DNA of 64,000 nt from NCBI RefSeq assembly GCF_000143415.4, contig NW_003314267.1:62001-126000 (forward strand), in the 5' to 3' direction. Made by a program: the position numbers and the translations under genes. Below the pieces are notes generated by a model. That model did not search any database. It was not told the DNA's origin and worked only from the letters and a program-made list of their open reading frames with translations. The DNA is from Selaginella moellendorffii. Lineage: Eukaryota; Plantae; Lycopodiophyta. Shown piece by piece: positions 1 through 64,000 of the stretch. How positions within the stretch are numbered: position 1 is the stretch's first letter; the number at the start of each line of letters is the position of its first letter.

Positions 1-395
1 GTACGGCAGCCGATTCATTGCCGCGGGGAGGAGGAAAAATCCTTTTTTTCTTTGCTGGGCATTACGGAGACATGGAAGCAACAGCTGGCGTGATTCTCTC
101 CAATGTTTAACGAGGAAAAGAAAAAAGAGTTCCAGAGATGGTCTTTTTTATTTACAAGAGGAAAATCTCTGCGTCGCAAAATCTTAGTTTGCGGCGGTGC
201 CATGATCAAAATGGTCCCTGTTTCCAATCAAAGAAAAGAAAAAAACGGAGAGAGAGAGAGAGAGATGGCCTTAGAGAGAAAGATGATCAAAATGGTCTTT
301 GTAGAAGAGAGATCAAGAGAGATTCAAAATGGAAGAGAGAGCCATCATCTTTGTAGAAAAAATGAGAGAGAGAGAGAGAGAGCAAAGAACTTTGT

Positions 396-3300
396 TTACC
401 CGCTCATAGAGTTCGCCGAGACAACGAGGGGAACGCGTACGGAATGACCCTTGTCGCCGTCCCAGATCATATACCCGAAGGTGAACTGCTGGTTGGTCTG
501 CGTCGCGGTGAGCGTCACGTTGATGACCACTGGCTTGCCGGTCCTGGCCTTGAAAACCCGTGGCTTCACCGACACGTCCACCCCCGCTGGATGCCTCACC
601 GTGACGTTGTAAGTTTCCTCGCCGCCCAAGTTTACCACGGTTCGCTGCACCACCCGGCTGCCTATCAAGTTCGCCACCGTGATGTACGGCATGTTGAGGT
701 CCGAGGGGTTCTTGTTTTCAGGCCCGCAATGAGCCCCCGTCGAGTACTCCACCGAGTTTTGGTCGGCCCCCGGGATCTCGCACAGGAAGTCCACGTAGTC
801 CTGGAATCCTGGAAACGAGGAAGACGAGCGTTACAAGTTTGTGAAAGCTCTGGATCGAGAAAACGAGAAAAACCAAGCTTACCAACGTCGAAGACAAGGC
901 CTGGATCGAGCGCTGCGGTGGCGTTGATAGCACCACTGCCAATGTCGAAGGGGCAGGCCCGGCCGATCGCCTGGGACGAGTTGGAGTACGGCTGCTCGGC
1001 TCGCGTCCAGCGGTCGCGGTTGTCGAAGTTGTCCGCGGTGGTCATGATCGCCGAGCGGATGGTTGAGGCGCGCCACCTCGGGTACTTTTGGATCAAGAGC
1101 GCGGCGATTCCAGCGACGTGTGGAGTGGCCATGCTCGTCCCGGAAAGCATGGCAAAGTTGCGACCTGGTATATAGAGTTCGTAAGAAAAAGAACGAGAAG
1201 CTAAAGTTACAGGCTTGCCTGTGAAAGAGTTTGCGTCGGTTCCTTTGGGTGTCCATGCACCCCATATCTGGTTTCCAGGTGCGAGGACGTCTGGTTTCAT
1301 CACGTCTGCTACCAGGGACGTAACCGTGTCAGCGTAGACCGGGCCTCTGGAAGAATACGAGGCCACTCTCGGTGCTTCCAATGGATATAAGGGGTGTCTC
1401 GAGTCCTCGATCCTGGCTTGTGCATCGAACCTCAACACTTGGCCCTTGCTGTCTTTCACAGTCTTCTCGTTGTAGTGTTGTAGTATGAGCTGCCAGAGCG
1501 AAAAAGGAACAAGTTAAGAAGCTTAGAAACAAAACAGCTTACGGCTGACGCGTTTGGATCCACCACAAAGCTCGCGGGTATCGTGAAAGGAATTGGATCA
1601 AAGACCGTGTCTTTGGTTGGCGTTTTCTCGGCAGATGTTGGGAAGACAATGAGGAGGCCAGCAGCTCCCGTGGCAATGGCAGTTGCGAGAGCGCCTTCGA
1701 TTTGTGTGACTGCACCACCAGAAAAGTAGTCGACAAAGTTGCAAATGAGAATCTTCCCGCTGACGAGAGTCTTGTTGAAAGGCGAGGGGTCGGAGCAGTA
1801 AGAGTAAAACTCCTGGTCGAAGGAAGTCACGCCGGCGATGTACGCATCCTGGGAATAAATCAAAGGATACAACTTGCGAGCGCTGGTTCCAGCTACAGAG
1901 CAAATGGTTCCCAAGGTTAGCGATGGCCTTCTACGAGAGTATTTCACACGCTTACCTGTTAGACCAGTTCCATACACCCATTGCCCGTTGCCGAGAATTA
2001 TCGGAGTCGAGTACGTTCGATCTGTCATACCAGCTGCGACCGACAACACCCACGGCCCGAAAGAGTTCATGCTGAAGGCGGCAGGACCGTTGTTCCCAGC
2101 AGCATGAACGATGAAAACGTTCGCCTTGAACGCGAGGAGCATCATAATGTCGAAGGAGTTGAGGAACGGAACACCGTAGGCTCCACTAGTGGCACCGAGA
2201 GAGATACTCAGCACATGAACCCCATCTTGAACGGCCTGTGTTCCAACTCACGGAATGAATCAAAGAAGAAAATAGCGCAAGGCAAACCTGATCAATCCCC
2301 GCAAGAACATCAGACAAGTAGCCACCATCTCTGTAAATGACTTTGTACACCGCAATCCTGAGAGAGCTAAGTTAATGGACGGTTTACTACAAGAACATGA
2401 GCTCACCGTGCGCGAGGAGCCATTCCGCTTGCTCTCCCATAGATATACTTGTCCACACTCACGTAAACACCATTGTTGCCGGCACAAACAGAGCTGGTAT
2501 GGCTGTAGATACAAAGCATCTGCTTTACCACTAAAGAGAAGAAGAGAAAACGCTAAGCTTACCTCCCGTGACCATCACCATCGAGCGGGGAATCGTAGTC
2601 ATTGCTCGCATTGAACGCGTTCGCAGCTACAATGCCTTTGGAGAAGTGACGAGCGCCAATGATCTTCCCGTTGCAGGAACCTTTGGGAAATGTCGGGGAC
2701 GCAGCGCACACCTTCTCCCAGTGTCGATTGAACGAGTAAGGCCTTGAGGTGGTGTTTGCAAAGCTGGGATGGCGTGGATCGATCCCAGTATCCAGAACTC
2801 CAATGACGATATCTTCCCCGGCCTTTGCAAATGTCCCGACGTTCTTCCAAGCTCTTGGATCCAGGCCCAAGAAAAACGGTGTGTAAGTCGTTGTCTTTCG
2901 GAAATGCACCTCGTGTTCCAGCGATAGAACATCCGGATGCGCTCTGATAGAATCAACCTGACCGTAGCACGGTTAAGTACCGAAACAAGTAGAACTTTAT
3001 AAGGAAACGACTTACATGAACTTCATCCCTGAGCTTCACAGCGAAACCATTCATAAGGTACGTATAGCTGTACAGCTTCTCGTAGCTCCCTTCTTCGAGC
3101 AAGCTTTCCAGAAACGCATCGTGGTTCCGTCTCAAGCTTGCCGTATGCATCTCCACGAAATCTCTGGAAAAACAAAAAGAAAACGAAAAAAACAAGACGA
3201 AATTACGAGTTGAAACAATGAAGACAATATGCTACCTCGTTTCATGATCATCTTCCTCATTAATAGCATAAACAGGCTTGTCGATCATAGCGGCAATCGG

Positions 3301-3414
3301 ATGTCCTTTCATCCTGACGATGTATACCGGTCCAGCATCAACATCATCATCGGCAGAGACAAGCACGGCCACCATCGCCAGCGCTAACACCAGTCTCCCG
3401 ATGAGAAAGTCCAT
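396..3414 (-). CDS. Subtilisin-like serine protease (plant SBT, S8A; SBT2/ALE1-like), multi-exon
   Basis: Signal peptide MDFLIGRLVLALAMVAVLVSA; I9 prodomain KLYSYTYLMNGFAV; catalytic motifs GVLDTGIDP, DGDGHG, AAGNNGP and LSGTSMATPHVAG; C-terminal SDLNMPYITV..RTVVN..VRVPLVV; pieces separated by GT-AG introns. Confidence 0.95.
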
Positions 3415-3913
3415 TGTTGCACTTCACCACCGGAGAACTTTAGCACTGTTTAAGTAGCGAGGACGAGCAGCAGCAGTCCCATGAAAGGATCCGATTGAAG
3501 TAAAATAGCTGCTGTGGATCCTCTAGGCACAGTGGTACCTCCAAAAAAAAACACAAAAAATTAAAAAAACGGAAGCTAGCCAAGAAAAACTTCCCGGAGA
3601 TGATATGTTCTTGCTAAGTGAAAAAACCGGCCCACTTTGGGATACGATTTTCCCCACTTGAAGCACCGGCAGTTACGCAGTAGCTGTTACGTACAGTCTC
3701 GAGAATATACCAGAAGGAAAAAAAACGAGATCCATTGCACCGCTAGTGAAAAAGGAAATGTTTCTTACAGGGAATGGTTCTTACATATGAACACTGTGAA
3801 CACTGTGCTCAGATCATCCAACCTGGTGAAATTGCAGAGCTCTAAATATCGAAACCAACGAGAGAATGGGAGGAGGAGGAAAGGCTGAACCCGTGATGAC
3901 GGTGACGGTGGTA

Positions 3914-4834
3914 CTACTCGGACTTCTTCTCTTTCGCCGCTCTCGGGATCTTCTTCACCACCATTTCGTCTACTTTGCTGTACTGCTTCTTTCCCTCGCT
4001 CACGGCCACCTTCATGTAGTGCTCGATCTTGTCCTCGTACTTGTCATACACGAACGGAACAATATGCGCAACGATCACACCTGAGAAACCGAGAGGCATT
4101 TAAGGCGGCTGCTCAAACAGAAGTTCCTCGTGACACGTACCGATATAAAGAAGCGTCAGGAGACTAGTCCACGAGCCAACGGTGGAAAGTAGCCAAAGAC
4201 CGGCAGCAGCCTAAACAAAAGGACTGATGCTAAGAAGTCGCAAAGAAAAGAGAGAAAAAAAAAAAAAAACTCCACCTTGAGAAAGAGCACGTAATTTCTC
4301 TCGAGGACGATTGAACGAAAAGCTCCCACAGCGTTATTGAACTGTAATTGCACCGTGTGTGCAACATCCTGGACAGTTTTCTCCGAGAGCTGTAACTCAG
4401 GAATACGAGGGGGAGGTCTGCAAAATAGAAAAGAAAACATGAAACCATTGAAGAAAGGAACTACGCTGCGAGTTACCTGTTCGTGAAGCTGGCCCCAAGG
4501 GACCAAACAAAAAGGACGATGGTAATCAGCAGAAAGCTGTTGCAAAACACCGAGAGCACAGTGTAGCCACACCACTCAAACAGGACGTAGATGAGCGTGG
4601 CAATCCCCAAAACCGACGCGGAGAGGTGCTTCTTCCTCCATAGCAAAACATCGCCCACTGCAAAGGAAAAGGAGAATTTTTTAAGGGAAGGAGCCCCAAA
4701 CATGCACAGAACTCACATAATCCGCCGCCAAGAAGCTCGTGAACGCTCTTTTCCCTGGCAAAGAGCCGACGCGACGACGAATCCGCCGATGTCGATGCCG
4801 GCAGCTGGATAGTATCGTCCGACGCTGGCGCCAT
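3914..4834 (-). CDS. RTNLB: Reticulon-like protein B (5 exons)
   Basis: RLFAREKSVHELLGGG, DVLLWRKKHLSASVLG, PPPRIPELQLSE, HIVPFVYDKYEDKIE are reticulon-domain motifs split by short introns. Confidence 0.93.
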
Positions 4835-5299
4835 ACCTCCAAAACCCTACACCGAGCAAAGATCGCGCGTCACGGCAAGATCGAGAGATCGGGGAAGCAA
4901 GAAAAGGAGCGGCGCTACATTCGCAGCGCGGAGGCCTAGGACTCACCAGACGAAGATTTCCTCGCGCGCGGCGCCTCCGATCTTCGGGCAAAAACCCTTG
5001 CGCCAAAGACTCGCCTCTCGCAACGCAGGGGTTCTGGGACGTTCACACCTACACACCAAAGATCCCGGCCGTCCGTTTTGATCTAGAGGGCATGGCAGCC
5101 ATCGCATCTGTCCACGTAGGCTTCACACCGTCGCCACCGTCGGATTCCCCCCACCGGAATATCCCAGAATCTTTTTTAAAATAAGCCGCTAGATTCAATC
5201 GCGCGCCTAGCTGTCGGTGGCACCTGAGATGCTTCCACGCTGCGGGCCTCGCGATCCAAAACATCGTCTACAAACCAAGGGAGGAATATTCATCGCTTG

Positions 5300-5372
5300 T
5301 GCATGTGGGGGAGGGAATCGAACCCGCGTGTTGAATCTCTTCGTTGGCACGTCCCATTGACTCCTAAGGCAA
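5300..5372 (-). other. tRNA-like / Pol III A-box + B-box relic (possible tRNA-derived SINE head)
   Basis: Minus strand: TAGGAGTCAATGG (A-box-like) ... GCGGGTTCGATTCCCTC (T-arm/B-box); no acceptor stem found. Confidence 0.35.
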
Positions 5373-5511
5373 ACAAAGACAAAGCTTGTGAAAAGATTTA
5401 CACATGGCGCACATACACAAAGAATAGTATTTTAACAGAATCAAATCCTTTTAGTTGCCCCAAAGGATGTAATATATCAATCACATGATCATTGATTTTT
5501 GTTTCCAAATG

Positions 5512-7791
5512 CTAACAATCTTTGCCTGACAATACGATTGGATTGTTTGTATTTATAACATTCTGTTGATACATGTTTGCCAAGAGCATATACCCTGCCG
5601 TGTCTTTGGGATCTAGATCGAACACGAAGCTTGCGGCTCGAGCGCCATCTCTGACCCGGTTGTGGCTTCGAGAAGCTCCGAGCAAGCATCTCCACTCGAG
5701 GGCATCCGGCACAAACGGCATGTTTAGAAGGAGTTCCTCGGCTTTCAGCAGATGCCCCGACCGGGCAAATACGTCAACCATGCAGCAAAAGTGTTGCTTT
5801 GAGGGTTTGATTCCAAAGTCGGTCGCCATGGACACAAACAGTTCCCTGCCCTTGGAAACATTGCCAATGTAGCTACAAGAAATGAGAGCTAAGGCAAATG
5901 AAGCTCCGTCGCAAGAATCAAGAAGCTTCATCCTAGTGAAGAGATCAAAGGCCTCTACATGCTGTGTTCCACTCTGAGCATAAACTGAAAGGATGGTGTT
6001 CCAAGTGATGGTATCTCTCTCCCCTATCTGATCAAACGTCTTCCTTGCTGCCAGGATATGACCTGATAGGGTATATGTCAATAGCATTGTGTTCCAAGAC
6101 ACAATGCTCCTCTGTGGCAGGACGTCAAAGAAATGCTTAACCTCTTCCAGATACCCGTTTTGCGCATAAGCCACCAACATTGCATTCCAAGATATCAAAT
6201 TTTGGCAAGGCATGTCATCAAAAATTCCTTTGGCAAGCTCAAGCTTACCGTTCTGGCCATAGGCATCCAGCATCGCGGTCCACAACACCACATCCTTCTC
6301 AGGCATTTGATCAAACAAAGCTTTAGCATCTTCTAGATGCCCAGTTTGGGCATAAGCAGGGAGAATAGATGTGAGCGATACCAAGTCTTTCTGTGGCATA
6401 ATTTGAAAAATATGTTTGGCCTCTTCAACATGCCCGTTCTGTGCGTAGACCGAAAGAAGTGCATTCCAGGATACAAGGTTTCTTTTTGGCATTGTATTAA
6501 ACAGGTGTTTGGATTCCTCAATATGACCCGCTTGGGCATAAGACACCAGCAGTATATTCCAGGACACCACGTCCCTCTTTGGCATCTCTCTAAAGAGCGC
6601 CTGCGCATCTTCCAGATGCCCGTTTTGAGAATATGCCGAGAGCATTACGTTCCAGGACACCAGATCCTTGTGTACCATTTCCCCAAAAATTTGCTTGGCA
6701 AACCCAAGATGCCCATTTTGGGCATATCCTGATAACACAGAGTTGCAAGTCACTAGATTCCTTTCAGGCATGGCATCGAAGACTCCTATCGCTTCCTCAA
6801 GGCGAGCATTTTCAAAATACAAAGCAAGTATCACGTTGAAGGACACCACATCTCTTTGCGGCATTTGATCAAACAGTCTCTTTGCCTGATCTGCATGAGT
6901 ATAGGAAGAAATCATAATATTCCAGGAGATTATATTCCACTGGGGCATGCGATCAAAGCAATCCTTTGCTTTCCTGGTACTCCCGCTATAGGCATACCCT
7001 GTAAGCATTGCGTTCCAAGAGCCCAGGTCCTGGCGTGGCATCTCCTCGAACATAGTCTCTGCAGTCTCCATTTGCCCTGCTTGGGCATACGCAGTTAGCA
7101 TGACATTCCACGTCGCAAGATCCCTCTCGGGCATGCAATCAAACACCAATTTACCCTCTTCAAAACTCCCACACTGCGTAAATGCGGCCACCATGGCGTT
7201 CCACGACACAATATCTCTCTGGGGCATGTCATTGAACATTCTTCTTGATTCTTTCAGGTGCCCGCATTGGGCATTTGCTGTGACCATGGAAGTCCATGAA
7301 ATCAGGTTTGGCTCTGGAATACTTTCAAAGAGTTTTACCGTTTGATCCAGATCTCTGATAGTGACAAACGCGTTTAACATTGTGTTCCATGATACCAAAT
7401 CCCTCCCGGGCATTTGATCGAAGAGATTCTCTGCGTCCTCGAAGTGCCCGGTTTGGGCATATGCCGCGAGTAGTGCGTTCCAGCACACTAGGTTTCGATC
7501 TCTCTCAGGCATCTCATCAAAAACACGCCTAGCCTCGCGCAGCAAGGAATTCCTGGCGTAGGCATTCATCATCAGCGACCACGAGAAGGAATTCCTGCTC
7601 GATCCCATCGCATCGAAGATGTCGCGCGCGCTTTCGGAGCTGCCCAATCTCCCATACATCTCGATGAGATTGTTGCAGAGAAAGGCGTCGCTGGTGGGCA
7701 GAGGGAGGATGCGATGGTGGATTTCTAGCGCTGCGGACAGAGACCGGCAAGATTGGATGGATTTAAGCAAATCGGTTCTATTGTGTCGCAT
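5512..7791 (-). CDS. PLS-class PPR protein, long run of 31-aa S-type motifs, E domain, no DYW
   Basis: Intronless 759-aa ORF; about 18-20 repeats like DLVSWNVMLSAYSQNGHLEDAQALFREMPKR; C-terminal HFCCMVDVFARSGHL..MPFVPDALEWRCLLGASRSH..YMLLANMY. Confidence 0.95.
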   Translation of the reverse strand: MRHNRTDLLKSIQSCRSLSAALEIHHRILPLPTSDAFLCNNLIEMYGRLGSSESARDIFDAMGSSRNSFSWSLMMNAYARNSLLREARRVFDEMPERDRNLVCWNALLAAYAQTGHFEDAENLFDQMPGRDLVSWNTMLNAFVTIRDLDQTVKLFESIPEPNLISWTSMVTANAQCGHLKESRRMFNDMPQRDIVSWNAMVAAFTQCGSFEEGKLVFDCMPERDLATWNVMLTAYAQAGQMETAETMFEEMPRQDLGSWNAMLTGYAYSGSTRKAKDCFDRMPQWNIISWNIMISSYTHADQAKRLFDQMPQRDVVSFNVILALYFENARLEEAIGVFDAMPERNLVTCNSVLSGYAQNGHLGFAKQIFGEMVHKDLVSWNVMLSAYSQNGHLEDAQALFREMPKRDVVSWNILLVSYAQAGHIEESKHLFNTMPKRNLVSWNALLSVYAQNGHVEEAKHIFQIMPQKDLVSLTSILPAYAQTGHLEDAKALFDQMPEKDVVLWTAMLDAYGQNGKLELAKGIFDDMPCQNLISWNAMLVAYAQNGYLEEVKHFFDVLPQRSIVSWNTMLLTYTLSGHILAARKTFDQIGERDTITWNTILSVYAQSGTQHVEAFDLFTRMKLLDSCDGASFALALISCSYIGNVSKGRELFVSMATDFGIKPSKQHFCCMVDVFARSGHLLKAEELLLNMPFVPDALEWRCLLGASRSHNRVRDGARAASFVFDLDPKDTAGYMLLANMYQQNVINTNNPIVLSGKDC

Positions 7792-7831
7792 TTAGGGTCC
7801 TTCCAAGAACCCTAAATCTTCGAGGGGGAAA

Positions 7832-8807
7832 ATGGCGGAAGGCGAGGATGACAGCGCGAGCTCCAGCAGCGGTCTCGGCCTCTCCTCGTCCGATTCAGAG
7901 AAGGAATCGAAGGCGCCGGTAGAGTCTCCAGCTCCAGCGGCGATTCCAAGTTAGTCGACATTTTGCTATTCTTTGCCTTGTTTGGTAGTCGCGATGAACT
8001 TCGCGAAATGCACGAAAGCAGCTAGATAGTTCTGCATTCATTCCCTCTTCTTTCTTTTTTCTTGGAAACATAAGCTCCAGCGGCGATTCCACGTAAGTGT
8101 CATGGGTTTAGACATTGTCGACAATTCTTGGTTGCCAGGGCAGCTAGATAGTTCCTCATTCCCGATTCGAAGTGTCATGAGTTTAGACTTAGCCTAATTC
8201 TTTGCCTGTTTGCTAGTCGCGATGAACTGTCTCACGACGCTAAATTTTTCATGTTCCAGAGAGAAAAAAGGCTTCAAAGAAAGGAGACTTGAGCTTCGCG
8301 GACTTGGCAAAACACGGGTACTCCAGTGGGCCATCAGTTTTAAATGTTCCAGCTCCGAATCGCAATGCCAACTTTGAGAGCAATTGGTCGTGGTCTGGTG
8401 GGATGCGAAAGACCGACGAAGAGAGGCAAGCCGAAGAGGCCGAAAATATTGATGAGCGGGAGCGAACTCGAGAGATTGTCAACACTGGCGCCGAAAAGGT
8501 TCGTTTCTCTTTCCATTGTCTCTTTGAAGTGAAGTTTTCTTTCTTTTTCTTGGTCAACTTTTTTCCATTTTCTCACGCTTGATACGATACCTTCGTTTTG
8601 TTTGCGCAGTTCGCTGAAAATACTTTCAACGAGTACCAATTCGCAAAGAAGCAACGCCGGGACGCTGCAGCGGAGCAACGGGCTCAAACTTTCTCCAAGA
8701 AAGAAAAACGAAAGAGAGACCTCGGTCAGGCGAGCAGGGGGAAGAGCTACGTTGAGGAAGAGAAACGCTTGCTGCGGGACCGTGGCGTTTACTCTGGATT
8801 CGACTAA
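7832..8807 (+). CDS. Small conserved plant protein of unknown function; exons 7832-7949, 8260-8498, 8610-8807
   Basis: GT-AG splicing joins frames: MAEGEDDS.., KKGDLSFADLAKHGYSSGPSVL..NWSWS, FSKKEKRKRDLGQASRGKSYVEEEKRLLRDRGVYSGFD*. Confidence 0.8.
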
Positions 8808-10131
8808 AGGCCGTTTGGAAAGAGATCATCCTCACCATCAGAAAAAACCAATCGGCAAGAGAGTCAACCACAGGTGGGTGTCACGCATTTAAACTCTTTC
8901 GTCTGTTTGCTTCGAGATAGAAATATCTCATTGCGATTTGGCATTTGTTTACTAAGAGGATGACTGTTTTGTGTGAGTTCAGGCTCTCCGATGATTGGTT
9001 TGACATACCTTTAGTCGCAAAACTGTAATGTTAATCTCTAAACACGAAGGATTCGTGCATGTAAGTGTCTAGATCTTAAACTAATCAAGTTTGTTTTTGT
9101 TTCTTTCCTCGTCTCTCTCTCTCGCTTTCTGCGATCCAGGTAATCCACTCGTCTTGTCGCTCTGGTTCTAGCTCAAATCTATCTTTTTTCGAACGTGACT
9201 TTGGGAAACATCGAAGAGTCGACCTTTGCAAGTTGCTGGCAAGTAGATTTGATCTGATCCCGAGTTTCTTTTGTTGGTTTTTTATTTTCAGGTAAGCTCG
9301 GCTCCTCCTCTTTTTGTCAACGTCCTGCCTTTCAAACCAGGTGGGCCATTTGGATGTTTCGGTGCTGTTAAGTTGTAACTTGGACTTGCAGCAAAACCAA
9401 AGAAGCAAAGGATAAAATTATTGTGGCAGGAACACAGGCACGCTCGCGTTGACAAGCAACCGATTGGAGAGCGAGAGTGAGGTACAATCAAAAACTGTGG
9501 GTTTTCTTCTTTGAGTGTAGCTCACTTCACGTCTACAGTACGCGATATCAAACAGTGGAGCTCCACAAATGAGAACTCGCGCGAGCTTAAAAAACCCGGC
9601 TGCCAACCGAGATCTAGTCCTTAGTCTCTCGCTTCCTTGCGCGTCGCTCCACTGTTTCCAGCATTGGATCAAACAGTGGGATCGGAACAAAAGAGAGACG
9701 AAAAGAGGCAAAAGTTTGCGCGAAAGCATCCAGGCAGCACTTCTATTTTGACGATCTCCATCGCCGCGCCAAGGGGAAAACACCGAGTTTCTTCGTTTCC
9801 CATAGTTTGGACACGATGTTTGTGTGTGTTGGCGATCACCGTCCATCCGACGGGCAGGGGTCCTGCTGACGGGGATCGCGGGGGCCACGTGTCTGTCCAG
9901 CCGATAAGCGAGGGAGTGCTGACGTGTGTCTCCTTGTTTGACTGGCTCACAAAAGAAATTTATGCGTGTCGGTTTGTTTGAATTTCAAGATTGTAGGCTG
10001 CTGAGCGAGAGCCATCCACGCAGCGCGTAGATAGAGATCCATTCTAGCGCTAGGTATAAAGTCGCGAACAAGCGGTGCCCCAGGAGCTGGAGATCTAGCT
10101 AGCGGCGCAATTCTTTCTAGCGATTCTTTAG

Positions 10132-12346
10132 ATGGGAAAGGGATGGAAGTCGGCCAGGGCGATGCTGTGCATCACGTCGGGCGGCGATCGCGGCGGCGAT
10201 GAGATTGCGGCGGCGGCGCTTCCCAGCCTCCAGGATTTGATGACGCTGGATCGGCCGCTCCAAGAATCCGGGCCTAGGTCAGCGAGCGGGAGGAGGAGCA
10301 AGAGCACCGGGAGGAGGAACATGCGCGAGGTATGATCGCGCGTCGATCGATATCGATGCGATCGAAATTTTGATCTGATCGAAAGTTTGTTGATGTTCCT
10401 GGTGATATTTCCAGGGTATGTGCTCCATCTGCCTCGATCCAATGGCGCCCGGGGCCGGCCACGCCTTGTTCACAGCCGAGTGCTCTCACATGTTCCACTT
10501 CTCGTGCATCGCATCGAATGTCCGGCATGGCAATCGCGTCTGCCCCGTGTGCCGGGCCAAATGGATCGATCTTCCCTGGCAGCAGGTCAAAGAAACCCCG
10601 CCAGAGCTGCGATCTCATCACTCCCAGCCATTCGTCTCCCACGGGAATTACCACGTCGATCCAGTGCTGCGAATCCTCAACGAGTCCATCCAGCGCGAGC
10701 GTGCGCGCTACAGCCGGATGATCAGCGCCAGCCGCGCGGACAATCGATCGGATCCCGCGGTCTATGACGACGATGAGGAATGTGGCAGCATCCACAACGT
10801 CTCCGTGGATCCAAGGGAGATATTGTCCCAGGATTTCCAGCACCAAGCACCTCCATCGCGAGTGCCCAAGATCGCGGCATTCACCGAGTGTGGCTCCGTC
10901 CAGGCGGATCAATCCAGGAATCCCTTCACGGTGCTCGTCAATCTCAAGGCATCGAGCAGCAGCAGCGGCGGCAGCGCTACCGGGAGCGCTCGAGCTCCCA
11001 TCGATCTCGTCACGGTGCTCGATGTGAGTGGCTCCATGGCGGGATCCAAGCTCGCGCTGGTGAAATCGGCCATGGAATTCGTCATCGGGCAGCTGGGGCC
11101 GCGTGATCGGCTGAGCGTGATCTCCTTCGCCACCAACGCCGCTCGGCTCTTCCCTCTCAAGCGGATGGACGACACCAACAAGCGCCGCGCGGTACGCGCC
11201 GTTCATGCGCTGGTGGCATCCGGCGGCACCAACATCGGCGACGCGCTCAAGAAGGCGGGCAAGGTGCTGGGCGACCGGCGGCACCGCAACGCGGTATCCA
11301 GCGTCATCCTCCTCTCGGACGGGCAGGACACGTCAGCATTTTTCTCCTCTAACCTCTTGCGGCAGTCGCTCTCGGCGGTATACCGCCACATGCCGCCCGT
11401 CCACGCATTCGGGGTGGGCTCCGACCACGACGCCCCGACGCTCCACGCCATCGCCGAGGCAACAAGTGGCACCTTCTCGTTCGTCCACGCGGCCGCGGCG
11501 GTACGCGACGCCTTCGCGCAGTGCATCGGCGGGCTTCTCAGCGTCGTGTCGCAGGGCGTGGAGGTCTGGCTGCATGCCGCGGCGGCATGGGTGAAGATCT
11601 TAAGGGTGGAGAACGGGGGATTTGAGAGCTGGGTGTCGGGCGATGGCTCCAGCGCGCTGGTGACGCTGGGCGATCTCTACGCCGAGGAGGAGCGCGACGT
11701 CTTGGTCCAGATCGAGCTGGGCGCCTGCGCCGAGGCGGAGTCGATCGAGATCTTCCGGATTGGGTGCCGCTACAGGGATGCATTGGAGCCGGGCGAGGTC
11801 GCGGAGGCCGGATCAACGTCCATATCTGTCCGGAGGCCTGCGATCGTGCAGAGCTCGTCTCAAACCGCGAGCCTGGAGGTGGATCGCCAGAGAAACCGTC
11901 TGCTCGTCTCGGAAACGATGGCCAGCGCTGGGAATCTCGCGGACGCGGGCAATCTGGAGGCCGCCCAGGACGCGATCTCGGCGTCGCGAAGCCGCATTGA
12001 GCGATCGTTTGCGTTTGCGAGCGGCGACGCGCTGTCAAAGTCCCTCCACTCGGAGCTGGGAGAAGTGCTCCACAGGATGGAGAATCGGAGGATCTACGAG
12101 GAGTCGGGGAGGGCATATACGCTGTCCGTACACAGCTCTCACTTGCACCAGCGGGCCACGATGCGCCAGGGCCCAAACGACGACGACCTGTACGGCCAGA
12201 GCTACGTGACGTCGTCCATGGCCGAGATGGTACACCTTTCGCAGACTTTTGGGGCCAGTACGGCGGCGGCGGCGGCCAAGACGCCGCCGGTGACGCGGAT
12301 TGGACGGTCTAGATCGTCGAGAAAGGTGAATCCGGCGGCGTCCTGA
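10132..12346 (+). CDS. RING finger + von Willebrand factor A E3 ligase (WAV3/WAVH-like); exons 10132-10329, 10415-12346
   Basis: CSICLDPM..FTAECSHMFHFSCIASNVRHGNRVCPVCRAKW (RING-H2); vWA IDLVTVLDVSGSM, GGTNI, ILLSDGQD; C-terminal SSHLHQRAT; intron gtatga..ttccag keeps frame. Confidence 0.93.
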
Positions 12347-12779
12347 TGCCTGGTTTTTATTTTTTGTCATACCAAAGTTTTGACTCTTTTCCATCCCATT
12401 GTTTATAAGAAAAAGACCCCAAATTTTTTTCCGCTCACACCAAATGTGAATGAAGAAACGTTGTTGTGGAGTCAAAAATTTCGAGCTCGATTTGTTTTTG
12501 GAACCATGCAAGGAAAGAACTCGAACACGCCGAATCATAGGACACAACGAACTTTCATACTTGTTATTAAACTCGAGCTTGGAACTCGAAAGTTAACCTC
12601 TTTTCTTCCGAAGGAGCTTTCACTCAATCCAAGAGAATTCTTTTTTTTTTCTTCTTCTTTTTTGCCGTGCATCTCTGGTTTTCGGCAAGTTTTGGCACCA
12701 TCTTCCTGACACAAACAAAACAAGAGCAAAGTGACGCGTAAAGGATAGAGCTTGATCAATTCTCGTACGTACCAGCCGC

Positions 12780-14062
12780 TCAAATTTTGGAGAGTATGAT
12801 ACCAGGAGGCGGGCCGTGGTCCCCGGATCGAAGATCTCGAAGTTCCACTCTGAACATCTCAGACTGCAACAACAAAAGAACAAAACACAAAGTTTTCGCA
12901 CACGCAATTCTGGCTGACAGCCTCCTCTCAATCGTATTCGTACCTTTATAGCTTTGTAAATGGAGCGGTTATACTTCTTCTTCGCCAGTTCGGTTGCTGC
13001 GATGAGACAGAATGTAGCAAAGTCGTAGCAAAAAGCTTGAAGAGTTCTGTACCTTTCTGTATTGCTTCTTCTTGAGTGGAGCGCGCGTCTGGAAAGGAGG
13101 CGTAAACAAAGCCAGCTTCTTCGGCGGGCTTGCCAGTGTATTTGTGCCTGGGCGAAGAAAACAAAACAATGTCGCTCTCTCTATCTAGCTCTCTTTCACT
13201 TGAAAATGAAAGAAGGGACTTACGCGGAGAGGAGAGATTTGTGGAAAGTGGCGACTGGTAGCTTGCAACGAATCAAAGAGATCATTCCTGGAGTCATATG
13301 GAGATTGATCTCCACCTGTGAAACCGTGAGAAAAGATTCGTAGAAGGAAGAGAAAACTTGCCTCGCTCATGAAAATATAGCCGCGGTCAATTCGCATCAC
13401 CCGGTAGTCGTGTGCGAGTGCGAGCATGCATCCTCCGGCTGCAGCATGGCCACTGACAAACGATCTAGAAAACGTAAGAACAGAAAAGAGAAAAAAGAAC
13501 TCTCGGGCTTGTCACGAAAAACTGACCAGATTGCTGCGATTGTCGGCATTGGAAAACAAAGAAAACGATCGAGGAGATTGTGAAAGAGATCGACCAGGTA
13601 CTGGAAAAAACAACTCAAGTTGAGAGAAACTTCAAGGACTAAGATTGATCCCACAAGCCTTAAAATTCCCCGGGCGACTTTGTGCGAATCCCAAGTCAAG
13701 ACCATTCGAGAAAAACTTTCCCTGTCCAAAGAAAAAAAAAATCAAACTCTTTCTTCCTAGATGTTTTCGCTGTTTTACCTCATTCGTAGTGATCAAAGCA
13801 GCTGCCTTGGGATCATCCTCAACCTGGAAGTGCAAATGAATTTGCGCGACTGAGAGAGAGATTGCTTTCGTGATTACCTTGTCAAGCGCCGAATGAATCT
13901 CTGCTATACTGGTCGGATTCAACCTGAAATTCACTTTGATTCTCATTCTCATGTAAGAAACTGGATGGATCACCTGTGCTGCCCATCTCCACCATCAAAT
14001 TTGAGAACGTAGACGCCATGAGGGAGCGCCTCGAGCTTCACAAAGCTCTTCTCGCTACCCAT
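12780..14062 (-). CDS. ECI: Peroxisomal delta(3),delta(2)-enoyl-CoA isomerase (crotonase family), multi-exon
   Basis: Spliced: MGSEKSFVKLEALPHGVYVLKFDGGDGQHRLNP, LITTNEGKFFSNGLDL, PMPTIAAICGHAAAGGCMLALAHDYRVMRIDRGYIFMSE; last exon ends GIILSKI* (PTS1-like). Confidence 0.88.
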
Positions 14063-14148
14063 TTCCTGATTTTAGGGCTTTGACAGTGGAATAGCTCTTT
14101 AGACCCTTACTATAAATAACATTGGGACCAAGAACCCTAAAATCTGGC

Positions 14149-14485
14149 GATGGAGGATGGTGCCGCCAGGGGATGCGCTCAAGACGAAGACGCATGATCA
14201 GGCAGTGAGTGCTCTCTTTTGGATTGAGAATCGAGCATTAGCAACAAGGAATCTCTTGTTCTAGATGATCTCAGGCCAGGGAGCTGCTCCAGAACTAGGG
14301 GATAATCCGTATTGCACAGCAGATGCAGGTGGAGCTTCACAGCAATCGTGACACCACCGGCTTCGTCAATTCATCATGCAAAAGGCTGTCTGGGAATCTG
14401 TGCTGGAAATCCCAATGTGCCAGATTGTTTTTGGGAGAGAGGATCGTGTGCTTTTGAGGAATGCAGACCATTTCACAAGCTGAGG
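14149..14485 (+). pseudogene. Truncated, frameshifted copy of the 5' part of the PTP gene at 32998
   Basis: Aligns by eye to 32998-33480 (ggatgcgctcaagacgaagacgcatgatcaggca; gacaccaccggcttcgtcaat) with deletions, then runs into AT-rich DNA. Confidence 0.8.
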
Positions 14486-15287
14486 AGTTAGGAGTTTAGC
14501 TCAATTTTAAATTGTAGTTTAATATAAACATTATAAATTTTAAAATATTAAGGTTATATTGAATTTAATTCACTTTATATAGATAAAAACAATAAAGAGG
14601 TTGATTAGAGCATAAAAATAAAATAAAATTTATTTACAGAAAAAGTAATTTTATCACTTTCTTAAAATTTATACTATTTTTTAAATGTCAGTTTTGTCAA
14701 AATTTAAAAATCATTAAATTTGAAATAAGATTGTTTTTCAAGACTATATAACCGTTTGAAAGGGAAAAAATAACCATTGAAACCCTAGTGGTAGAAAGTG
14801 GGGGAGTACCCATGAAGCTCGCTTTGAACTGAAATATTTCAAAATGTTATAAACTTGTTATATATAAAAGAAAAATTTAGTTCTTTTCTAGAATATATTT
14901 TTGTGTGTTTTATTATAGTATAGTGTCTAGAATTTATGAATCTTTATTCTCACTTTCATTTGACAAGAAGGAAATACATATAAATATTTAAGATTTAGTA
15001 TTAGTGATTTTAACTTTTACAATCTTCCTTCCTAAGGTAGTAAGATAAAGGATATGAGCTTCAATAATCATCCCATGGCACAGTATAACCAAACTATATA
15101 TTAAAAAAAAAGGATAGTGAGGATAGAGATTATAAGTTAGAGATAAATACAATAACAAAGAGTGCAAAAACTTGGGTGAAAAAGAATGCCTTCTACTTGT
15201 TTTAGAAAACTATAATTCTATAACTTTCAAGAAATGCCTTATATATTTTTTGGCTTTTGATAGAAACAATTACAATAATTAGTATGG

Positions 15288-15288
<1 letters not shown>

Positions 15289-15352
<64 letters not shown>
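15289..15352. repeat. (TA)n microsatellite
   Basis: Uninterrupted TA dinucleotide run. Confidence 0.97.
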
Positions 15353-15355
<3 letters not shown>

Positions 15356-16144
15356 TTATAACATACTACAATATCACACATCTGAAAGACTATCATAAAA
15401 TATTTTTTAAGATGGTAAAGATAAAAATAGAAATATACACACTCTATGTGTAGTATTGCGAAAAGAACAATTACAAGTATATGAAATGAAAAGTAAAATA
15501 AAAAATGTTTTTCTATTAATTATATAAAGTATAATAAGCTTATATTATTGATAAACATTGATAGTCTTAGTATATCTAGTTAGCTCTTAAAATCTTCTAT
15601 AATTTAACAATAGTAAAACTTATATATAAATGTCCACTTTAGGATCTTTAAAGTGTTGATAGAGATGTAATATATATGCTTGTAAAGAGCATATACCTTC
15701 TTATGTCTCCTCATGCTTAGTAAAGTCTAGACATATGCAAGAAAGAAAGTCTTGAATAACAATTATGTACTCTTTACTTTTTTTGACTATATACTCCTTT
15801 ACAAACACAGTAATATACTTTGTGAAGAGAATATCACACTCAAGTATTTAAGCCAAACTTATTTACCATACTTTTACTTGGAGATTGTACTAATAAATTT
15901 AACATGCCTTACTTTTTCTTGCTTAATCTTTTGTGCATCTTTGTGAGAACAATTTTGGTTCTGTCACTCATATCTTCAACTCTCCTCTCAAATTGAAACA
16001 AGATTTCTCAAGGTTTTCAATCTTATCCAAAGTGATCGCAATCTCATTACCAACCGACAATTCTTTAGGTACTACATCAGGTTTAATCACTATAGTGTCC
16101 TCAAACTACTTTATATTATTGGCATTTAGTGTTGCAACAATTAC

Positions 16145-16244
16145 NNNNNNNNNNNNNNNNNNNNNNNNNNNNNNNNNNNNNNNNNNNNNNNNNNNNNNNN
16201 NNNNNNNNNNNNNNNNNNNNNNNNNNNNNNNNNNNNNNNNNNNN
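16145..16244. other. Assembly gap (100 N)
   Basis: Run of N. Confidence 1.
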
Positions 16245-17887
16245 TTTACATCATGCTTGTGAGAGTTTTTCACTCTAACATCCATGCCAACATCTCCACT
16301 AATAAAGGAAAAACAATACTTTGAGCAAATAATCTTTATATCACTAATAAAAGCCTAATGAGTGTATTCTATAGATGTGCCACTAACCACTTCCTTAACT
16401 ACAATTGCCACTATTAAGCCAAATGGAGTCAATTTTTTTTCCATCTTATCATGTAACATTTTAACAGAAGACTCTATTCTTATATATTTTCCTTTCTCGA
16501 ATGCCAATGTTTTTTAAGATTGCTCTATAGCATATATAAAATTCTATAAACACGTTTTATATAGACTCATCTTCCCTTTCCTTACTTCAAAGGAATGCTA
16601 GCTTTAGTGCTTACTTTTGTAGAGATTCACAGATAGGGTGTATATAGTGGTTAATCAATAGAAAAAGCAATATTAAAATGCAATAAAATGATAGAAAAAA
16701 AAAAAAAAAACCAACATAAAAAGAGTGATGTCCCTACTAGAACATTTTAACTTCCCACCACCCTAAACCATGAGTCAAGTTAAGGTAGGCAATTTGTATC
16801 TACATGGCTATTTTCATGCCACCACATTCATATTTCATTTGCCTTTCCCTCACTCTTCTTTAAAGGATGTAATTTTCCATTGTTTGCATAACTCCTTAAA
16901 CATTGATTAAAACTTTGGCTTAATAATATGGCAATATTGGTTTAGACTCTAAGCCCAATGAAATTCACAAGTCTTTTTATAAACTTCTAACTACTTGGAC
17001 ACAAGTCTAGTATGCATTAGCCCCATATACCATAAAACCATGAAAGTTTGTAAGCTTACTAGTTTGCTTTAACATAATATTGGAGATAGACTTCTAAAAT
17101 ATTTTCTGGGCTGTCTGATCTTGTACTTTAAACTTTGTTATTGCAATTATCAAGTTATAACGTAGTCTATGAAAACAAAAATACTAAAACCATTTCAATA
17201 TAATGAGAATAAAAATTACCTTTAATCATACACGTGAACTCCCATGGTTGTCCAACCTAATATATGGTTAAAATAAACTTATGCATTTGCAAAGTCACTA
17301 GACCCAAATTTAGGAAATAAAATTTACACCAAAGGCTTATCCATTTGTATTCACTTTAGTTTTAAACTCCTCAATAGTTATGCCATTACCCACCACATGC
17401 TTCTTAGGTCATATTGGCCTTTCCTGACCAAATTGGTTCCACTAAAGTCTTGGAATATTTAGGGTTAAATGTCTTTGGATATAAATAGTATTGGGTTGGG
17501 TGATTTTTGGAAAGTCCAAATTTAGGAGCTTATAAATTCTATTTCCGACTTGGGACTTGCTAGCTCTATGAATGGCATTTATGCCACTTTACCTTTACAT
17601 TTGGTCCAAGTGCTCTATGTGTCTGATTCTACTATAAACACCCAAATGTACTATTGATATATTAGCCCGTTATGCTAAGGTCATGTTTATTCACCTTTGT
17701 CTCATTAGTAATCCAAGACCATCTGTGCCACAGTGCCAACTCCCAAAGACTATGTTGTCCATCCATAAGTGGTCATTATATCTTAGCATCCTTAGCATGC
17801 CTAGAAACATAGAAAACACCCTTCCTAAATATCCTTTCTTCAATCCTCACCAAATCCCTTTCCGTCTATAAAAATGTTTATCAACAC

Positions 17888-19568
17888 TATCAAGACCCCC
17901 AACAAGATCAAGACTGGAAAATGCAGAAAAGAAAAAGAAAAACTAGTGGAGACGAAGAAGAGGACTTAGACTAGCGTTAATTCAGATTATGGAGAAATGG
18001 AACAAGGCTAACTTATATATATTATAGGTTGATAAAGCTCCACCACTCTTGGATCGAGGATGGCCTAAATATAGTTGAGGTCAAGGAGGCACCACATCAT
18101 CATCAGGAATGTGGTTCGAGAATCAGGAATCGTACAGAAAATCAGAGAGTCAGGAATAGGGAGGTGTCTCAAGAGTCAAGAATGTGGTCTGCAGGTCAGG
18201 AATCTAGTGAGAGTCAAGAATGTGGCAAGAATTGTGGGATTCCTAATAGCACCCCCTCCTCAAGAATGAGTGGAACAAGGACGTGAATGAGAACAAAGAG
18301 GAGGATGAGATGGGCGTCGAGGGACGAGAGATGGAGAATGAAAAGAATGAGGACTGAGACGAGAAGGATAGCAGTGGTGGAAGTCCTGAATAAGGTCAGG
18401 AGAATGAATCAGGTTTTCCTCAGGTTCCCAAGTGCATTCCTCAGGCCCATAACCTTTCTAGTCTACCAGATAGTAGAGTTTAGACCGTGAGAACTTGAAA
18501 TCAAGGATGTCTTGAATCTCATACTCAAACCCATCCTTGAGCTACACTAGTGTAGGCAGAGAAATGACCCAATTTGGAATAGGACTAGAAATATAAGGCT
18601 TAAGAAGAGAGGAGTGAAAAACGGGGTGAATTTGATATGAGAAGGGAAGTGCAAGGCGATAAGTGACAAGATTAATGATGGCAGTGATAGGGAAAGGACC
18701 AAGGCATTTGAAATCAAGTTTGGGACATGGCCTGGTGGTGGAGATATTTCGCCTGAGGAGCTAGACTTTATCCCCGATATTGTAAAGGGGACAATCCTAA
18801 CGATAGACATTGGCAAATGTTTTGTGAGATTCCTAAGCATGATGGAGGTGGAAGGAGATGGAGTTATGGATTTCCTGGAGGTTGGAGACAAATGCCTCAA
18901 AACAGGGATTTGAACAAGAGGATTCAAATGGAGAAGGAAGTAAGAGATTGAATTGGGGATTTTGGCCAGAGTTTGCAAAGAAGGGGGAAACTCGAAGGGA
19001 GGAGTGAACGGAGTTATTATAGGAGAACTTAGCAAGAGGAAGGATATCAAACTAGTCATCCTGATGATAATTGATGAAGCACCTTAAGAATTTTTCCAAC
19101 GTCTGAATCGTTGGAACTATCTATCAGTTTAAGGATGATACACTGAATAGAGGTTGGCCTTCACTCCAAGCCACTGCAAGAACCATTGCTAGAAATGATA
19201 CATGAATTGAGGTTCCTAATCTGAAACCACATCTGCCGGAATCTCATAAAGTCGAAAAATTCCCTTGAATACCAGCTTTGCCATGTCCTCGTCCGAAAAC
19301 TTCTTGGTACTCAGTAAGAAGTGTTGTCACCTTTGTGACGCGTTCTCCCCCAACTAACACGATTGTAATGCCTCCAGTAACCCCGAAAGATCACCTCTTC
19401 CAAATCCATGGAGATGGATTCCAAGGACCTAAAAAGACTGGGAAGGAACGAAGAAAACCTGAAGGAAGGTGGTGATGTACCTTATTTTAAGCGCAAGTGT
19501 CGTAGGAGGTAATAAAAGCTTTGATGTAGTCGTCCATGTGAGGCAACCAAAAGTCCCGTTCAACTAGC
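17888..19568 (-). mobile_element. Truncated, decayed copy of the chromoviral Ty3/gypsy family (3' LTR 17888-18248 + chromodomain/integrase remnant)
   Basis: Collinear with 22695-24530, with many transitions and stops; lacks the 162-bp insertion found in the full copy. Confidence 0.88.
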
Positions 19569-20529
19569 TAGAGTGGAACTCCCAACAAAGAGCTCAAGGA
19601 ATGAGTATAAAGAAAGCAATAGGTGAGTCTTTAAAAAAGGGTACAAGAGGGCCAACACATGACATGTGGAAGTGTCTGAGATGGAGTCCAAGATGGAGTC
19701 CAAGGTGGAGTCCGAGATGGACCCAAGATAGAGTTCGAGATGGAGTCTAATATGGACCAAAAATGGAGTTCTAGATGGACCTGAGATGGAGTCTGAGATG
19801 GACCTAAGATGGAGTCCGAGATGAACCTAAAATAGAATCCAAGATGGACCCAAGATGGAGTCCCAAATGGACCCGAGATGGAGTCCAAGATGGACCCGAG
19901 ATGGAGTCCAAGATGGACCCAAGATGGAGTCCGAGATGGAACCGAGACCAAGACCGAGACTAAGTTCGAGTCCAAAACCAAGAGCGAGACCGAGACTGAG
20001 TCCGAGTTCAAGTCCAAATACTAATACAGACTGTTGGATGAAAGCCCAAAGATTTTCCCCCAAGATGGGGGGCTGCAGGGGGTTCCAAAAGTATAGTAGG
20101 GAGAGTGTGGGGGTTGGACCCCAATGGAGCTAGTTTGGCCAGGAAAAGCCAATGTGACCCAGGAAGGTGATACCCACGTGATGGGTGATGATATATCCAC
20201 TAAGGAGTCCAAGGCTAGAGTGAATATAGATTGACAAGCAGAGTAACTTGGTGAAGTGTTCAAGAGCCAACTTTAATTCCCCCAAGAGATCAAATGGTCG
20301 ATGCTCCCAATCCAAGATAACTTAGTAAAGTGTTCAAGAGCCAACTCTAACTCCCTCGGGAGATCGAATGGTCAATGCTCCTAATCCAAGTATAAGTGGC
20401 ACTACCTATTTGGAGAATTAGTGTGGCTCATTGAAACCTCGCTTTAACCGCATAGATAGGGCACCCAAAGGTGGGAGGTGGAGAGAGTACTCATAAGGTT
20501 TGTGTAGGGCCATGGTGTTTCAAAATGTC
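19567..20529 (+). repeat. Dispersed repeat (probable solo LTR of a second family) with an 11-12-bp GATGGAGTCCRA/GATGGACCCRA tandem array at ~19675-19940
   Basis: Tandem array visible directly; homologous in inverted orientation to 21144-21738 and 28426-28667; end motif also resembles 14775-14848. Confidence 0.65.
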
Positions 20530-21143
20530 ATCCCAAAGTCTTAAACTGTGGAAAGAAAGTGGAGCAATCCTCTTGCATAGTGACCAAAGACATAATCACC
20601 GTGGTGAGGAAGTCTTAGATGTCAATAGGACTTAGTGGTCAGACCTTCAAGCCCTAACTCAGTTGCAGTGTTGGCAAAAATGGCTATGGATGAAGAGGGA
20701 TTTGGCAAGAACTAAAGAAAGGACATTGAGGAAGGGTGTTCCTGTTGTCTTCAGGCATCCTAAGAATGCTAAAGTGTGGTCTTAGAATGACCATTCATGG
20801 ACAAATAACTCAATCTTGGAGAGATAAAACTATGGTAACAATGGTCTTGAACTACCAATGAGACAAAAGTAAATGGATATGGCTTTAGTGTAATGGGTTG
20901 AGATGTCAATGGTACCTTTGGGGTGTCGGTCATGGAATTAGATACGTAAAGCACTTAGTCTTAGATGCTATTCACGGGGCTAACATGTCCCTAAGTTGGG
21001 AGTAAAATTTATGGAGGTTGTGGGTAAGACTCTTCCAAATGGTCAAAGGTGTGATTAAATAACTAAAGTAAAATGGAAAATTTAACTATTTATATATACA
21101 AAAGGATTATTCCTCTTCTTTACACAATCCAGGATTTTAGATC

Positions 21144-21738
21144 ACATTTTGAAACACCATGGTGCTATATAAGCCTCATGGGTACTTCCCCCACCTTCCA
21201 CCTCTAAGTGCTTTAGCCATGTGGCTAGAGTGAGGTTTTGATGAGCCACGTTAGGTATCTAAGTAAGTAGTGCCACCCACACTTACATTGGGAGCATTGA
21301 CTATTCGATTTTCCGAGGGAGCTAGAGCCAACTCTTGAACACTTCACTAAGTTACTTCGCTTGTTTATCCGTGTTCAATCTAGTTTTAGAATCCTTATTA
21401 GTTATATCATCACCCACCATATAACTATAGCCTTTCTGGGTTACACTAGTTTTTCCTAGTTAAATTGGTTTTATTAGAGTCCAACCCCACACTCTCTCTA
21501 TTATACTTTTGAAATAGCCCTCGCAAACACCCTCGAGGGACGATTGCTTTGGGCTTTCACCCTATGACATATATTAGTATTTGAAATCAATCTCAAACTC
21601 AAGTTTGGACTTGGACTTGAATTTGGACTTGGACTTGGATTAAGATTTAGTCTCGGTCTCTGTCTTGGTCTTAGACCCAATCCTGGACCCCATCTCAACT
21701 TCCATATTAAACTCCATCTTGAATTCCACCTCAGATTC
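21144..21738 (-). repeat. Inverted copy of the 19567-20529 repeat, continuing at 28426-28667 after interruption
   Basis: acattttgaaacaccatgg is the reverse complement of ccatggtgtttcaaaatgt at ~20510; ctccatct arrays mirror the gatggag arrays. Confidence 0.65.
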
Positions 21739-23063
21739 CGCTGGGGGAGATAGTACACCAAAGAATAATAGATTATTTAACTTATATTGTTTTATTACAT
21801 TCATTAAAAAAAAACTTATCACCTATTTGTAGGGACACTAAATGGCATTAGAGACTAAATGGCATTGGAGAGAATATATATTGAGGAAATGCTCAATAGT
21901 TCCTAGCAACAAACTGTTATGGATCAAAGATGAAACATTAATTATAAACACAATATTGAATTCATATTCTTTGAGCTATAATAATATGGTGAGTGTGAAT
22001 AAGATTAAACATATATTTAGTTTCTCATCCTATCAGAGTAAGAGGTTTTGAATAGCATGCATACTAAGTAACAAATATTATTTTTATGTGTTGATAGTGT
22101 AATAATTTTATTTTGAAATTTTAAAATAATTAAGCATATTTGACTTCATATGGAATACACAAGGCTTGGTTTGGCAAACCATTTTGATTCCAGGCCAAGA
22201 GCATTCTATGCTTAAAAAGTTTGAGACATGGCTTTTACGAAGTAAGAGGATCTGTAAAAGTAGAATAAGAGAAGGTACTTCTTCCTATTCCTGCTCTAGG
22301 ATATCTAAAATTGAGACTTTGGTGAGAATATCATATTTTAATTTCCATGATGTTTGACTACAGCATATCCTTTTTAATGCAAATGTCGAGAAAGTCTTCT
22401 GCATCTTTGAATGGATTGTATTCGAACATGTCCTCAGCAAATGTAGTATCAACTTGTAAAGCAATACCTTCGAGACGTATTGGTTTCCACTTCTTAATGC
22501 CTCTTTTAGGATGGAGGTCATTCATAGTGTTGAGGAGTTCTTGAGCCATATCTCCTTTAAATTCCTTGCAAACATCAAATGGAACACCGAATCCATAATG
22601 GCCGAGAATACATATGGATTAATTCTGTTGGTTTTCTTGTCAAAGATTTTCTGAATTTCTTTTTTGTGTGGGAGCCGATTGTTTCAACTGGTTTTGTCAA
22701 GACCCCCAACAAGATCAAGACTGGAAAATGCTAAAGACAAAGAGAAAAAGCTAGTGAAAACAAAGAAGAGGCCTTAGACTGGTGTTGATTCAAATTGTGG
22801 AGAAATGGAACAAGGCTAACCTATATATACTATAGGTTGATGAAGCTCCACCACTCTTGGATCGAGGACGGCCTAAATATAGCTGAGGTCGAGGAGGCGC
22901 CACATCATCATCAGGAATGTGGCTCGAGACTCAGGAATCGGGAAGTGTCTCGAGAGTCAGGAATGTGGTCTGTAGGTCAGGAATCCGGCGAGAGTCAGGA
23001 ATGTGGCAAGAATTGGGGGATTCCTGACAGCACCCCCTCCTCAAGAACGAGTGGAACGAAGAT

Positions 23064-26000
23064 GTGAACGAGAACAAAGAGGAGGATGAGATGAGCGGCG
23101 AGGGATGGGAGATGGAGAAAAAGAATGAGGACTGGGACGAGAAGGATAGCGGCGGTGGAAGTCCTGAACAAGGTCAGGAGAATGAAGCAGGTTGTCTGCA
23201 GGTTCCCAAGTGCGTTCCTCAAGTCCGTAACCCTTCCAGTCCACCAGATAGTAGAGTTTAGACCGTGAAATCTTGGAATCAAGGATGTCCTGAACCTCAT
23301 ACTCAGACCCATCCTCGAGCTGCACTGGTGGAGGCGGAGGAATGACCCGATTTGGAATAGGACTGGGAATATAAGGCTCAAGGAGAGAGGAGTGAAAAAC
23401 GGGGTGAATTTGATATGAGGAGGGAAGTGCAAGGCGATAAGTGACAGGATTAATGATGGCAGTGATAGGGAAAGGACCAAGGCGTTTGAAATCGAGTTTT
23501 GGACAGGGCCTGGTGGTGGAGATATTTCGCCTGAGGAGATATTTTGCCTGAGGAGCCAGACTTTATCCCCGATATTGTAAGGGGGATAATCCTGACGATG
23601 GACATTGGCAAATGTTTTATGAAATTCCTGAGCACGATGGAGGTGGAAGGAGATGGAGTTGTGGATTTCCTGGAGGTTGGAGATAAATGCCTCAAAGCGG
23701 GGATTTGAACGAGAGGATTCAGATGGAGAAGGAAGTGAGAGATTGAATCGGGGATTTCGGCCAGAGTTCGCAAAGAAGGGGGAAACTCGAAGAGAGGAGT
23801 GAACAGAGTTGTTATAGGAGAACTCAGCAAGGGGAAGGATATCGAACCAGTTATCCTGATGATAGTTGATGAAGCACCTCAAGAATTGTTCCAACGTCTG
23901 AATCGTTCACTCGGACTGCCCATCAGTTTGAGGATGATATGCCGAAGAGAGGTTGGCCTTCACTCCAAGCAGCTGCAAAAACTGTTGCCAGAAATGAGAG
24001 ATGAACTGAGGCCCCCGATCCGAAACCACATCTGTAGGAATCCCATGAAGTCGGAAAATTTCCCTGAATACCAGTTTTGCCATGTCCTCGCCCGAAAACT
24101 CCTTGGTACATGGTGTAGCGCATGTGATCATGGGATGAGATTTAGATATACTATCACCGTGGATCCTTGGAACCTTGGGGGATAAATGGGGATAAAATAG
24201 CCACTAAGGGCTCTCTCATCAAGCAATTGCCCCTTTTCCAGTTGGCTTAAGGGGAGAGAGATAAGGTGCGCTACATATGGCAAGAAGTGCGCCATCTTTG
24301 TGAAGCGATCCACCACAACTAAAATGCTGTTGAAGCCTCCAGAACTCGGAAGATCACTCAAGAAATCCATGGAGATGAATTCCCAAGGACCTGAAGGGAC
24401 CGGAAGGGAATGAAGCAAACCTGAAGGAAGGTGGCGAGGTACCTTATTCCGGGCACAAGTGTCACAGGAGGTAACAAAAGCTTTGATGTAGTCGTCCATG
24501 TGAGGCCACCAAAAATCCCGTGCAACTAGCTCATAGGTTTTCGCAATGCCGAAGTGACCAGCAGTCGGGCTATCGTGGCACGCCATCAGGACCAACCTTC
24601 GAGCATCACCTTCAGGAACGTAAAGCTGCTCCCCACGGTACAATAAGCCATCTAAGAACTTGAACTCGTCAAATCGCCGGCAGTCGGGAGTCACTGGGTG
24701 TTCAGCCTGAAGATGGGGGAAAATGTCGCTAGCGAGATCATCGGATTGAAGATCGTTTCTGATTGCATCCATCAAGGAGGAGTACTGACTTAACGTTTAA
24801 AGGTGTTTTTCTTCTCTTCTTCTTCTTCTTCTTCTTCTTCTTCTTCTTCTTCTTCACCTAAATTGCCATAACTTGAAGCCAATCAGGACCGAGGATAACT
24901 TGATCCTGTTGATCGAAGGCAGAATTACCAGGCCTGAGACTAAGATAGGAGCGCCTTGAAAGAGCATCAGGAAGGCCTTGAAACTTTCCAGGTCTGTACT
25001 TGATAACAAAGTCAAACCGACTCAAGAATTGTGCCCACCTTGCTTGACGACGGCTTAAAACTCGGGAAGTGGCAAAGTACTCGAGATTTTTGTGATCCAT
25101 CCAGACTGTTGTTTGATGGCTCGCCCCCTCCAAGAAACGGCGCCACTCTCCAAAGGAATCCACGATGGCAAAGAGCTCCTTGTCATGGATTTCGTAATTG
25201 ATCTCCGCAGGCTGGAATTTCCGAGAATGGAAAGCGACCGGATGAAGTTCGTGATCCGCTCCGAGTTGAGACAGCACAGCACCAATGGCAAAGTCGGAGG
25301 CGTCAGCCTCGATGAAGAAAGGTTGTGAGGAATCAGCATGGATCAAGACAAGAGCAGAACTGAAGGCCGCCTTGAGTGTGTCGAAGGCCTGCTGGGCAGC
25401 AGCAGACCAAGAGAAGGGAACATCCTTGCGAGTGAGATGTGTGAGAGGAAGGACAATGTCAGAGTCGTGATCAATGAATTTGCGGTAGAAGTTGGCGAAG
25501 CCAAGGAAAACCTGAACATCCGACATTGATTGTGGAGGCTCCCATTCGAGAATAGTCTTGACTTTGGCAGGATCCATCGTGATACCCTCAGGAGTGACAA
25601 TGTACCCAAGGAACTCCACAGGCTGCTGATCAAAGGAACATTTCTCAAGCTTCGCGTATAGGCCGTGTTCTTGCAGCTTCGCTAGCACCTTGCAAACATG
25701 TTCGTCATGCTCCTCCTGAGTTTTTGAGTAGATGAGGATGTCATCGAGATAGACGATCACCATCTGATCAAGAAACCCCCGAAAGACGTCGTTCGCCATG
25801 TGTTGGAAAACTGCTGGAGCATTTGTCAAGCCAAATGGCATGACAGTGTACTCGAAGTGGCCATAGCGGGTTCGGAACACAGTCTTCCATTCATCACCAG
25901 GCCGGATCCGGATCAGGTTGTATGCTCCACGGAGGTCGATCTTGGTGAAGAAGCGGGCACCGCCGAGGCGTTCCAACAGGTCCGAGATCAGGGGCAGCGG

Positions 26001-27044
26001 ATAACGGTTTCGAACAGTCACCTTGTTCAAACCTTGGTAGTCGATGACTAGCCGCAAGCTCCCATCCTTCTTCTTGACAAAGAAGACAAGCGCTCCAGCC
26101 AGGGACTGCGAATGTTGAATGTAGCCCGAGGCAAGGTTCTCATCCACGTACTCTTTGAGGGCCTTAAGCTCGGACGGGGATAACCCATAGATAGGCCCCC
26201 ATGGAGGTGACGCTCCTTCCTGTAAATCAATGGAACAATCATAAGGCCGATGAACAGGCAGTACACTAGCTTTTTTCTTGTCAAACACATCCCCAAAATC
26301 ATGATACTTCTCAGGAAGACTGACAGGAGAAACATGCAAAGCAAAAAGAAAAAGAGGTTCTTCATGAAGGAGTTCTTTCATAGTGATTGTGGAGATAGGA
26401 GGAGGCGTACGACTAAATGGAATGATGAGACGAGAATACGTTCCAGTGTAAGATGGAAGAGAGGAAAAAGAAGAGGGTGAAAACTTTATAGAGTCAGGAA
26501 CAGAACCCCGATTTGAGTTTAGGGAACTTTTCCTGATTCGAACTCGATGAACAGCAGGGGAAGCCGTGGGAGAGATGAACTGTAATTCCTTCCAACAGAT
26601 CTGAGGCTGATGTAGTTGGAACCAAGGAAGACCGAGCACCACAGAGGAGGACTTGCTATTGATGATGTTGAAGGTGATATCGGTGACGGTGGACCCGATG
26701 TGTACTCGAATGGGCAACGTTTCCCTAAGTCCAGAAGATGGAGACACAAAATGCCTGCCGATGCCTTCAACCCTCAAATCTCGTATGGTAGGAGAAAGAG
26801 GAACATGATGTCGGGCAGCAAAGTCCGTGTCCATGAAGCAGGAAGTTGCACCCGAGTCCAATAATGCCAGAGCTTTGAGTCCTGATTGTCCGGTGAAAGA
26901 AAGGAGACATGGGATGCGGAAGTTGCGGGAATTGGTGGTGGCTTTGATGAAAGGTGGTGAGGAGCTTGATAAAGAAGAAAAGTGATTTTTATTCGAGGAG
27001 TCCAAACAGACAGCTCCTACTCTGTTTGGACAGGGTCGTTTCCC
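23064..27044 (-). pseudogene. pol: Retrotransposon pol: protease, RT, RNase H, integrase, chromodomain; interrupted by insertions at 24802-24858 and 24114-24275 and a 17-bp duplication near 23521-23555
   Basis: [128 protein letters not shown]. Confidence 0.93.
24114..24275. mobile_element. 162-bp nested insertion, probable solo LTR/TRIM
   Basis: TGTAGCGCA...TGCGCTACA termini; flanks CATGG/TATGG; removal restores integrase MAHFLPCTKEF. Confidence 0.8.
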
Positions 27045-27994
27045 GACTGCAATAGAGGTGGACTTTGAGGCAGAGTGAACTCGAGCAGTCGAGGAGGCTT
27101 CTTGGGATATACAATTGCTTTGTGATTAGGATCAGCACAATAGAGGTAAAGATTATGAGATATTCGACGTTGCTTCTCAGCAGGACTCAACTTCCCTCTA
27201 ATGAGTCGGGGAGTACCAGAAATATCCATTGGAACCGGAGCAGTAGGTTCAAGAGTATGCCCCGAAGACTCAAGCTGGGATTCCTGAGTCTAGGACGGAA
27301 AAACAGCGGCGTGGCGACTTTCCTGACGACGTTCAAAGAGACGATTGTCACATCGAACAGCTTTGTTGATGGCATCCGATAGGTCCTTGGGATCCTCCAT
27401 GGTGAGCAACAAATCCTTGACACCGTTGTTGAGGCCGAAACGAAATTGGTCAATTAGGGCCCGCTCATCCCACTGAGTGTCCAAAGCAAGGAGTTGGAAC
27501 TCTGCAGCATAGATCAAGGCAGGACGAGACCCCTGAGAGAGATGTCTCATCTTTGTGGTAGCAGCCCAAACCCGATCCGTCTCGCCAAAACATGCTTCGA
27601 GCTTCTCTTTGAACAATTGAAGATCCATCAGCTCTGGAACCACGACCCCTTTCATGCTCTTCTCCAGAAGAGGAGAAAACCATGACAAAGCTGCACCTTC
27701 GAGCAACGTCCCAATCGCGCCGATTTGAGACTCGAGAGTAGGGTACCGCCGATGTTGAAGTGCGAAGATCAACTCCATCTGGTTCAGGAATCTGCGAAGC
27801 TCCGAACACTTGCCTGAAAATTTCGCCGGGAAGCTCACCTTCGGTTCAGGAACTTTGCTGGATCCTTGAGCCGAAAGTGAAGCAAGCTCCTGCTGCATGC
27901 GAAGAAGGGTCGCCTTCAGCTCGGTATTCTCAGACTGGATTTTTGCAAGGACTTCAGCAAAGAAATTAGGATGGCTTGGAGACTCCATTGGCAA
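27017..27994 (-). pseudogene. gag: Retrotransposon gag (PEG10/Sushi-like capsid, degenerate zinc knuckle) with an in-frame premature TAG at 27290
   Basis: PAKFSGKCSELRRFLNQM, LLEGAALSWF, LSQGSRPALIYAAEFQLLA, FRFGLNNGVKD; same frame resumes PVPMDIS..YLYCADPNHKAIVYP. Confidence 0.9.
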
Positions 27995-29532
27995 GAAGAA
28001 AGAAAAGAAAGGGGGAAAAAGACAAAGGCAATCAAATAATCAAAGCGAGCTAAAAAAAAAGCAAAAACCACAATCTGAATCAAACTGTCAAGATCCTCAA
28101 CAAGATCAAGACTGGAAAATGCTAAAAACAAAGAGAAAAAGCTAGTGAAAACAAAGAAAAGGCTTTAGACTGGTGTTGATTCAGATTGTGGAGAAATGGA
28201 ACAAGGCTAACCTATATATACTATAGGTTGATGAAGCTCCACCACTCTTGGATCGAGGACGGCCTAAATATAGCTGAGGTCGAGGAGGCGCCACATCATC
28301 ATCAGGAATGTGGCTCGAGACTCAGGAATCGGGAAGTGTCTCGAGAGTCAGGAATGTGGTCTACAGGTTAGGAATCCGGCGAGAGTCAGGAATGTGGCAA
28401 GAATTGGGGGATTCCTAACAGGTTTCAACTTCCATCCAAACTCCATTTCAAACTCCATATTAGACTCCATCTTGAGTCCATCTTGAATTCCACCTCAGAC
28501 TCAAATTCCATCTCAAACTCCTTTTCAAACTTGGTCTTAACACTTCAATGTGTTATGACATTTACTATATGTCAGTCTTTCTTGTGTCCCTTTTTAAAGA
28601 CTCATTCATCAATTATTTCATACTCATTTCTTAGGCACTTTATTAGGAGTTCCATTTGCACTCTTGACTTTCCGAGTTGAAACTTTTGGTCTAAATATAT
28701 TATGCTCATTAGACTTCTACTTTAACCACTACTATATAACACACTTTTGGCTCCACTTTAAGGCTTAAAGATTTGTGTCTCATAAGGAGAATATCACAAA
28801 TATAAGATAAATATAAAATAGGAATTTTTATGTATTTTTTGCTAAGGATATTTAATCTTGTAATCATACCTTATATGTTAATCATATTAGGGGAATATCC
28901 ATATCCTCCTATGCACTTTTGAATTTGCACTCATATAGCCTAGTATTACTCATTAAATCTCTCAAGGCATTCAACCAATTGGAAAATGAATGCATTTTTT
29001 ATTCATGTCTCTCTATATTTGAACCCTAATAAATTGTCTTTTAAATTATTCTCTTTAATTATTTACATCTTGGAATTGAAATGCTAGATATTCTAGGAAT
29101 TTCTAATATCCTCCTTTACTCCTTAACTTGACACTCTATATTTTTTTTTCTTTTGCTCTTTATCTATATGCTCAAGAATTCAATCTATCCCTTTGTTTAA
29201 TGGCCCTAAAACTTAAATCTTGTTTCATTATGTCTAAGGGTTATGTTTTACTCCATGGTTATCCTATAATAAGCTACTATAGGGTACATTACACTCACAC
29301 TCAAGGTGTATTTGACTCCAAATTGACTTCAAATCAACTTACAACTCACCCAATGCAAAAAATATATATTAAGTTCAAGAATGGTAGCAAGTATTGCCAC
29401 AAATGAGTTGTAATAAGTGTGCCTGTATGAGAGCTTAGGTTTGTGAGAGGATCAATCAAGGATGCTTTTGGCTATGAAAGAGAAAAGGCAAGCTATTGTA
29501 CACTAATTTTTTCACATTAATGAGTTAAGTTT

Positions 29533-31291
29533 TTAACACTGGAAACATTTTGCAAACCATCCAAATTTTTCCACCTTGTGCATTAGATTGTGCATGCTTG
29601 CCCAGGAACCAAAGCCTATGCCTATGATTCCAACCCAAATAACCAATCCAAGGTTGATGCAATAAACACCCACCCAACTCTTGATCCAAAATGGTGGTTG
29701 CTCTACCGCATTCTGAAATCAAATTTTTTGATATGGACAGAAAAGTGTGGCTTGTACCTCTCTTGATTCTTTGTGCTGCCTTATTACCATGAAAGCAAGG
29801 CATGGGAGAATATATATGCCAATGCTGGAGAGCGTAGCACCCACCACTGAGTTGATAGAACCAAAGAATGGAAGCATAATAGCAAGAAAACAAATGCCCA
29901 ACACAATTGGCATCCTGGCTACACACTTTAAGGTGTAGTTTTGGGAGCAGTGGATGCCTAGTAATTTCTCCCACATTGCAAATACTGGAACCACAAGTGC
30001 AGCAAACTCAATGAACTGCAAGAAAATAAAAGATTAAATGTTAAGATTATCATTGAGATTTTAAGTCCACCTGATGGGTAAGCATAAGGATGATAGCTAC
30101 ATTTTTGAACTTGGATGGGGAAAACACTGCTAGGGCATTTGGATGATCGAGCATTTGATCACCAAATCTCCAATACACACTCACTGCAGATGGGAGTGTA
30201 AGTGTGAAGGTATAAAGGATTGCATACACATTGGTTGTCTTGTATTTTCTTGGTGTATCCATAGCTTCAGCAATCTCTCTGAAAGCTGAAACTTAATAGC
30301 ACTGAAGTAGATCATATTGAACTTACAGTGTCAAAGCATGGTTACCAAATGTAAATAGAATATTTGTAGCACCTGAAAAATATTGAATTGTACTTACTGG
30401 AGCTGAATGTTGCACATGCTTATCATGCTGTGAAAGTTATTAAATTTAAAATATTGATAAAGCTAAGACATACCTTTTCAAAAAATATCGATGCAATAGT
30501 GAAATACCAAGCTGTATAAGTTGTCATGAATATGCCAAAAAACACCCAAAGTCTATAATTCCGTGCTGTGGGAATAAGTACAGTGAGAAAACAAAGAGCT
30601 CCAAATATAAAGGTCCAAGTCCTTTTGTCAAGGCTATTATTCATGTACCAGATTGTGCTGTCCACTAGAATTTTAGTGATTTTTGTTTTCTATATGTAAC
30701 TTACTTTGCGCAAGCTATGAGTTGAATTGTTGCAGTGCTCACCAGCAATGCACAATTGAATAGCAATCCAGGTGCTCTCCACCATCGACCCAAAAGACCA
30801 TTTAATACTTCATACCACTATCATCAAGTTTTGTATTTTTTTTCAGGCGACATCAGAAGTTTAGAGTTTCGTTACCTGAATTATGTGACTCTTCCTACGA
30901 GTGTTGTGCCTTTCAAGAATTTTCACATAATCCATATACAGGCACATAGTTATATAACAGCTCCAACAACCAAGAGCACCGTATAGAAGTTGAAATATTA
31001 TTCCAGATGTAATTCCCATTTGTGCAATAGTGTGTGGAAGAGTGAGGAGAACTTGTGCTACCTGCACAAGGGTAAATGAGTATTTCTCCATAGATTTTGA
31101 ATATAATTCTAGAGAAGTTTTACCTGTGCTGTGGTTGTAGTGAGCCAAGCGTCAAATGAAGAACCTCCTACAAGGAAAGCTCCAATTTTCTTTTGGATGC
31201 TTCTTGCAGCTGTGAAATTGTTACTCTCTTCAACATTCGTAATTTGCATTCCAATGCCTACCCTAGACTCGTCCTTGCAGAAGGATTCCAT
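29533..31291 (-). CDS. Divergent AUX1/LAX-family permease, copy 1 (8 exons)
   Basis: GGSSFDAW..QVAQVLLTLP, HIIQWYEVL, LDKRTWTFIFG, MTTYTAWY, GATNILFTFGNHA, TLTLPSA..VYWRFGD, PFFGSINSVVGA, FAKCFQC*; AUX1-type exon layout. Confidence 0.9.
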
Positions 31292-31574
31292 GATTTGCAA
31301 ACAGAAGAGCAACCTATAGTCAATAAAGACAAATTACAAGTCCTGCGAAAAAGCAAGTCCTTTGGAAATGAAAGTCCTCCCGGGCATTTCCTTAACTTTA
31401 GGGTTTTTCTGTCTGGGCTCCAGACGATTTGCTGTCTAGGATCAATGATCTTCAGTGTTATGATAGCAACGCGGATGCAAGGAAGAGGTTGGAAGTAGAT
31501 CACAGCGCACCATTTCACATGTCGGAAGTCGGTTGGTTTCCTTCTTGGCAAAGGTGGTGGTGGGAGTGTATGCT

Positions 31575-32003
31575 CGTTACATGATATGGCTCCTCTCATC
31601 AAGCGTGTTGTTGGTATTTCACCCAATTACCAATGCGAGGAGGGCTTTCCCGTGAGGCTTAGAGAATTCCACGAAGCTGAAAAAGAAGATCAAAATGAGA
31701 AATAAAAGCCACTGAACGAATCGTGGCTAAACGTCTTTTTCATCTTTTTCTTTCGCACCTTTTGCTCTTCGATTTCCATCTCAATGTAAGAGCAGGCATC
31801 CGGAATGTCGAAGTTCTTGAGCAGCCGAGCTTAAAAGAGATCTCGTGACGAGTTTAATTACCTGAGGATGGATGATTCCAAAGGATCCAACGCAGGAGCC
31901 TTTGTACAAAAGTTTGGCTGACGACCCTTGAAAGCTCCCAGCGAAACGGGCTACATTACAAATGATAAAAACTTTTCCTTACATTGAATGGCTCCACGGT
32001 GTA
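31575..32003 (-). pseudogene. Duplicated 3' end of the PheRS beta gene (copy of ~46765-47183)
   Basis: Near-identical stretches: ttcgatttccatctcaa..gaatgtcgaagttcttgagca; ttccaaaggatccaacgcaggagcctttgta. Confidence 0.85.
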
Positions 32004-32910
32004 GATTTCTGTATTGAGTGAGTCTGGAAAGGAGGTGTAAACAAAGCCAGCTTCTTTGGCGGGCTTGGCAGTGTAGAGAGAGCGACATTGTTTTGTTTTC
32101 TTCGACCAGGCACAGATAGCTCTCTTTCACTTGAAAATGAAAGAAGGGACTTATGTGGAGAGGAGAGTTTTGTGGAAAGTGGAGACTGGTAGCGCATGCT
32201 CGCACTTGCACACGACTACCGGGTGATGCGAATTGACCGTGGCTATATTTTCAAGTTTTCTCTTCCTTCTAGAAAACTTTTCTCACGGTTTCACAGGTGG
32301 AGATCAACCTCCATATGACTCCAGGAATGATCTCTTTGATTCATTGTAAATCCTCCGGCTGAAGCATGGCCACTGACAAACGATCCAGGAAACGTGTCAG
32401 CACGGAAAACCGACCAGATTGCTGGGATTGTCGGCATTGGAACGATTGAGGAGATTGCGATAGGAAAAAACAACTCAAGTTGAGAGAAACTTCAAAACCT
32501 AATATTGATACCACAAGCCTTAAAATTCCACGGGCGACTTTGTGCGAATCACAAGTCAAGACCGAGAAAAACTTTCCCTGTCCAAAGAAAAAAAAAGTCA
32601 AAATCTTTCTCCTTCTTCCTAGATGTTTTCGCTGTTTACCTCATTCGTAGTGATCAAAGCAGCTGCCTTGGGATCATCCTCAACCTGGAAGTGCGAATGA
32701 ATTTGCGCGACTGAGAGAGAGATTGCTTTCGTGATTACCTTGTCAAGCGCCGAATGAATCTCTGCTATAGTGGTCGGATTCAACATGAAATTCACTTCGA
32801 TTCTCATTCTCATGTAATAAAACTGGATGTATACTGCCCATCTCCGCCATCAAATTTGAGAACGTCGGGGGGAACGCCCCGAGCTTCACAAAACTCTCCT
32901 CGCTTATTTC
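32004..32910 (-). pseudogene. Rearranged enoyl-CoA isomerase pseudogene (copy of ~13055-14065)
   Basis: High similarity to ECI exons and introns, but start codon reads ATA, with deletions and shuffled segments. Confidence 0.85.
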
Positions 32911-32997
32911 CTCTGACGATTTTAGGGCTTTGACAGTCAATGTTATTTATAGTAAGGGTCTAAAGAACTATCCCACCAAGAGCCCTAGAATTTGGCG

Positions 32998-34085
32998 ATG
33001 GAGCTCGAGTGGTGCAGCCAGGCGCTGGATGCGCTCAAGACGAAGACGCATGATCAGGCAATCGCAGAATACAGTGAGTGATCTCTTTTGGATTGTGAAT
33101 CGAGCGCTGAATCTCTTGTTCTAGACGATCTCAGGATTATCGAGGCCAAGGAGCTGCTCCAGAACTTAGGGGATCATCCGTATTGTAAGGCAGCGACGCG
33201 GGTAGAGCTTCACGGCGTTCGCGACACCACCGGCTTCGTCAATGCGAATTTCATCCGGCACAAGGCTCTGTTCGGGGGGCCGACGGCGATCTGCGCTGGA
33301 AATCCCGACGCGCCAGATCGTTTCTGGGAGATGATCGTGCAGCAGCGCTGTCGAGCAATCGTCAAACTTACTGCTGTGAGTGTCTTGCTCGATTGCTCGA
33401 GGGAGTATTACTCGAACATTTTTTATTTTTTTGGTTTTGTAGGAATGCTACGCTGATTACTTTCCATCAAGGCCAGGAGAATTCGACAACTTTGGAGATA
33501 TCAGAGTGACGAACAAGAGCTTGCAGCACAGTCGGTTTGGAGTTTCCAAGCGTGTTTTGGAAGTGGAATCCCCCGGCCATGAGGCCTTTGGCATTGAGCA
33601 CTTTCAATACTCGTGGACGGACTTTGGAGTCCCAAGGTTGGTAGAGCCCGTCCTCGAAATTTTCGAGGAGCTCTACAAGCTTCAACCTGGATGCTCGTAT
33701 GTCGTTCACTGCAGGTGCGTGCTTATCTTCTTCCTTTCTTCCTTGTTTATCTTTTTCTCTTTCTTTTCTTGGCCTGTGTTCCTTGGAATCTAAGTCTGTT
33801 TGCTTGCCAGGGCTGGAATCGGTCGTTCGGGAACTTTTATTACCATTGACCATATTTTAAGAAGGATTCTAAGTGGAGACCTGAGTGCCGTGAATGTTGC
33901 TGATGTAGTTCAGTACCTCCGACAGCAGCGAGGTGGATTAGTTGAGACGAACGTAAGCCAAGCCCTTGGGTTTTACTCTTTTTTTCCCTTTTGTCTAAAT
34001 GATATTCTGTTCATTGCAGGAGCAATACTGGTTCTGTTTCAGAGCAATTATCAAGCACCTGGAGTGCTTTCTAGCACAGAAGTAA
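32998..34085 (+). CDS. Classical-fold protein tyrosine phosphatase, atypical motifs; exons 32998-33073, 33125-33375, 33443-33714, 33811-33952, 34020-34085
   Basis: FVNANFI, RFWEMIVQQRCRAIVKLT, HFQYSWTDFGVP, VVHCRAGIGRSGTF (P-loop), LRQQRGGLVETNEQYWFCFRAI; GT-AG introns keep frame. Confidence 0.88.
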
Positions 34086-34159
34086 GCTTTGTGAAAACGA
34101 TTTTGACTGACTTTCTTACGACCAATCGCCTGCTGAAATCACATGAGGACGCCATAGCC

Positions 34160-36799
34160 ATGGCTCTTCTGGATGAGCCTCAAACTTGTCGCTCTCACTC
34201 GAATCGAGAAGAGGGGGGAATTGAAAGGTCTAGAGGGAGACAGAAGAAATTGCCGACAAATATCCCGCTGCTACTCAACACCTTGAAGGCATGCACGAGC
34301 ACAAAAGACCTAGAACGGGGCAGAAGAATCCACTCCGAGGCAAGGAAAGCAGGGGCCGACACCAACATATTCGTGGCCAGCAAGCTGGTGAAAATGTATG
34401 CCAAGTGCGGCAGCACGGCAGACGCCCGTACGGCTTTCGACAAAGTCCACCACCCCGACGTCGTCCTCTGGAATGTTCTCATCCTGGGACATGCTGACAA
34501 TGGCGAAGGCGACGTGGCTCTGGATTTGCTTCAGCAAATGCAAGCCTCGGGCTGTGAGCCAAACTCGAGAACATTTGTCGCTGCCGTGAAGGCCTGCTCG
34601 AACTTGGCTGCGAACGAAGAAGCAACACAAGTTGGCAGCAGCAACAGGATGGTGAAAGTCAGGGCCTTGAAGAGAGGGACGAAAGTTCATGCACGGGCTG
34701 CAAGCGGGGGATTTGACACCGACATCTTCGTCGCCAACACGCTCCTTGACATGTACTCCAAGTGCGGGAACATGGTGGAAGCGAGGAAGATCTTCGATGG
34801 AATGGCCTTCCGCGATGCTGTTTCGTGGAACTGCCTCATATCCGGGTACGCCGAGCACCGAGAAGACCTCGAGGAAGCACTGCAGCTGTTTGTGACGATG
34901 GTCACCTCCTCCGACTGCGAGTGTGACCATCGAAGTTTCGTCGCTGCATTGAAGGCCTGTGCTGGGATTGCAGCCGCGAGTAGAGAGGAAGCGACCAAGA
35001 TCTCAGTAAACGACATGGAGCTGGCCAGGAAAAACAGCTTTCTTGCTCTCGAGAGAGGCATGGCGATTCATGCTCGAGCGTGTCTTCACGGCTGGGACTC
35101 CAACATCTTTGTGGCCAACACTCTCGTCGACCTGTGCGTGAAGTGTGGAAGAATGGTGGAAGCTCACGGTGTCTTCAACCGCATGGAGCAGCACGACGTG
35201 GTCTCCTGGAACATTTTATTGCTGGGATATGCCGAGTCGAAGTCCGTGAGCTCCAGCTATGAAGTTCTTCGTCTCTTCTCGGCCATGCAAGCGGAGGCAC
35301 GTTGTCAACCAGACGCTCGGACCTTCGTGGCGCTGCTCAAGGCCTGTTCTACTTTAGCCAGTGAAGAACAAGGCGCCAGGCATGGAGCGTCAAAACAGGC
35401 AGCTCTGGACAAGGGAATGGCTATTCACTCTCAAGTCATCAAGCACAAGTGCGAGTCGGACAGCTTCGTTTGTAGTTCGCTGGTGGAAATGTACTCCAAG
35501 TGCGGCTGCATGGATCCTGCATACAGTGTTTTTGACGGCGTGAAGCAGCAGCAGCGCGGTCTAGTGCTCTGGAACACGCTGATACTGGGATACGCAGAGA
35601 ACGGACAAGCCGAACAAGCTCTCCACCTTTTCGAACGGATGACCACAGAGCAGGAAATATCTCCAGACTCCCGGACGTTCGTTGCTGCTCTCAAGGCTTG
35701 CACGGGCTTGGTGGCGGCAGCGAGTGAAAGCAGCGGCGAGGCACTCAACACTCGAGCCGACGCGAAGAAGCTGGCTGGACTGGAGAGGTGCATGGCTCTC
35801 CACGCTGCCGCTGCCAAGACTGGATTCGACAAGGACCTGTTCGTGAGCAGCAGCCTGGTGGACTTATACGGCAAGTGCGGCAGCATGAGCGACGCTCGGA
35901 GGGTCTTCGACGGCATGCCGGTTCACAGCTCAGTGTCATGGAACTCGCTCATCCTCGGCTACACGGACAACGGCCAGGAGAGAGCCGCGTACGAGGTCTT
36001 CGTGAGGATGATCGACTCGCAGGAGGCCGGGTATGGCTCCAGGCCCGACTGCCGGACTCTGGTAGCGGTTCTCAAAGCTTGCGGCAACGCGGCGGACTTG
36101 CAAGCCGGGAAGGCCGTCCACGCGAGCGCTTGTAAGGCCGGACTCGACTCGGAGGCTCTCGTCGCAACAGGACTGGTGGATTTCTACGGCAAGTGTGGCA
36201 GCATGGACGCTGCTCGTCGCGTCTTCGACTCGGTCGAGGCGAGAGGCACGGACTCGGTGGCATGGACGGCGCTCATAGCAGGGTATAGCCGCGAGGGAGA
36301 GACGAAGCTGGCGCTGGAGCTCTTCCGGGAGATGGCCTCTTCCAGCTCTCGCCTTCCAGACGGTGTCACCTTTCTCGCCATCCTGAGCGCTTGCGGCCGG
36401 GCTGGGCTGGTGGACGCTGGGAGAGAGATCTTCCAGGGAATGGTAGCGGCGAGTTGTAGCTCCGGCGAGGTGGTGGCCAGGATTGAGCACTACCACTGCA
36501 TGGTTGATCTTCTGGGACGCGCGAACGAGCTTGAGGAGGCGATGCTCGTCGCGGAAACCATGCCTTTCGAGGCCGGCGTGGAGACTTGGACGAGCTTGCT
36601 GGCCGCGTGTTGCAAGTGGAAGAATGTGGAGCTTGCAGTGCTCGCGTTTGAGAGGGTGCTGGCTTTGGATCGAGGGCTGGCGGCGCCGTATGTGCTCATG
36701 GCGAGCTTGTACGAGAGCTTGGGCTTGTGGGAGGATCAATCCAGGATGCTTTTGGCTATGGAAGAGAAAAGGCAAGCTAATGGTTTTTCTTCACGTTAA
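34160..36799 (+). CDS. PLS-class PPR protein with E domain, no DYW; L motifs carry long insertions
   Basis: Repeating P-L-S triplets (DAVSWNCLISGYAE / RSFVAALKAC / NIFVANTLVDL..KCG); E region HYHCMVDLLGRA..MPFEAGVETWTSLLAAC..YVLMASLY. Confidence 0.92.
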   Translation: MALLDEPQTCRSHSNREEGGIERSRGRQKKLPTNIPLLLNTLKACTSTKDLERGRRIHSEARKAGADTNIFVASKLVKMYAKCGSTADARTAFDKVHHPDVVLWNVLILGHADNGEGDVALDLLQQMQASGCEPNSRTFVAAVKACSNLAANEEATQVGSSNRMVKVRALKRGTKVHARAASGGFDTDIFVANTLLDMYSKCGNMVEARKIFDGMAFRDAVSWNCLISGYAEHREDLEEALQLFVTMVTSSDCECDHRSFVAALKACAGIAAASREEATKISVNDMELARKNSFLALERGMAIHARACLHGWDSNIFVANTLVDLCVKCGRMVEAHGVFNRMEQHDVVSWNILLLGYAESKSVSSSYEVLRLFSAMQAEARCQPDARTFVALLKACSTLASEEQGARHGASKQAALDKGMAIHSQVIKHKCESDSFVCSSLVEMYSKCGCMDPAYSVFDGVKQQQRGLVLWNTLILGYAENGQAEQALHLFERMTTEQEISPDSRTFVAALKACTGLVAAASESSGEALNTRADAKKLAGLERCMALHAAAAKTGFDKDLFVSSSLVDLYGKCGSMSDARRVFDGMPVHSSVSWNSLILGYTDNGQERAAYEVFVRMIDSQEAGYGSRPDCRTLVAVLKACGNAADLQAGKAVHASACKAGLDSEALVATGLVDFYGKCGSMDAARRVFDSVEARGTDSVAWTALIAGYSREGETKLALELFREMASSSSRLPDGVTFLAILSACGRAGLVDAGREIFQGMVAASCSSGEVVARIEHYHCMVDLLGRANELEEAMLVAETMPFEAGVETWTSLLAACCKWKNVELAVLAFERVLALDRGLAAPYVLMASLYESLGLWEDQSRMLLAMEEKRQANGFSSR

Positions 36800-36814
36800 T
36801 GGCAAGTTATTGAG

Positions 36815-38343
36815 TTAACATTGGAAACATTTGGCAAACAATTTAAATTTTTGCACCTTGTGCATTAGATTGTGCATGCTTGCCCAGGAACCAAAGCCTA
36901 TGCCTATGATTCCAACCAATCCAAGGTTGATGCAGTAAACACCCACCCAGCTCCTGATCCAAAAGGGTGGCTACTCTATTTGAAATGAAAATGTTATGAT
37001 ATGGAAGATACTTGAAAGAAAAATGTGCCTACCTCTCTTGATTCTTTGTGCCAGTCTTGTGACCATGAAAGCAAGGCAAACACCAATTGCTGGAGATGAT
37101 TGCGCCCACCACTGAGTTGATGGAACCACAGAATGAGCTAGAAAACAAATGGCCAACACAATTGGCATTCTGGACACACATTTTAAGATGTAGTTTTGGG
37201 AGCAATGGATGCCTAGTAATGTCTCCATCCTGGAACCACAAATGCAGCAAACACAATGAACTGAAAAAAGAAAGCAAAATAGATTATCATTAAGTTTTAA
37301 GTCCACCTGATGGGAAAGAACATTTGATCACCAAATCTCCACTTACTGCAGATGGGAGTGTAAGTGTGAAGATATGGATTGCATAGACATAGATTGTCTT
37401 GTCCTTTCTTGGTTTATCCATAGCTTCAACAATTTCTCTGCAGGTGTCGAGGAAGAAACAAACTTAAAGTATTTTTCTTATAATGTTAAAGCATGATTAC
37501 CAAATGCATAGATAATAGTGCTGAGTGTTGTACATTCTGTGTTTCTAAACTCAAAATAGCAATGAACTTAGGCGTACCTTTTCAAAGAATATAGATGCAA
37601 TAGTCAAATACCAAGCTCTATAGCTTGTCATAAACATTCCGGAAAACACCCGAAGTCTTTAATTCTGTGCTGTTGGAATAAGTATTGTTGAAAAACAAAG
37701 AGCCCCAAATACATATGTCCTATTTATGTACCAGATGATGCTGTTCAAGTTCAAGATCAAAATTATAGGAAAGGTTTTTCTTCTGGATTACCTGCTTCCC
37801 ACATACGAGTTGAATTGTTGAGGTGCTCACCATCAAGGCACAGTTGAATAACAAGCCAGCTGCTCTCCACCACCGTCCTAAAACTTCATACCACTCAGCA
37901 AATTTATCATATTTTAAAGCTATCGAAATAATTTCTTTCTTGCTTTTCTACTTGAATAATGTGATTTTTCCTACGAGAATTGTGTCTTTCAAGAATTTGC
38001 ACATAGTCCATGTACAAGCACATAGTTATATAGCAGCTCCAGCATCCAAACGCACCATAAAAAAAGTTTAAATATTATTCCAGATGTTTGTGCCAGAGTG
38101 TGTGAAAATCTGCACACAATTTGTAAGGGATAAATCCTTCTTTCGATAAATTTTGGACGAGGAGAAGGAGAAACGTTTGGATTAATGATTCTTTCTAAAA
38201 TTTGAAAAATTTGTAGCGAGAGCTGCCTGCAGTGCCATGCATCAAATGAAGAACCTCCTTCAAAGTGAACTCTGGTAATTTGCTCATGGATGCTACTTGT
38301 AGTTGTTCTTACATTATACTCGTCCTTGCAAAAGGATTTCATG
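36815..38343 (-). pseudogene. AUX1/LAX-like pseudogene, copy 2
   Basis: Collinear with copies 1 and 3, with multiple small deletions and frameshifts. Confidence 0.85.
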
Positions 38344-39629
38344 ACCACACAGCAGAAGCACCCTAAAGATTTTGTCAAGTTCAAGGCTCGTAAGGGACAG
38401 AAGTCATTCAAAAAGCCAAGTCTTTCGGAGATGAAAATGATTGAGTGTAACTTTTGCCTTTGGTCCAAGGCAAAGTATCGCAGTAGCTTCTCCGAATTTA
38501 ACTGAAGTGGGCTCTGATGAAAATTTCCTTCATTTTTTTAGAAAATATATTCTTGAAAGTAAGAGGTGTATAATCCTTCATTTTACCAAGGGATATTTTC
38601 AGTGTGAAATTAATATAATTTGTATAAATCTTAGTAACTGGATTAACAAAATTTCAAGTGGTTGACTGTATAATAAGTGAAGTTCAACTAATCCAATCAC
38701 TTAATAATAATTTTTATATATGATTGTTCAAAAAATATTAATATTAATTATTATTTAATTATAAAATAATAATAAAAATAGAACTTAGTGTGGTTCAACA
38801 TATGTTTATAATACATCAAATAAAGTTTATACTGTATAATCAGTCACTAGAATCATAAATAATTGATCTAAATCACATTCAATTCTTCTATAGATTCATT
38901 GACCTTTGGATCTTCTACCACAATTATATTTTTATACCAATTCGTTGTTATGTGCTCACTTTTAAAATTAAACTCAATATAAGCTTGATCTTATGGCATT
39001 TTAATGCATTAGTAATATATTATTTGAAGCCATTTGAGCAAATGTAAAATTGTTATTTATAAACTAAGTACTAGTTCAAAGTGATATTGTTGTATTGTAA
39101 TTTTTACAATTCCACTTTTAACCATTTTTATAACTTCAATTATCATATCCATATATCATTGATTGATAGCATCTTTTACATTCTATTTTTTCTAGAAGAA
39201 TATCAACCATTATACAAAATAAAATAAAATAAAATATCTTACTATTAAATTCTCTCAATAAAACTAGAGAAAAAAAATTACTATCTTAAGCATGATCTAT
39301 ATATTCCAATCTACTAAAGAAAATGAAGAAATAGAATGTAATAAGGAACATAGATATTGGTTAATTACAAAATTATAGTTGCTAATATACCTATTAACAA
39401 TATTTACTAATTAAAATTTATTATTACTAATTTAGAGTTAGTCATTTTGTCATTTAGCTTGGCAACAAGGCAGTTAAAAAATTAGTGGTCCAACAAGAAT
39501 TATAAAAATTAATGAAAGTAAATACAATATAATTATGGTAAAAAAGTATAAGGTCAAGAAATCAAGGGATTGAATGTGATTTATATCAAATGTTTATGGT
39601 TTTGATAGCCAATTGTTCTACACAAACTT

Positions 39630-39633
<4 letters not shown>

Positions 39634-39708
<75 letters not shown>

Positions 39709-39732
39709 GTGTGTGTGTGTGTGTGTGTGTGT
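39634..39732. repeat. Compound (TA)n(TG)n microsatellite
   Basis: Direct observation. Confidence 0.97.
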
Positions 39733-40339
39733 AATATTCATCTTCATGGCAAAGTAACCTCCTCCTCCTCTTTTAGAGTGAAAATTGGTGCAATTGCTTG
39801 ATACTATATAGTTATAGTTGAACAATTAAACTCAATTAATGTATGTAACTTTTACTTTTGCTATCAATCATTGTGTCTAACCAAATTTCTTCTATATAAC
39901 TTTTAGTGATATATACCATTATTCTAATCACTTTATGGTGATTTCCACTTATCATTTTTAGGATGATATCTAGTATCTGTGTGAGTTTCTTATATATCTT
40001 TAAAGAATAATGTTGTAGTGGTATAATCATTTATGTCAAGATTGGAGTCTTTTTCTATATGTCTTCAAGTACACATTTATACATTTTGATGATAATTACA
40101 TCATTTTTGTCAAGGTTATTTAAGTTAGTTATATAATTTAGTGTTTTCTTCCAAAGCCTTTTACTTTCACTTTTACAAGCACATTCTCCAAAAAGGCTAG
40201 AGGGTGAACACAATTTGCCTTTGACTCCACTTATCACAGCTACACAAGTTAAAAAATAAGTTGGGAAAGGTATTATATTTTTTGCAATAAAGATTAAACC
40301 ACTAATAAAGGAAAGTCTATTGTTTCTAATATCTTTTCT

Positions 40340-40808
40340 TTACAAGAATATGAAGATTACTTAAAGCAAGAACTAAGTTCAGATCGACCACCACAACAAA
40401 TAGTAGATCATGCTATTGAGCTTGAACTAAGCTTACAACTAGTGTCTAGAACTCTATATCAAATTTCTCATGCAAAATCACTTGCAACTAAAGAACATCA
40501 GTTAAAAGATTTACAAGCGAAAGGTTATATCTAGCCAAGTCAAAGTCTTTTTGGAGTTTCAGTACTGCTGGTCAAGAAAAAAGATGGCTCCATGCAACTT
40601 TGTGTTGGCTATCGAGCTCTCAATAAAATGACTGTGAAGAAATATTATCCTTCACCACACATTGACAATCTTTTAGATTGTCTTCAAGGTGCATGTTACT
40701 TTTTTAAGATTTGGCTATCACCAAATTTGAATTAAAGTAAAAGATGAATTTAAGATAGCATTTTGGATTGCTTTTGGCCACTATGAATATTTGGTCATGC
40801 CTATTAGA
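40340..40808 (+). mobile_element. Decayed Ty3/gypsy RT fragment of another family, cut by the LTR at 40809
   Basis: VDHAIEL, VLLVKKKDGSMQLCVGYRALNKMTVK, GYHQI, FGHYEYLVMP-like stretches with stops. Confidence 0.75.
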
Positions 40809-41792
40809 TGTCAAGACCCCCAACAAAATCAAGACTGGAAAATGCAAAGGACAAAGAGAAAAGCTAGTGGAAACAAAAAAAATGCCTTAGACTGGTGTTA
40901 ATTCAGATTGTGGAGAAATGGAACAAAGCTAACCTATATATACTATAGGTTGATGAAGCTCCACCACTCTTGGATCGAGGACGGCCTAAATATAGCTAAG
41001 GTCGAGGAGGCTCCACATCATCATCAGGAATGTGGCTCAAGACTCAGGAATCGTACAGGAAATCAGAGAGTCAGGAATAGGGAAGAGTCTCGAGAGTCAG
41101 GAATAGGGAAGTGTCTCGAAAATCAAGAATGTGGTCTGCAGGTCAGGAATCCAGCGAGATTCAGGAATGTGGTATAAATTGGGGGATTCCTGACAGCACC
41201 CCATCCTCAAGAACGAGTGGAACAAGGACATGAATGAGAACGAAGAGGAGGATGAGATGGGCGACGAGGGATGGGAGATGGAAAAAAAGAATGAGGACTA
41301 GGACGAGAAGGATAGCGGCGGTGGAAGTCTTGAACAAGGTCAGAAGAATGAATCAAGTTGTCCACAGGTTCCCAAGTGCGTTTTTTAGGTCCATAACCCT
41401 TCCAGTCGACTAGATAATAGAGTTTAGACCGTGAGATCTTGGAATCAAGGATGTCCTGAACCTCGTCCTCAGACCCATCCTCAAGCTGCACTGGTGGAGG
41501 CAGAGGAATGACCCGATTTGGAATAAGACTGGGAATATAAAACTCAAGGAAAAAGGAGTGAAAAACGGGGTGAATTTGATAGAAGGAGGGAAGTGCAAGG
41601 CGATAAGTAACAGGATTAATGATAGCAGTGATAGGGAAAGGACCGAGGCATTTGAAATCGAGTTTGGGACATGGCCTGGTGGTGGAAATATTTCGCCTGA
41701 AGAGCCAGACTTTATCCCCAATATTGTAAGGGGGACAATTCTGACGATGGGCATTGGCAAATGTTTTGTGAGATTCCTGAGCACGATGGAGG
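40809..41792 (-). mobile_element. Third, truncated copy of the chromovirus (LTR 40809-41195 + chromodomain/integrase end)
   Basis: Same LTR sequence; EVQDILDSKISRSKLYYLVDWKGYGPKKRTWEP. Confidence 0.9.
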
Positions 41793-42147
41793 TTCAGAGG
41801 TTGTTCATTCTCGATTGTTGCCACTGCAGGCATATGCTAGCCCAGCCTCAACATGTGAGGACACTCTAGGGGAAGGCGCATGGGCAACTAAGGGGCGGTG
41901 GATGTACAAAGAGCCGAGCTCCACAATCCACAACAATAGGCATTTGCTGTAAGTTTGCTATTCCATGTCCACTTGGAATGCATTCTAGTGTTTCTCTTGA
42001 CATTGTAGTGGAGGCCTAGAGCTTATCCTATGATTTGGTGTAAGAAAATAGGGGCAAATGTCTACAGTTTATATAGTGCTAGCAAATGTCTTTGTGCTTT
42101 GGCTTTTGAGTGCCCTCCCCCTCACCCCTTCCCTTGGGTGCTGGGAG

Positions 42148-42852
42148 CTAGGGTCTTCCACCAGATGCCAGTTCACAGCTCAGTGTCATGGAACTCTCTC
42201 ATCCTCGGCTACATGGACAACGGCCAGGAGACAGCTGCCTACAAGGTCTTCGTAAGGATGATCAAGTTGCAGTATGGCTCCAGGCCCGACTGCCAGACTC
42301 TAGTAGCAGTTCTCAAAGCTTGCGACAATGTGGCAGACTTGCAAGCCGGGAAGGCCGTCCACACTAGCACTTGCAAGGCCGGGCTCGACTCGGAGGCTCT
42401 CGTCTCGTCGCAACAGATTTCCATGTCAAGTGTGGCAGCATGGGCACTGCTCGTCGTGTCTTAAACTCGGCAGAGGAGAGAGCCATGGACTCGTGACAAG
42501 GACTCGGTGGCATGGACGGCACTCATAGTAGGGTATTGAAGATGTAAGCTGGCGCTGGAGCTCTCGCCATCTCGAGCTTGTGGCCGGGCTGGACTGAGAG
42601 ATCTTCCAGGGAATGGCAGCGGTAAGTTCTAGGTTGAGCACTACCACTGCATGGTTGATCGCGCAAACCAGCTAGAGGAGGCGGTGCTATCTGCCGAAGC
42701 CATGCCTTTCAAGGCCAGTATTGAGAATTGGACGTGCTTGTTCGCCACGTGTTGCAAGTGGAAGAATGTGCAGTGCTTGCATTTAAGAGAATGATGGCTT
42801 TGGATCTAGGGCCGGCATTCTCTTTTACCAGAGCTTGGGCCTGTGGGAGGAT
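42148..42852 (+). pseudogene. Decayed 3' fragment of the PPR gene at 34160 (copy of ~35895-36735)
   Basis: RVFHQMPVHSSVSWNSLILGYMDNGQE..YGSRPDCQTLVAVLKAC matches the intact gene, followed by frameshifts. Confidence 0.88.
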
Positions 42853-42910
42853 ATCCATCGATGGCAAAAGGTATTGTATAGTAAGTTTTTCACACTAATG
42901 AGTTAAGTTC

Positions 42911-44680
42911 TTAACACTGGAAACATTTTGCAAACAGTCCAAATTTTTCCACTTTGTGCATTATATTGTGCATGCTTGCCCAGGAACCGAAGCCTGCGCC
43001 TATGATTCCAACCCAAAGAACCAATCCAAGATTGATGCAGTAAACACCCACCCAGCTCTTGATCCAAAAGGGTGGCTGCTCTATGGCATTCTGAAATAAA
43101 AATGTTGTGATATGGAAAATAGTTGAAAGAAAAATAGTGGTGGCCTATACCTCTCTTGATTCTTTGTGCCTCCTTATGACCATGAAAGCAAGGCAGGGGA
43201 GAATGTAGACACCAATGCTGGAGATGATAGCGCCCACCACTGAGTTGATGGAACCAAAGAATGGGAGCATAATAGCTAGAAAACAAATGCCCAACACAAT
43301 TGGCATTCTAGCTATACATTTTAAGGTGTAGTTTTGGGAGCAGTGGATGCCTAGTAATTTCTCCCACATTGCAAATACTGGAACCACAAATGCAGAAAAC
43401 TCAATAAACTGCAGAAAAAATTAAAGATTAAACGTTGAGATTATCATTGAGATTTTAAGTCTACCTGATGGGTAAGCATAAGGATGATAGCTACATTTCT
43501 GAACTTGGATGGGGAGAGCACTGCTAGGGCATTTGGATAATTCAGCATCTGATCACCAAATCTCCAATACACACTCACTGCTGATGGGAGTGTAAGTGTG
43601 AAGATATAAAGGATTGCATACACATTAGTTATCTTATACTTCCTTGGTTTATCCATAGCTTCAACAATTTCTCTGAAAGCTGAAGTTAATAGCAGTAAAG
43701 CAGATCATATTTTAACTTACAGTGTCAAAGCGTGATTACCAAATGTATAAATATTATTTGTAGCACCTGTAAAATACTGGATTTTACTTACTGGAGCTGA
43801 GTGTTGCACATGCTTATCATGCTGTGAAAGTTACTAAATTTAAAATATTGATAAAGCTAGGACATACCTTTTCAAAAAATATAGATGCAATAGTGAAATA
43901 CCAAGCTGTATAGGTTGTCATGAATATGCCAATAAACACCCAAAGTCTATAATTCCTTGCTGTGGGAATAAGTACAGTGAGAAAACAAAGAGCTCCAAAT
44001 ATAAAGGTCCAAGTCCTTTTGTCAAGGCTATTATTCATGTACCAGATTGTGCTGTCCACCAAAATTTTAGAGATTTTGTTTTCTATATGTAACTTACTTT
44101 GCACAAGCTATAAGTTGAATTGTTGCACTGCTCACCATCAATGCACAATTGAATAACAATCCAGATGCTCTCCACCATCGACCCAAATGACCATCTAATA
44201 CTTCATACCACTATCATCAATTTTTTATTTTATTTTCAGGCGACACCAGAAGAAGATTTTAGTTTTGTTACCTGAATGATGTGATTCTTCCTACGAGCGT
44301 TGTGCCTTTCAAGAATTGCCACATAATCCATATACAGGCACATAGTTATATAGCAGCTCCAACAACCAAGAGCACCATATAGAAGTTGAAATACTATTCC
44401 GGATGTAATTCCCATTTGTGCAAGAGTGTGTGGAAGAGTGAGGAGAACTTGTGCTACCTGCAAGGTAAATTTCTCCATAGATTTCGAATATAACTCTAGA
44501 GAAGGCTACCTGTGCTGTGGTTGTAGTAAGCCATGCATCAAATGAAGAACCTCCTACAAGGAAAGCTCCAGTAATTTTCTCTTGGATGCTTCTTCCAGCT
44601 GTGAAATTGTTACTCTCTTCGACATTTGTAATTTGCATTTCAATACCTACTGTAGACTCATCCTTGCAGAAGGATTCCAT
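42911..44680 (-). CDS. Divergent AUX1/LAX-family permease, copy 3
   Basis: Same exon set as copy 1, closely similar (MESFCKDES..; FGNHA; FAKCFQC*). Confidence 0.9.
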
Positions 44681-45623
44681 GATTTGCAAACAGAAGCGCA
44701 ACCTATAGTGATCTTTTGAAGGTCCAAGTCTCAAGAAAGACAAATTACAAGTCCTGCGAAAAAGCAAGTCCCGTGGAAATGAAAGTGATCTGAGTAACTA
44801 AAAGGAAGTTTCTTTGGACCCATTTGGAGAAGCCTAGTCGAGTCTTCCGAAACTTTAGGGTTTCTATCTGAGCAGTGGCGTACGCCCCGGACAATTTGCT
44901 GTCTACGATCAAATCCATGATCTTGAGTGTTATGGTCAAGAAAGAAGCTCTAAGTGGATTACTGCACACCATTCACGTCGGAAGTCTACTTCGACCTTCT
45001 TGGATTCAAGGCCACTTCAGGTGCCTTTCGCATTGGTGATTGGGTGAACGCTTGATGAAAGGAGCCATATTCCACGATAAGAGCGAGAACGGCGGCTTAC
45101 GGAATTCAAGAACTAATGACAAGGTGACAAAGAAATAGAAACCTCTGACAGAGCGCCACATGTTGGAGTCAAGTTCCAATCACCAACAGCAAGAAGAGAA
45201 ACAGGACGAGGCTGGATCACGAGATATAAATATAAGAGGAAACGACTGTTTGGTTCACATAGTGATCGATCGATGACGACGGCTGCTGCCTACTATTTTA
45301 TTCACCACTACTAACTGCGAGTTCACAAGAAGTGCTCGACCTTTAAGAAGCCGGGACTTTCAAAACAAATGTAAAATAATTTTGCTTTTGACTCTGCTTT
45401 GTTGGAAGAATATTTTTTCATAGAAGTCTCCAGAGGAAGCCCAGTTTGTTGACAAGTGGCGATATTGAACGTGTGCCATGAGCACTTAATGCATGTTATA
45501 CCCCACGCTATAAGAAGTGATGCCCGTCCAACAAAATTTGCAGCAAGTAGGTTGAGCGAGTGAAAGTTTCTAGAGATTCTCAGTAGAGTTGTGTGAGCTT
45601 TGAGAATCTGATTCTTGAATCTG

Positions 45624-46329
45624 ATGGAGTTTGTGGATGAATCTGAAGAGGAGTTCGAGGGGTTCTGGGAGGAGGACTGGCCAGAGTTCCATCGGGGAAG
45701 ACGAGGAGGCGGGGTTCGGCGAGGAGGAGAGCAACCTCGCGGTGGCAAGCAGCAGCACATTGGAAGATGGATTCGTGTCGATTGGATCGAAACGGCTGAT
45801 CATCACATCCTCCAGATCGATCTGCCTGGTGAGGGAGTTCTTTCTTTCCTCTCTTAAAACCTTGAGGAATGCAGGATCCTCCGGGATCCTCTAAATATTT
45901 CAAAAGTGAATCTGTTGTGAACCAGGTGTGAAGAAAGATCGACTCCATTTGAAGGTCGAAGGCAACAGGATGCTGGTGATCTGTGGGGAGAAGCACAGGG
46001 ACAAGCCTGATAAGGAGAAAGGCGAGAAGGCGAGATTCTATGAGCGATTCGGAGGCGAGTTTTCAAGATCCTTTCGGATGCCCAAGGATGCAAAGATAGA
46101 CGAGATTACGGCCACCATGGAAGATGGTGTACTCACTGTCACAATCGCCAAGATCAAATCTGCTGAACAGAAGCCCGATGTGAAGAACATCAACATCCAG
46201 TTTGCTCAGCAGGCTGGTGGAACTCATTTGCCAGGTCAAGGTTTAAACTCTACTTATAAACTGTAATTTTATTGAATTTAGATGCAGGTACTCAGCAGCA
46301 GCAATCTGCTGCTACAGCTGCCACTTAAG
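45624..46329 (+). CDS. Small heat-shock protein (HSP20/alpha-crystallin domain); exons 45624-45828, 45926-46234, probable 46282-46329 (alternative stop 46266)
   Basis: RVDWIETADHHILQIDLPGVKK..ERFGGEFSRSFRMPKDAKIDEITATMEDGVLTVTIAK. Confidence 0.88.
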
Positions 46330-46902
46330 AAAGTGAAAACGTCCATGGCCACATAAACAAACCTATATAGATTTTGAATAAAATATTCTGGCAGAGTTTT
46401 ACTTGGAGTCGTGGCTAGTAATTTCCACTTCGGATGCTTCTTGCACAATTGAGTCATCCTTGCAGAGTCAATTTGCAAACAGACCTAGTGTTCTTGTCCT
46501 ATAATATAGAAAGTCTTGAGTAGCTAGAAGTTTCTGTATGGAATGGAAATTGTTCAGCTTGAAAATTGGCATCCAGAATTGTAATTTCGAGAAGCTGTTT
46601 TGGATTGCAGTTAAACAGAATGCTAGTCCAAACTTTTTCAAAACTCATACACTACGATTTGCTGAGGATCAAGATGTTTATCCAAGTGTTATGTGGATTA
46701 CCACCACTTCGTCTACTTGGGTTTGTTTCAAGGTGGTGGCAGTTCTCTGGTCCATGGTTGAGGCCATACATGACATGGCTCCTCTCATCAAGCGCGGTTT
46801 TGGTATTTACCAGGGCTTTCCCGTGAGGCTTAGAGAATTCAAGGTGACGAAATGAGAAACTGAACAAATCGTGGGGAAAATCTTTTTCTTTCGTGCTCTA
46901 GC

Positions 46903-49737
46903 CTACAAAAAGCGTTCGATTTCCATCTCAACGTAAGAACAAGGATCCGGAATGTCGAAGTTCTTGAGCACCTGCAGAGCGGAGCTTAAAAGAGACCACG
47001 TGACGAGGTTACGTACCTGAGGATGGATAATTCCAAAGGATCCAACGCAGGAGCCTTTGTAGAAAATCTTGGCTTGACGACCCTTGAAAAGCTCTGGTTC
47101 CTGTGGGAGGCAGCGAAACGAGCTTAGTATTACATTACAAACGATAAGAACTTTTCCTTACATTGGATGGCTCCACGGTGTAGCCGTCGACTGGAACATT
47201 GAGAACGTTCATGATTCTATCCAGGAGGCCGTGTATGATCTGGAAGGCAGGCTTGGTCATTCCATTTGTTCTACAGACAACATTAGCTTACTTCGAAGCC
47301 AGACGTGGTGCTGCAGTACAAAGCAGCCAGATGACGGGAATTTGCAGCTCCTACATCCTTACTGGGATCCAGGAGAACTACGTCAGAGATCTCGAAAACC
47401 TGCATAAAGATAGGACGAATTTAGAGAAAAACCGATGCGATGGATCAAAGCGGGGCAAGCAAGCGCGGGGAGACGAAGAAAAGTTCGAAGAGATGATAGT
47501 ATCTTGATCAATACCTTCACTGGACGAGGAACATCTTTGCTGTGTTCCATGACTTTTAGAATACCAGGCAGTAGACTCGTCCGCAGAACCTGAAAAGCCA
47601 AAGAATTAACGAAACAGTGAAACAAAGGGCTCTTTATACCCACCTCAAAGTCGCTGCTTCGAGGATTGCTAACTATTGCAGCAATCTTCTCGTCATCCTT
47701 CCTGTTCAACAACGTAAAGTTTTCCTTCTTGGACACTAGGACCCAGTTAAGGACTTCGCTGAACCCGGCCATTGCCAGCTGCGAAACAAGGCCACAAATT
47801 GAGTTGCTTTCGATTTCTCAAGTCAACCAAAATACCTCAAGTCTTAGCAAGTCACTGAACTCGTTAAGGGGTTGCTGCCTCCCTTCAGTGCTGGTTTTTG
47901 GTCTAGTCTTTGGAATGTTGTTAAAGCCATACGCAACAGCAACGTCCTATAGCCGTAAGATTGAGCTTTGAGACGGATGAAACAAAGACAGTACCTCCAT
48001 TACATCGCAAGGATGCAGAATATCACTTCTTGTTGGCGGTATAAACACTTGGATTTTGTCCCCATCTATCTCCTTAGACGTCAATTGCATTTTGCTCAGT
48101 AGATCCACAATCTGGAAGAGTCAAAACGTTTTATAGTAAAGGACGCAGATTAAGGAAAGAAGATACATTACCTCTCCAGCTTGAAGTGGTACTCCAATGG
48201 ATTTCTTAATGTATGATAAATCTACGTCCATGGTGCGCAAGGAAAGATCAGGACATCTCGTGACTCTTCCAACTGGATCCACCACATCGACCGGTTCAAC
48301 TTCGAATTTCTCATCGCAGTACCCGGAAAACATTGCAACCTGCTGGCAAATCTCAGTGACTCCAAGTTGAAAAAGCAGCACTTACCATCGTGTTTAATAC
48401 GATTTTAGCCTTGGTTAAATCCGTGGCGGTACATTCTATGAGAACGTTCTTGGTATTCAAGCTGATAGCCGAATGAGCACCGTTTATAATCGGCGGCAGC
48501 GAAAGAACTGTCCTGGTGATTAATAACGAAAAGAAAAGAACGAACGAACGATGAGTGTTAATGAACGATGAGTTGAGTTTTACCTGTTGCTGTCGTATAT
48601 CACAGGGAAGACTGGCGAGTCCTCTATAATGTGGAGAAATTTCTTTAGCTTCAAATCCGACTGTTGAAAACACTGTGTTAGAAAAGCTGATTCGCAAACA
48701 CATTGTAGACACACGGCTACCTTGTAAAACTCCATCAATTCTTTTGCTGTAAACTCTTGTGCCTGCCACCAAAAAGCACAAGACAAAGTTACGCTCCATG
48801 AATTGAATTTGGTACCTGCTTCAATGGGATGAACTTTATTTCTGATGGAGGAAGAGCCTGCAAAGTGAATGCATATTTAGAAGTAAGAATAAAGGTCTTC
48901 AACAGTTTTAAAAACGAACGAACTTCGTAAGTGAAAGGTCCCTGTAGTGTGTCCAGATCATGAGTTCCAATTGCAACCAAGGTTCTCTTCCTTAAAAAAA
49001 TAATAACGAGTTGAACATATGCTTCACGTTTACGAAAATTACCTGCAAATATTTTGATGGAGTCTGTCTTGGAGGTCGATGAAACTGGCGTAGCGTGCTT
49101 GATCGAAAGTGATACCCCTGAGAATAGCGCAAACTACAAACGGCCTGATCACTGCAGTCTAAACAACCAGGAAGAAAACTTCAACAAAAGACCAGATAAA
49201 ATTATTAACACTACCTCTGGTTTCACGATCATCTTCAGGATTGAGGAGTCGGGAAGTCTCGAAAGTCTGTAAGTTGGCATTTTCTCGACCCGCAAGAAGA
49301 TTCGCAATTGCCGACAAATCCCCTCCGGACAAAGGAGATCATATCTGGAAACAAAGAAAAAACTTCAATACAGAAGGAAGAAAGAGTTTCCAGAACAAAT
49401 GCAGGAGAGTTTCCATACCGGTTTGCAGGAACCTCGATCTTGTAGATAACCTCTTCGTCCTCGTCCGCTTCATTCTCCTGCAAATGCTTCTCTTTCCTGA
49501 TTATAGCTTTCTCTGTCGTCTGGAAAAAGGCCAGAGTCATCAAGCAGCGGCAATGTAGCGAATTTCACACTCACCACATCGTCCAGCTCGATTCCAATCA
49601 CGAAGCACAGCTCGTCGAATTCCTCTTGCGCTGCCAGGCGAACATCAGAGCGCTGACGCGCACATCAGAATTTTCTTACTGTAAACCCTCCCCAGCATCG
49701 TATGGAGCAACTCCCTGGCGACGCTCACCGTCGGCAT
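46903..49737 (-). CDS. FARSB: Cytosolic phenylalanine-tRNA ligase beta subunit, multi-exon
   Basis: [107 protein letters not shown]. Confidence 0.95.
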
Positions 49738-51106
49738 TGCCTCAAAGAGGTTTAGGGCTGAAAAGAATATCCTTGAAGGCTCCTCACCGCTGATGGTTTG
49801 TTCCAATCCAACGGCTCATCTGCAACCATGAAAGCTTACTAATAATTAAAACGAAGGGGAAAAATGGGTTTGTTGTTTTGGCGGCAAATGGGCTGAAGAA
49901 GGCATCGGCAAGGAGCCAAGGCGGGGTTGTGAATAAGGCTCCATCACAGTGATTGGGTTAACGAGACGCTTGGGGCAAGGTGTGTATTTGTGCTCTAATT
50001 GCCTAAGAGAGAAGGTGGGGCAGGAAATCTGGATTTTTGCAGCTTCTCAGGAATTCTGGATTGGAAGACTATGAGTCGGGCAACGATTGTAGAAGCCTTC
50101 TAGAAGAGGAGCCGCAAGTGCCTCGAATGTGGATAACTGTAGCCACCAGACCAGAAAGGTCTTTTTCCCAATTCCAGAAGCGGCTGAGCTTCTCTCTTTT
50201 GGTTGTTGTTTTCCAGGTTTTTCATTCAGGGACGGTTCAAACGAGCAGAGAAATTACGGATGTGTGCGAGTGAGAGCGAGTGGTAGTCTCGACTGCTACC
50301 AAGATGGAGAGGTCAGATTGTAAAACTCTGTTCTTCACAACTCTTTGATTGTATTGATAGATTGCAAGGAAAAACCCGCTCTGTAGCCATAGCGCCATGG
50401 CTGTTGCGGGCTTCAAGCCTTGAGCAATACAAGTTAATTTTCTTGTAGAGGTGCCCTTAGTTCACAACGCAGTGTTTTGCAAATCCACTAATCTAATGCA
50501 GCAGTAGAGGTTACAGCTGCAAAGAGGGTGGCGATGGATCTGTTGGACACGCTCTAGCCGCGCATGGCAGGTTTCTTTCATTGAGTTTTGTATTCATGCC
50601 CGCATTTTAGGAGTGTCACATATGAACTGAAATCAGCTTGAAGCAAACAACATCCACTAAGTTTCACAGCATTTGATTGCATCGAATATTGCTTAGTCCT
50701 GAGAACAAGACACAGCTGGTGGCTAAAAGCAAAATAAGGTCTGTCCACAGTGACAATCAACTTGTGGCAAAGTGAGTTATATTAGCTGTAGTAGTGGGCA
50801 AGAGAAAAGTGAACGACTCAACACCTTTTGCAACAATTTCCTTACTACAAGAGCTCATCGGTGAGAAGCTGTGGAGAACAAGGGATTGTGGGCTCTAGGA
50901 GGTAGAAATAAGTATCTAGTGGAGTTAATGGACGAGATAAAGCAAATGATGGTTGATTAAGTACATCTCACTTTTCTTAATTGAGTTGAACTAGTCAGTG
51001 GTCACACTTGAACTAGTCTAGTTTGCATTTGTTTATGAGCTAATTTTACGTAGGCTGCATTTTATGCATCGGAAATTTATAATAGTATATATTTTATAGA
51101 TTTGAA

Positions 51107-51450
51107 TCTGATTGAATTTTGTGGTCAAAGTGGTTTTGTCATGGTTGCTAAGTAGTATGCACTTTCTGCACTAGTATCTAGTTGAATTTAGTGGTCAAAG
51201 TGGTTTTGTCATGGTTCTTAAGTAGTATACATTATATATGATTGAATTCAATGGTTGACGTGGTTCTATAAGTAGTGTGCATTTTTTTCAGAAGTGTCTG
51301 ATTGAATTTAGTGGTTAAAATGGTGCTATCATGGTCTAAGTAGTATGCATTTTCTACATTGATATCTGAAATAATTCAATGGCTGAAGTAGTTCTAAGTA
51401 GTATTCATTTTTTATAGTGGTTGAAGTGGTTCTATCATGGTTCTGATACT
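51107..51450. repeat. Degenerate tandem repeat, about 6 copies of a 50-70-bp unit; one inverted copy at ~52075-52130
   Basis: Unit consensus tctgattgaatttagtggtcaaagtggttttgtcatggttctaagtagtatgcatt. Confidence 0.8.
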
Positions 51451-52197
51451 GTGGTATGAATGGTATACTGTGTGAACCATGTGTGATCCTCTAGTGAATT
51501 ATGATGTTGTCATCGAAGGCACTTAGCTCTTTTGGACACCACTTGATTAGTTGACATTACACTAGTTTCACACTTCCCTCAATGCAAGCTAAACATTATC
51601 ATTTAATCTCATCCACCCTAGTAAACTACTTGCCTCCAAAAGTTAGATAACTCTGATGTTTAAGTATGAGCATGTCATGTTTCCTCATAGCCACAAATAT
51701 TGTAATGACAAGATCATTCCTCCCCATGAAATGCCAAATGGATTTCACCTTATGTTTCACAACTCTTCTAGCAAGTAAGTCATTTGTATATGATATTTGC
51801 AGCACCATATGTTGAGGTTGGTTAATGGCTAACATAATATGGCTTCAAGCTCTCATAATGTTGACATCAAGATGGGTTGTGGTCAACTTTCTATATAAGT
51901 CCAACTAGTGACAATATAAAGTGCTATCTTGTATTATTTATATCATAAATAAAAGCAATGAGATTTTATTTACCAAAAAACAAATGACCAATGTAAATAT
52001 TAAAAACCACTATTATCACTTAGAGGCTATTAATTGCAGCAAACATAACTGATCAGTGTTGATGGTACAAAGTATATACTACCTAAGAATCATGACAGAA
52101 CTGTTTCAATTGCTGAATTCAATCAGATACCATGGTATACTGTGTGAACTAACTAAATATCAATTGTAAGAGAAGCAAAGAGAAGGTGGAGAGTGTA

Positions 52198-52270
52198 AAG
52201 GAGGGGAATGCCTAAGGCAGGGCTAGTGACTGGAGTGAAGTCGTAACAAAGTAGCCGTACTGGAAGGTGC
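52198..52270 (+). pseudogene. rrn16: Plastid-type 16S rRNA 3' fragment (NUPT-like), inside an LTR-like unit at 52165-52502
   Basis: aaggaggggaatgcctaaggcagggctagtgactggagtgaagtcgtaacaaagtagccgtactggaaggtgc matches the recalled chloroplast 16S helix 44-45 region, including the GAAGTCGTAACAA universal motif. Confidence 0.85.
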
Positions 52271-53558
52271 TGGGGCTTGGGGGAGGGTGAGGAGGAAGCG
52301 ATCGAGGAGTCACAGTACTGATCCTGGAGTCCGCAGAAAACTTGACATCCCCCCTTGACCTTACTGAGGCCCTTTATATCTGGTGGGTAACAGCGCTAGC
52401 ACCTTCCCTATATCCTCGTCTAAGACATGGAGCCTTCATCCTGGTTCTTGGGGGATGAAATGGTGGCCGTTGATTCCTGGTCGTCCAATTCCTACGGTCA
52501 CAATTAGAATCCTGGCCGTCCGATTTTAACAGTCGGTTTAAATCGAAGGTTTTGGAAGCATGGGCTCCCTTATCATCTGATTCATCCCAATGGAACTTGA
52601 GAGAGCTGTGGACAGAATAACGTTTGAAATTGAAAGAATAGTTTGCGGATCATTTCCTTAGTGTTTATCTCGGATGTTTTTCACACGACAACTCCATGGA
52701 GCTTTTGCTTGATGAACACTGCGATTGGATTGAAGTTCCTAGACTTCAGGTACTAAGTGGCTTTCTGGATCCATTGCGTAGTTTTTTAGAACTTATGTTG
52801 ATCACACAGCTTTAGTGAGGATGGAACGCTCTTGGCTGCCACTACAAACGGTGGCAAAACTTTTGTGTGGGGGCTTGATGGAGGCCATTGTTTGCGCATT
52901 CACTCTTAAGGCGATGTTCATGGCCGCAGCTCCATCTAGCGTCAAGCAAAGCTGAAAAAACAGTTTCCTTTACTTACTGTTCTTACTGTTCTTCCTTTCG
53001 TTCGTGGCTCCCACGCCATAACCAGTGCGAAGATTGGAACGCACGAGGACTTCGCATGCATCCTTTCTAGATTGATTAGTAGCAACACAAAGCTACTGGA
53101 ATTGTAACTATTGCTTCCTTCCATTGATTTTCTTCTCACACAGGGTAATAATTCATCTCATGAACACAAGCCGGTGATAGTCACTTCTAGTCTTGGCAAC
53201 TTTTTTTGTTTCCCACCAAGCCTTGAAGAAAACAAAAAACTGTTTTTCTGAATCAGCAAAGTTTAAATGCTACAAACACTCAGTATATGATCTTCCTAGC
53301 TTGGACTTACACCATCAACCGGTGTAGAAAGTTAGACAAAGCTAGTAACCTCTGTTTTGTAAGATATCTCCGCTCACTTCTTGCCTTGATGACGTTAGAG
53401 CCACCTTCTCTCCACCCGATGAAAATCTGCCACCGAAGTTCTATCACTCCCGATGGGGATCATCACGGAGTGTTAAGCCACCGGCTTCAAGCTTAAATCC
53501 AAGTACCTAACCATGCCTGCGACAACTTGATCCCGGCATTTGCATCGAAAGCTGGAAC

Positions 53559-55572
53559 TCAGTGAGGCAGGAGCCCTATCTTCCTCCTCCCCCACCTCCT
53601 CCTGATCACCGAGAGGAAGTAGAGGAAGAAGAGGAAGAGCAGCGCAACCAGCAGCCCGGCAAGGATTGGAAGAAGCAGCGGGGTTGCCGCCACAGCCGTC
53701 GCTTGCAAGTTGAGATCATTGGAGGAAGCCAGCTGAAGATACGCATTGCTGCTGCTGCTGCCGCCACCTTCGCCTTCCAACAGCGAGTTCAGGAAGGCAT
53801 CACTGCTGCTAATGCCTTCTCCTTCAAATAACTCGATGAAATCACTGGCACTGGCACTGCTGCTGCTCACCCCGACGTCATACACTAAACTCTGAGAGCT
53901 CGATATTGAAGTCCCTTCAGCTTCTTGAAACGTTTCGGTGTTGATCCTCTTGGCCTTCCCACCATCCTGGCCCAAGCTTCGAGGGAACCACCGCCACATA
54001 AAAGGTGGTGGCGATGCTGGTGGTGGTGAAGCATTGCTGCTAGCCTCCTTAGTGTCACCAGTGCCGCTAGCCAGTAACTTCTGAGATGGAAATCCTGTGG
54101 CTGCATGGGACTTTAGCACCTGTTCAATGTCCATTTTAGTATGAATATCTGGTTCCTGTCAGCAGAGGCATACCTTGTAGGATGACTCGTCGGCCATTGC
54201 TGCTGCAAGTTCTTCACTATTCTTGTATGGAAGCCTCCTGTGCATTCTCACACCATCACCTCGCAAGCTCCGCCAAAAGACTGAAGCTGGTGTCGATGAA
54301 ACATCAGCTTGCCTCAACAACTTTCGAGATCCTGCTGCTGCATGAGACTTTAGCACCTGTTCAGCGTAGATCTTAGTACGAATACATATCTGATTCCTGT
54401 CAACGGAGACATACCTTGTAGGATGACTCCTCGGCCATTGCTGCCACAAGTTCTTGTCCTTCACTATTGTTGTCTGGAGGCCTCCTGTGCTTTCTCACGC
54501 TGCTAGTGCCATCGCCTCTCAACCTCTGCCAAAAGACTGAAGCTTGTTCTTCTCCATCTTGTTGTGCGCGCAGTGGAGCTATGAAGCCATCCACCCAGCG
54601 GAACAGAGAAGGGCCATTCTCGTTGGAGACGAAGATAGGAGGACCTGGCGCTGCTTCCAGAAGCATCCGTCGGGAACTGATAACTGGGAATCGATGCCAC
54701 CCCAAGAAGTTCTTGAGTTCTTCCCATAATTCCTGGGACGTCACCTCGTCCTCCTCCAAGCCCGCGTTCAAAAGCCTACTCCACATTTCTTCTTTTATCG
54801 ACTGAAAAGTGGTCGGTAGCTTCCAACTCCACTCTCCAACTAGCTTCTTAAATTCCTCCACCTCCAGATGCATTTCGGCTCTGGACGGTAGCTGCACCGA
54901 CGGGAATGTCCAGGTCCGAAAATAGCTCTGGATATCCTCCCAGCTCAGGTTGTCGTCGTCGTCGTCGTCGATTGCAAGCGTCTTGCCACCAAGAGAAGTA
55001 TATTGAACTGAATCCACAGCGCCAACCATGACCGCCTCTAGCTGCAAGAGAAGGTTGGTGCGGTTCCAAGCAAACCATCTAAGCTCTCCAGTTACCTCTT
55101 GCGAATCATGGTTTTCATCCTCGAGTACAGGTAATGGTGGTGGATCATACTCGGGAACACTTGATGCTGCTCCGGCAATAACTGCCTCGAGGTGCGAGGG
55201 TGGTGCTGGCGAGGATGAATCCTCCAGCTCGATTGGAGCAACCGGCTGCAAGCGAAGATTAGCTACATCTGGAGTTACCTCTTGCAAGTCATGCTCGTCA
55301 TCCTCTTCGAGTTCATACTCGGGAACAGTTGATGCTGGGTCACTGCTGGCGATCACTGCCTCGAGCTGCGAGGGCAGTGCTGGGAAACCCTCCGCTTTCT
55401 TGTCGGCAGGAGTCTGCCCGCACGCGAAAAATGTCAAGGAACAAGAAAAAATGACAGAAACGAGCGAGCTCTACACACCTCAAGGAGGAGGACCTTCAAT
55501 CCTGTTGCCTGTGTGCTTGCCTGTGCTGGAGCGCGTCGCAACCAGGAGAACGCCAATGCTAGAGCTTCCATC
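53559..55572 (-). CDS. Orphan repetitive acidic protein with C-terminal transmembrane anchor; predicted exons 55572-55480, 55413-54416, 54357-54175, 54118-53559 (start uncertain)
   Basis: Open frames joined by phase-0 GT-AG introns; internal repeats; TM segment PLLLPILAGLLVALLFLFFLYFLSVI followed by RRRWGRRK. Confidence 0.6.
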
Positions 55573-57299
55573 ACCGCCAATATAATAGGGCAGGGTTACT
55601 ATGTAAAGTATCGATTTAGAAGATCGTGAGAGATCGAAGGAATATATGTAGAAAGATTTGCTTGGATCTCAGCCAGATCGCGAATCTGAGGATCATCAGC
55701 GGAGGAAAACCTCATGTCTTGTTTCGGCAAAAACGTCACCAAGGGCGATCCATAAAAAAGAACCTCAATTATGGACAAGATGCATGCCTCGCATTTTTCC
55801 AAAAGTGTGACTAAGTCTCGCTCTTCTTTGCCTTTCCATGGATGAGACCTTGGTAGACGTCGCCATTTGCATAGTAAAACGTATTGGTCTTGCCTTGGAC
55901 CGAATTTCCGTCCTAGGAGATCGTCCATCGACCTTGGAAACGTAGAATCACGCGACGAAAAGAGAAGAAGGGATTTACGATTGTTACTTCATTCATTTCC
56001 GGTTGTCCTCCTCCACAACGTCCTTTATACGAACCACCTTGAAAGCACATCTCCACCGATGGAGGAGTTCACTCGTTTTCCTGATGAAACTAATGTAAGA
56101 ACAAACCAAATGGAAACTTACGCAGCTCGTTGCGACAGAGATTGCTCTGGCCTGTTGCTATTTCTGTCTTGGATCAAGTCGGAGGCCACCGCGTCGATTC
56201 CCATCCTTAGAACGCCGTTGTTAGGCACTGCAGCAGGGTCATAAGGCAATGGTTGCACCTTGCTTGCTTCGTGTGGTTCCATGTAGCTGTTTGCTTGTGC
56301 TTGCTGGATTTCTCGAACTCAACCAAGCTGCCGAGGCTCAGATTTTGATGCAGAACGGTGAATGTGGGAGTCACGGTAGTGCATTTCATCCTTTCGTGCT
56401 CGCTTTGATTTGCATCAGTTCCTGCCTCTCTTGCTCGCAACTATTAGTATCGAGACGTATACACCAGAAACGAGATGGTAATCATGTTGAGGCGATCGCC
56501 CGATAGCCCAAGGATCCGAGCAGAACCGAATGGTAGTAAATGAATGAAGTAGAGAAACGTATCTTACCATTTCTGACATAGAGAATTCAGTAGTTCCATC
56601 ACCTGTAAAAGACGATGGCAATTGTTAGAAACTGGAAGCAATGTCGCAACTTACAGATATCAGTCTCTTGTTAGTAATGTCTCGTGAACCTCACATAACT
56701 TGCAAAAAAGATGAGCCTTCTTACCGAGAAGCAAGTCATCAGCAGCTTTAAGACTAGAAGAGCAAACAACACCGAAACAGTAAAAACTGATAGCTTATTA
56801 AGAAAGACTTACTTTCGCCAGATGGTTTTGTGGCAATACAAAACCCGAGACCACCACCGGTGCGCGCAAGCCTGAGTTTGGCACATACTGCGTCCAAGCC
56901 TTGACACAAAGAACCTTGAAACGCATGCCCTTCAAATGGAAAATTACTCGTACAAACATACCAACACAATCGCAGCTTCCACAGTGATGGATTTTCAGCA
57001 AGACGAATAAGTGATCCTCCCCTGAGCAAAGCAATGTTTCACGGAAACGAGTAAAGGAGAAAAATTTGTGAAAAAAACAAACTGTCGCGAGCTCCACAAT
57101 GCTGCCCGTGACGATTCTAGCTCGAGATGTTTCTCCTTCTCTTGTCTAGAACCAACCACTCTTCTCTCTAAATACCTCCAAAACACAGGAATCACACAAC
57201 CACACTCCACTGGGCAGTAAAAGATCAATGACACGGGTATGGCTGCAAACACAGCTTTAGCCTCATCAAGATGCCTTTCTTGGGTATTTTCTGCAAGTA

Positions 57300-57545
57300 T
57301 AGATGTCCAACTACATCCCTCTCAGGCATTTTGACATAGATATATTTTTTCTCCAGGAGCTTCAAATTTGAGGTGTATCAATGGAACATGATATTACAGA
57401 AGACAAAATTTCGATCAAAGCCATGATCAAACATCGCCTTTGCCTCGTCCAGATGCCCGTTTTGGGCATACGCTACCAGCATCGCCGAGAAGCTCACTAG
57501 ATTCCCGCCGTCTTTGTGCAAAAAGATGCTATAGCTCACATTTTG
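57300..57545 (-). pseudogene. PPR relic
   Basis: GNLVSFSAMLVAYAQNGHLDEAKAMFD; further MPERDVVG-like remnant. Confidence 0.6.
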
Positions 57546-57622
57546 CCGTTGATGGTAGGAAACCAGTCCTGGCCGTCCAATTCCAACGGTCATAACCTAA
57601 ATTTTGAAGTCCTAAACCCTGC

Positions 57623-59520
57623 ATGAAAGAGTTGAGCCGGGGGGAATGCGTAGATCTCATATCCTCGTGCACGACACTTCCGGATGCCAAGATCATCCAC
57701 GCGCGAGTGGCGTGCAGCCCGCGCATGATCGATTCGGGCCTCTTCCTCTCCAATCTCCTCATCCAGATGTATGGCCGGTGTGGCAGCACCGCCCACGCCC
57801 GCCGCGTCTTCGACGCCCTGGACGTGAAGAACGTCTTCTCCTACAATCTCTTGCTCACCGCCTACGCCCGCAACGACCAGATCGACGACGCCATCGCCCT
57901 CTTCGATCGCATCCCCGACAAGAACCTGGCCTCCTGGAACGCGATGCTCGCCTCCTACGCACGGATCGGCCGGATCGGCGACGCGCAGAGGATCTTCGAC
58001 GCGATGCCGGCCAGGAACACGATCTCCTGGACGGCGATGCTGTCCGCCTACGCGCAGATCGGCGAGACACGCCTCGCCGCTGCGATCTTCCGCGCGATGC
58101 CGGATCCGAGCCTCGTTTCCTGGAGCGCTATGCTGGTTGCGTGCGTTGACGCCGGGGATTTGGAGGGCGCGATGGCGCTGTTCCTGGCGATGCCGCTGCG
58201 CGATCTGGTGGCGTGGACGACGCTTCTGGTGGGATTTGCCGATAACGGGCATCTGGACAGCGCCAAGCGCGCGTTTGATTCCATGCCGGAGTGGAACATG
58301 GTAGCGTCGACCGCGATGATTGTCATCTTCTCTCAGAAGGGATCCTCGAAGAAGCGATTTCTATCTTTCGATCGATGCTCTACAGGGATCTAGTCGCGCT
58401 GACAGCGATGATTGTAGCATTTGCTCAGAACGGGCATTTGCTACAAGCTCAGAAAATCTTCGACACTATGCCAGATCGAAGCATCGTTTCCTGGACGGCG
58501 ATGTTGGCATGCTACTCACAGCTGGGGAGGATCAACCAAGCTAAAGAGATCTTTGAAGAGATGCCAGAGAGGAATCGCGTGGCTTGGAACACCATGCTTG
58601 CGGCAAACGCCCAGGAAGGGGATGTAGAGAGTGTGGAGCTCCTTCTCTCGCGAATGCCCGAGTGGGATCTAGTCTCCTGGACAGCGCTGGTCGTGGCGCT
58701 AGCGCACAGAGGCGAGCTTGATCACGCCAGGATCGTTTCCAAGCGCGTGAGCGACCTCGATCTCCGCCTCTCCAACGCGATCATGGCAGCAAGCGCGCTC
58801 GATCACAGCAAGCGCGTCTTCCAATCGATGCTCTACCGTGACATCTCGTCCTGGAACTCGATGCTGAGCGCCTACGCGCGCTCGGGCCGCATCGACGAGG
58901 CGCGCTGGATCTTCGATTCCATGCCGCAGCACGACGTCGTCTCGTGGAACGCGCTCCTCGCAGCGTACGCCCAGGCTGGTGATCTCGATCACGCCGCGAA
59001 GATCTTCTCGTGGGCGATGCCGGAGAGAGATCTCGTCTCCTGGACAGCGATGGCCGCCGCCTATGCCCACGCCGGCTTCCCCGACCGCGCGTCCGCGATC
59101 TTCGACGCCATGCCGGAGAGGAATCGCGTCTCGTGGGGCGTGGCGCTGGCGGCACAAGCCCAACGCGGCGCCGCCCGCAAGGCGGTGGAGATCTTCCAGA
59201 GGATGCAAGCCGAGGGGATTGGGGCGGACGAGATCTCCTTCGATTGTTTGCTGCTGGGATCCAGCCACGCCGGGAGATTGCGCGAGGGCTGCCACTACTT
59301 TCGATCCATGGGTTTGGATTTTGGGATGGCCCCCAGCAAGCAGCATTTCCAGTGCGTGGTGAGCTTGCTGGGGCGGGGCGGCCACGCGGACGAGGCGCGG
59401 AGCTTGGTCTCGGCCATGCCGTACGTCCCCGACATTGTGGACTGCCGGTCGCTGCTGTCGGCGACCGGGGGACAGGGACTTTGCGTTGACGCTTGGAAGT
59501 TGGCCAGGACCCAACATTGA
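57623..59520 (+). pseudogene. S-motif-rich PLS PPR gene with a 1-nt frameshift near 58340 and a truncated E domain (pseudogene or assembly error)
   Basis: PPR repeats run in one frame to IFSQKG and continue in the next frame as ILEEAISIFRSM; ends HFQCVVSLLGRGG..MPYVPDIVDCRSLLSA. Confidence 0.85.
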
Positions 59521-61754
59521 CCAAGAAGAAACCCTCTCCAACTAAGTAGAGAGGGAACATACTCTTCCAAGATGTTTGGAATCAAAGACACTTCTTCACT
59601 GAGAGTAATTCGACATTTTCTTGCCTGAATTGAGAAGATAATCTACATTTCTTGGTGTCAACAGATTTCTTCACACTAAGCATTTCTTCTTTATAACCTA
59701 ATGCAAAGATCCTGTTACTTATTGATGTGAACCAGAATAGTCGACAGATTTTTTGTAAGCAAAATTGACAGATCCAAGTAAGCAGAGACCTATGTGCAAA
59801 ATGCTTCGCCCTGGACAGCACAAGAACGAGCTTAGCAAAAAAAAGAAAAAAGGGAAAAAAAAAGGAACAATCAAGAAAATATCTTACGTTTGAACCTATC
59901 GCTGGAACTTGCGTCACTAGTGGTTCCCAAGGCTCATGATCAGATTACATCAAATCTAGCCATAAGTAATAATGTACTATAAATAAATGTCTTCTTCATA
60001 TTGCCTTGCTTTGTTCATTTTGTTTCATATCTAACTTTGAAAGGAACTTTGTTCTCTGTAGGATAGAGTACTATTCAGCAAGGCATCAAGAACGGTGGCA
60101 GCTGATATGTGGATACTCTTCTCCCAAGGAGGAAGAGTAATGGACTGTAAGATGATCTTTCAATGATTTCAGTAGTGTAATGCAAAATGCCTTCAGCCCT
60201 CTAGCAATTCTAAGAGTATACTAGGAGGCACAGATTGATTATAGGGTGGAGTGAGGATGTAAGTTATTGGTGTGCTTTTTTGGCTTACTTTTGGATTGTT
60301 CCATCTTAGTCCGAAGGCTGAGGATGTTAATAAGGAGCCAGATGGGCTACAAGGCCAGGGCATATCGTCATGGACAGGGGAGCCAAGCTGAATCCATTGT
60401 TAGCTTACTTGCTTGAGGAGCAGACTATGGCACTACTCAACTGTGCAAGGGAGTTGGTGATTGAGTGCAAAAGGTAGAAGTCTTTAGAAAGAAACCTGTA
60501 TTTTCTGGGCAATTTCTACAAAACAAATGAAGAGAAAAAATTGATAGAAATTTATGGATTATAGCATATAATTATTTAAGTCTTAGAGAGTTCATTTGGC
60601 AATGGTTTTTCTTTTACAGCAACTAGTTGTTTTGGATCTAGTTGAGTAAGATAGTTTATTCTTGATTGGTATCCTAATAAAGGCAGAACAATAGTGACCA
60701 AAATGGTGGATGATTTAGTTCATCAATAGAGTCTAGCAAAATTTCTACTAACTTTAATTCATTGGGAACGTGTTAATCCAGGTAAACCCAAGTGGTGCTT
60801 AATTTGCCTCTTGTAGCCTCTGATTTGGACTACAAGAAGCAAATGCCAAAGTAGATTCAAGCTGAAGCATTGGAAGAGTTTCATAAGCACAAAACAACTA
60901 TATTTTTGCAAGCTAAGATTAGGCATCACTCTCATTGCAGTCACGTCACACGCTCACACTTGCAATCTAATATCGCGTGGAAGCATCGTCGATCGTTGCA
61001 GGAATGAGAGTGGAGCACGTGCCAGGGACTTCCTGGTCCATCTCTTCAAGTGTGGATCTCGAGGACGAGCCTGTCATTTTCATGGTGACGATAATGATGG
61101 AGTTCTAACAATGCTGACCCAAAAACAACAAGCTTGATTCTTCGGCTTGACCCTGGGCACAAACTGGCAACATATTTGATGGATTTGCAGATCGAGCACC
61201 GAGTCGTGGTTTGCCGAGACGCGAGTCGATTCCATGTTTTCAAGGATGGAGTGTGTTGATTTTGGAGCTTGGAGGTAAGCATCGTTTCTTTTCTTACGGA
61301 CTTTTCTCACGGCTTGGATTTGAACAGAGCTTTTACGATTCGTCACAACGGTAAAAGTCCTCCAAGTGAAAATTACGATTTTTCTACTAGAGACATCATA
61401 AAAATTCGTGATCAAGCACATGGAACTGGCGAAAAAGAGATGGATTTTTTTTCTTACCATGCACGAGCAATAGTCCAAATCAGAATAAATGTTTAGAATT
61501 TAACATTTAAATAGAAACCAAAATTGTTTTTTATCTTATTAATTCATGTTCTTTTATTTTTAAAATATCATATAATCTAAATGAATTTAATCATAAGTGG
61601 CTTTAGAAACATCTTTATGCCTTCTTTGTGTCAGGTGATAAGTGTTCTAATCTACCACTTTCTAGAAGGTTGTTTTTTCATAGAATATGATTATCACTAA
61701 CCCTTTTTTATTAAGCAAAAAATTCCAAAATATTATAATTTTAAAGTTAATATT

Positions 61755-63492
61755 TTAAAGTTTATTACATTCAAAGCATTTAGAAAACAATCCAAAGCGC
61801 TCAACTTTGTGAAATAGACTATACATGCTTGCCCATGCACCAAAACCCATACCTACAATTGCCACCCATAGCACAATCCCAAGATTAATGCAGTAAACTC
61901 CCACCCAACTATTAAAAATCCAAATTGGAGGTTGTTCTATAGCATTCTGAAATTTCTTTAGTAGTTAACTTATTTGCTTATAAAAATTGTTTTAATTACC
62001 TCTCTTGATTCTTCATGTTGTCTAATAACCATAAATGCAACACATGGAAGAATATAAACTGCTATACTGGAGAGGAAAGATCCCACAACTGAGTTTATCG
62101 ATCCAAAAAATGGTAGCATAAGTGCAAATAAACATATTATAAGCACAATGGGTATCCTTGCAAAATATTTTATAGTTTGGTTATTGGAGTGATGAATGCC
62201 TAGCATCTTTTCCCACATTGCAAAAACAGGAACTATAAATGCTGCAAACTCAATTATCTGCACAATAAAAGTTTGTGAATTACAATGTAAACTTAAGAAA
62301 TAAACCTTTTGACCTGATGAGCTAGCATGAGAATTACTGCTATAGTCTTAAATTTAGATGGAGAAAAAACGGCAAGAGCATTTGGATGTTCAAGCATTTT
62401 ATCTCCAAACCTCCAATATACACTTATTGCAGATGGTAATGTAAGTGTGAGAATATAGAGAATGGCATAGACATAAACAAACTTGAATTTTCTTGGCTGG
62501 TCCATAGCTTCTATTATCTCCCTTCATTGAAAGTATAGGCCTTTGTAAGGAAATATGATTTTGTTGATACTTACAGGGTTAGAGCATGACTGCCAAATGT
62601 GTAAATAATATTTGTAGTTCCTGTGAAGTACTCAACTGAGCTTGTTGGGCCTGTATGTACAGCATTCTGATGCTGCAAAGCAAACATTATATATTCCAGA
62701 GTTTAATTTTCAGAATCTCCTACCTTTTCAAAAAATAGTGCAGCAATTGTCATGTACCAAGCAGTGTAACTTGTCATAAAAACACCTAAGAACATCCAAA
62801 GGTGATAATTGCGAGCCATTCGAATGAATAATGTAGAGAAACATATAGCTCCAAAAATATATGTCCAAGTCCTTTTATCAAGGTTGTCATTTATGTACCA
62901 TACAGTGCTGTAGTCCAATTTTAAGAATTATACAAGATCCTTATTAAAATACTCACTTCCCACAAGCTACCAACTGAATTGTTGCAGCACTCAACATCAG
63001 CATGCAGTTGAATAGCAAACCAAGTGCTTTCCACCATCGACCCAAAAGGGCTTCCAAAACTTCATACCACTGCCACCAAAGCATTTGTTCATAGAAGATC
63101 TTATGAGAAATTCATTCCTTTTCAGACCTGAATAATATGATTTTCTTTTCGTAATTTTTGCGAGTCTAATATCCAAATATAATCAGCATACAGGGATGTA
63201 GTCATATAGCAGCTCCAACATCCAAGAGCGCCATATAAAAGCTGAAATACCACTCCTGATGCCAGCCCCATTTGAGCAAAAGAGTGTGGGAGCGTAAGAA
63301 GAACTTGCGCTACCTACAAGAGTGAAGAAAAATTCCAAATCTACAAAGTAAAATGTGCTGTAGAGAAGCATTTACTTGCACAGTAGTGGCTGTGAGCCAT
63401 GCATCAAACGCGGAGCCTCGCCGGAGGAAAACTCTACTAATCTGATCTTCCATTGCACTAGTTCTAGTGCTTCTATTTCCAAAGGATTCCAT
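61755..63492 (-). CDS. Divergent AUX1/LAX-family permease, copy 4 (older paralog)
   Basis: RGSAFDAWLTATTVQVAQVLLTLPHSFAQMG, INDNLDKRTWTYIFGA, YTFGSHA, PFFGSINSVVGS, FSKCFECNKL*. Confidence 0.9.
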
Positions 63493-64000
63493 GAGAATGT
63501 AGAGTTCGGTATTGCGTACTCCCAAAGCTTATCGCTTTTAGAGCCCTTGCAGTCAAGTTCCAAGTCTTTTGAGGATATGAAAACGATTTGGCAGGCAAAG
63601 GACTTCCGTTTTGTCCAAATCAGATGACATCACAGACTCGGAATTCAAGTCAAGAATTTTACGTTGAAGGATTGCCATTTTCGAAGGAACAAACTAGAAC
63701 AAGTCAAGTGTACAAAAACGTGAATTGTCGCAAGCACAAAAATCCTTGCGTCCTGCCGCAAGGAATTTAAACCTTTGATCGATCAGTGCGTCTTTCTTCG
63801 TTGTCTGGGTTTCTCTGTCATGACCTTGTAGATCCAAAATGCCTGCTTGGACGGATAAACAAAAGAAAGAAAAGATAGCCAAAGAGCTTACAAATGCGAG
63901 AAGATGCGCCACGACGAGCGCCACAACGAGGAAAGGAACGTATCTTACGAGCGTGGGATTGTCCGCGGCAGCATGGCGATGGAATCTAGCACTGCTCTTG

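Follow-up and report, generated by a model that had tools for sequence, protein, structure and literature searches.

Organisation of the tandem cluster

A tblastn search of the window (the whole stretch of 64,000 nucleotides of Selaginella moellendorffii DNA analysed here) with the gene model of copy 1 returned exactly four AUX1/LAX-like loci, all on the minus strand (Table 1). Together with the gene models, this search bore out a sequence-only reading of the same DNA, which had counted three intact copies and one pseudogene on that strand. Position 29533 is the final base of the copy 1 stop codon and position 63492 the A of the copy 4 ATG, and all introns of copies 1, 3 and 4 (21/21) are of the GT-AG type, with sizes of 45-62 nt. 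The annotated protein of copy 3 (P0148) starts at Met15 of the gene model and is otherwise the same, and the copy 4 model shares 99% identity with P0149. Copies 1 and 3 form a pair of recent origin with partial redundancy; copy 4, at 70% identity to both, is an old paralogue.

Table 1. Carrier genes and neighbouring elements in the window.
Feature	Position	Strand	Description	Coding exons
Copy 1	29533-31291	minus	Intact AUX/LAX-like gene, 8 coding exons, 465 aa	31291-31124, 31061-30876, 30817-30705, 30657-30474, 30427-30327, 30278-30071, 30015-29758, 29712-29533
PPR gene	33800-36799	plus	Abuts copy 2; Pfam PPR repeats and E motif	
Copy 2	~36818-38342	minus	Pseudogene of the same AUX1/LAX-like family	
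Ty3/gypsy-type retrotransposon fragment	40809-41833	minus	Between copies 2 and 3; Pfam SH3_Tf2-1 (integrase SH3) and Chromo (chromodomain)	
PPR fragment	42030-42870	plus	Adjoins copy 3; Pfam PPR in ORF 42030-42464	
Copy 3	42911-44680	minus	Intact, 8 coding exons, 466 aa; annotated SELMODRAFT_84463	44680-44510, 44457-44272, 44210-44098, 44051-43868, 43821-43721, 43672-43465, 43408-43151, 43090-42911
Copy 4	61755-63492	minus	Intact older paralogue, 8 coding exons, 451 aa; allele SELMODRAFT_104259	63492-63376, 63313-63128, 63069-62957, 62907-62724, 62672-62575, 62521-62314, 62257-62000, 61946-61755

The same reading had recognised the AUX1 exon layout, which was confirmed by comparison with SELMODRAFT_112710, a canonical LAX gene found in the same genome, whose eight coding exons measure 186, 186, 113, 184, 98, 208, 258 and 201 nt. 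Those of copy 4 measure 117, 186, 113, 184, 98, 208, 258 and 192 nt, and because the internal exons are equal in length, intron positions and phases are identical in the two genes. The fifth exon has 101 nt instead of 98 nt in copies 1 and 3, their other internal exons matching SELMODRAFT_112710. In contrast, the introns of the canonical Selaginella LAX genes (SELMODRAFT_112710 and P0279, 'auxin transporter-like protein 2') are longer (65-309 nt) than those of the window copies.

When read in three frames, copy 2 displays frameshifts in exons 2, 6 and 7 and a single in-frame stop, located at the NY(R) position of exon 4. Deletions affect its exons 3, 4, 5, 6 and 8 (in-frame in 3, 4 and 8), its TM1 motif is degraded, and its nucleotide identity to copies 1 and 3 is 69-78%. 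On the other haplotype (GL377594.1), the allele of copy 3 (SELMODRAFT_415922) has a 4-bp deletion in exon 8 at window position 42994, and the resulting frameshift leads to an early stop and the loss of the last 27 residues; the allelic dN/dS of copy 3 is 0.21. Part of the cluster is dispensable, since copy 2 is dead and copy 3 has a frameshifted allele.

Positions 35900-37318 and 42150-43476 of the window match at 73% over a segment spanning the 3' end of the PPR gene and the 3' end of the carrier. The PPR gene belongs to an older PPR-plus-carrier duplication unit, and the PPR fragment beside copy 3, which matches the 3' end of that gene, is a remnant of this unit. The retrotransposon fragment has relatives at 17890-19310, 22695-24109 and 28086-28421, and the alignment of the other haplotype to the window ends at 41789.

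Exon 7 of copies 1, 3 and 4 scored 42-46 bits against Pfam PF01490 (Aa_trans, cut-off 25.6), a domain common to the window genes and other AAAP permeases, and the remaining exons gave weaker, partial matches in the correct profile order. Comparison with the PDB aligned P0148 end to end with residues 39-467 of an Arabidopsis AUX1 chain (9jdr_A, E = 9e-153, one 1-residue gap), identity to AUX1 (9jdr and related) and LAX3 (9h61-9h63, 9qqm) being about 50%. A resemblance of this order lies well outside chance. Individual exons aligned to AUX1 and LAX3 chains without gaps; these two proteins were the sole PDB matches, and the solved structures of AAAP amino-acid carriers gave no match at E < 1. By sequence, the window genes are specifically of the AUX/LAX type among AAAP (Aa_trans) permeases.

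Phylogenetic position of the window copies

The window copies emerged outside the canonical AUX/LAX clade (support 95.4/95) and beside it, in a clade restricted to lycophytes, with members from S. moellendorffii and Diphasiastrum complanatum (support 98.4/95). Their grouping with SELMODRAFT_100516 was fully supported (100/100), and a quick PMSF tree agreed. The canonical Selaginella LAX proteins, which have the invariant AUX/LAX pocket, group instead with fern, seed-plant and bryophyte AUX/LAX. In AU tests, nesting inside the vascular plants was not rejected (p = 0.061), and a single lycophyte clade was marginally rejected (p = 0.045).

Beyond the window, the clade comprises eight proteins of D. 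complanatum (Lycopodiaceae) and five further annotated proteins of S. moellendorffii; members include SELMODRAFT_100516, 133400 and 78094, and O6H91_03G078100, 11G098800, 19G025300 and 20G016100. Throughout the clade Asn58 is lost (AUX1 numbering here and below), Phe328 and Ala329 are replaced and Phe148 is changed to Cys or Ser, and Glu occupies position 325 in all but two members; the other members keep the same His, Gln and Tyr residues as the window copies. The latter are members of the clade, with Glu325 and without Asn58, and F148S (rather than Cys), F328A (rather than Leu), G327A/S, G248N/S, V251L and H191R are particular to their Selaginella subclade. Because T325E, the loss of Asn58 and the replacement of Phe328 and Ala329 are common to both lycophyte orders, the clade predates their split. 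A lineage-specific subfamily had been proposed from the sequence; the subfamily is indeed distinct, but it is not specific to Selaginella, as D. complanatum shares T325E and the loss of Asn58.

Among the sampled proteins, clade members outnumber canonical ones in both species, with at least six clade loci versus two canonical proteins in S. moellendorffii and eight versus three in D. complanatum. No paper describing a lycophyte AUX/LAX-like clade was found in the literature that we searched, and the clade is defined here.

Kept and replaced residues of the substrate pocket

Each of the altered motifs quoted in the sequence-only reading was found in the copies: WLTTTTAQVAQ (copies 1 and 3) and WLTATTVQVAQ (copy 4) in TM1; LLVSTATIQ (copy 1), LMVSSATIQ (copy 3) and LMLSAATIQ (copy 4) in TM3; FGNHA (copies 1 and 3) and FGSHA (copy 4) in TM6; and HQFIEFAAL (copy 1), HQFIEFSAF (copy 3) and HQIIEFAAF (copy 4) in TM8. 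The canonical motifs cited there for comparison are correct: they align without gaps to the solved chains of Arabidopsis AUX1 and LAX3.

We took the roles of residues from the structure papers on AUX1 (PMC12337342) and LAX3 (PMC12364708), both of 2025, in which the residues holding IAA are reported as invariant across AUX/LAX. The indole ring is contacted by N58, T325 and A329 in AUX1 (PMC12337342) and by F143, F326 and A327 in LAX3 (PMC12364708). The altered positions, in helices that the earlier reading placed around the pocket, are the same residues that touch the IAA ring in these structures (PMC12337342, PMC12364708).

Both proposed proton carriers, His249 (the TM6 His, correctly read as retained) and His321, are present in copies 1, 3 and 4, as are Gln59, Ala61, Gln62 and Gln153 on the carboxylate side. 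Glu254, Pro332 and the C-terminal Cys pair are also retained, as is Arg194 in copies 1 and 3; copy 4 has R194H, and all three intact copies have H191R at the M4-M5 gate. Copies 3 and 4 retain Tyr244, which is Phe in copy 1 only, and the equivalent LAX3 mutation, Y242F, abolishes transport (PMC12364708). Copy 1 alone also has Trp for Leu in the C-terminal FGLFAKC and Ser for Thr in the invariant FTGATN.

In contrast, the sites that hold the ring are replaced (N58A/V, F145L, F148S, T325E, F328A, A329L/F, V251L), together with G149T/S/A, T331V and Gly327 (G327A/S). Asn58, Thr325, Phe328, Ala329, Phe145 and Val251 are conserved at 99-100% in 135 canonical proteins. Among about 178 family members fetched, 139 are canonical at every one of eleven scored sites, and Glu at 325 occurs in S. 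moellendorffii and D. complanatum only. More broadly, 21 of the 224 sites conserved at 97% or more in the 135 canonical proteins are replaced throughout the lycophyte clade, about half of them in TM1, TM3, TM7 and TM8.

Over the whole protein, roughly one residue in two differs from the canonical sequences, and a 50% change at the named pocket sites is no excess per se. The argument from the pocket rests on the pattern of kept versus replaced residues and on conservation inside the clade.

Selection, expression and possible substrates

NG86 estimates of dN/dS were 0.19 between copies 1 and 3 and 0.125 and 0.10 between these and copy 4, with dS ranging from 0.2 to above 1.5. The selection suggested earlier by the changes that the copies share is thus purifying (dN/dS 0.10-0.19). 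Copy 4 is represented in one public run (X1) by a 1780-nt contig that is spliced at 7/7 introns and corresponds to the allele of the other haplotype; three other raw RNA-seq runs, with about 9 million reads apiece, contained no reads of copy 4.

We estimate a probability of roughly 60% that this tandem cluster, issued from a lycophyte-only branch of AUX1/LAX, encodes proton-coupled importers with a changed substrate preference. The proteins would act at the plasma membrane with a LeuT fold, coupling import to protons in the AUX1/LAX manner, and their substrate is probably still an organic acid, because the proton histidines and the residues that hold the carboxylate are kept. The half of the pocket that receives the indole ring has been rebuilt: neither of its two N-H acceptors is preserved (N58A/V, T325E), and the aromatic and small residues that ensure shape fit are exchanged (F145L, F148S, G149T/S/A, V251L, F328A, A329L/F, T331V). 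Glu325, which lies a single helical turn away from His321 in TM8, would add a third protonatable group; the LAX3 pocket has two histidines only, and neither AUX1 nor LAX3 has an acidic residue of this kind. The preferred ligand may be a carboxylate with an amine or some other hydrogen-bond donor attached, or an aromatic or aliphatic acid of a different shape, and proton coupling might be altered as well. As the acid and proton sites are kept but the part of the pocket facing the auxin ring is rebuilt, import of a non-auxin compound is possible, and it is plausible that the substrate is not IAA. Glu at 325 could also itself accept the indole N-H bond, so the copies may still bind IAA. We advance more tentatively, at somewhat less than even odds, the further proposal that an old and expanded lycophyte sister family, outnumbering canonical AUX/LAX, carries a different metabolite by virtue of the TM8 Glu beside the proton His, perhaps an amine-bearing or non-auxin carboxylate.

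The lycophyte clade is a natural counter-example to the invariance of the residues that hold IAA in AUX/LAX: fold, intron positions, and proton and carboxylate sites appear to be the same, the ring half conserved but different, and purifying selection has preserved the clade in both lycophyte orders sampled. If the changed preference is real, it would amount to a natural experiment on which residues give AUX/LAX their auxin specificity, and the clade proteins could reveal a new plant transport activity. The clade also bears on the interpretation of how many auxin-transport genes early vascular plants have, because routine annotation labels such genes as amino-acid or auxin transporters.

Alternatively, the copies may still import auxin: Glu325 would take over from Asn58 and Thr325 as acceptor of the indole N-H, and the remaining substitutions would merely adjust affinity or bring a preference for a different natural auxin, for example phenylacetic or indole-3-butyric acid. 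Consistent with this are the retention of the entire carboxylate and proton apparatus, the absence of N58 and T325 in algal outgroup proteins too, and the transport by LAX3 of 2,4-D, whose ring is held without use of Asn56, indicating tolerant ring recognition (PMC12364708). However, F326A and A327F each abolish transport by LAX3 (PMC12364708), and both sites are changed here alongside F145, F148, G149 and V251. Moreover, the genome keeps fully canonical LAX genes (SELMODRAFT_112710 and P0279), so a separate function would account more readily for an additional, more numerous set whose pocket differs. We consider continued auxin import unlikely.

A change of coupling or role rather than of substrate is less probable still. 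The His321-Glu325 pair of TM8 might shift proton stoichiometry or pH dependence, or the proteins might be sensors or facilitators instead of concentrative importers. The spacing of Glu325 at i+4 from His321, the correspondence of the His321 position to the second sodium site of related carriers (PMC12364708), R194H in copy 4 and H191R at the M4-M5 gate of copies 1, 3 and 4 would fit such a shift; on the other hand, the change to Glu325 was accompanied by changes at several purely hydrophobic residues of the pocket, which points to an altered ligand shape.

Equally improbable is a redundant cluster of recent duplicates drifting to loss, with pocket changes that serve no present function: although copy 2 is a pseudogene, copy 3 is frameshifted on the other haplotype, copy 1 carries Y244F and the FTGATN and FGLFAKC substitutions, and copy 4 reads are absent from three RNA runs, dN/dS is 0.10-0.19 at dS values from 0.2 to more than 1.5, the three reading frames are uninterrupted and have 21/21 canonical introns, copy 4 yields a spliced transcript, and the key changes are conserved over two lycophyte orders.

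Gene models and family membership

Similarity searches of the whole window recovered four AUX1/LAX-like loci and no others; all four are on the minus strand, within 29.5-63.5 kb. Gene models of copies 1, 3 and 4 were built on splice signals and reading frames, and all of their introns (21/21, 45-62 nt in length) are bounded by GT-AG. The exon-5 acceptor of copy 4 (62672) was set by read evidence, and that of copies 1 and 3 is the homologous CAG, the same one used in the NCBI model. Coordinates 29533 and 63492, between which a previous sequence-only reading had placed a cluster of divergent AUX1/LAX genes, correspond exactly to the stop codon of copy 1 and the start codon of copy 4.

Coordinates of AUX1/LAX-like copies, neighbouring genes and repeats in the window
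Feature	Position	Strand	Description
Copy 1	29533-31291	minus	Intact, 465 aa, eight coding exons
Copy 2	about 36818-38342	minus	Dead: frameshifts (exons 2, 6 and 7), in-frame stop (exon 4) and several deletions
Copy 3	42911-44680	minus	Intact, 466 aa, eight coding exons
Copy 4	61755-63492	minus	Intact, 451 aa, eight coding exons
Tyrosine-phosphatase (Y_phosphatase) exons	33088-33950	plus	Directly upstream of a 999-aa PPR ORF
HSP20 (small heat-shock protein) gene	45928-46266	plus	Between copies 3 and 4
Phenylalanyl-tRNA synthetase beta-chain gene	47383-49841	minus	Between copies 3 and 4
PPR gene	57623-59520	plus	Two overlapping ORFs in different frames
Retrotransposon pieces	17890-19310, 22695-24109, 28086-28421, 40809-41793		Tf2-type integrase SH3 domain and chromodomain

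Copy 3 corresponds to SELMODRAFT_84463 (P0148), which is identical to our model save for an annotated start at Met15, and SELMODRAFT_415922 (P0002) is copy 3 of the other haplotype. The copy 4 model matches SELMODRAFT_104259 (P0149), annotated on the other haplotype scaffold, at 99% identity, and copy 1 had no annotated protein of its own among the matches. Protein searches were run with the database proteins P0148, P0149, P0002 and P0152 in place of the spliced models, and the spliced models of copies 1, 3 and 4 entered the alignment, the trees and the dN/dS calculations.

In the broad sense, copies 1, 3 and 4 belong to the AUX/LAX family. Exons of these carrier copies match the Pfam family Aa_trans, and their only PDB matches are AUX1 and LAX3, with 50% identity to the solved structures. 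Exons 2, 3, 5 and 7 give ungapped alignments with AUX1 residues 60-121, 122-158, 224-252 and 322-406 of these structures. P0148 aligns to residues 39-467 of the AUX1 chain 9jdr_A (E = 9e-153) with a single one-residue gap, and this alignment fixes the AUX1 residue numbering used here. The exon lengths of copy 4 (117, 186, 113, 184, 98, 208, 258 and 192 nt) agree with those of SELMODRAFT_112710, a canonical LAX gene of S. moellendorffii (186, 186, 113, 184, 98, 208, 258 and 201 nt), and the intron positions are therefore the same, bearing out the AUX1 exon layout previously attributed to the cluster. Judging from their sequences, the window genes are predicted to work like AUX/LAX carriers.

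Residues of the substrate pocket

In the AUX1 structure, the carboxylate of IAA is bound by Tyr244, Gln62 and Gln153 and the indole N-H by Asn58 and Thr325, while Ala61, His249 and Ala329 touch the ring; His249 and Gln59 are described as invariant (PMC12337342). In LAX3, whose numbering is that of AUX1 minus 2, Gln60, Tyr242 and His247 bind the carboxylate, Asn56 provides a hydrogen bond to the ring, and the ring pocket is formed by Phe143, Leu144, Val249, Phe326, Ala327 and Pro330; the only protonatable residues near the site are His247 and His319, and transport is abolished by Y242F, F326A and A327F (PMC12364708).

Copies 1, 3 and 4 all retain Q59, A61, Q62, Q153, H249, E254, H321 and P332. 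Y244 is retained in copies 3 and 4 and is F in copy 1, and R194 is retained in copies 1 and 3 and is H in copy 4. In the window copies, N58 is replaced by A (copies 1 and 3) or V (copy 4), and the other substitutions are F145L, F148S, G149T/S/A, H191R, G248N/S, V251L, T325E, G327A/S, F328A, A329L/F and T331V. These kept and replaced residues show that the altered pocket motifs listed by the sequence-only reading are all correct. The pattern is sharper than had been proposed: the half of the pocket that handles the proton and the carboxylate is retained, and the half that holds the ring is rebuilt. The window genes thus differ from canonical auxin importers, whose invariant ring-binding residues they lack.

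We propose that the window proteins may be proton-coupled importers, with as substrate an organic acid that would be unlike indole outside its carboxylate group. On TM8, Glu325 and His321 are four residues apart; Glu325 may interact with a substrate group that is cationic or donates a hydrogen bond, or alternatively it may modify proton coupling. It is also possible that the window proteins transport IAA.

Age of the clade, selection and duplication

An exhaustive representative search with exon 7 of copy 1 returned two clusters above 49% identity, both of them models of copy 3. Searches with P0002 and SELMODRAFT_78094, a clade member encoded outside the window, found relatives closer than the canonical proteins only in S. 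moellendorffii and the clubmoss Diphasiastrum complanatum. A scan of about 178 retrieved family members likewise located Glu325 in these two species alone; 139 of the proteins scanned, from liverworts to angiosperms, match the canonical pattern at all eleven scored sites.

In a maximum-likelihood tree (36 sequences, 469 columns, LG+F+G4, 1000 ultrafast bootstraps), provisionally rooted on outgroups from the representative library, the window copies grouped with SELMODRAFT_100516, another S. moellendorffii protein encoded elsewhere (SH-aLRT/UFBoot = 100/100), inside a lycophyte-only clade (98.4/95). They therefore fall outside the canonical clade (95.4/95), which gathers bryophyte, fern and seed-plant proteins together with canonical lycophyte ones, and the phylogeny suggested by the sequence-only reading separates them from canonical land-plant AUX/LAX. 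A quick PMSF tree agreed with this topology. In AU tests computed on fixed trees, a single clade of all lycophyte sequences was marginally rejected (p = 0.045), and a position of the divergent clade inside vascular plants was not rejected (p = 0.061). Together, the searches, the residue scan and the tree indicate that the clade is at least as old as the split between Selaginella and Lycopodiaceae. Public records label its proteins 'hypothetical' or as amino-acid transporter domain proteins, and no paper describing a lycophyte AUX/LAX-like clade was found in the literature searched.

Across 135 canonical proteins, 224 sites show conservation of 97% or more (numbered beyond TM1 by anchoring on motifs, the reference LAX1 having one extra residue). 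The canonical residue persists at 121 of them in 12 or more of 13 clade members, and at 21 it is replaced throughout the clade. About half of the latter lie on TM1, TM3, TM7 and TM8 (F53, N58, F148, G149, V151, T273, V276, T325, F328, A329, T331 and L333). One very divergent member, the representative-library protein P0130 (449 aa, end branch 4.5), is missing both Gln62 and His249, and 16 residues are inserted ahead of its TM8.

The window genes are under purifying selection. Copies 1 and 3 share 91% protein identity, with dN = 0.041, dS = 0.21 and dN/dS = 0.19 (NG86, in which dS above 1.5 is unreliable); against copy 4, with which they are 70% identical, dN/dS is 0.125 and 0.10, with dS saturated. 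The ratios between copies thus lie at 0.10-0.19 rather than near 1, the value that the sequence-only reading had set against its own proposal.

At the nucleotide level, copies 1 and 3 are 89.6% identical across 1.9 kb, introns included. A PPR neighbour was part of an older duplication unit, in which 35900-37318 matches 42150-43476. Since the duplication of copies 1 and 3, 15 changes can be assigned to copy 1, among them Y244F, a Thr-to-Ser exchange in FTGATN and a Leu-to-Trp exchange in FGLFAKC, and 11 to copy 3, among them a Leu-to-His exchange in LDGLLG. The other haplotype, GL377594.1, is 96.6% identical to the window across 8 kb, and its copy 3 carries a 4-bp deletion in exon 8 (window position 42994), a frameshift that costs the protein its last 27 residues; the remainder of this allele has 16 differing sites and 6 amino-acid changes (allelic dN/dS = 0.21). 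Thus, copies 1 and 3 form a partly redundant pair in a family that is constrained overall.

Expression of copy 4 and genomic surroundings

Reads were examined over 61000-64000 (3001 letters). A 1780-nt Logan contig from the public run X1, at depth 21, has all seven introns of copy 4 removed exactly as modelled and bears variants of the other haplotype, such as T9S at 63468, that match P0149; the copy-4 locus is therefore transcribed, the allele observed being the other one. No reads fell on the copy-4 coding exons in raw RNA-seq from runs X17-X19, at about 9.2 million reads from each, despite a depth of 20-40 over the neighbouring gene in the same runs, and expression of copy 4 is therefore low or restricted.

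This strongly expressed neighbour, a minus-strand gene at 63626-64000, has its 3' end about 150 bp upstream of the copy 4 ATG. In each of three RNA-seq runs, 30-43 reads support its intron at 63842-63890; no Pfam family matches its ORF at 63694-63924. The X1 contig continues from copy 4 into this gene, which may reflect read-through or an assembly join. Weak transcription was also observed at 61101-61504, with read orientation opposite to the neighbouring genes and a depth of at most 2 in X17 and X18; the loose end at 61190 points to either a splice or the end of a transcript.

The neighbouring genes (PPR, tyrosine phosphatase, HSP20 and phenylalanyl-tRNA synthetase beta chain) were considered as a hint to a metabolic pathway and give none. 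The other haplotype has annotated HSP20 and synthetase genes in the same order. The two ORFs of the last PPR gene (57623-58393, 256 aa; 58291-59520, 409 aa) may represent a frameshifted pseudogene or a sequencing error, and the tyrosine-phosphatase exons continue in frame into the 999-aa PPR ORF. A second copy of the segment 32022-33339, 77% identical and carrying a small inversion within it, lies at 13087-14448. The four retrotransposon pieces are 80-97% identical to each other, and the alignment with the other haplotype ends at the one at 40.8-41.8 kb. Between this fragment and copy 2 lies a long (TA)n/(TG)n microsatellite (39586-39825) in a stretch of 27% G+C.
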